Part shown: positions 1 to 64,000 of the stretch, piece after piece | Numbering within the stretch: the stretch's first letter is position 1 | How the letters are laid out: each line of letters begins with the position of its first letter | From: Catajapyx aquilonaris | Taxonomy: Eukaryota | Assembly: GCA_000934665.2 (NCBI GenBank) | Contig: KZ538317.1 | Coordinates: 1-64,000, forward strand | DNA length: 64,000 bases | Reading direction: 5' to 3' | Made by a program: the position numbers and the translations under genes | The notes under the pieces: generated by a model | What the model was told of the DNA's origin: nothing | The model's input: only the letters and a program-made list of their open reading frames with translations | Database searches by the model: none

Positions 1-250
1 AGCCATCAGCAAAACACGTTGGCCAAACAACTGGCCAAAAAGTGGCGACGCTTGGAAACCGTTTTTTCCACTCTTCCTAGTATAAGCTCTTTGCCCCCAG
101 CCTTCTTTCATAATATGTTGAAACTCGTTTTCCGCAGTTCTTTGATATCTGTTATATCTGAATTCAACTGTACTTGTACTGTACAGTACATTGGCTCTGA
201 AGGGAATGTGAAGGGACCGACCAGGACTGATCTTCCTACTTGCTTATAAC

Positions 251-1023
251 TAGAGTCTGGAGTTTTAGGCACGAAAAATCCGTCAAATAGCCACAAAAAT
301 TTTACTTTTGCGGACGTATGAAGGATAATGATGCAGAAAATGAAAAAAGTAAAATAATTTTATACGCCTAAAGCATAAATATAATAAATAATAAGGTGAC
401 AAACCAGAGCAAAAACCGAATAACGATAAACTGACAGGAAATCACAAAACTTGGGCATAACGGTAATACACAAAGTGCAGGCAAGTATCACTTGCTCTGG
501 ACTCGACCACTCTCCACTAGCACAATATGTTGCTAAATATTTGTCTAAATTTTCCTATGATTGGAACAACCAGAGGAAAATTTAGAGAAATATTTGGCAT
601 ATGCATCATGGCAACATGATTCGTATTACTGCTGAATGATATTGGTCCTTTCAGGATGCACAAAAAATACTCCGGGAAAAACCAAACATGCCTCTGAGTA
701 ATATAGGTTCGGAATAGGTCCAAAAAGTCATGAAATTGCTTCAAAATGTTCAAAAACTATCTCAAAAGAGGCCAAATAGGCATGAAGTCGCAAAAAGCCA
801 AAATAGGCAAAATAGTTCCCAAAACCACGAAATAGGTAATTTTAGGCACTATAAAACCGACATTTCCTACATCCTGTATTTATGAAATGGATAGATGATG
901 AGATAGACCTATAAGATTATTCTGCCTTTTTCATTTTCTGTCACGTTATCCTCCATACACCCGCAAAAGTAAAATTTCTGTGCCTATTTCAGGGGTTTTT
1001 CATGCCTAAAAATCCACACTCTA
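251..1023. mobile_element. Non-autonomous DNA transposon with ~30-bp terminal inverted repeats
   Basis: Left end TAGAGTCTGGAGTTTTAGGCACGAAAAATCC matches the reverse complement of the right end (TAGAGTGTGGATTTTTAGGCATGAAAAACCC). No clear TSD and no coding capacity. Confidence 0.6.
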
Positions 1024-1192
1024 GTTACATGATGAACAGAAACTAGTTGCCACCTTGTACTGTACTTTCAGTCATTCAGGTGTAGTTGATAAGGAAAAGC
1101 AGTAAAGCTGTAATCTCATTATCAAACCACCAACAGCACCAAACATTTAGGTTAAAATATCAAACAGATTTTTTAACGAAATGCGCAAAAAT

Positions 1193-1304
1193 GCATGGGT
1201 GGAATTTTCGTCCCACTGATGTTACTGCCAACTTAGCAGTACCACTGCCAACACTGTGGTATACTGCTAAGTAACTGGCAGTGGGACGAAAATTCCACAC
1301 CATG
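1193..1304. repeat. Short palindromic MITE-like element
   Basis: CATGGGTGGAATTTTCGTCCCACTG ... CAGTGGGACGAAAATTCCACACCATG, with an inner inverted pair ACTTAGCAGT/ACTGCTAAGT. Confidence 0.6.
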
Positions 1305-1439
1305 TCATTAGAACACTAATTACGAGCATGAGAATGAGCACCAGTCATTGACCATGAGGACCTTTATTTACATTTGCACCCCAAGAACCACAACGACCAT
1401 AAAGACAGGTGTGAACCCGAGCTTTTCAGCGGTGGATTC

Positions 1440-2229
1440 CTTTCCGTACATGCCCAGCTGAGCGCCGCCATTTCGCCAAATATACGTCACTTCCTTTCTC
1501 TCCCCCCCCCTCTTTTTTCCTCCAGGCTCCCCCCTCCCCTCCCCGATTCCACCCTTTCCTCCCTCTCCTCCACCCCCCCCCCCCCNTCGCAGCCAGTTCC
1601 GTGCTTGTCTGGTGGATCTGCAGGCTGGCAGACAGTGACCGGGTGAGTCGTACTAACAGGACGGTACGGCAGGGAACGTACCCTTTATTCGTGTGGAAGG
1701 TGGGATCCTCGCACGCGCAAGGATCTCCCCTGACTACAAAATTCCATTTAGGGTGGGAGGAGGAGGGGGGGGGGTAGAACGAGAGAGAGAGAGAGAGAGA
1801 AAAAAAAAATGTATGGGAGGGGGAAGCGGAGATGCAGCGCGGGTTTGCGAATCCAGCTCGAGGCAGCGGACATGTTTGGTTCAATTCGAACACCACCCGA
1901 GTGTACCCGGAATGTGTTGTAATCCCCACATTGCATGCACGCCCTGTACAGCCTGCAAAATGATATATCGCGATAGTAATCGACCCTTGTTTTGCTGTTC
2001 TCATTGCAGATTGTTCCACATGCGAAGGCCCGCCGGACTCAAGATGGCGGCGCCCGTCGCGTAGCCCGCTGAGACAGTTCCGAACCCCGGCTCTTGTCAT
2101 TGGAGGGGAGAGGGGGGGCGGGGGGAGGGGACAAAAAAAAGGGTAGAAAAAAAAGTCGCGAAAAAAAGAGGGTGGCAAAAAAAAATATTCTAAGGCTCCG
2201 AAGAGAGCTGGTGTCCGAAAGGAAACATC
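1440..2229. promoter_or_regulatory. CpG-rich promoter/5' leader region of the Pur gene, possibly bidirectional
   Basis: CpG-rich patch with YY1/Pho-type motifs CGCCATTT (1466-1473) and AAGATGGCGGC (2041-2051), ACGTCACTTCC (1484-1494), long C and G tracts, and a strong donor G|GTGAGT at 1643 suggesting a non-coding first exon. Confidence 0.55.
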
Positions 2230-2272
2230 ATGTCTGACCGTGAGAGTGGAGATGACCAGCCTCAGGCGCAAA
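2230..2272 (+). CDS. Pur-alpha: Pur-alpha-family protein, first coding exon (MSDRESGDDQPQAQ)
   Basis: acatcATG start; 14 codons + 1 nt, then donor GTACGT (phase 1), matching the phase-1 acceptor at 49939. The MSDRES..DDQPQ start resembles arthropod Pur-alpha N-termini as I recall them. Confidence 0.8.
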
Positions 2273-4296
2273 GTACGTTTTCGTTTGGTGGCCCGGGAGA
2301 ATAAGAGTGTGTGTGAGAGTGAGTGAGTATGAGTGTGAGAGAAGGGTTGGGTTCAGAATAGGGGATTTCAATGGTAGTGTATGTGGTGGGGAGGGGGCCT
2401 TGCAACATAAGGGAATGTGAGGATGTGTGTGTGTGTTAGACCAGGGGCGTTTTCTCTGTGACTTTGGCCCTGGCCACGTAACCTGCCACTTTACTACTGC
2501 AGGCAGGCTGGATGGGACATGCTGCGCTGTTGCGGAGCATTTCTTGTCCGGTTTTCAGCCATGTTTTGCTTCTTAGCTGTCGCTGTCAAGTGTGCTGCTT
2601 GCAAGGGTTTCTTGTTTAGTTCTTAGCATGTTTGAACGGGATCGTTGCTTTGCCCCCTCAAATCTGTAACAGAATAGTGGTCGCGCAGTTGTTTTGAGCC
2701 GTAGTGTCACTTTGCAGAGAGGAGTCGGGGTGATGTGAAGGACATTTGGTGTGACGATCGGTGTGGTCCGTCGGTGATGTCCGACATGCGTAGTGACGAT
2801 TCACAGGATGAGGATAAAGCTGCAGGTATTGTTTGAAATGGGGTGGGTGAAGGGTGGTGGGATGTATGAAGTGAAGGTGTCTTGAATCACAGAGCATGGA
2901 TCAAATGAACATCGAGTATGCAGTGATCCCAAGTGGTGACAGTGCATTATGAAGCCTAGCTTATTTGTCACCCTGTAGTCACATTGGATCACCTGGTGTT
3001 TTAAATTATGACTGCTGTTCATGTGGAAGTAGCGTTTAGGTGTGATCCTCCCCATTTGTACTGTACCAATATGGTGGTTAGGGCTAGCCCTAGTGTCAAG
3101 GACCAGATGATGCCTTTGAAGAGGCGGTGTGGGGGTGGTGTTAGCCAGGTTGATGAAACAATGGCTGGCTGTGGCCCTAGCCTAGAGGTACAGGGCTCCG
3201 CTGCTTTGGCAGGTGGAGAGGGAGGGCATGAGAATGCATCTGCAATGCTAGTTGACCCATGCATCATTTAAACAATGCCCTGAAACCTTTCCTGCAATGC
3301 TGAAAGAGTGAGATTTGTAATGTGTGATGTTAATTCTTTCCTGGTTATTATCCAATGTAATTAGAGATACTTGTAAGTGATGGGAGTGTGACCATTAATG
3401 AATAGCCTCAAGTGTTGCTATTCCATATATGTTGTAGGTGTCGCAGAAGACAAAGTGAAGCATTACGTAATAGTTGATATTCACATTCAAATTCCATATT
3501 CTAAGCTACAGAGAATCCCAAGTACATTATTATTGTAAGATTGAGGGTACAAGTGAGTTAATACTGTGTGAGAAAATCAGTGACATGGAGGTTTAGTTTG
3601 TCCATCCATCATGTTGCACTTTGACATGTAATAAATGTTAGAATCTCGACATGGGAGAGTCGTGAAATTTTACCAGAAGTAATTAGAATATTATTTTATA
3701 GAACCATAGGCCCTGCATGTGAAGGCTGCAGGACTTGTTTCAAATAACTAGGTTGGCTATTAAGCACATTATTGTGCCAATCAATTCTGGTTGGGTAGGA
3801 AAATGAGCTAGTGGAAAATATGAAAATTAGTGAAATGAATTGTGTGGAAGGCCTGTAAGCTTATTCAAAGGGCACAATATAAATTTTTTTCTGTAGTGTA
3901 GCGAAGGTTGCAAGATGACTGAACTATTCATTTGAGTGATGAGGTTGGGAAGGGGATTTGCAACTAGTATTGAGTGATATTGTGACAAAATAGGAGCCTG
4001 AGAGTTTATAGCCAGGAGGCTCTGGTTTATCTTAATTCTAGTTTACAGTGATAAAGCATATTCCTAGTAGCCTGACAGGATTTGTTTATAATACTTCAAA
4101 GTAGTGTAGGGTAAGATAAGTCATCAGTGAAGCAATTTATGTACGTGGTGGTGGTTAAGGGGAAATTCATGGATACTTTTGTATGTCTCTTACAAATAGT
4201 AATTGGCTGAACTTTGTAAGACAGCCTGCCATCATAACTGTTAATTATGTGAAGAAGCACTGGCTTTATATTTGATAATTATTCCTAAATTAAGAT

Positions 4297-4550
4297 GGCA
4301 CGATGGTGTAGTGGTTATCACCACAGCCTTCCACCTCTGAGGTCCCGAGTTCGATCCCCGGGTCTGACAGAGGACACTTATGGAAAGAGTTTCGATGGGT
4401 TCTCTCCGTATTCGCGTTGCTTTTCTCGGGGCTCTCCCATTTCCTCCCACTATCAATACCCATCACATGACAGGCAGTCAATAAAGACAGTCTATTAAAA
4501 GATGATCCCCTAAGAGGCCCAAGGAGGCCTATAATGGGGTATCCATTATA
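4297..4550 (+). mobile_element. tRNA-derived SINE, family A
   Basis: A box TGGTGTAGTGG and B box GAGTTCGATCC. Body and tail (GATGATCCCCTAAGAGGCCCAAG) match the minus-strand copy at 36377-36624. Confidence 0.8.
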
Positions 4551-6410
4551 ACAAATTACTATGCAGGATGTCCCCAGTCTACCGGCGTTACGATACTGAA
4601 AATGACCATAAGTCAGATCCCTGAGGAACATAGCATAAAGATGCTGCTCCAACTTATCCCTTACGTCATGTGTGTTTGTTTACATGCACGGAAGAAGGTA
4701 GTTTCCCACTTATTTATTTAGTATACCGGTACAGTATTTATGTTGAACTTGGTGCGCAGAAGTGATTGAAAGTGAAGGAATAATTATAAATCACCCTGAT
4801 AGAGAGCTCGGGAGCCCGTTCGTAAGTACGGATACCGTAAGTAGGGACTTTCTGTATTTATTCCTATGTTAGACTTAGATATTGCTCGATACATTTACCG
4901 TCAACTGTATTGTAAGGCAAAAATTTTTGCTGATGGTAGGGTGTATGCAGTGTGATTCAGTTCAATGTCTGTAATTAGTGATTCTTGTGGTACAGAACAG
5001 GGGTTATCATATAAGGAATTCCAATAGTTAATTGAGAGGATATCTAGCCTAGTAATAATAGTAATGGTTAAAAATTATGCATCTTTGGGCTCTTAGGGGA
5101 TTCTCTGTTTAATGTTCAACTTGATTCATTAGCTGCACTCTGTGATGTATCCCGAGTTCCATAGGTTGAGTGGAACACATACTAAGACACAACCGTGCTT
5201 TTGTAGCAATTCCAGGCTGCTTCTGTAATTGGTCAAACTCAATCAGGATTTGTTTTAAATAGATTCTCAAAGTAGATGTGGTAGAAACTATAGCTCTAGA
5301 CAAGTGGGTGTTATGTTTGGGCCATGTATTTGGCTGCACAGAAATATTGCCAATATGGATGCATTGAATATTCAGCTGAAGGCAATGCTTTTCAAATACA
5401 ATTCTTCTGCAATGGCATCAGCATGTTACTTGTGGAAATGGGCAGTTTTTCACAAATGGTTGCTACCAACCTATGGCCCCAATTAGCTATTTCAGCACAT
5501 CTCAATGGTGTCTTCACCTCATCACCATACAGTAACATGAGCCACTACTTGAAAGCCCAAATTTTTCAGGCTTATTGTAATTCCTTGTGGATACAAATAC
5601 TTTGCTCTCAATTCTGACTGATGAGCAAGCCTGTCAGCCTGATATTAGTTACTGATATTTTTGATGGCATGGAAATGTAAGATAGAAACTGATTACTAAT
5701 AAGCAGCTTAGTTTTAAAAAAAACTACTAGCTAATGCAGATACTGCCACGGGATGGCATTGCACATGTGGTAATGATTTGCATATTAATTTATGATGAAG
5801 TAACATGGTATTCTGATAATTATGCAATGTGTAAAATTGTAAGGTATAATAATGACATATATTTTATTTCATTGTAATGTATGTTGTACACTTTAATGTA
5901 ATAAAGTATAGCTATAGTGTGATGGTATTGAGCTGGGGTCTTAAGAATTTTTGAGTAGGATATTTATTGGTTTTATTTGATGTGCAGTGTTGAAAACACT
6001 TGCAAGCTTCAAGTTGCAAATTGCATACAAAAATAATACTTAGTCCCATTTTAAAAATGTGATGCTGCAAAGTTATGGAAGTTTTTACTATGAGGCTTTT
6101 CTATTTCTGTACTGGAAATTCAGAAAATGGTATGTTATAATTACGCATACTTATGAAAGTTTTATAAATGCTCTATTATTGCACGAGCTTATGACACACA
6201 TCTTCCCGCCAGTTCCTGTTTAGCATGTTCATCTGGGGATGAATGAAAAATGAATGCATTGCAGTAGTTTTATCTGTGAGACATTTCGAATAACTCACGT
6301 GAAACCTCCTCTGTGTACATTGCATCAACCTGGTTACACCATCTGTGATGTCTTGCTTTGTTGTATGCCTCAGTGGCAGCTGCCTCTGCTTTTGAGATAC
6401 CTTTTAGATA

Positions 6411-7142
6411 CGTGGGTTGATGCAAATGTCATGGTGCATATTTTTAAAAATTCTAAGACAGTAACACATACAGAGATTACCTTTGCTGAGTTTTGAAGCT
6501 CCAATGATTACAATTAGATCTGATATATACACTGTAGATGTAGCCCATATCGCAAGGGGAGCCGGGAAACACTTTTGGAACTGTTGAAAGCTGCATGCAG
6601 GACATTTGACGATGGACAACACAGGAGCTTTCTTTCCAGTGTGGGACAAATCAGAGCACTATGCTTAGGACTCTGAAAGACTAAAAGGTCTCAGGAAGTT
6701 GGCATCCTCACTGGTTCCTCACCATCCCTTTGAGGTGCAAAAGTGCCACCATTTTGCCCTCCCTGGGAACTCGAATCGCTTTGAGGGCGATGTTTTTTTA
6801 AAATGGTTTGTGGTGATGGATGACATATGGCTCCAGTCATAGTGCTATGACTTGTCCCACACTCAAAAGCAAGCTCCTGTCTTGTCCATCAGCGAGTGTC
6901 CTGTATGCAGCATCCAACAGCTCCCAAGTACATCAGGCTTGGGCCTTTTTAGGGCAATAGTGAGGTGGGGGGTCACAATCCCCCTTTGTTTCCAGGCCCC
7001 CCTTGCTATATGAGCGACATCTATACATATCAGATCAAATATTGTAATCACCAGAGCTTCAAAACTCAGCAAAGGTCATCTCTGTATGTGTTACCATTTT
7101 AGAATATTAAAATACGTTCCATGATTTATTAATCAACCCACG
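6411..7142. mobile_element. Tc1/mariner-type non-autonomous element with ~160-bp diverged inverted arms
   Basis: TA|CGTGGGTTGAT ... ATCAACCCACG|TA. Arms share ACATACAGAGATTACCTTTGCTGAGTTTTGAAGCTC and its near reverse complement. Confidence 0.75.
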
Positions 7143-7955
7143 TATATAGCTTCCACTGTGAAGAATTGAAAAGAATGAGTGTTGGTATGGTGTGTGATGC
7201 TCTTTGATGAAAAGTAGTTCACCAGACCATAATAACTCTGTCTTATGGCAATCTGTGTCTCGAGATAATCACAGGACTTTTGAAGGATCGTGTGATTGAT
7301 TTTTTAAAGGCATGAAGTTGGTACAAAAGCAAAATTATGGTACTTTAAATCAGTAGAAATCAAGACCTGTTGCTCTTTGCTCTATTACCAAGGCATTTCA
7401 GTTATTATTTTTGATGGTTCAATTTTATCTTGGATACAAACCAGTCAGTATGTGTGTGAGAGAGAAAGAGAGAGAGTCCATCGAATGATCCCAGTACAAT
7501 ACATACTATGTAATTCTTTCATTAATTGCTGATAATTGTGCTTGACCAAACGTGGATTAAAGCAGGGTAGTGCTTGCTGCTCCCTGAAACTTGAGTTGTA
7601 GTGAGCATGAATGTCAGGGGGGAGGGAATTATTTTGCTGCTCAAGGGAAAAGGAACTGCTGCACTGATGTGGGTGAAAGTTTGTGCACCAGGAAGCCCAC
7701 TTTTCATATAGTTTGCCCAAAGTGGCCTGGGACCTACTACCATGATTAGTCCCATTGTGTGACCTTTGACCATTGCCACTGGCTTGAAAATTGTGCTGGG
7801 CATGCTTTTATGGAGCTCTGGCACTACCATTGGCCAGAGGTGCACCCATGGGTGCACCAACCTCCACTCCATTTCGAGGTTACATGGTCTGCATCACTTG
7901 CGTTGTTTCTTATACGCTGATCCGGTTGATTGACAGTCTGAATATATTATTCAGG

Positions 7956-8082
7956 TGCCCGATTGCACCAACGAAATTACCGATTCGATAGCTCCTAACA
8001 GATTGTTGGCACATATTAAAGGGGCTCCTAACGATCCATTAGGAGCTATCGGATCAGTAATTTCAGTTGGTGCAATCGAGCA
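7956..8082. mobile_element. PIF/Harbinger-like palindromic MITE, copy 1
   Basis: TIR TGCCCGATTGCACCAAC with 3-bp TSD AGG. Homologous to 29132 and 35929, in the opposite orientation. Confidence 0.8.
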
Positions 8083-8730
8083 AGGATGTTAACAAAAGTC
8101 ACAGATCTCCTTTCAAATATTCCAACCCTTCTCCAACACCACGACCTCCAGGTGAGAGTCTAGGGCCACCTAAGTCGGAGAGGTCTTTGGGATAGGAGGC
8201 AAGACTAAGAGAGATACCAGTCTTTCCTCTCTCCTTTTTCCTCTTTGTTTCTCTCACTGTCTGTCTCACCTTTGTGTCTTCATACAGCCAGATAGCCATA
8301 TTTGCTTTGGCTTCTTAATAAATCTAAACCAGGTGACTGGTGGTTTGCTTCTATCCATTTGTATATGTTGGCCATAGTGATAACCCAATGAGTAAGCTAC
8401 ACAGGGTGACCAGACTACTAGTGAGGGCCAATGAGTCACCCCTTTTGACCCATTGGCATTTAGGTCAATTGTTAGACCCACTTGTCAAGGTCTAGACCTC
8501 CTTGCAGTGGTTTCAAGGTATGCACCAATCTGATGTAATGTTACCGGCTAATATGCTTGATAACTTCAAATGTTGCTGATTCCTCTTCCAGGCCGGTNGG
8601 GGGGCATTTGTTTTTGCGAAGTTAGTGTTTGTCGTCTGAGATGGGCAGGGGTGGGGGGTGGGATGGGTTGTTCATAGGTTTATTTTTACAAGTTTTAATT
8701 TAGTTCATATTTTGGGTTAGCTTGTGGCTC

Positions 8731-8798
8731 CCATCATCGCTGACTACCCCTTATAGGGAAATGTCGTGATGGTGATTATGATGAAGATGAAGATGATG
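8731..8798 (+). repeat. 3' tail fragment of a retroposon with (GAT)n end
   Basis: GCTGACTACCCCTTATAGGGAAATGTCGTGATG... recurs at ~36790-36843, followed by (GAT)n. Confidence 0.55.
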
Positions 8799-9222
8799 AA
8801 CTTCAAATGTAGCTATTCCAATTTAAAAATATGGCACTTGTTAGAGCAAAACGATAGCTAACCACTGGGAAATTCAATTGGAAAGGAGGTATGCTTGATA
8901 TTAGTCTCCAATTATGTATTGGTACCATGCAAAATAGTTGAGCAGTTGAAATATATGTGGTTCAAGGATATCATCTGGATGGCTGCTTGATTCCATAAAT
9001 TGGACTGAAAGTAATTCTTCTTGGTGTAAATACATCTGAATTGTTCATTCATTGTTGATGAGACATGTACAGTACTATGTACAGTACGTGTGCCACGAAT
9101 ATATTGAGAGTGCAGGCATACTAAAATTGATACTGGAAGTCATGTGAGAACATTTGAAATGTGACCCACAGTTTATGAAAGGGTGAACAGAGTAATGAAT
9201 GCTTAAGAACATAAATTGAAGC

Positions 9223-9223
<1 letters not shown>

Positions 9224-9273
<50 letters not shown>

Positions 9274-9990
9274 TTGGTTTATTAACCCTCACCCCCTGCG
9301 AGGTTTATACATCAAATTGGGGGGAATCTCACGGAACTTATGGGATTTCGTAATTGCACTTAAGAGGAAGTACAGGTCTGTTGCATAGAAAGGAAGATTG
9401 GCTGTTAAGACAGTATAAAACCGGTTGGGCGGGGCTTTCGGAAATTTAGATAAATACTTCCTTCTAGGTGCGTACCCAAAGGAACAGTCGTATACCAGGT
9501 ATACAAATCCAAATTGGTCGGGGTATTACATAAAGAGCAGTTGTTTTCAAGATGTAATGGGATCCTGTAACCATTTATATATAAATTTTGAGAACAGTTA
9601 CGTAGATTAATAATGAGTCGTTTTGTAGGTAGTGGCAGAGGTGAGGGGAGATAATGCTCCAAGTGAAAATCATCTTTAATTTGTTTATATAGCACATGTG
9701 TGTTAGATTTTGCCAGACTTCGTCTTTTTCGATAGTTGCGTGTATTATCTTCTGAACTAAATCATTTATTAAGCCAGCCTAATTATTTGTTACTTTTTGT
9801 TGCCAACTTTTCCATGATATACCAGCCATAGCAAGAAGAGAATCACAGTTTTTCCTCCAAGGCATGTACGGATTTAGATTTGCATATTTGTAAGCTACGG
9901 CAATTATACTCTCATCAGCTTCTATAGATCTTAATTTCAATAGAAATTTAATGATCAAATAAAAATTTGTAATGTGCCTCGCATCAAGTT
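9224..9990 (-). mobile_element. Degenerate non-LTR retrotransposon (LINE) 3' fragment
   Basis: Minus-strand remnant ...HLEHYL..PLPTKRLIINLR...CSLCN..TNLDLY resembles a LINE ORF2 C-terminal zinc-knuckle region. It is followed by AATAAA and a (TTA)n tail (9224-9273). The 5' boundary is approximate. Confidence 0.6.
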
Positions 9991-10926
9991 ATTTTTTGTT
10001 ATTTTCTCAGAAGCAATGTAGAAGGAATTCTAAAGTAGGAATTGTTGATTGTAAGATATTTACCTTCCTTTACAGACCGTGTACTAAATGGCTGGTTCAA
10101 ATTGAAAATCAATGAGAGAGCATGTTGTGGTAGTCCCTGTGCCACAGGAAGCAAATTGTTGGGTTCAGGTTCACCTCTGAGTTTGATCCCCAGAGCAGAC
10201 AGATATTTGTAGCAAAATATTTGTAGCTTTTCTTTGTGTTCGCAGCACTGGTTTTCATGTTTCATCTCACATTTTACAATGTCCACCATTATTGAGGATA
10301 TTATATAATACAGGCAGGAATTTACAAGCAGATCTTAAAACCTTAAAGCCTGTCAATATATTCAAGGTTCATTACAGACATGTTTCAGCATCTCATCGTT
10401 ATTGCAACAGGAGGAGGAATCAATGTATTGCCTTGGTGTTATCCACATTTCAATCCGCCCAAATTATTTATTTTGCATATAACTTACATGTTGCACACCC
10501 ACTCACATGTGTTCTGTTCTTGTAAGAGCCAATTTCCTCATCACATGCCTGCCATCATAGAAAATGTGGAGCATGATATGTTTAACCTAGCATAATTTTC
10601 GTGTACCGGTAATTATTAATTACCATACTGCAAACAACTTTCATACTACCACTCTGGGGGGAGCTTGCACATGGCAAGACTACTTTTATGAAATGATTGA
10701 TTAGATTTTAATTGATTAGGAAGGAGCCAAAGTAACTGAATATCAATGAAATTGAATTTAGAAGAAAGTCCAAATACCTGCCTCCATGAAGACATGCCCA
10801 TGACATTTTTGTAGTGCCCCCTCTGTGACCTGTACATCTATAAATGCAAATACTGAAGAACAGTAATACGGTAGGGGTGCAGGAGTATGTCAGCAATATT
10901 ATTTGCAACAATTATTTGAGCATATA

Positions 10927-11666
10927 CAAGGTGGGGCAAAAGTCATAGGTGGTTTTAAACTACGCAGCATAGCATATGTAACGAATGATTATATATATAT
11001 TTTTAATTACACTACACAGAGAAAGATATGCAATTTATGGATCAAGGTCCAAAAAAGTCACTGCTTGAAAGCAGCACTGGATATAATTATGTCCACCTTT
11101 GCGGGCAACACATATTCCTGCAAACGCCGGACGAAACCCTTCAGACCGCATTCCAGCATGTCCAGGGGGAATGTTTCTCACGGAGTGTCTTATCTGATCC
11201 TTAAGATCAGCCAATGACTGAGGACGTGTGGCGAACACCAAACTCTTTAGGTACCCTCACAAGAAGAAGTCCGGGGTGGTCAAATCCGGCGACCGCGACG
11301 GCCAAGGAATGCTCCCAAATCTCGAAATGACCCTCCCAGGAAACACTTGACTTTTAATTTGTTCGGTGTTCGCCACACGTCCTCAGTCATTGGCTGATCT
11401 TACGGATCAGATAAGACACTCCGTGAGAAACATTCCCCTGGACATGCTGGAGTGTGTTCTGAAGGGTTTCGTCCGGCGTTTGGAGGAATATGTGTTGCCC
11501 GCAAAGGTGGACATCTATCCGGTGTTGTTTTCAAGAAGTGACTTTTTTGTACCTTGATCCATAAATGGCATATCTTTCCCTGTGTAGTGTAATTTTTTTG
11601 AAATATAATCGTTACTTACGCCATGCTGCGTCGTTTAAACCCGCCCATGACTTTTGCCCCACCTTG
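10927..11666. mobile_element. Fold-back element made of two inverted 3' ends of a Tc1/mariner transposon
   Basis: TIR CAAGGTGGGGCAAAAGTCAT with TA on the left. The minus strand encodes FPGRVISRFGSIPWPSRSPDLTTPDFFL*GYLKSLVFATRPQSLADLKDQIR (transposase C-terminus, SPDL motif). The same C-terminal peptide occurs on + at 11366-11557. Confidence 0.85.
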
Positions 11667-11762
11667 CATTTTAATCTGGAATAAGCCAGAAACTTCATGT
11701 CCCCTCAAGTGTGTACAGTGTTCAAGTTGTATCACAACTAACTTTCTACATTTTATTTTCAG

Positions 11763-11810
11763 GTAAGTCATTTGAACTTGAAGAAAATGGCTGTTGGACG
11801 GGCCAAATGG
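11763..11810 (+). other. Candidate recursive splice site with 48-nt cryptic/cassette exon
   Basis: Branch-like CTAAC (11738-11742), pyrimidine tract, CAG|GTAAGT at 11762/11763, second donor G|GTGAGC at 11811. The exon is stop-free in phase 1 (x-KSFELEENGCWTGQM-G). Confidence 0.6.
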
Positions 11811-13516
11811 GTGAGCATATGACTTTTTTACTCAGTGGGACCATAGAATCCAAGCTATTATTTTTAAAAAGTGGCATGGAGACCTCTTATGATGCATCAA
11901 AACCAAAATTAGATTGTATTCTCTGCCTCCCACTATTTGTGTTGTGGCTTGCCAGGTGCTATGCATGCAAAAAATTCCGCATTAATGAGAGCAAAATGTG
12001 TAATTAACACCTTGAAAAATGTATAATTCACGTAGTAGGGGTGGAATCCGTTGGAGAGTAAGTTACATGTTGCAATAATTTATGGCTGGTAGGACAAGCG
12101 TGGGGCATGCTAAAATTGTATGAAGGGCGCTTAGATGTTAGAAGGAAGAAAATGTTCTGTCATTTAGGTATGTCAAGCCATTAAAAGTGGACTTTTTATT
12201 TATGAATACGCAAAATTTGGGCAGGAAGACGACGATAATAACATGAATGTGGTGAATGATGATCGATTCTTTGACATAATATATAACGGTTGAGAAAGTC
12301 ACACATTGGAGTTTTTTTTGTTGTTGTAAAACCCTAGGAACACTTAAAACGATTGTGCAACTGGGAAATTTTGGCTTGCCACGTTATATGTTGACTTGAC
12401 TGTACATTAATTTCATGGCGAGAGTGACTGGAATGAAATAAATTTGTACACCTTGAAATCTAGAGCCATGAACCTTGATGATCAGTGCCTTCACGAACCT
12501 TGTGTAAAGAAGCCATTTATCATTGATTGTAATGTATTGTAGATCGTCTCCTTCTTTCTCGCCCTAGAAGAATGATGAGTGCATTTCGGAGCTGCATCAT
12601 TTTGTCACACTGCACGCAAAGCTATTTGTTCCCGCACGGAATTGTGATGCTATAGTGTTGACAACATTTGTTCCGTTGCTGGAATTCTTGAGCTTGAATA
12701 GGACTGTACTCTAATGGAAACGAGCAATCTTTGCGTGGAGAATGAAATTTCGTAGAGGACTTCCATGGCGGGAAACGAGAGGGTGCGCAAGCACGTAGGA
12801 CCACCTTACCGAAATTCCTCCTTTTGCCCCTACCTATACATGTGACTTTAATTGGCCTTTTGCCTTGGCTGTGACCGCAACTTCCGGCCAGATTGGGGCA
12901 AAGTGGCGCATATGCAGGCGGCCACAGGGCCACTGACCTTCCCCTTGGAAAATGGCCAGTATGGTTGGGGAAGGTGGGTGGGGAGGTGTCGAGGGTGTGA
13001 TTTTTGGATTCCGGTACGACAGAATGGAAGTTCCTGCGCTGTTATTAGGCCCTCAACTTTCCAACCCCAATACCCCAGGACCAGCGAGAAAAAAAGGAGG
13101 GGCCAAAAAAAAAAAGTTACAATAAATACCTTGCCATTGGCGATTTGGCTGAGCAGTGATGCATTTTCTGGCCCAAGTGCAACCGGTCTGGCTGCACTTG
13201 CGGAATTTGGGGCCTGTTCGACAGGGAAGTTGGACTTCTATTTACATAACGTTTTATTTTTTTACATCATTTTTTCGTGCAGGCTCTGGAGCATTCCAAT
13301 GAATGGAATGGCTGGAATTTATACCGCAGAGGATGTGCGGAAAATATCGAAGTGTGAGCGGAATACTGTATATGGAGTGTTTTTAAAAATTAGTTTCGAA
13401 TCCGATGGAATGAGCTTTCGAATGCAAACATCAGGTGCAGTACATGTGGCCTGTTCATAGATTCCAAAGTTTTATTTTTGCTCTGCTGACTTTTTCTGAA
13501 TGGTGCGGGGGGGGGN

Positions 13517-13667
<151 letters not shown>

Positions 13668-16600
13668 TTACTGCAGTAAGTCAGAGCCTCATTATTCCAG
13701 CCAACGTGACGAGATATAGATGACAGAAGAATCATGCCAATGGGGGAGGATGAGGTAATTAGAAACAGTGGTAATGAGATACATTTGTTAGTTTTTTATG
13801 GTGGAAACTTTAAAAAAAATATTATATGTGGTACTAGAGAACCTGCAAGTTACTCAATATAGTTGGCTTAATTCATGCTCTTCTCATTTCTTTTTTCTTT
13901 TTGACAGAATATGTCGACTGAGGGCTTGATCGACTCAAAAGTTTTTTTGTTTTTGTTTTTTTTTTTGCAAAATTTTCTTTCTGCAAACTTTGGTCAGACT
14001 TTTTCCCTTCATTTAAAAAAAATAGATATATCTTGTAGGCAATTGGAAGGGCTTTCAATTGGATTTTTCTTTACTTCTTTCACATTAAGCGGGAGAGCCA
14101 GAAAAGGTATAGGTTTCTCATTGTGCTAATTTTACATTTTTGAAAGGGTAATAACTAATAAGGAACAAACAAAAAATGTGTTCCAGATTTAAATCTGAAT
14201 AAATTCTTCAGCCAATGGCAGAGGGTTTCAATTTTAAAAACAACATTTGTGTTCACTTGACTCCGAGATGATTTTTTCAGTGTAAAATTCACCAGGAAAA
14301 CGTTCATTTTGACGTTCATTTTGTAATTTTGAATAGTTTTCATTCTCTTTTGGTCGTACCGGTAGAAGCATATAGGCTACTGTATATATTTTTTGTCATA
14401 ATATGGCATAAGTGTGTAAAATAAGAAAATTAATTTGTATGATGTGTAACAAACCTGCGTCAAAGCTTTCCATGCCGAGTTTTTTAAAAAAACTCGATTT
14501 TCATCACACTGTAAAAAGAAAACTGACCTACCAAAAAGTCTGAAAAAATAAAGGTAATAATTATTGTTGCGCCCCTAGCGGAGTAATAAGGCGCATTTTA
14601 AAACAAACGTATTTAGAACCCTTGACATTTGATAAGAATGAGATGATATTTTTTCAAGTCCCTCAGGTGAAAGGAGTATTAGAATAACAAATCGCGGCTC
14701 CAGGCTCAAACTGTCTTGTCTGAATTTTATATGCATCTTATTACCCCACACTCCCCTATGTATGCTAAAATGGTTTTCACGAAGTAATGAGTTGTTATGC
14801 AGTTAGAGTAAGCAAGTACTCCGGGCCATTAGACAGCCCTGTAAAAAAATAATGCCTTTGCTTTATATCAGTGTCACATCAAAACGGCTTGTTCTCTTAC
14901 ATTGCGTTATGTTCGCAAATGACATATGGTGGTTATGTCCTTGAGGCAAACAACAAATTAATGGCATGTCGCATGTGTCACTATGTCAGCATGTGTACTT
15001 TTATACTATAGTAAATCAGTCATGCCCTCGGCGCGGCGGAACCGGCATCATACTGGGCGAGATATGGCGTGAAATTATGCCATTCGTCTGCAGACTTTCA
15101 GTCTTTGTGAAGCTTAGGGGTTCCATGTTTGCCTTCCCTACTTATAAGGCTTTCAATAGGCTTGCGGGATGGGGCCTGCCTGCAAATTGAGTGGGTGGGG
15201 AGGGTGGGGAAGCAGGAGAAGTGAGAGTTTGAGAGGGATGGGACGGATAAGCATCCTTCGGAATTGAAGCCAGTAGACTAGGTGGCTGACGGACCCGTTT
15301 CAATGAATCAATTTGAGGTACGCTAACAAATTGACTGAAATGGAACGTGGTTAGGCCGCGTGTCAGGTAATGCACTGAATTAAATTCATGTTAATCTGGG
15401 CAATTTTGGAGCGAATGTGTCTCTCCCCGCCCCCCTCCCCCCGAGCGTCCTGTTCCTGTATGGATGATGGGTTCATGTCAAACTCTCAGTGATTTCAATG
15501 CCTTCAAATCGTATGCGAACACTTACGCGATGGCATTCTCCATATTCAAAGTCGATTTTGGTGCAGCGAGTGTCTGGCATTGTTGAGTTCTCAATGTAAA
15601 TTCATTTGGGACGATTATTAAGGCAGTTATACTGTATATTTTTCCGCCCAATGCAATCTGCAGCATAATCTATATGGACGTGACGAGACTGACGACAGTC
15701 ATGCTCATCAGCTGAACTTCCTGATTCTATGATGCATTGCAGTATACGCTATACCTGAAATATATATTTTACGAGGAACTGTACATGACAGTGTTCAGTA
15801 TGAATTTATTCACCATTTGCTTTGGATGTGTTTACTTCAATTTGTCTCATCATACTAACACAAATTGTTGACCATCGTCGCTTCTGAACAAGCACACTGT
15901 TTTGTGTCATGGTTTCCAAGGGTGGAGACATAACATTCACGTCACTTCTTATTGATTGCAGTTGGCCGGCTGTCAATTGTAAAAACTGTCACTTGAATAC
16001 ACTCTCCCATTGAAATTGACATAGAAATCACTGTCATTTCCAGCCCTTTGTGCCTAGTGTATGACAAGCACCAGGGACGTCGAGTATGTATGGACGATAA
16101 CGGTAAAACAATGCCGGATTGTTACATCGAGGAGGCAATATAAAGAGCAGATACGTTACTTTTTATTGGCACGTGGGGTGTGTAGATCCCAAGTTCCCTT
16201 GCTTGGTCAAATAATAGCAATGCGAAGTTTCATCCACCGAGATTTAAATCGGAGTTGTTGCGTCACATGAGAGTGAACCCTACAGCACGTCACGTTGAAA
16301 AGGCACTCGTCGAGCATGTTGGTGAACAATCATCGTAAGAGAAAATGAGCAGTTTTGTATTATGCAATGTGAATGTAGTCGACTAGTAGTGCGGGGTTGT
16401 CAGAGTGCCGTTGTTTTGTCTGGCTTTAGGCAGACGGAAGAAGGTGAGAGGCGATAGAGCGCAGTAGACAGACAGAAAGTGTTGAGGATGGAGGGAGGGG
16501 GAGGGGGTGAATTAACACGGTTGGGAGGTTATGAGTGGAGAGCCAAGCTCTGTAATCAAGGCCGTCCAGGGCACTTCCTGCTCTTGTCTGCCGCCCACCT

Positions 16601-17489
16601 GGCCACTGGGCCGCCGCCATTTTTGCGACTTAAATTTCCCCTCCCCACCCGCATGCCCCCGTACTCCCCAACAATCACACATACCCCCCTCCCTTCCCCA
16701 GTTAAGGGCGTGGCGGGGTTTGGAAATTGCGACCAGGCAAATCTGCACAAGTGCCGTACATGACAAACAATGGTGTGCGACGTTATAAAAAAACCTCGGG
16801 AGCTGTATCGAAACTAGTGCATACGAAAATAACGTGACATTATCATGATATTGCAGTTGTCCTTTGGGAGGTACGGGGGAACTCATTAATTAAGTGGTGT
16901 GCGAGAAATACTCCCGTAATGAAGACCCCTTTTTGAAAATAGCACCAAGACAGTAGATCGTAGTAATAGTAGTAGTAAAGGTCAATCAGGGGGTTGTGGG
17001 TGGGTGGGTGCGAGACTGAGGTGTATGCATGGCTGTGGAGGGGGTAGGGGGCACATTGCAGCAGACGAGCATCGATCGCTTCCCGGCGCGACTGCCCGGA
17101 CGTAGTTGCCATGTCTCACGCAGTCTCAGGGCGGTACTAGGGAGGTGGGTGGGAAGCGGGGGTATGGGAAAGTGTAGAAGAGAGGTCAAGGATCTTGAGG
17201 AGGTCAGGGCACAGGTTACGGGCAGGAGACGCTCCAATTTTTATCACACGTTCATGACGGATGCTCTCCCACCTGGGCTTTGCATAGGCCGCAGGGGATA
17301 ATGCAATGTGTAAGTTTGAGATGGTGCGGCGGAAAAACCTTGGAAACGATCTGAATCCTTGAGACGGCTGGGGAAAGTCCTGATTTTAGACCATGCGACT
17401 CAGGTGAGGGCGTAAGGAAAGTGAAAGGGATGGGTGGTGGAGTTCCGGAGAATGGTAAACGGAATTGTGGTGGGGGATGGGTGGCAGGG

Positions 17490-17600
17490 AGGACCTTGAG
17501 TGGTGGGGGAGGGGGAGGGGGGGGGGGGGCTCCTCGGTCAGTGCCCCTCTCCCTGCGGCGCCTGACGTCACTTCCGCCGTCTGGCGGGCGGCTGGCTAGG
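17490..17600. promoter_or_regulatory. Candidate intronic promoter/enhancer with overlapping CRE-ETS motif
   Basis: TGACGTCACTTCCG at 17563-17576 in a CpG-rich patch just downstream of a long G tract. Confidence 0.45.
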
Positions 17601-18309
17601 GTATAGCGATGTTGCGAGCTTGGCTCGGGCCTACAAGCTACCTGAAGGGGGGGAAACAACAAATATGCGTAGGAGTATGAGTGGAGGTTGTTTGGCTTTC
17701 TACGTGCTTCTGATCAAGGCGACTGACGAAAAAGAAGAGCATTGTGCGCCCTTGTGTAGGTTTTAGTTGAGGTCCGTGTGGGAATTTCTCATTCTGTCTC
17801 GCGAGTATAGGATAAAAGGGGGGTTTAGGAGATGATGTACTATTTTTACCTTACAGGTTGCGGAATGAAAAAATTAGCTATGGTGTCTACCATTCGAAAT
17901 ATTCCTTTAAAGGTTTATTGCACTTCCAGATTTTGTAAATGGGGGCAGATCAGGGCAGATTGATAATTTTGGCATTCAAAAGGTTTTCTATTGAACATGT
18001 TTTTGCGCTAGTTTGGGAGTATGCGTTTCTCATAATGCCCGCTAACGAAGGTATTTTTCTAAGTTTGAATATAACAGGAATTCCGGTAGGAGTTTACAGA
18101 AACGCCTTATCATGACTAGAACCTAGTATTTCCACGAAACAGGGTACAGTACATTGATCGAGAGGCAATAGACACCTTCATAAATTATGCTTGGTCTTAC
18201 AGTTATTAATTGCTGTACCTTACATTTAATATAATCATGCAATATTGTAGTTCCCGGCCTCAGTTCATCTCATATAATTTACTATATATTTTTATTTTTA
18301 TTTTTATTT

Positions 18310-18652
18310 ATTATTTACCCCGTGATACAACTACTTGGTCGTTATAGGGGGGTGGCAGACCACCATACAGTTTTCTGATTGTATTTACTTCTAACTCCGG
18401 TGCAAGGATTACTAGGAAATAGGGTAAGGGTTGGGGATTTTGGGGAGGGGACACATGTGCAGGTGCATTGTCCAGCGGTGGGCCAGGTGCACTCCCCCAG
18501 GAGCAGGAGGTCAGGTTGCCAAGACGCCTCCTTAGGCGCGGGTCACGACCCAATGACGTAAGCGAAAGGTTTGCTCCCGGGTGGGGGGATTTGAACTCGG
18601 GACCTTTCGCATAGCAAGCCGAGACGTTACCATCTCGGCCACCGCGCCTCAC
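18310..18652 (-). mobile_element. tRNA-derived SINE, family B
   Basis: Minus strand begins GAGGCGCGGTGGCCGAGATGGTAACG...GAGTTCAAATCC and ends at an A-rich tail. Homologous to 45715-46044. Confidence 0.8.
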
Positions 18653-21600
18653 CCGAATTTAGCTACAAAGTTGTGAAGTGCTTGACAGTAAAGCTATTGT
18701 GGCAGTTGGAAAAGGTGGGATCGAATTTGTGAGATACTATAGTTACGATTAAGACTATACATAGTGAGTGTGTCGATGTAGCCAGTATACATTTATGTAC
18801 ATTTAACCAAAGCGAGGAGTCGGACATTCCGCCAAAACAATACGAGATTCACCCAAGATTCACTGGATAATCTTAGCCCTCGAGCCAAGGGGTAGATCTG
18901 TGTTGCACAGAATCAAAGTGCAGCTAATCGACGAAGGGTAGACTAGGTTCGTCGGGCTTAATTTACTACTGTTCGTTAAGATCTATTGATGTTACGTCAT
19001 CTCCATCAAGTAAGACTCCGTCTGCTCGAAGTAGTTGTCAACGAAAGTGTTAGACAATATTTTTGTGGTACCTGAAGAGCTGGTGGACCAATGCAATGGA
19101 ACGAATTCCTCAGGGAATTGTTGCGGTCTGTTATCCCTTTCCTGACCACACCTGCTGACGAATGGACGACTCTGAAGCATGGAGCTTTATGGAATATACG
19201 TAGTATATACATGGTGGTGCACTGCTGGCCCCCATTTCAAAGAAAGGAATTATAGTGTTTTTAATCACCAGTTTAAATGGAAACAGCAATCCAGACTACT
19301 GCATAGCCTATAACCTTGAGTGATGCGCCCAAAGGGTTACATCACTTGAATTGGGTTAGAGGGCTACTTAATGGAACTATACATTTCTCTTGAACTGGAT
19401 ACCTATAGGTACTGTACCGCAGCACAGCAGCTACCGCCCTTGGCTACCCCTTGGCAGCCCTTGCGCTACCGTTTCCTGTATACAGTTTCGTTATCAGGAT
19501 ATTAGAGAACAATGTCGGTGAGTGGTATGGGGTAACCTGTTAACATGTACAATTATTCTTAAATGCTTTCACTTTTTGTTGTTTCTGGCTGTTGTTGACG
19601 ACAAATTGTCATCCTTAAGTGAGTCTGGAGCAGAAGTGACGATAAGCTGTCATTGTAATGTCTGAATAAATGAATGTAAAGGGAATGTGTGTCTTGGAAT
19701 CTTGTAGCTGCTGTTCTTCGTTCTTGCGAATTTCTCTCATGAATGCTGTGTTGAAAATTGGTACATAGACACATTATGGCCTTATGGAACGACCTATAGG
19801 AAGATAGTGCCGTCATGCCTCGCTCGAGATTACAAAGCCTTTTAATAAGAATTTATTAATCATATACTCCAGTCTTCTGGCAATGGGGAAGATGTTGCAA
19901 GCCATGCATCATGATATTATGTAGAGGCGATTTTTCTCCAGTGACCTCAACGTGCTCCAAGTCACCCAAGTTTTGTTGCATTTTCGTAAACTGTATATAT
20001 AGTTGTCCTTTGCCGTGCATGCAAACATGACTGTATAGCTGTTCAAAAGTGCGTGGTAGGCCAGTACCGTGCTCAGTAGCATAGACGAGCTGGTATAGAC
20101 TGTATAATAGTAATATGACGGAGGGAATTTTTCGCGTAAGTGGAATAACATGATGAAAGATTCTTCACCTAATACTGTATCTTGGGGGAGGGGGGGGGGG
20201 ATGTTCAGCAAAAATACAGCAGGAACGTCTCCATATTTTCTTTCTGTCTAAACCTAAATCAAATTTGCACTTCGCAGGTCAACGCCATTTTCTCTGATGC
20301 CCGTTGCGCCTGCTTCAATGGAACCCATCAGAATTCTTATACAGACTTGTAATTGTTGTGTTATTTTAAGTATTTGGTCGGCAAAGTGGCCGTTTCTGCA
20401 GGCGGACAAACTTAAAATAAATAAAGCCGTTCTTGATTGATTGAATTGTTGTGCTATTGCACAATGTCATCGTCGTGGACACAGTCATGTACTCGTATAG
20501 GCAATGTCAGTGAAAGTGTCCACTACAATATTGTGGCTATATGACATTTATATGTTGCAATAATAAGGCTGACTTTTACTATACGACAGTCACATTTGCA
20601 GGGTTATCCAACAAGGAAAGACCAGCACTGCTCTGAATTGTTGCTTACTTAGCTGCCATTTGGAGTAAACAGAAATTGTTATATAGGCTCGCTTAATTGG
20701 AAGCTATTCTCGACTATATACTCGTGATGTCACTTTCAATTTTGTGGTATAAAATAATAATAATAATAGCTAGGCATTCCCCAACTCTTAACGTATATAG
20801 TGAAACTATTTTTGGCCATCATCCAATGAAGTTATTACTGAGGCCTATGCTCATTATTTTAAAACTGAAAATGAGGCAAGGTGGGAAAACCAGACCACAG
20901 GTATATGAGGAAAACTTGGGAGAAAAGGACAACGTTTCCGATCGTGCACATTTTATTGGGAATGAAACGTTCGACCTTTAATTCTATAATATGCTCTGAT
21001 TTTACAACTTATAAGTTATGCCTTGCTTGTGGGCAGTTTTCTTCTAGAGGAGGATACAACTTGTACATCCAATATAGCATGGCAAGGTGTTTACATGACT
21101 GTCACTGTCCTATCCAAGAGTCGCAAATGAAAGTAGGCCTTATGGTATAGGGGTAAACCATACAGTTACGGGCCACCATACAGTAGTGAGCCAGGTGTGT
21201 AGTGAAAGAATAGTGATCATTTTTGCCCGTGGGTGGCTGCACTGCATTGTTGGACGAACGTTGTTGACAATTTATTCCCAATTGGACTTTCATGAAGGTC
21301 GCCTGAGCCTCGCGTCTCTGGGTCACTTCCAGCACTGGGGCCACTCCCTTAAGTAGTTAGTAAGGAGTAGCACTGCAACTATAGTGATAAGTTACAAGGG
21401 TTCTCGTCACTCCAGGTTGCCGATGGCAATTTGCATGGCTAGGGTAGACTCCATAGTTTCATATTTTGTAGATAATGATGAGTCAGTATAGATAGCATGA
21501 GTAGAAAGGGGTGACCCACAACTGTGTGGATCAAAACCATCACTTTACAGTAATGGGCATACCCCCATAAGTAAATAAATAAATAAATAAATAAAATAAG

Positions 21601-21680
21601 TCTGCCATCATATGATTTTACACATGGTTAGAACACATGACACAACTGGACATGATATTTTGCCTTTACACATACTTATC

Positions 21681-21817
21681 CTGAGACCTGATGTCCAATA
21701 TATTGGACATCAGCAAAAACAAACAAAAACAAAAAACAAAAAAAAACGTCAACTGAAATTGACGCATTTTTTTTTTTTTACTGATGTCCAATACGTATAT
21801 TGGACATCAGGTCTCAG
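21681..21817. repeat. Short inverted-repeat element with nested palindromes
   Basis: CTGAGACCTGATGTCCAATAT ... ATATTGGACATCAGGTCTCAG. Each arm is itself palindromic. Confidence 0.65.
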
Positions 21818-22756
21818 CGGGTCTCAGGAGGATACAACCATTTTCAGTTACCAGGATACTTGGCTTCAGCACCTGTATATTAGCCTACGCTTAGCCTGCA
21901 TAATTTGATCCAATAGTGCCCCTTGACCCTACCCAACACGATGGGATAAGGGGAGACAGGGAGGTGGACACCTCCAGAAGTGGGCAGGTAGGTGAATGTG
22001 ACAATCATGAAGGAATTTCAGGTGAGAAAATCATCTGTTCTTAACGAAATTCTTTGCTTGGCAGGCAGGTTCAGTAATTCCGGAGTAAATGCATCTTTCG
22101 CGCAAATGACAACATAAAGGCTAGGGGGATGATCATTAAAACTTGAAAAACTGTTGAGACAGTAGGAAACAGTGCTGGGCAACACGCCAACACCCCGCAC
22201 CACGAAAGTGCGGCAAACAACAATAGAGCACCTATACAATTAGGTGGTCCATAACTGTGAAAAGTGGCCCATTACTATACTTTTGTGACTCTTATGGAAC
22301 TTTTCATTACCAAAAATGACAGTAAAGGAGGATTTCAAAATTACAGTTGCTGAAGATTCAGAAAAAAATATAATCAAACTGCAGATGTAATTACTGTGGG
22401 TCATGTGACGATGTGAACTTGGAAAATTTCTTAAGTGGCCGATAACTGTATGGTTTACCCCTAATGTATAGCCTTTTCCGTAACGAGATCCGTTATGAGA
22501 TATCGATGTCTGCACGAAGTCTTGCTGTAAATATTCGATTGGCCTTCGTTCCATGTCAGGGACAATATAAGGAGTACTCGCGTTGCGAGTAAGGAGTACG
22601 AATGCATGGGCATCTATGTAATGAATCGCTGTTTTTAGTTTTTTCTTTGAACCAGAAAATTTGTTCAAAACAGTCACAATTGGAACGGAGATATTGCTTC
22701 GTGACCACCAATCACGTTAATTTTGATCAAGTGCAGATTCGTTTTTGTTTTCTTTA

Positions 22757-22757
<1 letters not shown>

Positions 22758-22796
<39 letters not shown>

Positions 22797-23078
22797 TCAT
22801 ACTCCGTTATCAGCCGGCGGCTCTTTAGGGGGGGGGGGAGTTCATCCCAATTTTGTTTTGACTGGAACTCTTTGCTTTCATTTTTACTTTGCTTTTTGGG
22901 ACAGGGACGGACGGAAGGAAGCGGCTGTGGCCTAATTATTTAGGACGCAATCCCGGAATTCTCCTGGGGGGACCGTGGGAAACCACAGAAAACCACGGTC
23001 ATAGGATTGCCGGCCCCGGGACTCGAACCCAGGACCTCCCGATTAGCAGTCGAACACCTTATCCACTCCACCAAACTG
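22758..23078 (-). mobile_element. tRNA-derived SINE, family C
   Basis: Minus strand TGGTGGAGTGG (A box) and GGTTCGAGTCC (B box), body GTGGTTTTCTGTGGTTTCCCACGGTCCCCCCAGG...TAGGCCACAGCCGCTTCC, and a (TAT)n tail at 22758-22796. Confidence 0.7.
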
Positions 23079-23347
23079 ATTCTTTTTTTTGTTTTTCTTT
23101 TCTTTTCTGAAAGATAAACAAGATGTTGCATAAACTGAAAATTAGAGTTATGCGCCAAATAAGTATTGTGGAAAGTAAAGCATGCATCTATATCGGAGTC
23201 AGTGGCAAGTCAATGTACGAATATCTTATACGGTTACTTCAATGATATAATATGCACTGTTTTCTTTTGGCGCTTTTTTTGTTTGTTTGTTTGTTTTCTG
23301 CTGAATTTTGAGGAACGGACCGTTTCCGCTGTTATAGTATATATATA

Positions 23348-23910
23348 CAGGGTGTTTATTGTAACTCTGCAAAGACTTTCAGGGGTAATAGAGGGGACCA
23401 AGACAATGATTTTTGACATAGGAACCCGTGTCCGGAAACGCCATCTGGAGGGGGTTCATAGACAAGGAACGGGTGCGCTCAGACGCGTCAGGCGAGAGGC
23501 GCTAGGGGAGCGGACTGTTTTGTTGATAGATGGCGCTCAGATAGTAACCAACGATGAGATGTACCATTACCTGGCAACAGCAGAGCCATCTAGCAACTAA
23601 AGTACGCCTCCTAGGAGATGCGCGGATAGTCAACAGCGGTTCTGTTGTTGCGGGGTTATGTCGTATCGCGTTTGTTGTTTACTTACAACGATGCGATACG
23701 CCATAACCTGGCAACAACTGCGGGCCATCTACCAACAAAACAGTCTGCTCTCCTAGCGCCTCTCGCGTGACGCGTCTGAGCGCACCCGTTCCTTGTCTAT
23801 GAACCCCCTCTAGATGCCGTTTCCGGACACGGGTTTCTATGTCAAAACTTCTTGTCTTGGTCCCCTCTATCACCCCTGAAAGTCTTTGCAGTGTTACAAT
23901 AAACACCCTG
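23348..23910. mobile_element. Tc1/mariner-type palindromic MITE
   Basis: TA|CAGGGTGTTTATTGTAAC ... GTTACAATAAACACCCTG|TA with ~185-bp near-perfect inverted arms. The mirror ORFs 23166+ and 23679- share the same peptide. Confidence 0.9.
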
Positions 23911-25005
23911 TATAGGGCTCATTGCTGTAGTCAGAGCATGTGCTGGGATATCATGTGCGCAGCATTTTCGATCTGGTATATTATCCACATTGTGCATTTT
24001 ATAAATACCTTATAAGTTAATAACAGCGTCTCAAACGAAAGAAGCTGTTGACGGATCACCTTGAACAAGATACACTTTTACAAGCTTCAGGTTACATAAT
24101 TATGTGCTGGCTGCTGGGTATGCTGCGATTCATATCTATATGCACTGTTATACGAATATCATGTGGAGGAAGGAAATAGAAAGGGAAGAGCCAACTCCGG
24201 TTGATTGATTATAGCCTGCCCAACTTGACCAAGGTTTTATCAGTGAGTCCCATTGAAAAATTTTCAGCAGTAGTACAACCAACATGGGGTTTGTAGCCTG
24301 CATAATAATGTGCGGCGTATACTGTATGTCTGTATAGGCCTGTAGTGCGATAAGTTGACTGGCTGGTTTCCGAATGAGCTGATACTGCTAGCATCCACTC
24401 AATGGAAGTAAATTATTTATAGGATGGCATCTACATGTTGCCAGGAATTGTATGATGCTGTTTTTTTTTACGCCAAGAGGAATTATCGCAGTAATACCCA
24501 GCAACAGAGACTCATTAAATTTATGCACATTCAAAACTCCGGCTTTTTTCGGAGATTGCGAAATACGCGAAAATCGCCCGGTGTATTTATGGGTTATGAT
24601 GGAGGATCGAAGATGCGCAAAGGTTGGTGATCAAGTAAACAGTATAACTGCTGGCATTACAGAATCCACATGACAGCAGCAGTGGATGAGCAACAGATGC
24701 ATTTAATGCAGCATGATTATTATTTTACTGTATTATGTGTTGCATTAATAAACAGGGAATAAGGGGCTGTAAGGAGTAGGGCAGTATTGGTTGGGTCAGT
24801 CCCATAATATTCCTATCAAGGATAGAACCTGTATAAGTATAAGGAGTCACATGCAAGAGGTAGAGACTTCTCTTGGTGGCTTGCTGGCGTATATAAGCTA
24901 TTTTACCCAAAATCCACCGAATAAATATAACTGCATCACCTACACAATAATAGTGTCCCCTACAGGCTGATGTTACGACATTTTAATATCGAATAAAATA
25001 TATAT

Positions 25006-25309
25006 TCAGCAGTGCTGTTGCTTGAGGTTTTAGGAACCGACATCAATGATGCCTGTGCCGAGATGGTTTCGAATGGTGCCACAAACGCGCAAAATAAATA
25101 CTTCTTCGACAACCTGCTGTGTTTTGCCACATTTTGTATGGAAGTCTGAATCGCGACGATTCAATTCAGACTTCTATACCAAATGTGGCAAAACACAGCA
25201 GGTTGTCGAAGAAGTATTTATTTTGCGCTGTTGTGGCACCATTCGAAACCATCTCGGCACAGGCATCATTGATGTCGGTTCCTAAAACCTCAAGCAACAG
25301 CACTGCTGA
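25006..25309. repeat. Near-perfect ~300-bp palindrome
   Basis: Arms of ~145 bp with only a few mismatches around a ~13-nt centre near 25157. Confidence 0.9.
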
Positions 25310-25336
25310 TGCTGCTTGCTCCGGTCCAGCACTCGA

Positions 25337-26309
25337 CGAGGGGCGTTCATATAAAGTTCGCTACTTTTTCATGAAGTATAGTTTGATATAGATTTTATTC
25401 GATATTAAAATGGGGCACCAAGTATAGAGGCATTCTTATGGGCTGATTACATGATATTTCAGCATCCCTACATAACATATAGAGGAAAGAATTGAGCGAG
25501 CATTGCGAAGTGTAGCGAGTCTTCTGCACGGACAACACTGAGCAGTATCATTCTGTCATCAAATATCTCACTTTGAAGAGAATGAGCACTGTGTACTGAG
25601 CACTGAGTACTGTGGATATTTATAAGGACATGCCAGAGAAAATGAGGGGCTGTTGTCCATCATACACCCAATGGTTACGAGATGGGTCGTATATGCTTCA
25701 AGTATTGGGAAAGAGAGCATGGAAGATGACCCCCACTCGGGAAGGCCAGCGATTGCTGTGACCGAGGAAAACAGTCATACTCTGCTGTGGAGACCATGGT
25801 AATGGGAGACAGGCAGTTGACGATGTGGTACATATAGCAGAGGTCCTGGCCATCGGTTTGGCTGTGGTGGATACCATCCTTCAACACCTTCGCCCCAGCT
25901 ATTAGGTCTCCTCTCATTGGGCACCGCTCAGCCTCACAGTTTGCCAGTCAAGCTGAGCTGTCACAGACCCACTCGGGATTTTTTCCCCCGTGACAAAGAT
26001 GACTTTTTCGCACGGTCAGTGCTATGCAAAACGAAACTTTCAGCCTTTTCCTATTTCCCAATATCAAAATCAACTTTATGGGAGAGTCCATGAATCTGTC
26101 TATGAAGTGATTGCTGCTGTGGAGGTGTTAGGTGGGGGTTCTTTTTTCTTTTTTTCTTCTTCTTCTTTTTTTTGAGCGGATAGAAAAATGGGAGAAACTT
26201 GAGACAAAGCTTATTAACATGAAATGATACTGTTGAAAAATAAAATTTCATTCTTTGTCTATACCGCTTGTTTTTCAAGATCCAGTGCGCGCTTTATGAA
26301 CGTCCCTCG
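25337..26309 (+). mobile_element. Degenerate, internally deleted mariner transposon
   Basis: TIRs CGAGGGGCGTTCATATAAAG / CTTTATGAACGTCCCTCG|TA. Frameshifted remnants EQYHSVIKYL...ESMEDDPHSGRPAIAVTEEN (HTH region) and ...EVIAAVE...ERIEKWEK (C-terminus). Confidence 0.85.
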
Positions 26310-27646
26310 TATATCGTGGGTATTGAGAAATTACTGCTGCCATTTTGTCACCTCCGTGGCGTGAAACCGATACGACAATATTTACATCACCAAAAATGAA
26401 ACTTAAATGTATACGCCATTTTGTAAAACTTATTCGAAGTTAGGGCATTTTTCCCGCCAGAATTTTTTCTTCTTCGCGCCACATTTATGTAAACAAAATA
26501 CTGTACACATTTCATTCGGATGTATGACGACGACCAGAGAAAATTATGAATTTTTATACACAACAGAGATTTACCCATAATTTGTATCCACAGCATCACC
26601 AGACTTTTGTAAACACTTGTTGTCGAACTATTTTAAATGCAGAAGTCGTGGGAATTGTGAACAGACAGTACGGGGGCTTCCATCCCGATGACGGAGAATT
26701 TGCAAAATGGCGTGGTCAGTGGGCCACCTGGATGCAATTCTGCAAGATGGATGGTTTCCACATGGCCCCGGCAGGGTGCAGCAGCTAATGGAGGCGGGGC
26801 TCGAGTAGGGGAGTTGGGCTGAGTTGGTGGGTGGGGGATACCATTTGGCACCCACCCACCCCTGTATCCCTACCCCGTCATCACGCAGATGCATCTTCTC
26901 ACCCATTGGCGGCCCCGCCATGCTGCGTAGGCGGGAACCAATCCTGGAGGGTGAACCCCCTCTCGCTCTTGCGAATCTCGCGGCCCAACCACGTGGCTTT
27001 TGAATATCCACTTCCAGCATGGTGCGTCTGGCTTCTGGGGAGTTGCCCGCTTGGGATTTATCGTTCATGTGCAGGCTTACAGTACGCATTCTTGGCAGCT
27101 GTGGTACATAGCCACATGCTTATTGACCCCACCTTGTGATCGGTCACGGGCCGCCAAAAAGAGAAAATTTGCAAGTGATAGTTGCCAGGAATTTCGCAAA
27201 GGGAGAAACGTACATCGTATTTTATGATATCAATAAATGAGTATTATGGAAAGAGTGCGCAATTTCTACTTGGTGCTTCTTCACAAGTGCGTGGTCTGAA
27301 CAATTGCTCAAAATGGATGTTATATAAACAGAACCGTGGTGATCGAGGCTTTGGGATAGGTTTCAGAATCCGAATCCATAAGTACAGGATAGCCTAATGG
27401 CCACAGAAATTGCTTGTAAAACTGTGTAGCTCATCGTGTGCTAGGTCTATTAGAGGAGAAGGCCGAGGACATCGGGACTCATATTGGATCAGCGCACGAT
27501 GTATAAACATATAATAACTTATCCGACAAACAACCGATTTCTGAGGTCACTCGGTTTTAGATACCACAAAATGGGTTTCACAATATCCGATTGTATAAGT
27601 TACAACCGAAAGTGAGTGACCTTATGCCGTCGGGGTATAGGCTATA

Positions 27647-28238
27647 CAGGGTGATCCAACTTTATCACCCCAACAGTTATTGTAAAAATCGGGTAAGCGG
27701 CTACTTGCTAAGAGTTACTTTCTCGAGTATCTGGAATAGCACCTGCTGATATTAGGTCCAATGCCTATGTACCAATTAATGACCTATTTATTGACACAAC
27801 CGGGTCTGTCCGGTTCGGCGGATTAGCCCTCTGATTGGCATCTAGTGACCTCATCTGAATCTCTCCAGCGAACACCAAAATGGGCCCTTTTGAAGGCCAA
27901 CACATGAATCAGTTTGGAGATGAGGAAATAAAAGGGATGATGACAGGCAACATGGGCACCTTTCCATTTCAGGGTCGCAACAGTTCGCATCCGACCTATT
28001 GCGATTGACCCATTTGGCCAGTCGCAACCCCGGCCGGCGCCGCAGACGACCTGTTTCCCTGTTTCCCACGGACGACCCTTTTTTCCCTTATTAATTGGTA
28101 CATGGGCATTGGACCTAATATCAGCAGATGCTATTCCAGATACTCGAGAAAGTAACCCTTAGCAAATAGCTGCTTAAAAAGTAGCAGCTTATGCGATTTT
28201 TACCATAACTGTTGGGGCGATAAAGTTGGATCACCCTG
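27647..28238. mobile_element. Tc1/mariner-type MITE
   Basis: TA|CAGGGTGATCCAACTTTATC ... GATAAAGTTGGATCACCCTG|TA with ~135-bp inverted arms. Confidence 0.9.
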
Positions 28239-29131
28239 TATCGTCTATATACCTGCAGCACTCCCGAAAAACATATAGTATACACGTATTATCCTTTATA
28301 CTTGTCTTTACCCCTTACCGGTTGCTATACGGAAAGCAAAATTACCACTGTTGAGGAATGACTAATTCCATAAAAGTATCCATATAAAAGTTCCATAAAA
28401 GATATGAATTTGGCTACAAATGAGGTACATTGGCGGACTCTCCGCTGGGAGATCCTGGTCTGTGATGGCCTCCAATTCTGTATACCGACGCAGGCAGACA
28501 AAAAGTTTCAACCGCACATACGATTCACTAAACTCGAGCAATATGTTGATGTTTAAGTGATGGGAAACGTGTATGTATAGCACGTGTGCAAGGCATACAG
28601 CTTTGCAAAATTGTGATGAAAATTATAAAGCGCTTCATATATGCAATGGCTCTTTCATTTTAGGAATAAGGCCAAACAACTATATACAGCGGGTATTTGA
28701 ATACCTCTATTGATCAACGATTGAGAGAACATTTGCAAAATATGGTGCTCGTGTTTCATATTGTTTATATACAGTATACAACAAAAAAAAATCTGTCTGT
28801 ATGCATTCTTTCAAAGTGTAAATAAAAGAATTGACTTTTCAATGTACGTACTAACCGGGAATCTCTAAACATGTGAAAATCCGCCAAAACTCTAATATAA
28901 CAATTTGGATTGGGTGTGTATATGTGTCCCCCAAAACAGGTGAACACCTGAGTACGGGGTATGAAAATAAATAACATAAATAAATATAAATAAATATATA
29001 TACAGTATATAGGGTGAAGTCAAGTGAAGGTATGTGCTGGTTCCTTTTTTGTTTTGTTTCGCATCATTCTTTGTAAAATTGGAATCATCTTTCTATAACA
29101 CCAGCAGGTCCAACCCCTGCAGAGTGACTTA

Positions 29132-29258
29132 TGCCCGATTGCACAAATCGAAATTACCGATCCGATAGCTCCTAATTGATCGTTAGGAGCCCTTTTAACG
29201 TGTGCTAACGATCTGTCAGGAGCAATCGAATCGGTAATTTCGTTAGTGCAATCGGGCA
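29132..29258. mobile_element. PIF/Harbinger-like palindromic MITE, copy 2
   Basis: TGCCCGATTGCAC ... GTGCAATCGGGCA with 3-bp TSD TTA. Confidence 0.85.
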
Positions 29259-32200
29259 TTAATATAACTTGTAACACATGGTTTATCACAATAAAGGTTC
29301 AGTAAAAAAAAAAATCATTCTTTAAGACTCACCCCGGTCGTTTATAGACAATTACTATACGGTGTAAGTATATGTCATACAATAATGCACATATATAGTT
29401 ACCAAGGAATTGAGCCTCGAGAATTCTTATTTAACGTCACGACTTAGGCATTACAGGCATCATACATATGTTAGATAAAAGTTTTTAGTTTGCCAGAAGC
29501 AAAAATAGTAAAACGGAATTCAGCTGTTAACTTGGCACTTGTGACAAGGAGGTGGCAGTGAATCCTGGCGTTATTTTTGAGTGGAAGGATATTTCCACGG
29601 GGGTGACTAAAGGAGACTTGGCCCGTGGCCCAAAATGCCAGGTGTTCACCTTGCCCCTCCTCCTCTTTTCTCCCCTCATGCAGCTCAGTCTTTGCAGAAA
29701 CATCTCGAAGCAGCTGTTTCAGAATAACATTGACTGCTAGACTTCTTCACCCTAACCTGTTTGTTTACCTTTTTCCTCCACTCATTGCGTTTTGGGCAAG
29801 TTTTGTGTCACGTCACATACAAATGTTTAATATGACATTTGGTCTGATTTGAAGTAGGTTACGTTATTCACTTGTGTGCTCTATATGTTCCTGCAAACCA
29901 AGCGAATGGCTGGCGGTAGCCTGTGAATGGATGATATACCTGGAATATGATGATGCATTTCGCGAAACACTTTCTCTTGAATCAAGAATGTCAAAAATGT
30001 CACACATGACTCACGCGCTATAACCCGGTTCTGATAATATGTTGACTTCCTCGCGATGAGTAACGATCGAAATGACAAATATGTGCACTCCGTTCGCGTA
30101 GGCGGTGGATGGAAGGATTAACCTGAAGACCTTGGACCTAGTTCCTGGCCGAGTATTATAGCCAGAACATTTTTTGTAGCATTGCGAACGGAAGCAAAAA
30201 GAGCAGCGTTACTTTTTTTCCCCCCCTCATCTCACTGCTTTGCTCATAGGTTCACACGGTTCGTTCATTGGCCCGCGCTCATATGATGTCATCGTTTTAT
30301 TTTTTACGTTGTTGTATCCCCATCCTCCCGTCCTCCTCTGTGCCCTCGTACTCCACGGTTTGTGAGTCAGTGTGTGGGTGACGCTGTACTTATCTTGAGC
30401 GCTGAGCCGCGCCTGGGGCCGTCGGATCCGTGACGTAACGCGAGCCGCTCCGTGAGCCAATCCGTGTCGTCACGAAAGAACGAGGCTGTGCATTCCAGAA
30501 ACATGAGTGTGTCGCGATTTGGAAGCGAGTCCAGCTCCATTCATTCGCCGGCTTTGCTCCGGAAGCGATGAGATAAGGGGGTCCAGGGGGGTAGTCATAT
30601 GGAGGGGGGGGGGGGNGGGGGATGCTGTGATTCTTAGAAGGGAGGCTGACTCAGTGTGTATGGTAAGGTTAGGGGGTAAGGTGAGCGGGGAGGAGGGGTA
30701 GGAAGATCCCCATTGACTGAGTCGACCCAACAGTTGAATGGGCTTGATTCGCCAGTGAGCACGTGGTGGAAGGTGCCTGCTCCTGTGCACGCTGATTTTT
30801 TGGCGGTTCATTTTTTTGGGGGGTGGGGGTTTCCTCGTGAGGGTGTTGCACACATATACGTGAAGCACGTGTTGTCGCGTTACTGGTGCGGGGCGTGTGT
30901 GAGTTACGTGTCCGGCTGGTGTGACGTTTGTATTCCGAGTCGGATACCTGACCTAGTAGAACTAGTGCTGGAATTTTAGGGCTGTGGTACGTGAAGTGTC
31001 ACATATATCTTCTCAGCTGGGACTGATAACACTTGTTGTTCAGCCTAATGTGGAACTTGTGACATGTTGTCATCACTTTGATACGTAGTGATCATGTGCT
31101 TTGACGTCTGATTTTGATCGTATGCACATTTTTCCGGTTTGTGCTCCTGAAGCGTGCTTCTTTCATAATTTTTAGGTTTTCTTGGTTTTTTTCATATAAC
31201 ATTTATTAGGTGTTACCTTATACCTCCCTGTTGCCTAATGTTAATAATAATATTGAGTAGGGCCTACGCCCTACGACTTGATAAACCCCTTTCTTGTTTT
31301 TAAGAAGTCCCAGAAGTCCTATAAATTAAGCTAAAATTTGGTGCTGAACCCTGCATCATGCAAGACTGCTGCCAAGGTCAGGAGAGTATCACATTTATGG
31401 CATCGGAGCTGAAGTGATTCGAGTCGTAACTAATGGGATCATAACTTAGGAGCCTTTACCTATACAGTAGACAGCAGCGGCATATTGCAAAGTAACGTAA
31501 GGGAGCCTAGTATACTATAGTGCAGCCTAGATTGCAGTAGAAAATAATGATTGTCGTGTAGCTCAATTGAAGTTAAATTTTTTATGGATCTAATTTAAAT
31601 TGATCACGGATTCATGTAGCAAATGATTTCATTTTTTCAAAGTTGTTTATATAGGAGAACACATTACCTGCAACAAGAACTTTTCCCTATTTGCCTGCAA
31701 GAGCACCCCCCTAATTATTTTACTCGCCAAGGTCATGTACCCGTTAGGTACCCGTGACCTACTGCATAGCGGGCATTCATGTACGTGTAATCATTCTCTC
31801 GTGAACTAACGAAGCAAATTGAGGTATAGGAGAGGGATGAGCAATAAATTTGCCTTGGTCGTTAATGTCATCACTATAGTCTGACAGAAATTATACTTGT
31901 ATTTTGCTAACATAGACCCACTGATCTCAGACCTCGTAATATACACATGCGAAGGACAAGGACAGAGCATCCACGGTGTTAGAGTGTACGTCACCTGTTA
32001 CGTGATTTTTCCCCCTTCATTTTTTGCCTCTTTCAAGTTACTTGATAGCCAGTTATAGCTGGGAAGAGCAACGGCTGATGGTTGACATTGGTTATGTTAT
32101 CAGGGTTCGGATGCGGATGGAAATAGTGATTAGTCAGTATCGCGGGATTGGCAAATCGTATCAAAGTGGTGATGACTGCTAAGCCCAGAAATCTGGTAAA

Positions 32201-32328
32201 GGGCTGGCAAGTTTGTGTGTGCAATTTCGTATCTTTTGGGTGTCACTGACGTCACAGAGTTAACCTCAAGTTCTTTTGGTAGACGTCCCGTTTCGGAAGG
32301 AAATGTGCCCTATGATCAGAGAAAGGTG

Positions 32329-32455
32329 ATGGAAGGGGAAGAGACCCACCTCTTGGGAGAGGGAGGATATGGAGGGTCGGAAGATGGGGGAATCCAAGAC
32401 GAGGGTGCAGAAGGGCACTGGCCGATGGAACGGATGCAATACTGGTATCCTCCAG
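32329..32455 (+). CDS. Candidate alternative first coding exon of the Pur gene (MEGEETHLLGEGGYGGSEDGGIQDEGAEGHWPMERMQYWYPP)
   Basis: gtgATGG start, 42 codons + 1 nt, donor CAG|GTGGGT in phase 1. The peptide is acidic and Gly-rich. Confidence 0.45.
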
Positions 32456-33281
32456 GTGGGTGAAAATCGCGCAGGTCTTGAAGTAATTTACTGTCATATA
32501 TGGTGGTACTGTGGATGACAGGTAATGGAGTGGATTTTCATGACGTGACTGGTTATGGCGTTATGCAATTCAGTAAAACAATGTACGGAGCTTATTTAGA
32601 CACTTACGTATACATGAAAGTGCCCAAATAAGCTCCGTTAGGTGTATAGACTTGTATCCTGGAGAAAGTGATGAGTGATGATGAGAATGACATGCACACT
32701 GGCCCACATTTGCGCGTCCTTGAGACAATGAATCCGAAGTGAAAATGGAAATAACAACCCATTTTTGTGCCGAATAAGGCCTGTTTGGACGGCAGCGTGG
32801 GAAACCAGGTGTCTCTTGGCTACCTTCCCACTCCGTCATGTGAGTATGGGAGTGAGTATGGAGATGAGAGTGTATGCTGAGGTGGTATGGTGATGCGGGG
32901 AAGGGAGGCGGAGCCTGAGAACGTGTATGGGGCACCTGCCAAAGACCCGTTGCTTCAGGTATGACGTCGCGCCAAGTCTGAGGGCAGGAGTGACGTGTCG
33001 ACGTGTGTGCCCGCTCTTGATGGCTGTATTGCACGGGAGTGTTGGCGCGGTGCCCACACTGTTGCTCATTATTTAGCGCTTTATATAGTTCGTTCTTGCC
33101 TGACTTAGGGTTGGCTTGTTTCTAAGAGCGTTATGTAGACGCCAACATGGCGCGTGCTATTGTAGTGTGTGGGAAGTTCGTCGATTCTGTGTTCTGGAAC
33201 TTGGCCGAAAAAGCGAAACCTTTTTAATGTCTCGCACATTTACTGGAAATTTGAATAATTGTAACCCTAACAAGGGATATA

Positions 33282-33705
33282 CAGGGTGTATCTGAACTCA
33301 GTGCCCCGACGTATATGACTGCCTTCCTAGCCACCAGAGGATCGATTTAAGTATAGGAGTCCTATGTCTGGGCAGCCTCATTACTGAGATACACTCTTTA
33401 GCGATTTTTGCCTAATCGCTCCTTCTGACTTTTAAATAGAATTTTCTGGTGTAACTAGCCAAAGAGGCCTTACCACCTGTGGGCAACAAACCAACAAAGT
33501 CCCGCCCCCAGACCTTCCAGAGCCTTCTGACTGGGGGAGGGTTCGATGGGTGGCCTAACCGACAGGATATTTTGTACTACATGTTTGCGGCCAATTACCT
33601 CCGTAATGCGGCGGCCAAACATAATGACTCCTATACTTAAATCGATCCTCTGGTGGCTAGGAAGGTAGTCATATACGTCGGGGCACTGAGTTCAGATACA
33701 CCCTG
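33282..33705. mobile_element. Tc1/mariner-type MITE (second copy at 52211)
   Basis: TA|CAGGGTGTATCTGAACTCAGTGCCCCGACG ... CGTCGGGGCACTGAGTTCAGATACACCCTG|TA. Confidence 0.92.
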
Positions 33706-35617
33706 TATACAGTATACATATAAGTTCACTTACAAGACAATCTTCTCGACCTGTTATTTTGCATGCACGCTGTCGCGCCACTTGTCACTTATGCAATGAT
33801 TAACTGGTAAGAAACTCGACGGATCTCGCTTAGTCTACTATTATATGCTACATTGACTTAGACAACCCCCCCCCCCCCCCANCCCCCCAAAAAAAAAGGA
33901 AAGAAAGAAAGAAAAAAGGAATAAAAAACTAAATGGAGAAAGAGTACGTAGCAGAGCGCAGGGACAAGAGGTGATCATTGTGGTGATCATTTTAGGCGAG
34001 GGACAGGGTTGAAAGTTAATACAATTTGCTAACTGCAGGAGAGAGCAATTAGGCTTACCTGCACAATGTGCTGCGCGCGAGTTACCGCGGCACAGCAAAG
34101 TTTGCAAATACAATTAATGTTTTGTAATCTGAACCCCTTAGGTTATGTGCAATTGTTAGGGTCTTCGGCGGGTATCGAGCATAAATATGTATACAGACCA
34201 TGTTGCTAAACTCAACAGCTGACTAATCTCGTTTAAATGCAGGTGGGCTTATTGATTACACCCATCAAAAACGTGGAGAGTAAGGTTATTAATGACTCCA
34301 TGAATCAGTATAATACTGAAGTATGTAATAGTTGACGAATGAAGCTGGCGTATAGAAGCGTTGTAGCCCCACTTGGCTTTACACTGCAGTTACCGAGTTA
34401 GTATAGCCTGCGGATGTCAGAAAGAAATAAACCGAGAGCGTGCTGCGTACACTATACTGTACTACTTTAGGCTTTGCTGACCATTTAAATGAAGATGATA
34501 CGACCATATTTGGTATAGTAGCACTCGATTGTTATCAGTCCAAAAAGAACTTTGCTGCTCCGGGCAACCCAGTTCCGAATCTATTGTCTCGATAAGAAGT
34601 TATTTTATTAATAAGATAGTTTTAGAATTTCTTGCATGGGTAGCGAAAATACTTATTTAGTGGCTATATACTACGTGGTAAGGCAAAGAATTGCCATTGT
34701 CAGACTTCAGGCCATCTATACTGGAAAAAAGGCATGAATCTATACAGTTCTATACAAAATCATTCGAGTCCACGGTCAGGTGATGCAGTTGCACCAAATT
34801 TTTACGGATTCCTTGAAGTGGTAAAAGGGGCGCATCCACGTCAAATAAATTATAGGAGTGTAATTTTGCCTCCAGAAGTATATTTAGCTAATGTCGAGAA
34901 ATTGCATAAAAAGAGGTTAGGTGGGAAAATTGGGGTGATTGTGTATTCATCATTTTATGTGTAATATTCCCCGCACCTTACACCTGCTATGAAAGCAGAC
35001 TGGCCAAATTTCTTAAACTTCGCAGCTTCTTTTAAATATACATACATTTTTAATCCGCTCTAATGACCATTGCAGTCATCCAAGTCGACCCTCTCTATAC
35101 ATAAGGGCAGTATATTTAGCTAGTGAGGGTTGCACATGAGCCTGTTATGCCTCTAGTTCTTGGAAGAGGCAAGGAAGGCTTGTAACGTGCACAGCAGTAG
35201 GTGATGTGGAAACGATAACATCTGCTGGTTGAGTTCTTTTGTCAGCCGTTGGAGCACTCGCTTCTAGGAAAAGCCCGCCGAGCCAATTACTGAACCGTAC
35301 AGCGGCTTTCCTGCTGCTGCCGTGCCGGTGGTTGCCATTCTTGTACCACCTCCTCCGCATACCGGAGGACTCTGGGGTGCACGTTGCTGCTCGGCACTTG
35401 CAGTCCCGCCATCTTGCTTATCCATTGCCTCCGCCGCCACTGCTGCATTGCATCGCATACCTTCATTCAGCTCCCCCACCAATTATTGCAAAGATCACGT
35501 CACGTGCTCAAGAATCGTAGGCGCTTATTTGCTGGCTAAATTATTTTGCTCCAAGCGACGGTGACGCCCTGATTTTACCGTTTTCTTGCGAAAAAGAGCT
35601 GTTGATCATTGGCTATA

Positions 35618-35702
35618 ATGTTGTACTTCGATGGAAGGGATGGCGTGGCATCCAATGGCGCCAACGCGTGGTTCAATCGGGACATGGAGTGGACGGGCGA
35701 GG
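35618..35702 (+). CDS. Candidate alternative first coding exon of the Pur gene (MLYFDGRDGVASNGANAWFNRDMEWTGE)
   Basis: ataATG start, 28 codons + 1 nt, consensus donor GG|GTGAGT in phase 1, at the end of a CpG-rich patch. Confidence 0.5.
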
Positions 35703-35928
35703 GTGAGTATAGGATTGGTTGGACTATTGGTTGCTATTAGATCTTATGATGCTCAACGATATGTCTTTTTGGCCGTATATATACTATTTTAATGGCCAGT
35801 TAAAACACCGTAACCAGTGAGCTTGTATGGTGATTAATCAATTTGACTTACCTACGGCGTGGCGGGTTTTCCGAGTCGGGGTTTCGTCAATGATTTTCAT
35901 ATTTCACATGGGATTGGCCTGCGACTGT

Positions 35929-36056
35929 TGCCCGATTGCACCAACCGAAATTACTGATCCGATAGCTCCTAATGGATCGTTAGGAGCCCTTTTAACGTGT
36001 GCTAACGATCTGTTAGGAGCAATCGAATCGGTAAGTTTCGTTGGTGCAATCGGGCT
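35929..36056. mobile_element. PIF/Harbinger-like palindromic MITE, copy 3
   Basis: TGCCCGATTGCACCAAC ... GTTGGTGCAATCGGGCT with 3-bp TSD TGT. Confidence 0.85.
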
Positions 36057-36125
36057 TGTGCCATGCATTTTCATACAACTTTGTTGAGATTGAGATTATG
36101 CACATGCTTACCCTATTAGTATATA

Positions 36126-36184
36126 CAGGGTGTCTCAACTTTTTTATCCGATAACTGATCGGACAAAAAAGTTCAGACATCCTG
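36126..36184. mobile_element. Minimal (59-bp) Tc1/mariner-type MITE
   Basis: TA|CAGGGTGTCTCAACTTTTTT ... AAAAAAGTTCAGACATCCTG|TA. Confidence 0.7.
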
Positions 36185-36376
36185 TATATGTATAAAACGA
36201 TTGATATAAATTGGGGATCTAAGGGAATAGTTGCACAATTGAGCACAAATTCGTAACAGGATAGTGTTCTGGGCAACTATACTCTTACAACGCAATCTGT
36301 ACGTATATCGTCAGTTATTTAAATTATTAAAATGACAAGAGGTACTGAGAACTTAAATAGCTTCGTTAATCCAGTA

Positions 36377-36624
36377 ATAATAACAATAATGGATACCCCG
36401 TGATAGGCCCCTTGGGCCTCTTAGGGGATCATCTTTTGAATACCCGACTTTAATCATTTGCCTGTAATGTGATGGATTTAGATAGTGGGAGGAAACGGGC
36501 GAACACGGAGAGAACCCATCGAAACTCTATCCACATAAGTATCCTGCGTCCGACCCGGGGATCGAACTCGGGACCTTAGAGGTGGAAGGCTGCGGCGCTA
36601 CCCACTCGGCCACCGTGTCGCCCT
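36377..36624 (-). mobile_element. tRNA-derived SINE, family A, with target-site duplication
   Basis: Reverse-complement homolog of 4297-4550, flanked by a 15-bp direct repeat TTCGTTAATCCAGTA (36362-36376 and 36625-36639). Confidence 0.9.
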
Positions 36625-39600
36625 TTCGTTAATCCAGTACTGCACAACAGAAAGCTTAAAAAGTATCTCAACTGAGTTAGTACTGGCAATAATGCAAGGC
36701 TGGTTTTCGTATACGCGTGACTTGCAGTATACTTACAGTATGTTTCATATGCATAATATCTTATTATTTGTAAGACTACCCCTCATAGTTGCTGACTACC
36801 CCTCATAGGGAAATGTCGTGATGATGATGATGATGATGATGATTATTATTATTATTATTTGTAAGAAAGTAATCAATTATGGGGAAGAAATCGTGGTGTA
36901 GGCTCTACACGTGTAACGAGGGTGTTGGGAAACATGTATAGATTCCAGGAAGACATGCAATAACGCTATGACAAATGCCCTTCCAGGTGCAGATTGCACC
37001 TGGCCAGTTCATTGCGGAAGCATTTCCGGCGTATTGTGTAGGTCAGCTTTTATAAGGTAACTTCAACGAATTATACCGGATGGAACAAAAGTTAGGCTTA
37101 CAGCTCAGATCCATATCTGAAAATTTCTCTGAAGCTTCCTTGCGCTCCATTTTCTGTCTTGGAAGTTGGCAGATAGGTGTACAGTTGTGTTCCAATAATT
37201 GAAGTGTCCATATTAAATGGTTAACGATTAAAAACCCTAAACCTAAGGTAATTATTATGAAGCACTTGCTTTCACACGGTTAAGTTTAGGTGTTATCTCA
37301 AATATTTTCTGTTGATATTATGTTGCTTTGAATCATTCGTTCCGACCCTGATTTGTTTGAGTGGGAAGGAGCCGAAGCAAATCCGGCTATCGCGCTATAA
37401 AAAGAGATACAGATCCATGGATAGATGGAGATAGAAAACGAAGACAGAAAAGGCTGTGGCATCTGTCATTGTATCTCTCTAACCAAACAAGACCTTTCTG
37501 GAATGGGTGACCCTGCCAATAGACGAAGCTGTAGACCAATATAGGTCACGGGATTGTCGGAGAACACGTCACCACGGGATGGAGGAGTTACCATTGGCGG
37601 GAGAAATAGAATTTGCACTTAATTACGGAGATTAAGGCATTGCAAGTGATCCAGTTTTACCCATTGGTACTTGAGGTCAATGGCTGAACCCATGGTTTTG
37701 ATAGCCCATATGAATAATTTCTTAATATTGCAAACACCTTAGGACGATCATTTTCGACTCTTTATACGGTGAAATTAAATCACTATTGTAATTATTGTAT
37801 ATGGACCGGAATTGAGATATTTTCGCAGGTGGCAATTTTTCATCACCTGCATCTATAATGTTACCTGCGGTTACCAGATGATTTCCATCACTCGTTTCTC
37901 ATTTATCCTGACTGCTATTGCAACCCGCTTGACTTTCTCAGAGTGCAGCCAGAGTAGTACGTAATCCCGGGTGCAGCCAGGAAAAGTGAAGCTGCCTCTT
38001 GCTTGCCTAGGCGGTATATACATATTACGCGGAGTTTTTTGAGCTGTTGACAATTGCATGGAAGCCAAATGAATTGCGGGCTAATTAGCGGTTTGGCGAT
38101 ATAAGTCTGGGTAGTGTACAGTGGTTATCCTGTAGCACGCTGATACGATCGCTTAATTTCTCACGCCCGCGGGAAAGTTGATGGTTGGCGTGTCTGCCAC
38201 TTGACGGCGCCAACGCGTAGGACGTGCTCTGGGCCCACCTGACTGTTAGCGCCATGGCCACTGGCTGGACCCGGTTCAGCAGCGAGCAGAGCATGGTTCA
38301 GGGAGGAGTGTTAATAACCACGACGGCGCGGCGGTGCCCAACATCGATTTTTTCTTAGCCCCGTTAAGGTAGCATTTCTGTGCAGAGGATGTTCCGGTTA
38401 TTTTACTTCAGGCAATGCTCGCTGTTTCATCGAGATGCTACTGAGCTAGTACTGTACAAACTTCTTCTTGTGCAGATGCGGTTTGATATGTTTAAAAATT
38501 GTTCTCCCCATCGAGAAAGCCATATGATTGCATATCTGTTAATGACTGATGTAATTAAAATGGATGTCGTCCCATGTGAAGGGCCCTTTGTCATATCGTT
38601 CAGCAGTTGTCCTGTATAAGGTCTCCGTATTTGGCCTCATCTGGACGAGAGGATGAGTGATTGGGTCATATTTGCACATCGAAAGGCGTTGTATTTTTTT
38701 TGGCAAATTATTGTATAATGCTGTATGTGGACACATTTTGTATGATGCTTGCTTGCTGAAAGCAATCATTTGCCCGATCATGACCTTGGAACACCTCGCA
38801 CCTCCCCTCGCATGTAAATGATGATGCCCAGGGGTTACGATCGATCGCGAAATCCGTCCGCACCCAACCCGAGAGCTCTGCCAGGGAGTTTAACATTGTT
38901 GGTACGAGTATTGGACTTACCGTATAATCCATTTATCGTCACCCACAACTGGAATCACATTTTGATTAATTTTTATACCACTGTTTTATCTACATTTTTG
39001 GAGATGCTGGATGTCGAGAACTCAAAACTGATTGGCTCGCTGATTGGCATACTAAGGGTTAGGTTTTCAGTGCTGCATATACAGGTCAAATGAGAGCCTC
39101 ATGAGTGACATGGCTCTACTGTACTGTACGGTGTCTGGGGACACAGCAGTTTCCCTGATATAGGCTACAGTATTACAGTATTCTCTCCATCGGGATGTTC
39201 CCCTCGTGGCAAATCCAAACCTCCTCATTATTCTGTGTGTGCAGATGTATAGATTTTCCCCACTATTACTGTTTGCTACTAAACGAGTATGCAGGGTGTT
39301 CCTCTGCCCGAGTTGACTATCCGAATATATAGGAGACGGCGAAGAATTGATGCGGATTAGTCTCACAGTCGCAATTGGGGAACACCCAGGCCTTCTGCCA
39401 GTCTGCACTGGAGTTTGAATGCAACCCAAGGGTGACAAATCCATCAACTTTTTGATAACTGATATCAAGGTGACTCCCGAACTTAGAACACCCTGTATAC
39501 ATTGTAGAACGTACTTTCCTAAGTAAAGCTCCATTACAGCAAGACGTCAATAGAACTACATATAGTTACTATATCGCTGCAAAAGATTAGGCGATTTTGC

Positions 39601-41503
39601 ACTGAAGAGAAATTCAAATTTGTCTGATCTTTTTGAGCTATATATAATACAGTAAAACCTATGTGAAGTTGGACACGCTAATATGTTGGACATCTTCCTA
39701 TACTGTATGTTGGACATTTTTGGGACCACCATCGACAAGTTTCACTGTGCATAGCATGCTGTTTCGTAGAGCATATCCGAGCATATATCTACTCATTTGC
39801 ACCCTGTTGACCTATAGATTGCCACTGTAAGTGTCCACAACAGTGACGATGAAGATGCAATGATAATGAGCAAAAATTCAACGCTATATTACGGGGGTAT
39901 TTAGAGGGATATTTTTTCCGTAGTATATAGGAAGTTATTCACTGACAAGGGCGAAGAACACTATTGGTACAGCATATGGATCAGTCAGCAGTTGCTTGCC
40001 TTGAACTGAAACGACTGATGTTTGGCTGCAGGTCTTCTATCATTGCCTTACAGGTGCATCTAACGTAGTCCAGTAAAATATTTAATAAGATACGATTACT
40101 CGAATTATTGTGTTGTTGGTGAGATATTTGAAGACATTTCTGACTTGAAGGGACACTGCTGTTTAATGAATATCTTATCACTTTGAGACCAGAGGGGTTC
40201 ACTTAGATTTTTTTTGCGTACCCGGACTAACCCTCGGACTCACCCCGGACTATACCTACGAAGGTGTACACTGACTACCCTTAGTGAATAACCCCTCGGT
40301 ACGCCCAATTTTTAGTAGTTAGTGTACAATACAGTCTTTACCAGTTGCACGGTGATGACTAGACGATATCTGGAGTTCATAGTATGTAGGTCAAATTATT
40401 TATTACCGATTTACCTCAGCACTCATTGTAAGCAGCCAACTGCATACGTCCACGATCATGCTTCAACTCAACTTTATTTGTGGCAATATGTTACAGTTGA
40501 CAAAATGACGAGGGACAACTGTTGGGCTGCTAAAAGAAGTGCAATGCACGCGGATAGAAGTACGTGTTGTTTACGGAGTGTAACTGCCAGAGACACGTGA
40601 ACATGGCGAGCGTCAGTGACCAGCAATGCGGAATGCGGACACTCACGTTGCCAAACTGGAGCTCCAAATGACGCGACCAATCTAAATGGCCAGCTGAAGC
40701 AATCACCACTATAGCTGGCTCTTATGAAGCAGCCGTGCGTGCGAGTATGTAAGGTCGCTGGGCTGTCCGTATGACATGTCTCGTTGCCGTCTGTATCTGA
40801 CATTTTCGTTGCGTGGCGTGATGGCAGGCCAACATACAGCCTGGCTGGATTATAACACGATAGCACGTAATGTAGCATAGCCTATAGGTTTCCCAGCTGC
40901 AGGGACTCGGGGTAAAAATAGCGAGATATTGAGAGACACGCAGAGTTCAATGAAAGCGGCGGGAGCGCCAGGGGAATTTTATGTGTCGACGACCGTTTTA
41001 CCTGCAGTCTGGAGCTATTTTTACTGGTCTATTGTTGAAGCGATTGTGTAGTCACTTCCGCCGATAAAAGGTGGCGATGACTTCTTTACTTGGGATGGGA
41101 ATCCTGGGGAAAGGACCGATTTGATGGCCGGTTTGCGTGACGTGCCTCTTAGTAACGGATAGACTTGATTTTAGTCATTATTCTCAGTAGGCGTAGATCA
41201 TTGGCCATTCCTGCTACGTTCTACGGACAGGTCTGGCAGATGTAAACGGTGAGTTCTGCTCATGAATGCAATTTGTCATGTAAAGTGTGATCTACAAAGG
41301 TACTTGGCTTATATTATTAGGCAATCAGTTCTTGCCACTGTAGGTCAATGTATTGTGAAGAGTACCGTATACATAAGGCTAGGACCCGTAGGCAATGTGT
41401 CTCTGGACAGTTACTCACGGCTCAGTGCATGCATTCTGTCCACTTTGGATTTGGACCTGCCAAGTTTTTGTTTGGCACACTTATCATAAAATGTACACTT
41501 TAA

Positions 41504-41794
41504 CCCTGGAACCGTGACGTGCCTGAAAGTTATACGTTAACCGTGACGTGGGTTCTTTTAGGACCCCATCATATTTTAATTTTTATTAATTTTTATATAA
41601 TACTTTTCAATGTATTGACTATATGCAATCATTCTTTGAACAATGGCTAAAATGATCGCTAATTCAAAATAAACATGCACTTCCTGTTACTGTATATACT
41701 TTTTTTTTAAGGCAACAGTTCATTGTAATTATCATTTTAGTGCATTTTAATTCCTATGATATTCTAAAAGACCCCGCACGTCACGGTTCCAGGG
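41504..41794. mobile_element. piggyBac-type MITE
   Basis: TTAA|CCCTGGAACCGTGACGTGC ... GCACGTCACGGTTCCAGGG|TTAA. Confidence 0.9.
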
Positions 41795-43689
41795 TTAATG
41801 TAAAGGGGAGTTCCTCGATTTTGTTTTATCTTGTATACAAATATCCGCATGTCGACAGGAGTATGCAGGTCCTTCATCTCGACTGATGCCTTTGCACAGG
41901 TTTCAGTTGCAGTGATTCTGTGTAGGAGGCAAGTTGAACATGTTATACTGTAGTCTACTGCTTCGTTTCAAAGAAAAGTTGTTTCGATGTGTAAATAACC
42001 TATCCTACAACAAATGTCTTTGCACATGATGTTCAAAAGGGACTCGTATCAAAATGATATCAAAAAATAGAGAAGAATGGTGGAAACCTATCCCATGCTG
42101 CTGCTGCTGCGTAATAACCCACCACCCTCCACCCCTATTCCCTCCCAGCACAGCAAGCCCTCCCTTGCCACTGCAACGACCCCCACTTCTCCCCCAGCCC
42201 TCTCCTGTGCGAGCGGATCAATGAAAACGCATTGGAAAATGGAAGTCCTACAAACGGCCTTGTCCCACCAGCCTCCATACCTGGTTCCCAGTATGCTTCC
42301 TTCCTCCTCCACACACATACTCGCACACACGCTCGCGCGCTTGCGGTTCCTGGTTGGACCAACTTATGCTCCGAGTTCTATACTCATCTCACGTACCGGT
42401 CTAGTAGCTCACACGGGGCTGTGTTGGAAAGGTCAATTATTTTGTGGGGGTTAGATTGTCAACAGGTGGCCCATTCTAGGGACCGATGCTTTCGTGTATG
42501 TGGGCTCTTTATAAAATGCGGGTGATTTTTCTTGGATGCACAATGTAGGGCGGAGGATGGAGAGACTTGGTGAAGAAGAGACAAAGTCAATCGATAAGTG
42601 GAGATGCCGCCTTTCGCCTCCTGCTCCATGTCCTTCCTACAATCCTACAATTTTACTATGTTGGGGTTGGTCGCCGCGGCGTAGAGAACAGCTATCCGGA
42701 GTAGACTCCGGGATGGAGCCTGATCGATCCGGGCTGTGCCCAAGTACGGGCCGCCTCGTTGTTCCAGATCAGTACTTCCTGTCTGGCGCATTTCAAACCG
42801 GTTTTCCGAATCAATTCTGGGTCCATATTGGACCTTGCAAAGGGAGGACATTAAAAGAAAGGGGAGCGGGTCGGTGTTTTTCTGTGACCAAGAACGACGT
42901 AGTTATGGCGCAGCAGTGATTTATTTTCGGCGATTACATTTCATGGTGCAACAACCCACGAAATGTAGAATTGCGGATGACCCCAAAAACAAATTGGCAA
43001 CGCAGCGTCGGGCTATCACCCAACCACCCCACTCTCTCTCTCTTCTACCATCCCCCCTCCCCCGCCTACCTCTCCCTGTTATAGTGGAGCGCACTAGCGG
43101 GGAGGAGGGGGGGGGGCTATGGGGAGTGGGGGAGGGGGTGGTCGGCGTCGGCTGCGTCGTCGTTCATGGATGCCCGTTCATATCAAAATTACTTCTGCCA
43201 TTTCCCACCTGCGAACCTGCCCTGCATTTTCAGTTCATGGTGGGTCTGACAGTAGGGAAGTTTTGCAAACTTGTGAGGTTTTTTTTGAATATTAGGTATC
43301 GATACGGGCTGTACAGGAAGAATGTATTGCGCGTTTTAAAGGACCTATTGCCTTTTGAATACTAACTAGATCCGACCTGCAGTAACTGAAATTGAACCTG
43401 CACATCTGAATTGTGCGTGTCGTCCTTTTATGAATGTAACAGGTCGCACGAGCATTATAAATTACGTCGCTGTTAGGTACATAGATGTGCCCGCCCCCGA
43501 TTTTTGCTGAATCTTTCCTTGGGACCTATTATTTCACATGGAACCACGAAGGAGGTCTCCTAATTTGCAGTGGTGCAAACCCTTCCTTTTTTTGGTAGGT
43601 ACAGTATATAAAAAGGAGTACAAAGCTTTGCATTGAGGCAGCATCTGTTAGGATACAGTAGGCTGTGGATTGCAGCAGTGTTTTTGGCG

Positions 43690-44360
43690 GCGTCAGGCTG
43701 CCAGTGGAGCAGTGGCGGTGGGCAGTGGCAGGGTTGGGCGTCGGCGGGCGTCGGGAAGAGGGGGTGGAGTGGCGGGGAGGGGTGGAGTGGAGGTAGCAAG
43801 CCGACAGGCAGAAGGGTAGGGCAGGGCAGGGCAGGGCCGGGCCGGGGCACGACAAGCCAGGCTAGGGCAGGGCAGGGCAGGGCAGGACGGAGTGATGTAG
43901 AGGGAGTGGAAGGAAGGCGAAATGGGTGGCTGCGGGGACGACGACGAAGACGACGAAGACTAGCGAAGGTGGCCCACCTTGGTGGACTGGAGGAGGACGG
44001 AGGACTTCATAAGCCAGGATTTCAAATAATAGTGGCTGGTGCTGGTGCAGAGAGGCGGGAGAGGGAGGGAGTGGAGGGAGGCGGGTGCTGCTGGTGCAGG
44101 TGCTGCTGCATGGGGCAGCATCGCGGGCGTCGGAGGGCGTGGGTGTGGGTGTGGGAAGAAGAGTGGGAAAGGGAGAGGGTGCGGAGAAGAGGAAGTGGTG
44201 GTGGTTGTCGTGGTGGTGGAGGAGGAGGAGGAGAAGATTGTGGTGGTGGTGGTGGTTGTAGTGGCGGTGGCGGTGGAGGCTGTTGTGACGGCGGTGGTGG
44301 TGGTGTCAGTAAAGGTGCTGGGCGTAGAGACAGGGGTGGCGGCTGGGTGGTGGAGGGGCA
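43690..44360 (+). repeat. G-rich low-complexity tract: (GGGCA)n and (GGN)n
   Basis: GGGCAGGGCAGG repeats at 43815-43885 and GGT/GGA/GGC triplet runs at 44195-44305. Confidence 0.9.
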
Positions 44361-44417
44361 GGGCAGTCTTGCTCTCCCCGACTTGGCCGTCGTCGTCGCC
44401 ACTTGCGGGCTGGCGCC

Positions 44418-44511
44418 ATGTTCCGGGGCCGCCCCGGGCCGGCCGCTGCCTTCGGGCCTCCTACCGAACCGGATTCCGATCTGGAAGATCGTTCCGATGG
44501 AGGAGATGGCG
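44418..44511 (+). CDS. Candidate alternative first coding exon of the Pur gene (MFRGRPGPAAAFGPPTEPDSDLEDRSDGGDG)
   Basis: gccATG start, 31 codons + 1 nt, donor GCG|GTGAGA in phase 1, within the most CpG-rich part of the window and 5.4 kb from the shared acceptor. Confidence 0.65.
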
Positions 44512-45714
44512 GTGAGACAAATCATAAAGCGAACATGTTCAGCCCTTTCAGCACGCACGTCTCCCTTCCCTATCCGTATGTAATGTCGCCTGCATCAGAA
44601 ATTTAACCATATTTATTGCAACGTGAGATGTAGATCACGCTGGTGCTGCGCATCAACAAATGGGTGGCGATATCGATCGGAATAAACTGCGCGATCACAC
44701 TATACTAGCGCCCAGTTTGCCATTAGTTCCGATCAATGCCGCGAACTGACAGCAATCCCCTTTGTATTGCATAGTTTTCTAGCAAACTAGGGCGATGGAA
44801 TGACCTCCATACTTGGTGAGCAGGAAACTGCAAACCTCTGATGCTGGCATATGGGCTTCGAAATAGTGGTACACTACTCCCGATTATCCGGGCTAATGGA
44901 TGCACGGGTGTGGCCGGATTATCCGAAAACACGGATAATCGGAAAATAGTCCTAGACACCGTAAAATGAGGTATTCACAGGTAAGGAAGGTGGATAATCC
45001 CAGTTGAACCTATATGTTTGTCTACTTCTCGTCTACGCATAGCGTAACTTAAGAAGGAACACCCTCCTTTGAAAATATGTGGTCTAGACGTCATGACTTC
45101 AAATGACGTTGCGTTCCCCCGAAGGTCATCATGCATTCGAATGTCAACCTAGAACCTAATGAGGGTGACCCGCGAGGATATTGCCCTGCGTCACTCGAAT
45201 GGCGCATAAATCTCTCTTAAAAGTATAAGCATGAATAAATTGCTTTGAACAGTCCTGGTGTAGAGCCTGCGACAGTTTTCACCAATCCTTCAGGCGCGAC
45301 AGTTTCCCCCCATTCCCACCTCCCGTTTTTAGAGGTAGGCTACCTTGTAAGACTGTACAGTTCACTCCATTCACAAATCACAATGTAAGTTATACCTGAG
45401 TTATGACTGTAGCAATCGCGTTCCAGGACACATTCATTATACGTACGAGTAATAGTCCAAGAAACGTATGTGCGTCGGGCGGATAAAGAAGTGACTTCAT
45501 GGCCACAATAATTGTGAGTCCCAAATTATCTCCAGCATATATGCACTATCGGAATTTTTCAGCGTATCATATAAATGTGATATAAATTATAAATGTCCAT
45601 GTCAGGTACAGAGTAGCATAAAAATGTAACCTTCGGGGCATAGTTTACGACAGACAGTACCTACCTACACCAACGGGTAACCTGTCTCGAAAATTAAAAA
45701 TACTGCAAGTAATC

Positions 45715-46044
45715 GGGAGGCGCGGTGGCCCAGTTGGTAACGACTCGGCTTGCTGAGTGAAAGGTCCCGGGTTCGATCCCCGCCCGGGAGTTCCCTTTCG
45801 CCTGCGTCAGGAGGGTCTCTGACCCGCGCCTTGGAGGCGTCTGGCAACCTAACCTCCAGGGAGACTGCCCATGCACCCGTGTCTCCTGGACCCCGAAAAA
45901 TCCCCATCCTTACCTCATGTCCTTTCTTCCCTGCACACGGAGTTTGAAGAAAATACGAAAACTGATTTGAAAAATTTGATGGTGTTCCTCCCCACAAAAG
46001 AGGGCCTCTGGTCATATCGCGGTGTAACACACACACAAAAAAAA
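45715..46044 (+). mobile_element. tRNA-derived SINE, family B
   Basis: A box TGGCCCAGTTGG, B box GGTTCGATCC, (CA)n/A tail, imperfect TSD ACTGCA(A/C)GTAATC. Confidence 0.85.
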
Positions 46045-46427
46045 CTGCACGTAATCATGAAATAGGTTCTACCTTTTAAGATAATCTTATTGTCAAATTG
46101 AAACTAGCTCTCAACAGGTCATAGAGTCTTTCGTGACAGCAGTTAGCATCAGGAGAACAGCAGAATATTATATTCGTGTTCTATACTGTACACGCCAACT
46201 ATCACGCGTGCAATGAATGTTTTCCCGTGTTTAATTTATAATAGCCACCTTCTAACTCTTCGGATCGGAAATGGTTTTACGCATTGCGTCATGCTAATAG
46301 GAACATGAAATATTTGAAATCGCACAGTATACAGTGCAGTCAGTAACACCAGAATTTTCTTGAGGCAAGGCAGATAATTATGTTGGTCTTACAATGTGTG
46401 CATGGGTGACAGTATAATTATTTAGAC

Positions 46428-46717
46428 CAGGGGATCTTAACCTGGGGCACTGCGAGCAGAGGTGCCACATGTACCACAATTCTGGTATTCATGTCATAAT
46501 TTCCGGGTCCGTACCATGTACCATAATGGTACACAAGAAATACCATAATTTCGTCAAGTCCAATATTACGGGGAGACGGAGTGGCGCTGCGGTAACGTAC
46601 GCGCCCACGGATGTTAAGGTCCCGGGTTCGAACCCAACCACTCCTGGTGTAGGGGGTGCGACAAGGACCAACTGTCGTCAAAGGGGTGCGGATGCCTGAA
46701 AAGGTTAAGAACCACTG
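46428..46717. mobile_element. hAT-type MITE carrying a tRNA-like SINE head
   Basis: TIR CAGGGGATCTTAACCT / AGGTTAAGAACCACTG, 8-bp TSD ATTTAGAC on both sides, internal TGGCGCTGCGG...GGTTCGAACCC at ~46571-46640. Confidence 0.8.
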
Positions 46718-46929
46718 ATTTAGACCAACATGGGTTACTGTGCATCTCTTCTGCCTGTGAGCATCGTCTATTACGTTTTGATAATGTTATCATTAACAAC
46801 TCATAACAAATATCCTATAAATCACGCTACACTTCTAGCAACCCTGCAGCTGTTAGGGGGCATGCCTGTATGGTCTTATACTGTATCGCCAATGACAACA
46901 GTTAAAACCTATTACCGGTATAAACTATA

Positions 46930-47432
46930 CAGGGTGAAGGGAAACTCGCGGATAATCGCCAGGTAGACCAATAGTACTCGCAAAACTAATATGGGAATGT
47001 GCAATTAGTTTTTGGCTCCGTTGCGTGGTTAATGCGTACGGCGCCTTTAAAGTGTAGAGGGTCGGATGACAAAGTGCGCGGGTGTCGGCTACACGCGGGC
47101 AGGTTGCATCCGCAGTTGGAGTCCAACTCCGACTCCAACTGCGGATGCAATAACCTGCCCTTGTGTAGCCGCCTTTACTCGGACGGGATTTGATCGTCTG
47201 TTACACGTGGACGATGTTTTACGGGCCCAAGGCTGGATTGTTCAGAGGCCCTCGCCTCGAGCTGACTTTTGCTTCTTGAAACTGGTGGAGCGGATGTGAC
47301 GTCACGAAACTTTGACGGCGCCGTACGCATTAACTACGCAGCGGCGCCCAAAACTAATTTCACATCCCTATATTAGTTCTACGAGTACTCTCAGCCTATC
47401 TGGCGATTGTCCGTGAGTTTCACTTCACCCTG
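46930..47432. mobile_element. Tc1/mariner-type MITE
   Basis: TA|CAGGGTGAAGGGAAACTC ... GAGTTTCACTTCACCCTG|TA with ~115-bp arms and an internal hairpin at ~47100-47160. Confidence 0.88.
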
Positions 47433-49619
47433 TATAAAGATTATTCTAACAAGATAGATGGCTCCGAACGCCGTAATCGAGTTTGATGTCCGGATATTAT
47501 ATGATTAATTCAGAGTATGTTGGTCTTAGAATAACCCAAGGGATCGCCCTCTCTGAAGAAAATGCACCATCTGTACACGCGCGCGCGCATTACTCGAAGT
47601 TCATTTATGCAGACAAATAATGCAGCGGAAGAGTTATCTGTCTGTGGCTTCTAGGTGTGCACAAATAATTCGTAATTTATTGACGTGTGCAGGTACGAAT
47701 GTCCTCCGGGATTTAGGGTTCTTGCGAATATCTCAGACGATGTTACTCTTCTAGTTTACTTATTTGGCGGTTTCAGCGTCATTACGGAGATGAAAGTTTC
47801 TTACGTTTTAAATTGCAGTTCACCCGGTTCATCCTGCCTGTCAGGCAACCTTCCAAACATAGCTGCTTCATGGGTCACCTGGGGTGCAGGATGACCAGCG
47901 TGTATTGTAAATTGCGATTCTAAACTTAGCAAGCGATTATTATCTCCGCAGTGATGCAGAAATCGTCGAAATTAACTCGAAATGACAATTAATGGACACT
48001 AGGTCTGATCAGTGCAGTGGCGCATTGCACGATATTGTCGAAAATATGCATAGTCCCGTTTACAAACGGCATGACAGTTCCCGTAGCGCCCGTAGCCCCT
48101 TATCGGCGAATGGGTAAACAGATGATGGCCGCGTCCAAAGACGAAGTGGGTAGCGGCCAAGTCCTCGGATTTTCATCTTGGCCTGAAGAGGAGTTGTAGC
48201 ACAAGTCAGAGAGCTGGAGAAGGCCGCGTATAAATTTTATCCTGTACAAGCACCACTGTCGATATCGTTTCCCTCTTCCATCACCCTCCCAGTTTCCATT
48301 CCCATCTTTCCATCCAGCCCGATTCTGGCTCGTCGCTGGAATATTCTGTCACAGCATGCAACTGGTAATTTGAAAAATTGGCTCAGCGGATAAGCCAATC
48401 CCATTGGCCGTTGGGCTAGGCAGGTTACCAGGAGATGTGGCAGGTGTCGAGGGCGATGCCGAAGAGCTGATGCAGTCGTGATCGCAACTTTTGACCGTTT
48501 CTTATGCGTCGTCGAATTAAAAAACCGACCAAAACTTTGGAATCAGGTTTTTTTTTTTAATGTAAATTTTAAATTGACAAGTGATAATTTTAAGAGCCTT
48601 TGTACTGTTGCTGTGTCAGGAAACGTATTAATATCTGAAATATGACGAGGAAAGGGGATATTCTGTTGTTTGTGGTAAGGTATAGTGAATTTGTTTTTTT
48701 TGTCACGGTCCAATATTATCAAATGGAAGGGGAGGGGAGAGAGAGGGAGAGAGAGAGCAGTGTGCACCTCTTGGCCCCAGACTGACACTCCCTCAATAGG
48801 CCAATTCAAGTCATGATGCTGGAAGTGAGTTTATGAAAATTAACATATTACCACCATAAAAATGAAGTCAAAAGTTGCCCAAGTTTTTTTTACAGCAATT
48901 TCGTCTTGTGCAACTTTGAAAGAACCTGCACACATTTTCCACTTCTGCACCTGATCAATTAACTGCTTGCTACATTTTACACCCAACATGTTACAATTGT
49001 TCCAAGGATGGGGCTGCATATTACACTTGCCTGGCCATAATAACATTGGTAAATTACTGTAAATTAAAACAGTGCAGATTACCAGAAAGATGGATTGATT
49101 TAACAGTACAAAAGCCCTTGATATGTGTATTGGTGTTTGGGTATAACTAACCTAGATTCTTTTGTTGAATTGTCCAACAATGGTTTTTTTTTTAACCGAC
49201 TAGGATATTCAGGAATTAAGTATTGTATACCAGTCACAGGGGTCAAAATATTCTGATGCAAAGGTTCAGTTTACACTCCAAAATTGTTTTCTGAATTCCA
49301 AAAGGAGCCTTGGCGTGTCATACTTTGCATGCAAGTTGATCCTGTTTTTTAACATGGCTAAACCCGGTAATTAAAAATTAAAGTACTCCAAGTAAAAAAA
49401 TTTGCACTCCAGATGCAAGTTTTGAGTGCAAACAATTTATGATTCCACCCATGCAGCCAACTAGGGTGGTGGTGATTGCATCTCAAGCCATTTTGATTTC
49501 AATGCCTAAATGCTTACCCCATTCCTACAAATAAGTACTTGCTGATCATGCTTTTGTTAGAACCTGCTGCATGCACTTGGGGGACCCCATTTGGAACTAC
49601 TGTAGTAGCTTGTTTGAGT

Positions 49620-49756
49620 GGGGCTGTGCAGATGGGCCAAGCCCAGCCGCGGCCGCGACGGTTCACACCTGGCAAGCCATGGCCAGGCCACGGCTTACAA
49701 TGTAGGCCAACTTCCTGGAAGTTGGCCAGGGCCGCGGCCGCCGTCTGCGCGGCCCC
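49620..49756. mobile_element. GC-rich PIF/Harbinger-like MITE
   Basis: GGGGCTGTGCAGATG ... CGTCTGCGCGGCCCC with 3-bp TSD AGT. Confidence 0.65.
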
Positions 49757-49938
49757 AGTGACTAATGTAAACCAGAATTTAACACTACTTTTATGGGGTA
49801 TTGACATCCAAGGCATTGCATGTATTTGACACAGTGTATGGTCATTTTGCTCTCCTTAATCGACTAGGTGTTGTGATTTTGTGCTGCTGTATTTGTGCTC
49901 TGTCTCAGGATAAAAATGAGTGTTTCCTTTCTCTCCAG

Positions 49939-50054
49939 GTCAACCCCAGCAGGGGGAGCAGGAGCTGGCCACCAAAATGCTCCAGATCCAGTCCAAAAGG
50001 TTCTATCTGGACGTCAAGCAGAATAGAAGAGGAAGGTTTATTAAAGTAGCTGAA
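49939..50054 (+). CDS. Pur-alpha: Pur-alpha-family protein, shared exon (start of PUR repeat I)
   Basis: TTTCCTTTCTCTCCAG acceptor; [38 protein letters not shown]; donor GTGAGT. Confidence 0.97.
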
Positions 50055-50192
50055 GTGAGTCTTGCTTGATTTTACAAATGGTCATAAAATTGGACAAGTG
50101 TGGAAGTTCTTGAAACAAAGTGCTGGCTTTTTATCACCAACTGGCAACAGGAACATTAATGTAGCAGTACTCCAAGTATATTTTCTTTACAG

Positions 50193-50295
50193 ATTGGTGC
50201 TGATGGACGACGTAGCCAAATATTCTTAGCGCTATCTACAGCAGCAGAATTTAGGGATCACCTTTCAACATTTAGTGATTTTTATGCATCACTAG
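50193..50295 (+). CDS. Pur-alpha: Pur-alpha-family protein, exon (end of PUR repeat I)
   Basis: TTTTCTTTACAG acceptor; [35 protein letters not shown]; donor GTGAGT, phase 1. Confidence 0.97.
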
Positions 50296-51275
50296 GTGAG
50301 TGTTCAGTAGTAATTAACATAGTTCTGTTGATATCAGAATCCATCAAAAGTCGTGTTTACAAGGTCTCAAGAGTGGCGTTGTCAAGTAAATTATATATTG
50401 TTCAGCATGAGTGAGAAGTCAGTGGACAAATGGGGTGTGGGAATTGGCTTCTCGCTCTTGCTAGGACTTTTTCACAAGCTCGTGAACACACCTTGGGCAA
50501 ATTGTGTCAATAATATTGTTTGTTTGTTTTTCTCTGGCATAGAGAAACTCCATTTTAAACGTAATTTTGTTGCTAGATATTTGAAGTGCAACTGTAGGTT
50601 TTTTGTTACTATTTGAAATGTGACATAGGCGTCACTGCTATTCACTTGGCATTATTTCAGCCAATAAGGAGATCCCACACCAGGCAGAAGGGTTTTGGAT
50701 GGACTAATTTAGGTTTTGTGAGTAGCAGAGGTACCAATGTTAAATTTACAGTAGGACTTTGCAGCTATGTGTTGACTATTTGCTGCATTGCAACATTACC
50801 TGATTTATGCAGCTTGAAAAGGAAGTTATTTTATTGCTGTACACTTACAAATTATTTTGGGCGTTCTTTATGGCTTGCTTCTGGTGCCACAGCCCCAGCT
50901 AGGGAATTCATCTTATAAATGTTTATTTTGAATAAAGGCCCTGGTAGGATCAGTGAATCCAGTGTCCCAGAAAGACCTGGAAGAAAAGTGGAGGAATTTA
51001 TTGCAGTTAAAGCCTTCTTGCTTGAGGGAGAGCATTGTCACTGCTGCCATGAATTACTGCTCATTGGCTGATGTAGAGTGGAATGCCAGTGTTATTTGTC
51101 AGACAAAAAGGCTTCAACTGTACCAGCATTGTGGCACTGAAGCGTATTAGTGTACCGGTATATGTCAAGAGGATCCATATGTACACTAATGGCGGCCATT
51201 CCTAATCATTTGCAATGTCCAGGTTTTTTTTTGCCACCTTGTACAATTTTACAGAATTTCTTATCAAAACAAGTA

Positions 51276-51952
51276 CCGTATTGCCTCTGATATTGCGGCA
51301 TGCTGGTGTAGGCGAGGTCAACCAGTTTTTAAAAATGCTTGGTCTGGTGGCTATACCGGCATGCCTGTATAAGGCGAGGTTTTCACATAATTTACATTAT
51401 CCTTTCCGAACTTGACATTTGCCTGAAAAGCACAATTCACGTAAAGGCTATCAAAAAGGCACATTTTCTGGCAATAAGCTCTATTTAAACAGTATGTTGA
51501 AGCAGGGGGTTCCCCTGTCAAAGCTTGCTGACGATGACATTGGTCACACAATCTACATTTTTTATATGCACTGTGCAACAGAAGTTGCATATTCTCACCA
51601 GAGCTGTAACTAGCTGTTCATACGCCCTGGGCAAGAAATTATGATGTGTGCCCCCCCCCCCCCCCNNNNNNNNNNNNNNNNNNNNNNNNNNNNNNNNNNN
51701 NNNNNNNNNNNNNGGGTGCCCCTGTTGCTCCTGCCTAGTTACGGCTCTGATTCTCGCAGCTTGTACACTCGCCCATTTTCATTGTAACATTATTTTAGAA
51801 CGGAACCAGATGCATTCCAAAAGATTTGGCAACGATCAAAATTACGGAAATCTACCTCGGTTATTGCAGCATGCCGGCCACCCCTGGGTTATACCAGCAT
51901 GCTGGTCGAACTCGTTTTATACCGGCGTGCCGCAATATGAGAGGTAATACGG
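51276..51952. mobile_element. pogo/Tc1-mariner-type non-autonomous element spanning an assembly gap
   Basis: TA|CCGTATTGCCTCTGATATTGCGGCA ... TGCCGCAATATGAGAGGTAATACGG|TA. Confidence 0.7.
51666..51713. other. Assembly gap (48 N)
   Basis: Run of N after a poly-C tract. Confidence 0.99.
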
Positions 51953-52210
51953 TACAACACTCAAATCACTAAATAATTTTTGCAAAGGTTTGGCCTACTT
52001 CTGTCCACCACTTTCTCCCTTCTTTCTCCTAACATGGTTCATTTCTTTAGTTATGTGAGAAGAATGATAGTTGCCTTCAACATTGCTAGAGAGGGGGAGA
52101 GAAGCAAATTATTGCCAGTAATTATTACATCGGTATTTTTCCGAACAAAGCAATGATATATTGGGTTGTGGACAAAAAGTATTAGAGTTTCTGCATCTTG
52201 GCCTTTTTTA

Positions 52211-52634
52211 CAGGGTGTATCTGAACTCAGTGCCCCGACGTATAGGACTGCCTTCCTAGCCACCAGAGGATCGATTTAAGTGTAGGAATCATTATGTTTG
52301 GCCGCCGCATTACGGAGATAATTGGCCGCAAACATGTAGTACAAAATATCCTGTCGGTTAGGCCACCCATCGAACCCTCCCCCAGTCAGAAGGCTCTGGA
52401 AGGTCTGGGGGCGGGACTTTGTTGGTTTGTTGCCCACAGGTGGTAAGGCCTCTTTGGCTAGTTACACCAGAAAATTCTATTTAAAAGTCAGAAGGAGCGA
52501 TTAGGCGAAAATCGCTAAAGAGTGTATCTCCGTAATGCGGCGGCCAAACATAATGATTCCTATACTTAAATCGATCCTCTGGTGGCTAGGAAGGCAGTCA
52601 TATATGTCGGGGCACTGAGTTCAGATACACTCTG
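52211..52634. mobile_element. Tc1/mariner-type MITE, inverted near-identical copy of 33282-33705
   Basis: Same TIR CAGGGTGTATCTGAACTCAGTGCCCCGAC. The interior is the reverse complement of ~33390-33600. Confidence 0.92.
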
Positions 52635-52732
52635 TATATGCAATTATTGTGATTCACAAGGCTCTCTCATTGGCCACAGTGCCCCATCACGTCTGCTGCC
52701 TACATAATGGCAAAACCTGTGATGTCCATGTA

Positions 52733-53039
52733 CACTGTTCACCCGATTATCCAGGTGTGGATTATCCATGTATAGCCAAAGCGAAGGAAAAGAAATAAAG
52801 GCCCGAAAAAATGTCACTATGTCTTGCAAACAAAGGAATATAACTTTTTTCAGAATACAAACTAAAAATTTGTGGGAATTTTCATTATTTTCACGAAACC
52901 TCATTTAAAGCCGCTCATGTATTGTACAGTAGTTCATTAAAAACCTCTGAACAGCTCATTGTTACGGCATCTAGGACCTTTTTTCGATTATCCGGCGACG
53001 CCCATGCAATCATTAGCCTGGATAATCAGGAGTACAGTG
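52733..53039. mobile_element. pogo/Tigger-like MITE
   Basis: CACTGTTCACCCGATTATCCAGG ... CCTGGATAATCAGGAGTACAGTG. A related left end occurs at ~44872-44945. Confidence 0.6.
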
Positions 53040-53762
53040 CACGACAACTTAAGGAAGGACCCTCTTGAGGTTCAGAGGGTCTGACGCAGTTGAAGTTAAT
53101 TAAAGTTAAAGTTAATTTCACCACTCTTTGTTATAAAGGAGCAGGATATAGCATTGCCACATGTTAAGTTTATTTATGAAAAATTAAACCACTTAGCAAC
53201 CCTGGGGAACTGGGTATGTTGCCTTTCACTAGCATAATGAAAGGGTGATCCTGAAGTGCAAGCTAGGGAACAGGTGACATGTTGTTGGCCTTAGGATGGG
53301 ATTCTAAATAATATAGTCAAACTGACAACTTGTCACAGTCTAACACTACTTTTATCACACCTAATATCCCAATCTGCAATCTAAAGGCAATAAGGGCCTC
53401 AAGAAGACAATATAGATCTTAAGTATGATAAGATTACCTGGGAAATTGTCCGAAGAGTCAGAATACACTAGTTGTCTGCATCTTTGTAAGGGTGGTGGTG
53501 TGCCTACGTTAGGGTAGGGCATGGAAAGTGAGCTGGGACTGTCACAAGATATTAGTGCCAGTATACAGTAGTGTATGGCATCTGTAGCATGTGTGCTTTC
53601 TTCTGTATAAAGTGAGGTGTTTTGGGAGAGAAGTGTGAGACAGTGCCAACTAAAAAAGCAATTTAAAGCTAAAGCTGAAAAAAAGGTCACACTGGGTAGG
53701 ACATAATGATTGTAGTAAATTTCCAAGTTTTCCCCAAATTCCAAATCGTGCAAGGTCAATTA

Positions 53763-54000
53763 TGAGGGCGAAACAAAAAGTAATTCGCAACTTTTTAAAT
53801 TCAGAAGCTTCACTACAAAAACTGAAAAGTTGGCATATGCATATGAGAGGGCAAGTCTTTTCTCTAATTTTAGACGTAGTAACCATACATTTTGGTGCAC
53901 TTGTCTCACTGGGACACTGCTTTTTCCATGAAAAGCATGAGGCCGGCCAGCCGGCGGGGGGATGGCCTCTTTCATGTTCTTGTTGTTGGTGAGGTCTTTA
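53763..54000 (-). mobile_element. Mariner transposon 3'-end relic
   Basis: Minus strand MEKAVSQ*DKCTKMYGYYV* resembles the mariner C-terminal motif (W.KC....G.Y). Terminus TA|TGAGGGCG. Inner boundary approximate. Confidence 0.55.
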
Positions 54001-55178
54001 CAGGCCGGTGTTTTTTTTTTATTAATCTGAAGACGTGGTAGACCATGGTTAGACCATCACTTCCTACCAGGCCGAGATAAATAATATTTCACCCAAGATG
54101 CACGTGTTTCAGGATACATTCTGCCTCTGCAGACAATAATTTATCATGGAAATTGAGCATAACATTATCACAAGCGTAAGTGGCAAGTTCTAGTTTTTGT
54201 TCTTTTTTCTTGCGTTATGAAAATTAGCCCTGAAATAGGTGCATTTGCAATTTGGTCAACTTTGAACTTCCCCAAGGGGAAATTTAGAGATGGAGGAATT
54301 TTTATATTGATTTTTTTGCAACAACAATAGATTATGCACAATATTCTTCGAGTCGCATATTTTGTAATGCAATTAATATGATATGTCACAGGTGTAGGCA
54401 TTTTCATTCTGCAACCAGCATTTCCAATCATTGATCTTGTTAAATGTCTGTTTTGGGCCCAGTTGTATCAACATTCATTAAGGTTAACTATGAAGTTTGT
54501 GTAAATAACAGTTCACACACACACACAATTTGCCCTTAGTAAACAATATGTGGTTCTACAAAATTGCACGAAACTTGCCATTGCTGTAAAAGTTCATATA
54601 AAAATTCCTGCACATCCCATCTATTTCAAATTTGAAAATTAAAATTGCAAATTCAGCAATTTTACAACCTGAGTATCACTCTTCCTTCTGAAATTACCTG
54701 CAGTTACTGCTGAAAATTACTTCATGCAGTGACAATTTATCCTTTAATATATCCTTCCATGAACAGTATTTTATAGTAAATTAATTTTATCATGTAAATG
54801 AAGACGTCACTTGCCAAAGGGCCCAACTCCACTGATTTTGGCCTTCAATAGACTCTGACCTATTGCTTTTCAGTAGATGATGCCTATGCCACTAGGTGTG
54901 TATAAAGGTGCCCTATGAGCATCATAAACCGGGAAACTCTAAATGGAGTAATTATGCATATATGCAGCTTTTAGTCTCTCTCGAGGAGTTGGGCCCTTTG
55001 TCGTCATAGAGGGAGTTTTGGCTCCAACCCTGGGTGCACTAATCATAGGTGCACTGCTTGCCTCACTGCAAATTTTAGGAGAGAGAAAGAATAATTGTCT
55101 AAGCATTTCTCCATGACTTTTAATCCTTGTAACTATCCTTGTTAATACAAAGTACTGTATCCACGAAGGTAACGGGAT

Positions 55179-55526
55179 CAGTGGCGGAGCGAGCAATGGC
55201 GGCACGCCTGAGCAAAGTGAGGAGCAAGCAGACCAAAAGGAATTTCCCCCTTTTGAACAGGGGAGGCCCGAGATGACAGGTAAATTCAATTCAATAGGTA
55301 CCATGCATAAATTTTTTTGAAAAAAATCATGATTTAGATATTTTCTTTCTTTCTCTCTTTACATGAAGGATTTTGAATTCTTCATTTACAATATTTTGCT
55401 GAGTTTTCATCTTTGTTTTTCTAATTTATGTTGATTTACATTTTATGATCAGGAATTATTTTTGTATTGAAATCCATTGGCACAAAGCAAGTCAGCTCAG
55501 TTGGTTTAGGCCTCGCTCCGCCACTG
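55179..55526. mobile_element. MITE-like element with perfect 15-bp TIR
   Basis: CAGTGGCGGAGCGAG ... CTCGCTCCGCCACTG. No TSD evident. Confidence 0.6.
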
Positions 55527-55628
55527 CATGTGTGAAAAACTGGGGCAAAGCATTATGGCGTTAATGATGCAGTACACAAAAGAATTGTAACAACCAATCC
55601 TCCCCCCAAAACCTTTATAACCTTGCAG

Positions 55629-55747
55629 GTCCACCCAACCCTGAGAATGTTCCTGAAGATGGAAAGCTAAAATCCGAGATGATGATCAAAGACAACCGTC
55701 GTTATTATCTAGACCTCAAGGAAAACTCACGTGGTCGATTTCTGAGG
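55629..55747 (+). CDS. Pur-alpha: Pur-alpha-family protein, exon (start of PUR repeat II)
   Basis: CCTTGCAG acceptor, phase 1; [39 protein letters not shown]; donor GTAGGT. Confidence 0.97.
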
Positions 55748-55814
55748 GTAGGTGGTCGATTTTTAGCAACACCCCTCCGTGGGCTTGCTAACATTGGATT
55801 TGCATCTAATGCAG

Positions 55815-56042
55815 GTGTCACAGACGATAACACGTGGAGGGCCCCGGTCCCAGATTGCCATCCCTGCCCAGGGGATGATCGAGTTCCGGGATGCCCTCAC
55901 TGACCTCCTGGAGGAATTTGGGACTGATGATGGGGGGTTTAAGGGTGAGCTGCCTGAGGGGAGGCATATGCGGGTGGAAAACAAGAACTTCTACTTTGAC
56001 ATAGGCCAGAACAATAGGGGGATCTATATGCGCATTTCGGAG
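55815..56042 (+). CDS. Pur-alpha: Pur-alpha-family protein, exon (repeat II end, repeat III start)
   Basis: After a 67-nt intron: [36 protein letters not shown]...[21 protein letters not shown]; donor GTGAGT. Confidence 0.97.
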
Positions 56043-56856
56043 GTGAGTCTGATTTTTCATGTAATTTTATATTGCACTGTTCTCAAGATATCAAATGTAG
56101 GTGGTCAGAGAGAGAAATCTGGAGACATGCCGTGCTTAAGGTGCCATGTGCAAAAGGTCAGGTTCAAGGCAGTAACCGCACTATTTTGATCCAATTCATT
56201 ATTAAAGGATCACATGCGTGCACTTGGTGTAGCTGGAATTAGGCTCTTAACAGGACTCTGCCCTGACGCCCCACTTATTTTCTGCTTATATTCCCTGCAA
56301 ATTTCTATGGCAGGGTCAGTATTAATCAGTATTGGGACAGATGAAGAATCGAGGGCATAAAACGAATCAAGGGCATAAAAAGAAAAGGGCTGCAGTAGTT
56401 CATTATAAGGATGACATTTTAAAGTTGTGCCAATACATGCAATTGTTGTGTCAGTAATGAGAAAAGGATTAATTCTGACAGGTTCTGTGCCTTCACTCGA
56501 GACACACTTGGCACATGGCGTTGGTGTTTCAAAGTGGTTTTCGCATTCAATTTTAAGGAACTGTCCGAATTGCAGAGAGGAAATGTGATGTGTCATGGAC
56601 ACGCCTTACTTCTCTTTTGTCACATCAAATTCAGTAGATTTAAGGTGCTATCATTAGATCTGTTATACACTGTGAACCAAGCTCTTGATGAGTATGTCAT
56701 GGTCATGGTCTGTCCATGGTAATGTCACATTCATTTTTCCTTTGTTATGAAATAGAGAACCCCTTTCCATTACAAGTTCAAGGGTGATGAGACCTAGGAC
56801 ATCTCCCCAAGTGAGTTGAGGGCTACCACACGCTTTGAAATGCATAACCTCCACAG

Positions 56857-56991
56857 GTGAAAACGAACTTCCGGACGGCAATCACCATTCCAGAAAAGTC
56901 CTGGGCGCGTTTTCGTGACATCTTTGCTGACTATGTAGAGAAGATGAAAGAGGGTGAGAAGGCAGGGACTGAAGCAAGTACTAGCAAATGA
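56857..56991 (+). CDS. Pur-alpha: Pur-alpha-family protein, terminal coding exon
   Basis: CCTCCACAG acceptor; VKTNFRTAITIPEKSWARFRDIFADYVEKMKEGEKAGTEASTSK, TGA at 56989-56991. Confidence 0.93.
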   Translation: MKTNFRTAITIPEKSWARFRDIFADYVEKMKEGEKAGTEASTSK

Positions 56992-59900
56992 GGCTGGGCT
57001 ATGTGCTTCCGAACATTCTTCCTCGGCAACCACCACCACTCATGCCGCTTTTGTAGTTGCTGCTGTCAGTTCAGCAGTAACAGGAGAAATAACAATTGCG
57101 ACAACAACAATAGGAATCACCGCCACTGCCGCCTGCTGCTCCTGCTACTTTCCCTGCCCTGTGCCGCTTCTGGCCCTCCCAAACGAATAGGCCATCTTTA
57201 AAGGCTGACCTCTCCCTACCCAGCGGTAAGTCTAGAAGTTGAGGAAGACAAGCAGGACATGAAGAAAAGCAACAGTTCCTGCCAGCGGAGAAGAGAGATG
57301 AGTCAGGAGATGGTTTTCCAGTGCCCACTGCCCAGTTGTTATACTCTCTCTTATTATTTCCTTAGTTTCTTGTTTTTGTTTTTTGCTTTCTTGGCAAGGT
57401 GGAATGCTGATAGTTATACTCTTCATTGGGTTTTATTTTCCTATTGAGGAGTTGTTTTTTTTAATGTTGGTATTGACTGGTAGCAGATGGCAAAAGTTTT
57501 TTGTGATCAAGTTGGTTTTGGCATTGGCCAATTAGTTGGGGATATTTTTTGGTTGGTTGCCCAGTGAAGTATGTAACGTGAAATGTAGCACCAGTTCAAG
57601 TGTGAGTGAAAACTAAAGAAGTTATTCTTTTCTTGTGTTTAAAAAAATTGCTTTTGCTGTTGCCGGTGCCACTTGTATGAGAAAAGACTTAACAAATGGA
57701 GGGAAGATGAGTTGTAAAGCAACAGACAAGTTTCCGTGGGGAAAATATATATATACGGAACAGTTGGACAAATTATTGTTTTTGCCGAATGTATAATATT
57801 GTTAACAGCTTTCACAAAGTACAGTCGGTAATTTTTTTTAAATGTTTTAAAAATCTACGGCTTGGTGCTGTATACCAATGTGCAGGAGACTGTAATCCTG
57901 TGAAGAACACTACATCAAACATATAATGGGAGAGAGAGAGCCACAGCAGTTGAAAGAACAGCAGGAGGCAAGGATGTTTAGCAGCTACCTCTGTGGAAGT
58001 TTTCCATTGCCACCAGAGGACTGATAAGTTGCAGTGAAAATATGGCCGAAGTTGGAGTTTTAAAACACACACAATGGGCCCCAACTGAGAAGTTGTGAAA
58101 GGAAGGAAGGTTTGGAAAGGTCCTTCTTTCTGGTTTCCCTAATTTTTGGGTGGGTGCCAAGAAAGACTTGCTCCTCAGCTAGCCATTCTGTTGTTTCTGC
58201 AGAACTGGAGGAGAGACCAGTGAATTTATAGGCAAAGGGGTGGAGGTTGTTTCCTCGTGGAAAGTGTGTCATCTCCATCTTTACACTTAAGCATCGCCAC
58301 CATGTCATGGACCACCTACCATCACCACCATATGACCTGTGTTCGGCACTAAGCAACATGTAAGTGTGTGAGTGCAAGTGCTCTGGCCCACCCCTTCTTA
58401 GTACCAACTATACTTCCCCCTGCTCCCTGTGTAACATACACAAAACACACTACACATGGTGCACACGTGAACCTGAACACTCATTGAAGACAATTTATGA
58501 AGAAAAGTTGACCTTAAGGACAAAGTTATGAAAGCCACTGCTGCCATTTTTTTTAAGTGGTCTTGAAGGGTGGGAAAGTCTTGGGGGAGGGGATAATGGT
58601 TGCTGTCAGTAAGTAGTGTCAACTGCTGTTATTTTTTTTATCATTATTCAAATGACTACCACCGTTATCATCAGTCGGTTTAGCTCTTGGGTGTAATCAA
58701 AATGGTGCTGGCCACCACTTTGTGCTCCCGTTTTTTGGTTAACTATTTAGTGTTTCCTCCCCAATCCTCCCTCTCTCTCTTCCTTCTTTGTGTCATGGTT
58801 ATGGCCACCACCTTGGATATGTTGGGGGGGATTAGGAGGGAAGTGTGGGGAGGGAAGGGGGTAAACGATAAAAAGAAATCTAAGAGGTAAGAAAAAAGAA
58901 GGAAGAAGTTATTCACTGGTATATGTTGACCCTGTTATAGTAGTACTTTTACTATAAGAAGCTTTGAGCCAAAGGGATTTAATGTTGGGACGTGGTGACC
59001 ATTTTTGTTGTTTGCTTGTTCTGGTTGTAGAGCCTCCTCCCCTTCACTAACAATGTGTGTTTTGTAGAGTATGGGAGATTGGGTGTTTGTGGGTGGGAGG
59101 GGGAAAACAGTTTAGAGGTTTGGAAGTTGACAAGTTTAGAGAGGAAAAGCCAAGAAAAAAAAATAAGAAAAAAAAGTCTTACCTCAACACCCAGTAACCA
59201 TTTTGTCCTTGCCTTCAAAGAAGAAATTTTTTTTAACAAAGAGCTAATTCAGATGGTGTATGAAAAAAAGAGTAAGTTATACTATAAAGATAGAGGCACA
59301 CATGCAAAGACAACTTAGATGGTGTGGAGAATGGCTTTTGAGAAGGAGGGGATCAATTATCTGGGTTATTTAACTTCTCCACCCCCTTTCCGTCAGAGGT
59401 GAGCTTGTGCTCAGCCGAGATGATAGGACAGGTTAAGAAAGGAAGTGGGACAAGGAGTGGCAGGGGTGGCAGTGAGTTACCACCTTTTAGGCAGTGACTA
59501 AGGCTGGATTTCACAAATGAGGGGAAGCCATGAGCAAGTAATTATAATCCTTCGTGAATAACATAGGATCAGTACTCTTGGGTTACCTTATTTATGCAAT
59601 CAGCCCTCAGACTATTATGTGAGGGAATCCGATAGGATGTTGGTTGCTGCTGCCTCCCCCCTCCCCCCATGTGATTGGGTTGTTTTTTTCTCCTACTGCC
59701 ACATCATTGTTGTACTGCCAACTGTCTTTCTACGCTTTGTGACGGGACAGACAGCACACTGCCTCCAAGCCTTTTGGGACCACCACACAAAGGATTGTTT
59801 CCTGCCCACTTCCAAAGGCTGAGTTGAGATTTTTCATAGTCCAAGTTCCTTAACTCCCACCCAAGACCTCTCCCGACCTTAAACTGTCACCCCCACTCCT

Positions 59901-61902
59901 CCGCCTTGATCATCTCCTCCCAATCTCTCCCCTTCTCCCCCAACCCAGGTACCCCAACAACATTACTCCTGCCTGTCAAAAGGTTGTTTGTTGGTTGGTT
60001 TGGTTGGTTTGGTTGGTTGGTTTTGGGGATGTGGGTTGTACTTTTTTCTTTCTTTCTTTCTTTTTTTGGCAAAGCTGTAAAATTTGTCATTCCAGAAAGT
60101 ATGGCTTTTACCCTGACTTACACATCCCCAGGTCTTGTTGGAATGTAATGTAAATATGTTGAAGGAAAACATGCGAAAATTTTCACAAAAAAAAAGAGAG
60201 AGAAAAACAATAAGGAGGCAGGAAGGTATGACCCAAGTCAGCTAAAGGATGTTGAAGAGTCTGTAGTTGGATAAGGAAATGGCAAGTCACAGACGAAATG
60301 GGGCAAGGTGTTTGATTGGTGCTTTTAAATAATAACCAGTGATGATAATGTTGTTACATATTATTTATAATGGAAATGCATATTATTATGTGCTTGTGGG
60401 CACTTCATATGGGAGTTCATGCCAATTTAATGTTATTTAATGACGCAAATGGTGCTGTGCAGATATCCTCTCTAGATGGTGCTAAACAATTGAAACTTCC
60501 AGGAAGAAAGTCTTTACACTTAATGCCCCCCAGTGATTAAAAGTGTGAATTATGTCTCCCATTGCTCTACAAGCACAAAATTGGCAAGTAAATGTCCAAG
60601 AAAACTAAGCCAAAAATATATACATATATATTATATAAACCTACTAAAAAGTAGTTACAAAAATTAAGCACATGGGAAGAGAGGCAGTAGCTGCTGGTTG
60701 AGGTGAAGCTTTTACTGCCACAGTAGTTGGATTTGTTGTTGGAACTCGCCAACAATTGTTGTGCCATGTGGATCTCCTAAGATCTGTTGAGTTTTTTTCC
60801 TTTTCTTCTTAGAAGCCCTATGAAGTTTGGAAGTTTTGGGACAACCATTAACCCATTTTAAGACAACATATGGTTGAACGGATGGTTGCTGTTGTGTTCT
60901 AAATGGAATTACTCCCAGTAAAATCTCTTAAAGTCATGGCTGTGTAACACTTTTGCTTCCGCACAAATCCTGGAAGGAATCATCATATCACATGCAATCA
61001 GTTTGCAGATTGTCAAAGTTTACTCTTAAGTCAGTAATTTTATTCACATATATGTTTGACCTTATTTCAGTTTGCATGTTACTTCAGCTACATTGTATTA
61101 TTTCCCTCAATAGGCAACTACGCCTGTGGAACAAAATCGGTTTAGAAGCACTCTATAATTTTCCTTTATTCTTCAGGAAACCTCTTCCCTGAAAATAATA
61201 ATATTGGCCGCCGAGAATGTTGGTACTGCCTTCAGGATCACAGAATATAAAGTGTCACAATGTACTTATGAAATGTTGAAAGTTGATCTTATTTCTGGAA
61301 CGACTTTAGAGATATAGCCTGTGAATGAGTGAAATTTTTAAGTTGGTACGAAGTCACTGTGATATTCGGAAATAGTCCTGTGCTTTTTTAACTTCCTTCT
61401 ACAAGTAAGTAATTTTAAGAGTAGCATAGAGAAGTGATGAGTGGTTTGAAGCATGACTTTTCCCTTCTTACCAATTGGCCTCAAGAGATGCTATGATTAC
61501 AGTATATCACAATGTGAGAAAATCAGTAAAAAGTATGTGTAAATGCACTGTGATTGTATGTTTGCATGTATCTGGAGCAAGAACTTTTTGAGATAGGTAC
61601 TTGACTGCATGAATGATTTGAGAGAAGATGTTTCAGTATAAAGTGTATGTCACTTTGTAAATTTATTTTTACCCTGGCCCCTAATCCTTTTGCACCCCCA
61701 CCCTTTCTTGTATTCTCTTATGAATTATGAGCAGTGCATGGAGTATGTTGTGTGCCCCTGTTTGGCTTTTGTATGCAGTGGTATAGTTTCTTTGTTTTTA
61801 TGCCTAAATTTTTATTCATTTGACAAAACTCATGAACATGTTCAAAATTACCTTGGGGCTGAATTCCAAGCAACTGTGTCCCCATCGTGACTTGCCATTG
61901 CC

Positions 61903-61908
61903 AATAAA
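61903..61908 (+). terminator. Candidate polyadenylation signal
   Basis: AATAAA followed by T/GT-rich sequence at ~61950-62010. It would give a ~4.9-kb 3' UTR. Confidence 0.4.
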
Positions 61909-64000
61909 AGTAAATCTCAAAACAGTAAGCATTGGAAGTTCATTTCACATGACTTTTTTTTTTTTAATTCACTTTATTTTTGTTTTGTTTTTGTTTTTGT
62001 CTTTTTTTCTTTCTCTCCCCTCACAAGGCCTGTTGGATGTGTTGCTGTACATTCAGAGTTTCATCAGTGGCATTGGTAGATCATATTACACAGGCAACTG
62101 TCGTTTGGATGTTACAAAATTTGCAAGAGCAGCAAAGTCAAACATTGGCATGCCATGTTGACAAATGTTTGGTGATAGTTTGCAAGTTTGCCACATTTTT
62201 GAAGCCACATCTTTTCAAATCAGTATTGTTTTGGATTATTTATTGTGGAGTAACACATTTTGTTGAGGCCTGGCATAATAGGAGGAGGGCCAGGATCGGA
62301 GGGGGCGGGTCGGAGGCCCCTTTCATTCCCCCCCTCCCCGGGTGCCACCTAGTACAGGAATCTCCATCGCTGACCAGTGTTCAAGGTGATGGCAATAATG
62401 CGACATTTGCAGTGGGAGACGTGCAGTGTTAGAAATTTTGAACAGAGCAATGTGGCTTTTAAAATTAGCGATTTCGGACTTTGGTGATTATGACATGGCA
62501 TTAAAGACTATGAATATATTGTAACTTGAGAAATGCAAAGATTCTAACTGATACATAGTTTCAACTCCCAGAGAACTAACCGCATGTAAAATCTTAAACT
62601 TTGCGTGACAAAGCCTGCAAAGAAATAGAAAAATGGTGCAATGCTGCTATTTACAAATCCATTGAAAGTTACAGTCTTGGAATTTTAGATCCTGTGTGAA
62701 TGTTGTACAGTTCTGAGATGAGCTCTGACTTTCGGTGCAGCCAAGAGGGTCACAACATGGTGTCAAAATTGATTGAGGGGGAAAAAAAGATCATTTGGGT
62801 CATACCAAAAATGAACACAACTAATAGTTATGGTCAGGTTTGACGTGTTCTTGTTCTTTGCCACAAGTTGGATTGTTAACTGCATCCCTTTTGGACTCCA
62901 GTTTGGCAACATTCAGGTGTTCCCAGCAGGCCCAGCATCATAACTTTACCCACTGACCTGGCAGTTATGTCTCATAGTTTTAACTTGGAAAAAAAAGGTG
63001 CTATTTTAGGTCGCACAACTGACTAACACTGCATTTACACACTATCTCTTGATGAGATTTTTGCCCGTTCTAAACAGACTGAAAAAAATAATTTAAAACA
63101 TTGCACGCGGGTAATATTTTGTAATAGATATGCTACCCTCCAGTAATTCCATATTATGTCTGGCGTCCCTGTGAAGGTACTCAATACATGCCATTTTGAA
63201 AGCATTAATTTATTCAGAATCAAAGTACACTACTACAAGTGCTCAGGCGTTTTTAGGACACGGTATGTTAGCAGTTCTATTTCCTGGCATGAGCATACAA
63301 AATACTGTTCATAATATTGTTATTGTTGGTTGTTGCTTTCAAAATGCCCATCCGGAGCTCTGCTCACATGTTCTCGACAAAACACTAATAGCAACTGGTT
63401 GCTAGCTTGTTGAAAATGTTAATTTACCTTCGTAAGGGGCAGTCGCTGACTACAAAGGCTGGACTTTGGTTTTGTCTCTACCCAAATTGTGCAATTCACC
63501 TCTGTACAAAATGGTTTGGATTTCAATGCACTACCAAGTGCTGTTCACTGCGCAAAATGCACTCTTGTTACCAGCCTGATTTCGGTGCAAATGTTGTTGA
63601 CAGAAAAAGATTACCAGGTTTCAAAGTTTTAAAAGGGGGTATCAATCAGGTCACCAGGGCATGTTTTATTCCATTTTGCACACTTGCAGAGCTCATTGCA
63701 CAACATTTTGATTACTTGTCATGCACCAGTACTGAATGTCATAAGAGACCTCTCAACTGGTGGGTCTTTAAATTATTTTCCGAAACCAGGTGTATAATAA
63801 AAATAAAGAAAGACACGTGAATGTAACAATATGACTTAGAACAAGAAAGTTCTCAAATTCACTTTTGTCACACTGTTGTCAAGTTGCCATTAAATCCATT
63901 TTACATTTCTTCAGTCTGTAACCGTTCAGAAATTTTGAGCATCACAAAGTAACGTTTGGAAACCAGAGAAAGAAAAAAAAAAGCGTCATGTTGTGTCCTC

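What the first reader, a model, noticed from the sequence alone, without database searches (positions are those of the whole stretch)
2230..50054. Array of phase-matched variable first exons feeding one constant Pur-alpha body
Seen: four ATG-initiated, stop-free segments (2230-2272, 32329-32455, 35618-35702, 44418-44511) each end one base into a codon at a good donor (GTACGT, GTGGGT, GTGAGT, GTGAGA). That is the phase needed by the shared acceptor at 49939. The four peptides are unrelated in sequence but D/E/G-rich, and most lie in or beside a CpG-rich patch. Weaker phase-1 candidates are 13299-13353, 32500-32521 and 48071-48113. Known: variable-first-exon/constant-region loci exist (clustered protocadherins, UGT1A), whereas the vertebrate PURA coding sequence is intronless. 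Inference: promoter choice swaps the disordered N-terminus of this RNA/ssDNA-binding protein. Caveat: a random ATG-donor pair is phase 1 one time in three, and I searched for that phase.
Basis: partly seen in the sequence, partly recalled or inferred. Interest (0 to 1): 0.8.

Follow-up and report, generated by a model that had tools for sequence, protein, structure and literature searches.

The report
Pur-alpha gene with two conserved first exons
This is an arthropod Pur-alpha gene in which two of the proposed alternative first exons match first exons of other arthropods' Pur proteins, while the other proposed ones look like chance, so it is an ordinary alternative-promoter gene rather than an exon array.

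Summary
The window holds a six-coding-exon arthropod Pur-alpha/beta gene that gives a clean 247-aa ORF. As a set they are no more than chance: ATG-to-donor segments fall in phases 0/1/2 as 39/34/30.

Two segments are real by conservation. 2230-2272 is the canonical first coding exon; 43 of 162 homologue N-termini hit it at E<=0.01. 32329-32455 matches a second N-terminal class annotated in Hymenoptera and a louse. That class ends in IQYW(Y/C)PE-G exactly at the exon junction. It scored z 4.0-7.5 against 15 of 15 such peptides, and the motif occurs once in the six-frame window.

35618-35702, 44418-44511 and the three weak candidates have no support.

The one spliced transcript contig available confirms exon 2 joined to exon 3. 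It enters 49939 from an unlocated exon ending in CAG. That exon lies outside 31000-49935 and is not the direct 2272 junction.

Verdict: an alternative-promoter gene with two, perhaps three, 5' exons. It is not a protocadherin/UGT1A-type array. The same isoform classes are already annotated in other arthropods.

The parts
2041..2051 (+). Exact AAGATGGCGGC motif about 190 nt upstream of the exon-1 ATG, inside the largest CpG-rich patch at the 5' end (1401-2900). It is a likely core-promoter mark. The name YY1-type motif is recalled and was not tested.
   Evidence: the only exact copy in the window. Allowing one mismatch there are 3 copies against 0.78 expected, and 7 of 100 shuffles reach 3. CpG patch.
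2230..2272 (+). Canonical first coding exon (coding part). It encodes MSDRESGDDQPQAQ plus one base (A), so it ends in phase 1, with donor AAA|GTACGT.
   Evidence: 43 of 162 homologue N-termini hit it by tblastn at E<=0.01, best 3.4e-8. 77 of 200 stored homologues carry this MSD-type start.
2718..2825 (+). It could be a 108-nt in-frame phase-1/phase-1 cassette after exon 1 (acceptor ctttgcag|AG). It could instead be a first exon starting at ATG 2777 (MSDMRSDDSQDEDKAA plus G). Its donor is CAG|GTATTG. It is one of the candidates for the CAG-ending exon in the transcript contig.
   Evidence: The peptide resembles MSD-type N-termini (z 2.9-3.4 against P0101, P0075, P0117). Against the window's own exon 1 the score is only z 1.9, p 0.053, and there is no DNA similarity (p 0.47). 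No tblastn hit at E<=1 from 162 queries. Unproven.
32247..32254 (.). Palindromic TGACGTCA 75 nt upstream of the ATG of the second first exon. It is a possible promoter element. The name cAMP-response element is established knowledge, and binding was not tested.
   Evidence: 3 copies in the window (17563, 32247, 47297) against 0.54 expected; 1 of 100 shuffles reaches 3. Sequence context.
32329..32455 (+). Conserved alternative first coding exon (the QYW class). It encodes a 42-aa peptide ending ...HWPMERMQYWYPP plus one base (G), so it ends in phase 1, with donor CAG|GTGGGT.
   Evidence: Local alignment z 4.0-7.5 against 15 of 15 distinct class-2 peptides, with at most 2 of 300 shuffles reaching the score. 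tblastn: 4 of 162 queries at E<=0.01 and 10 of 162 at E<=0.1. It is the top hit of a class-2 HMM among 3969 six-frame ORFs, at a borderline E 0.038. The motif [IMLV][QE]YW[YCHF]P occurs once in the six-frame window, and 1 of 300 shuffles gives any hit. The motif ends at the donor just as it ends at the exon-2 junction in the homologues.
35618..35702 (+). It is not supported as an exon and is most likely a chance open segment with a good donor.
   Evidence: No tblastn hit at E<=1 from 162 queries. Against the class-2 peptides only 1 of 15 scores above z 2 (P0182, z 4.3-5.0), and that is the best of 160 N-termini compared. Against 32329-32455 the score is z 0.7, p 0.24.
44418..44511 (+). It is not supported. 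It lies at the 3' edge of a 2.7-kb GC-rich patch where all frames are open.
   Evidence: It is not among the 12 listed hits of the class-3 HMM. The best of 160 N-termini gives z no higher than 2.4. The one tblastn overlap (P0067) is a glycine-run match at 44245-44445 in another frame. Open frames.
49939..50054 (+). Shared exon 2, which begins PUR repeat I (...[38 protein letters not shown]). Its acceptor is in phase 1.
   Evidence: Transcript contig record 7 lies on 49936-50054 and joins 50054 to 50193, GT..AG.
50193..50295 (+). Exon 3.
   Evidence: Joint 50054>50193 and the piece 50193-50297 of record 7. The last two letters fit both the intron start and the exon-4 start. Splice dinucleotides.
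55629..55747 (+). Exon 4 (PUR repeat II).
   Evidence: Pfam PurA PF04845, 59.6 bits against a cutoff of 25. Sequence. AG/GT flanks and the open joined frame.
55815..56042 (+). Exon 5 (PUR repeats II-III).
   Evidence: Pfam PurA, 112.9 bits. 99% identity to insect Pur proteins, with 636 of 666 candidates at E<=0.001.
56857..61919 (+). Last exon: coding to the TGA at 56989-56991, then a 3' UTR of about 4.9 kb with AATAAA at 61903-61908.
   Evidence: frame; homologues of the C-terminal exon. The 3' end is inferred by arithmetic. The 5835-nt contig minus 206 upstream letters and 566 letters of exons 2-5 leaves 5063, which ends at 61919, 11 nt past the AATAAA.

Best explanation
The locus is an arthropod orthologue of Pur-alpha/Pur-beta, a protein with PUR repeats that binds single-stranded DNA and RNA. 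It has six coding exons and a 47.7-kb first intron.

At least two alternative first coding exons, each with its own ATG and each ending one base into a codon, are spliced to the common acceptor at 49939. The first is the canonical exon at 2230-2272 (MSDRESGDDQPQAQ). The second is an exon 30 kb downstream at 32329-32455, whose product ends in the conserved motif MQYWYPP-G directly ahead of PUR repeat I.

Which exon is used is most likely set by promoter choice. The two exons are 30 kb apart, and each has a plausible promoter mark: AAGATGGCGGC at 2041 and TGACGTCA at 32247. The result is two proteins with the same nucleic-acid-binding body and different short N-terminal tails.

A third 5' exon ending in CAG is used by the one assembled transcript available. 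It lies outside 31000-49935 and has not been located. The remaining segments in the finding are chance ATG-to-GT open stretches.

Shown: the sequence features, the conservation of the two N-terminal classes, and the exon 2-exon 3 splice. Inferred: the joining of 2272 and 32455 to 49939 in this organism, separate promoters, and any functional difference between the isoforms.
For: Gene model: the joined exons give one open 247-aa frame with AG/GT at every internal boundary. It is 90% identical over 245 aa to P0004, and the core is 96-99% identical to Timema, Ladona and Bacillus rossius proteins. PurA Pfam hits on exons 4 and 5.

Exon 1: 43 of 162 homologue N-termini hit it at E<=0.01.

Second first exon: z 4.0-7.5 against 15 of 15 class-2 peptides. 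The motif is unique in the six-frame window, and 1 of 300 shuffles gives any hit. It is the top HMM hit. The motif ends exactly at a phase-1 GT donor, and in the homologues the same motif is followed by G and the start of exon 2.

The two classes are isoforms of one gene elsewhere: Nasonia vitripennis X5 and X2, and Prorops nasuta X2 and X4, on the same contigs. Looser relatives of the motif sit at the same place in hemipteran, Daphnia and decapod isoforms.

The junction residue changes with the last base of the upstream exon, as phase 1 predicts: A+GT gives S and G+GT gives G.

Spliced RNA exists: contig record 7 joins 50054 to 50193.

Chance accounts for the rest: phases 39/34/30, and no homologue for the other five segments.
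Against: No read or contig from this organism shows 2272>49939 or 32455>49939. The only spliced contig carries CAG just before exon 2. That does not fit exon 1 (which ends AAA), and its first 203 letters lie on nothing in 31000-50999.

The class-2 HMM E-value is only 0.038, with an unrelated ORF at 0.079. The conserved stretch is about 11 residues. The comparison proteins are mostly automatic RefSeq models from one order (Hymenoptera), so the 15 comparisons are not independent.

No close relative of this organism is in the protein collection: the best match to the last exon is 73-77% identical at full coverage. Orthology of the exon therefore rests on a short motif plus its position.

The promoter motifs are weak evidence. 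TGACGTCA occurs 3 times in the window, and the exact AAGATGGCGGC occurs once.
Confidence: 0.72

Rival explanations
1. The full array: four or more promoter-linked, phase-1 first exons (2230, 32329, 35618, 44418, perhaps the weak ones), all used, making a variable-N-terminus locus.
For: All segments are ATG-initiated, open and in phase 1. 35618 and 44418 lie in CpG-rich windows. 44418 starts MFRGR, which is faintly like the MFKSR/MYRSR start of a third annotated class seen in 10 of 200 homologues. 35618 aligns in register with one class-2 peptide, P0182, at z 4.3-5.0. RefSeq lists up to 11 isoforms for some insect Pur genes, for example Frankliniella occidentalis X11 and Vespula squamosa X11.
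Against: There is no phase-1 excess: 34 of 103, or 10 of 36 at the stricter cut-off. There is no homologue for 35618, 44418, 13299, 32500 or 48071 in 162 tblastn queries at E<=0.1, apart from one off-frame glycine-run match. The class-3 HMM does not list 44418. The P0182 match is the best of 160 comparisons, and 14 of the 15 class-2 peptides give z<=1.7. Every frame is open around 44418. Ab initio Timema models carry five different, mutually unrelated N-termini ahead of the same exon 2, which shows how easily spurious phase-matched first exons are found.
Confidence: 0.07
2. One functional 5' structure only. Transcription starts at the 2.0-2.2 kb promoter, and every mRNA carries exon 1, with or without a cassette ending in CAG. 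32329-32455 is an unused relic or a coincidence in this species.
For: The only transcript contig has one path into exon 2, and that path is not the 32455 exon. The class-2 HMM E-value is borderline. 30 in-frame cassette models ending in CAG|GT exist in 2273-30999, including 2718-2825 right after exon 1.
Against: The ATG, the open frame, the phase, the donor and the full motif are all intact at 32329-32455, and the similarity extends over about 28 residues to Cephus and Nasonia isoforms. A relic would be expected to decay. Assembled contigs drop minor isoforms, so one contig cannot show that others are absent (tool note).
Confidence: 0.13
3. The dominant mRNA starts from a distal, non-coding or different first exon lying in 1-30999 or upstream of the window. 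Neither listed exon is the main one, and translation may start at the internal ATG of exon 2 (...ATKM LQIQ...).
For: The 203 upstream letters of the contig were not placed, and they end in CAG. There are 35 CAG|GT sites in 1-30999, one of them (17403) with a strong donor inside a CpG-rich patch. Two database proteins start at or near that internal Met: P0006 and P0035.
Against: Exon 1 matches the insect proteins at 13 of 14 residues (read from the sequences), which argues that it is translated. The ATG at 17393 would open an out-of-frame upstream ORF running into exon 2. P0006 and P0035 look like truncated gene models.
Confidence: 0.08

Closest known systems
RefSeq-annotated N-terminal isoforms of insect Pur-alpha/Pur-beta genes (e.g. 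Nasonia vitripennis X2/X5, Prorops nasuta X2/X4, Osmia lignaria X1/X5, Megachile rotundata X4/X5)
   Same: The same protein family and the same shared exon-2 start ([25 protein letters not shown]). The same two N-terminal classes are present: MSDRES... and ...IQYW(Y/C)PE-G. The junction residue varies with the upstream exon.
   Different: The window's second exon differs in its front half and has PP instead of PE. The third hymenopteran class (MFKSRIFQGDLSP...) and the insect cassette (KY..G..DFDS-G) were not found in the window. Those isoforms are automatic annotations. I did not see their gene structures or any paper describing them (listings only).
Clustered protocadherin and UGT1A variable-first-exon loci (features recalled from general knowledge)
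   Same: Several 5' exons would be spliced to one common downstream acceptor, with the choice made at the promoter.
   Different: In those loci the variable exons are tandem paralogues that encode the main functional domain, and they number about ten to dozens. Here there are two (perhaps three) unrelated exons of 14-42 codons that encode short tails. There is no similarity between them and no excess over chance.
Vertebrate PURA
   Same: The PUR-repeat body (PF04845) follows a short N-terminal tail that starts with a similar acidic M-S/A-D-R-type sequence (recalled).
   Different: This gene has five introns in the coding region, a 47.7-kb first intron and alternative first coding exons.

Membership tests
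PUR family (Pfam PurA, PF04845) | Match to the PurA profile above the curated cut-off | tested here: met
   Exon-4 ORF 59.6 bits and exon-5 ORF 112.9 bits against a cut-off of 25. All 120 listed homologues of exon 5 carry PF04845.
PUR family (Pfam PurA, PF04845) | Full-length collinearity with family members (three PUR repeats in order) | tested here: met
   The joined 247-aa frame aligns over residues 1-245 to P0004 at 90% identity, and over 212-230 residues at 96-99% to Timema, Ladona and Bacillus rossius proteins. The repeats were not delimited individually.
Gene with alternative first coding exons / alternative promoters | Two or more 5' exons with their own ATG, each compatible with the common acceptor and each conserved in orthologues | tested here: met
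   2230-2272 and 32329-32455. Both classes are annotated as isoforms of single genes in other insects.
Gene with alternative first coding exons / alternative promoters | Transcripts of this organism that join each first exon to exon 2 | tested here: inconclusive
   Only one run (X1) was offered. Its contig shows exon 2 joined to exon 3 and an upstream exon ending in CAG that lies outside 31000-49935.
Gene with alternative first coding exons / alternative promoters | A separate transcription start for each first exon | not testable with these tools
   Motif hints only: AAGATGGCGGC at 2041 and TGACGTCA at 32247.
Variable-first-exon / constant-region cluster (protocadherin, UGT1A type) | Variable exons are tandem paralogues of one another | tested here: not met
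   No self-similarity covers any candidate. 32329 against 35618: z 0.7, p 0.24. Exon 1 against 2777-2825: z 1.9, p 0.053. DNA of the latter pair: p 0.47.
Variable-first-exon / constant-region cluster (protocadherin, UGT1A type) | Many variable exons, more than chance would place | tested here: not met
   Phases 0/1/2 = 39/34/30. Only 2 of the 7 listed segments have homologues.
Variable-first-exon / constant-region cluster (protocadherin, UGT1A type) | The variable exon encodes the main specificity domain | tested here: not met
   The variable parts are 14 and 42 codons ahead of a 233-residue constant body.

The most novel reading that the evidence does not exclude
Pur genes of insects and crustaceans carry an ancient second promoter. 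Its first exon adds a conserved tryptophan-bearing motif directly onto PUR repeat I. The motif is ...IQYW(Y/C)PE-G in insects, with looser forms such as ...ISKWVNPIPPDPDD-G in decapods and ...LWAYWTSMGP-G in Daphnia. This tail would be a docking site that gives the isoform its own partners or localisation. In this genome the promoter carries a perfect TGACGTCA element, which would make the isoform signal-responsive. My four literature searches found no description of it.
Probability: 0.15. Interest if true: 0.5.

Novelty: new member of a known kind. Interest (0 to 1): 0.3.

Why it matters
Pur-alpha is a conserved RNA- and single-stranded-DNA-binding protein studied mostly in vertebrates, where the coding sequence has no introns and no such isoforms. 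If arthropods keep two promoter-specific N-termini over very long evolutionary times, the short tail ahead of PUR repeat I probably has a function of its own, such as partner binding, localisation or regulation. That function could be tested in flies or other model arthropods.

For genome annotation the case is also a warning. Phase-matched ATG-to-donor segments upstream of a phase-1 acceptor are common by chance, and here only conservation separated the two real ones from the other five.

Tried and rejected
RNA runs: no RNA holder was listed. Only X1 (kind unknown, assembled contigs) was offered.

Cover in X1: there was none over 32329-32455, 35618-35702 or 48071-48113, and 0.18 in the bin holding 44418-44511. 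Contigs drop minor forms, so this is not evidence of absence.

The cluster-member look-up for ten close homologues was switched off. I therefore could not check whether this organism's own isoforms sit inside those clusters.

Third protein search: residues 1-66 of P0024 found only P0024 itself, so the taxonomic range of the long N-terminal extension seen in P0024 and P0123 remains open.

Class-3 idea: I tested whether 44418's MFRGR start is homologous to MFKSR/MYRSR. An HMM built from 4 distinct peptides did not list the 44418 ORF, and local alignments gave z no higher than 2.4. Rejected as unsupported.

I tested 35618 as a decayed duplicate of the 32329 exon. Only one of 15 class-2 peptides supports it, and the two window peptides give z 0.7. 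Rejected as unsupported.

I tested 2777-2825 as a tandem duplicate of exon 1. The peptide similarity is marginal and there is no DNA similarity. I kept it only as a candidate for the CAG-ending exon.

Insect cassette (KY..DFDS-G), and the long N-terminal extensions of P0024 and of decapod isoforms: P0024's extension gave no convincing tblastn match in the window; no tblastn hit of any of the 162 N-termini (decapod and P0123 included) was inspected beyond the counts.

Nested genes or transposon proteins in the introns: 108 ORFs of at least 90 aa gave no Pfam family apart from PurA and two sub-threshold noise hits. Rfam found 0 families and ARAGORN found 0 tRNAs.

Literature: four full-text searches gave nothing on alternative first exons or promoters of an arthropod Pur gene. 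I saw listings and abstract starts only and read no paper.


Full report
WHAT IS THERE

The + strand carries a multi-exon gene of the PUR family. Reading the sequence and correcting boundaries with the laid transcript contig gives six coding exons:
- exon 1: 2230-2272
- exon 2: 49939-50054
- exon 3: 50193-50295
- exon 4: 55629-55747
- exon 5: 55815-56042
- exon 6: 56857-56991 (stop TGA)

Every internal boundary has AG/GT, and the joined frame is open for 247 residues. Exons 4 and 5 match Pfam PurA at 59.6 and 112.9 bits against a cut-off of 25.

Exon 5 alone found 636 proteins at E<=0.001 among 666 candidates. All 120 listed carry PF04845, and the best are 99% identical insect proteins. The full frame is 90% identical to P0004 over 245 residues. 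The core is 96-99% identical to Timema, Ladona and Bacillus rossius proteins. The organism is therefore an arthropod, probably an insect or a close relative. No close relative is in the protein collection: the last exon finds at best 73-77% identity at full coverage.

THE OBSERVATION

The acceptor at 49939 needs one base from upstream.

As a set they are not remarkable. On the + strand of 1-49,900, ATG-initiated open segments of at least 22 nt ending at a GT with a crude donor score of at least 2 number 39, 34 and 30 in phases 0, 1 and 2. At a score of at least 4 they number 16, 10 and 10.

The CpG argument is weak. The window as a whole has CpG o/e 0.65, and windows passing GC>0.5 and o/e>0.65 cover about a quarter of the upstream region. 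Around 44418 all six frames are open for 92-323 codons.

WHAT THE HOMOLOGUES SHOW

I stored 200 Pur proteins and read their N-termini up to the invariant start of exon 2.
- 77 carry an MSD-type start, MSDRESGDDQPQGQ and variants.
- 18 carry a start that ends in IQYW(Y/C/H)PE followed by G and exon 2.
- 10 carry MFKSRIF... or MYRSRVF....
- 61 carry something else. Many of these are ab initio models, such as five Timema proteins with five unrelated starts.
- 34 are fragments.

Several species have two classes annotated as isoforms on the same contig: Nasonia vitripennis X5 and X2, Prorops nasuta X2 and X4, Osmia lignaria X1 and X5, and Megachile rotundata X4 and X5. Alternative 5' coding exons feeding one exon 2 are thus an annotated feature of insect Pur genes.

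The residue at the junction varies with the upstream exon (S, N, R or G). That is what a phase-1 split codon predicts.

EXON 1

The peptide from 2230-2272 matches the insect consensus at 13 of 14 residues (read from the sequences). 43 of 162 homologue N-termini hit it by tblastn at E<=0.01. An exact AAGATGGCGGC lies 190 nt upstream, inside a CpG-rich patch.

THE SECOND FIRST EXON

The product of 32329-32455 ends in HWPMERMQYWYPP plus a G split across the donor. Cephus, Nasonia, Athalia, Cataglyphis, Prorops and the louse Polyplax have ...GWGDTMGKIQYWYPE-G and close variants at the same place.
- Local alignment against the 15 distinct class-2 peptides gave z 4.0-7.5 in 15 of 15, with at most 2 of 300 shuffles reaching the score.
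- By tblastn, 4 of 162 queries hit at E<=0.01 and 10 of 162 at E<=0.1. Eight of the ten are class-2 proteins. P0054 matches the acidic, glycine-rich front half, and I did not inspect P0192.
- A class-2 HMM puts this ORF first among 3969 six-frame ORFs. The E-value is only 0.038, and an unrelated ORF follows at 0.079.
- The pattern [IMLV][QE]YW[YCHF]P occurs once in the six-frame translation, here, and 1 of 300 locally shuffled windows has any hit.

The strongest point is position. The motif stops at a GT donor in the one phase that fits 49939, just as it abuts exon 2 in the homologues.

A perfect TGACGTCA lies 75 nt upstream of the ATG. There are 3 in the window against 0.54 expected.

THE OTHER SEGMENTS

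- 35618-35702 has no tblastn hit at E<=1. It resembles one class-2 peptide (P0182, z 4.3-5.0), but the other 14 give z<=1.7, and P0182 is the best of 160 N-termini compared. Against the window's own class-2 exon it scores z 0.7.
- 44418-44511 starts MFRGR, faintly like the third class. The class-3 HMM does not list it, and no N-terminus aligns above z 2.4. Its single tblastn overlap is a glycine-run match in another frame.
- 13299, 32500 and 48071 have nothing.
- None of the candidates lies in a repeat within the window.

TRANSCRIPT EVIDENCE

One run was offered: X1, assembled contigs, kind not on record, holding 0.36 of the sampled words of 49900-59899. I laid it on 31000-50999.

A 5835-letter contig (record 7, depth 20.8) lies with letters 204-322 on 49936-50054 and letters 323-427 on 50193-50297. 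It has a GT..AG joint from 50054 to 50193, so it is spliced RNA of this locus.

Subtracting 206 upstream letters and 566 letters of exons 2-5 leaves 5063 letters for the last exon. That ends at 61919, 11 nt after the AATAAA at 61903. The contig therefore looks like a near-complete mRNA with a 4.9-kb 3' UTR.

Two things about its 5' part matter.
- Its first 203 letters lie on nothing in 31000-50999.
- Letters 204-206 match CAG at 49936-49938 without mismatch, so the upstream exon ends in CAG.

Exon 1 ends in AAA, so this molecule does not join 2272 directly to 49939. The 32455 exon does end in CAG, but it would have been laid and shown as a joint, and it was not. The upstream exon is therefore in 1-30999 or beyond the window.

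There are 35 CAG|GT sites in 1-30999 and 30 in-frame cassette models after exon 1. The one I rate highest is 2718-2825. It is a 108-nt in-frame cassette 445 nt after exon 1, and it also contains an ATG at 2777 followed by an MSD-type peptide. Exon 1 plus this cassette would put the contig start at 2175, just after an A-rich run. This is unproven. 22021 and 17403 have better donors.

SURROUNDINGS

The 47.7-kb intron has no ORF of at least 90 aa with a Pfam family, no Rfam family and no tRNA. It holds short dispersed repeats, some at very high depth in X1.

HOW IT MOST LIKELY WORKS

Two promoters 30 kb apart each transcribe a short first coding exon. Each exon ends one base into a codon, and both splice to 49939. 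The products share the PUR-repeat body and differ in a 15- or 43-residue tail. An optional or alternative exon ending in CAG adds a third form.

The sequence features and the cross-species conservation are shown. The junctions in this organism, the separate starts and any functional difference are inferred.

COMPARISON AND NOVELTY

The locus works like an ordinary alternative-promoter gene. It fails the defining features of protocadherin/UGT1A-type clusters: the exons are not paralogues, they are not numerous beyond chance, and they do not encode a main domain.

The isoform classes are already in RefSeq annotation of other arthropods, so this is a new member of a known kind. Four full-text searches found no paper on alternative first exons or promoters of an arthropod Pur gene (listings only). 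The conserved QYW-type tail may therefore be undescribed in print.

LIMITS

- The comparison proteins are mostly automatic models from one insect order.
- The conserved motif is short.
- The cluster look-up and this scan's earlier notes were not available.

Noticed in passing
It is open in the phase that fits both exon 1 and exon 2, is 108 nt long, ends CAG|GTATTG, and has an internal ATG followed by an MSD-type peptide (MSDMRSDDSQDEDKAA). It is one candidate for the unplaced CAG-ending 5' exon of the X1 transcript.
   Followed up: partly
window 49936-50054 and upstream (record 7 of run X1): The only spliced contig enters exon 2 from an exon ending in CAG. Its 203 further letters lie nowhere in 31000-50999, so a 5' exon of this gene remains unlocated.
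   Followed up: partly
window 56992-61919: A long 3' UTR of about 4.9 kb is inferred from the contig length, with AATAAA at 61903-61908.
   Followed up: partly
window 36336-37002 and 45674-47007: Short dispersed repeats with very high contig depth in X1 (200 and up to 910). Contigs join 36618 to 46571 and join 36623 to 45774 on opposite strands, so copies of one expressed repeat family appear to sit in both orientations inside the first intron.
   Followed up: no
window 17563-17570 and 47297-47304: Two further perfect TGACGTCA palindromes, each in or beside a CpG-rich patch of the first intron (16201-17900 and 46901-47500). They could mark enhancers or further promoters.
   Followed up: no
window 13517-13665; 2100-2190; 17500-17530; 44190-44310: Low-complexity tracts: a GA-type microsatellite with many self-matches, A/G-rich runs just upstream of exon 1, a poly-G run, and GGT/GGC repeats ahead of 44418. 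They keep frames open and attract glycine-rich tblastn matches.
   Followed up: no
window 51666-51713 and single N at 1586, 8598, 13516, 30616, 33882: An assembly gap of 48 N in intron 3 and five isolated N. None touches an exon or a candidate.
   Followed up: yes
homologues P0149, P0151, P0153, P0154, P0160, P0163 (decapods): Decapod Pur isoforms carry proline-rich N-terminal extensions of about 110-450 residues (the stretch before the shared tail in proteins of 351-691 aa). These end in ...LRISKWVNPIPPDPDD-G right before exon 2. This looks like a much-expanded relative of the insect QYW-type tail.
   Followed up: no
homologues P0010, P0012, P0013, P0015, P0021 (Timema): Five ab initio gene models from congeneric stick insects have five unrelated N-termini ahead of an identical exon 2. 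Gene finders evidently pick spurious phase-matched first exons at this locus.
   Followed up: no
homologue P0148: A 1168-aa model named a kinesin-like protein (Vespa velutina) starts with the class-2 Pur N-terminus and carries PF04845 together with kinesin domains. It is probably a merged gene model.
   Followed up: no

Follow-up and report, generated by a model that had tools for sequence, protein, structure and literature searches.

A candidate recursive splice site in the 47.7-kb first intron of a Pur gene of Catajapyx aquilonaris

Recursive splicing, the stepwise removal of a long intron, has its experimental demonstrations mainly in Drosophila and in a small number of vertebrate genes. 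In insects other than Drosophila, a strand bias of motifs is the evidence given in PMC2773006. A 64,000-nt stretch of DNA from Catajapyx aquilonaris (contig KZ538317.1, positions 1 to 64,000; here called the window) raises the question of whether a Pur gene uses the same mechanism. A preliminary description of this DNA had noted an acceptor that runs directly into a donor within a very long intron, with a second donor 48 nt later. It had proposed that the intron is removed in steps and that competition between the two donors may add 16 residues near the N-terminus of Pur. Our answer is tentative. With a probability of roughly 0.45, the site is a plausible recursive splice site, namely a Drosophila-type intronic ratchet point followed by a short cryptic exon (RS-exon) in intron 1 of an insect-type Pur gene. 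Optional inclusion of that exon is unsupported.

The Pur gene and its long first intron

Searches by tblastn with insect Pur proteins placed a six-exon gene of the Pur-alpha/beta type on the + strand of the window (Table 1). The joined exons amount to 753 nt and encode 250 amino acids followed by a single terminal stop. The core of the protein shares about 95% identity with Pur from a stick insect (P0014) and from a damselfly (P0035). Intron 1 spans 2273-49938 on the + strand. At 47,666 nt between the mapped exons 1 and 2, it agrees with the length of about 47.7 kb given earlier. The acceptor of exon 2, at 49938, is good.

Table 1. Features of the Pur gene and of the candidate ratchet site in the window; a slash marks a splice junction
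Feature	Position	Strand	Details
Pur exon 1	2230-2272	+	43 nt, phase 1; start codon, 14 full codons and one extra base; donor AAA/GTACGT at 2273; tblastn and six-exon model
Proposed recursive segment 1	2273-11762	+	9,490 nt; predicted
Palindromic (foldback) repeat	10924-11669		about 750 bp; arms about 320 nt, 88% complementary overall
CTAAC, branch-point-like	11738-11742	+	candidate branch A at 11741 (21 nt 5' of the junction); branch role putative
Polypyrimidine tract and acceptor CAG, TTTCTACATTTTATTTTCAG	11743-11762	+	AG at 11761-11762
Candidate ratchet-point donor GTAAGT	11763-11768	+	would be regenerated as AAA/GTAAGT upon ligation to exon 1
Candidate 48-nt cryptic RS-exon	11763-11810	+	phase 1-1, stop-free, GAAGAA inside
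RS-exon donor GTGAGC	11811-11816	+	poorer consensus match than GTAAGT
Proposed recursive segment 2	11763-49938	+	38,176 nt; predicted
Alternative internal first exon, MERMQYWYPPG	32425-32455	+	donor GTGGGT, phase 1
Pur exon 2 (Pur repeat I)	49939-50054	+	preceded by CAG; final acceptor; tblastn and six-exon model
Pur exon 3	50193-50297	+	tblastn
Pur exon 4	55628-55750	+	tblastn
Pur exon 5	55815-56045	+	tblastn
Pur exon 6	56857-56991	+	tblastn

Intron 1 also contains an alternative first exon, with similar first exons, ...IQYWYPEG, in Pur isoforms from Hymenoptera and a louse. The gene accordingly has two promoters, one distal and one internal, as had been assumed in the preliminary description. 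Given this resemblance, such an arrangement looks old among insects. The tblastn mapping also bears out the earlier statement that the candidate site (11763) lies 5' of the internal first exon. Transcripts begun at the internal exon would bypass the site.

Upstream of the distal first exon, AAGATGGCGGC is found at 2041-2051, about 180 nt 5' of the Pur start codon. We take it to resemble a core-promoter motif of the YY1 type, in which case transcription would be expected to start near 2030-2045. The window contains single Ns at 1586, 8598, 13516, 30616, and 33882, the last four of them inside intron 1, and a run of 48 Ns at 51666-51713. If the Ns are assembly gaps, the length and content of intron 1 could be underestimated, including the missing copy of a cassette exon known from other insects (see below).

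Anatomy of the candidate ratchet site

The signals noted earlier are all present and exact to the base: CTAAC, the pyrimidine tract, AG/GTAAGT, and the second donor 48 nt on (Table 1). Pyrimidines occupy 14 of the 17 positions at 11743-11759, and no AG dinucleotide occurs from 11726 to 11760. The T residues at 11757 and 11758 provide the TT at -5/-6 that 196 of the 197 fly ratchet points in preprint 10.1101/006163 share. The sequence at the site, ...ttttattttcag/gtaagt, fits the ratchet-point consensus (y)nncag/gtaagt as quoted in PMC2773006. The search pattern YYYYNCAGGTAAGT gave no match because it does not allow the A that the site carries at the outermost of these positions; this is a fault of the pattern.

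As outlined in PMC8605326, ratchet points in fly depend on a cryptic RS-exon, about 50 nt long, that ends in a donor of its own, as a rule the weaker of the two. The RS-exon is recognized, but the ratchet donor prevails and the exon is skipped. Loss of the ratchet donor switches splicing completely to inclusion of the RS-exon in fly Bx and kuz (PMC8605326). At the Pur site, GTAAGT is the stronger of the two donors, as judged by consensus match alone. Every published sequence feature of fly ratchet points is present here, including TT at -5/-6 and the cryptic exon of about 50 nt. Together with the sense strand and the very long intron, they fit the published definition and uphold the earlier view that the anatomy is of the ratchet type. 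Most fly introns longer than 40 kb have recursive sites, which tend to lie at midpoints, by the account in PMC6110457. The Pur site departs from this tendency, which is not a requirement. It lies 9,490 nt into the 47,666-nt intron (20%) and leaves a second segment of 38 kb.

The site can be compared with Drosophila intronic ratchet points that have cryptic RS-exons, for example those of kuz, Bx, and Ubx. Shared with these are the juxtaposed acceptor and donor, (y)nncag/gtaagt with TT at -5/-6, the sense orientation, an intron of more than 40 kb, and a donor of poorer consensus about 50 nt 3'. Unlike them, the Pur site is not from a drosophilid, is a candidate from its sequence only, and is single, well short of the midpoint at 20% of the intron. 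Its 48-nt unit is in frame, whereas the cryptic RS-exons of fly are described as generally out of frame (PMC8605326).

If the site acts as a ratchet point, the 48-nt unit would be recognized through exon definition in distal-promoter transcripts, with the acceptor (CTAAC, the T-rich tract, and CAG) and the 3' donor GTGAGC as the signals. Exon 1, which ends at 2272, would be ligated to 11763 and 9.5 kb would be removed. The ligation would recreate AAA/GTAAGT, predicted to out-compete the weaker GTGAGC. The recreated donor would then be spliced to exon 2 at 49939, so that the 48 nt leave with the other 38.2 kb of the intron. The mature mRNA would be identical to the product of one-step splicing, and inclusion of the 48 nt (16 residues) would be a minor by-product at most.

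Vertebrate RS-exons (Sibley 2015 and Blazquez 2018, as summarized in PMC8605326 and PMC6224609) share this logic: exon definition comes first, and the regenerated donor then competes with that of the RS-exon. Most of them are annotated exons kept by the exon junction complex, whereas the Pur unit would be fully intronic and normally skipped, as in the fly type.

A nearly perfect foldback repeat lies upstream of the site. Its arms are 87-97% complementary in four blocks around a center of 117 nt, and it ends (11669) 69 nt 5' of CTAAC (11738), outside the splice signals. We found no further copy of it in the window. In the pre-mRNA, the repeat could form a long hairpin just 5' of the candidate acceptor. 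To our eye its ORFs were reminiscent of the tail of a mariner-type transposase, an identity that found no support in Pfam, with none of the five ORFs reaching the family cut-off.

The closeness of this repeat would suit an origin of the signals as splice-like sequence from a mobile element. Alternatively, they could belong to an overlapping transcript that has no annotation and mark one of its exons, in line with an open frame of 110 codons that runs across the site from stop to stop (11675-12007) and contains the 48 nt, which are open in the frame of exon 1. Comparable frames are common nearby, however, as six of at least 110 codons overlap 10500-13000. The DNA at 11670-12100 has no second copy within the window. 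Neither a Pfam family nor a protein relative was found for the site, and no Rfam family was found anywhere in the window. We consider it quite improbable that the signals belong to something else of either kind.

The 48-nt unit and the optional cassette of insect Pur

The 48 nt might also be retained in the mRNA. They had been called stop-free and phase-preserving (1-1) in the Pur frame, and both the sequence and the ORF check confirmed this. As an expressed alternative exon, they would be present in a real share of the mRNAs and add 16 residues at the N-terminus of Pur. Such an exon could be an expressed RS-exon like Ubx mI/mII. It could also be an ordinary cassette that only happens to begin with six bases resembling a donor. 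The open, frame-preserving length speaks for expression, as does GAAGAA within the unit, which we take to resemble a purine-rich splicing enhancer. By our estimate, though, a 48-nt unit would be in frame and open by chance about 1 time in 7 (1/3 x ~0.4), and the open frame therefore adds little. Like the Ubx microexons mI and mII (51 nt), the unit is short, preserves the frame, starts with a donor consensus, and lies in a very long intron. The Ubx microexons are ultraconserved and demonstrably included, while the Pur unit is known as a candidate from sequence alone. In fly, cryptic RS-exons are normally skipped in full where the ratchet donor is the stronger (PMC8605326), which argues against expression of the Pur unit.

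Other insects do have an optional in-frame cassette at exactly the exon-1 junction. This cassette, S/N-K-Y...SDFDSG, is found in Pur of cockroach, thrips, stick insect, and leafhopper and in fly-type Pur, and is absent in other isoforms. That it is a separate exon follows from a thrips isoform in which another first exon precedes the cassette. Its optional presence at the exon-1 junction implies that an insertion at this point of the protein is tolerated. Two motif searches found no recognizable copy of the S-K-Y cassette in intron 1 of the window; the position is thus vacant, which would leave room for the 48 nt as an expressed exon. The unit resembles the cassette in its junction after exon 1, its phase, its length (16 versus 17-21 residues), and its potentially optional use. 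There is no sequence similarity past S-K, however, and those two residues are dictated by GTAAG. The proposal that the unit is a diverged counterpart of the cassette is accordingly unsupported.

Also not supported is the idea that the S-K-Y cassette is itself an RS-exon starting with GTAAGTA. Only one of 40 metagenome loci, the mRNA-like L001, carries the cassette, which starts there with AAT AAA TAC, not with GTAAGT. Hence the conserved cassette is not an RS-exon in general. Metagenome loci that extend up to about 3 kb 5' of exon 2 did not show it. The 40 loci encode Pur relatives, and their 69 nucleotide matches to the window all lie at exons. Loci L021, L022, L024, and L033-L039 are intron-containing Pur fragments with a protein 87-97% identical to cockroach Pur, which suggests DNA from host insects within the metagenomes.

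A protein search with the open frame over the 48 nt gave 54 candidates, none of which scored E <= 10, and among longer proteins none with the 16-residue peptide was found. This blank is uninformative because the Pur protein of this species is not in the collection searched. For the last exon there was no identical match either, and the matches covering at least 96% of the query were 64-80% identical.

Read-through of the exon-1 donor (2273-2305) would give S-T-F-S-F-G-G-P-G-E-stop, loosely reminiscent of the S-K-Y-S-Q-G-G with which the optional cassette of thrips Pur begins. The likeness is probably due to chance, because the thrips cassette is a separate exon.

Taken with the evidence on both sides, expression of the 48 nt in a real share of the mRNAs is unlikely. 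It is very unlikely that they are an expressed, frame-preserving RS-exon outside Diptera and at the same time a diverged positional counterpart of the S-K-Y...SDFDSG cassette. If this were true, recursive splicing would ratchet out the 47.7-kb intron and also set the frequency of the 16-residue addition by donor competition. The addition would be limited to distal-promoter transcripts.

Chance expectation, base rates, and wider meaning

A ratchet point and a chance juxtaposition differ in how often such a motif is to be expected. As the null we used 1000 dinucleotide-preserving shuffles of Pur intron 1, for which mean counts are given. The core 8-mer AGGTAAGT alone is unremarkable and occurs at the chance rate. 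There are two copies on both strands of the window versus 2.07 expected, and one in sense intron 1 versus 0.83 in the shuffles. In intron 1 the composite signal, unlike the core 8-mer, is beyond chance. With at least 14 of 17 upstream pyrimidines, AGGTAAGT is expected 0.007 times per shuffled intron, and with at least 13 of 17, 0.015 times. For AGGTRAGT with at least 13 of 17 pyrimidines the expectation is 0.028, and it is 0.004 if GTRAG also follows 25-100 nt 3'. The strictest class plus a downstream donor was found in none of the 1000 shuffles. The composite is thus expected 0.007-0.03 times per intron (at most 0.004 with the downstream donor), a gap of about 30-100-fold from chance, but these figures are optimistic because the motif thresholds were chosen after the site was seen. 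In the loosest motif classes the site is not remarkable. AGGTRAG with at least 13 of 17 pyrimidines is expected 0.15 times in the shuffles, and under independence the margins of the 208 sense AGGT sites predict 19 x 8 / 208 = 0.73 sites through both loose cut-offs.

Within the real intron, 1.1% of 2911 AG dinucleotides have a comparable tract. AGGTRAG occurs eight times in sense, and only the candidate has both a good tract and a near second donor. The four antisense AGGTRAG sites have 3-8 of 17 pyrimidines and none qualifies. Among the 208 sense AGGT sites, the candidate alone combines a tract of at least 12 of 17 with a donor matching GTAAGT at 5 or more of 6 positions; no second candidate of similar quality was found among them.

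Published densities provide a base rate. Table 2 of PMC2773006 lists motifs resembling ratchet points per 100 kb of introns longer than 50 kb, on the sense versus the complement strand. The densities are 2.20 versus 0.10 in fly, 1.03 versus 0 in mosquito, 0.81 versus 0.10 in beetle, 0.48 versus 0.12 in bee, and about 0.1 versus about 0.1 in vertebrates. As sense exceeds complement, most sense motifs in such insects exceed chance, and in genomes like those of bee or beetle at least three quarters of the sense-strand motifs are above chance on these tabulated values. The complement-strand density, 0.07-0.12 per 100 kb across the animals in the table, implies 0.03-0.06 chance sites per intron of this size, in agreement with the shuffles. 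In the locust, an insect with a large genome, the ratchet-point ratio is vertebrate-like and unlike that of other insects, as stated in PMC3896762. The long, repeat-bearing intron 1 may belong to a similarly large, locust-like genome. Since a bee- or beetle-like enrichment and a locust-like ratio are both possible, our estimate is bracketed between them.

These numbers bear on the possibility that AGGTAAGT, of which about one copy is expected in the intron, has come to lie behind a T-rich stretch by chance and is either unused or a source of rare splicing noise. We regard this as a real, if doubtful, possibility. It draws on the chance rate of the 8-mer, on the loose motif classes that are not significant, and on the post hoc thresholds for a pattern that the preliminary description had been scanning for. 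Large genomes would hold many chance composites at the complement density, and the enrichment seen in other insects is absent in the locust. Against it, chance predicts just 0.007-0.03 strict composites per intron. Moreover, features that were not needed for the first pick-up of the site also fit: TT at -5/-6, CTAAC 21 nt 5', a donor at +48, and a first donor stronger than the second.

A full-text literature search pairing "recursive splicing" with "Pur-alpha" found no paper. Pur-alpha was likewise not found in the supplements of PMC6110457 and PMC8605326; the main table of PMC6110457 is without gene symbols ("kuz" is absent from it too), which leaves this blank uninformative for fly Pur-alpha.

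Recursive splicing at the Pur site is supported as a hypothesis by the anatomy of the site, its place, and the expectation for the composite signal. As it stands, the site is a further motif-based candidate of a well-described kind, in line with the fly model throughout. The gene around it, which has two promoters, encodes a conserved regulator that binds nucleic acids. A recursive site verified in an insect outside Diptera would establish a broader role for the mechanism in long introns. If verified, the Pur intron would also be a simple case in which the transcripts of one promoter alone need a ratchet.
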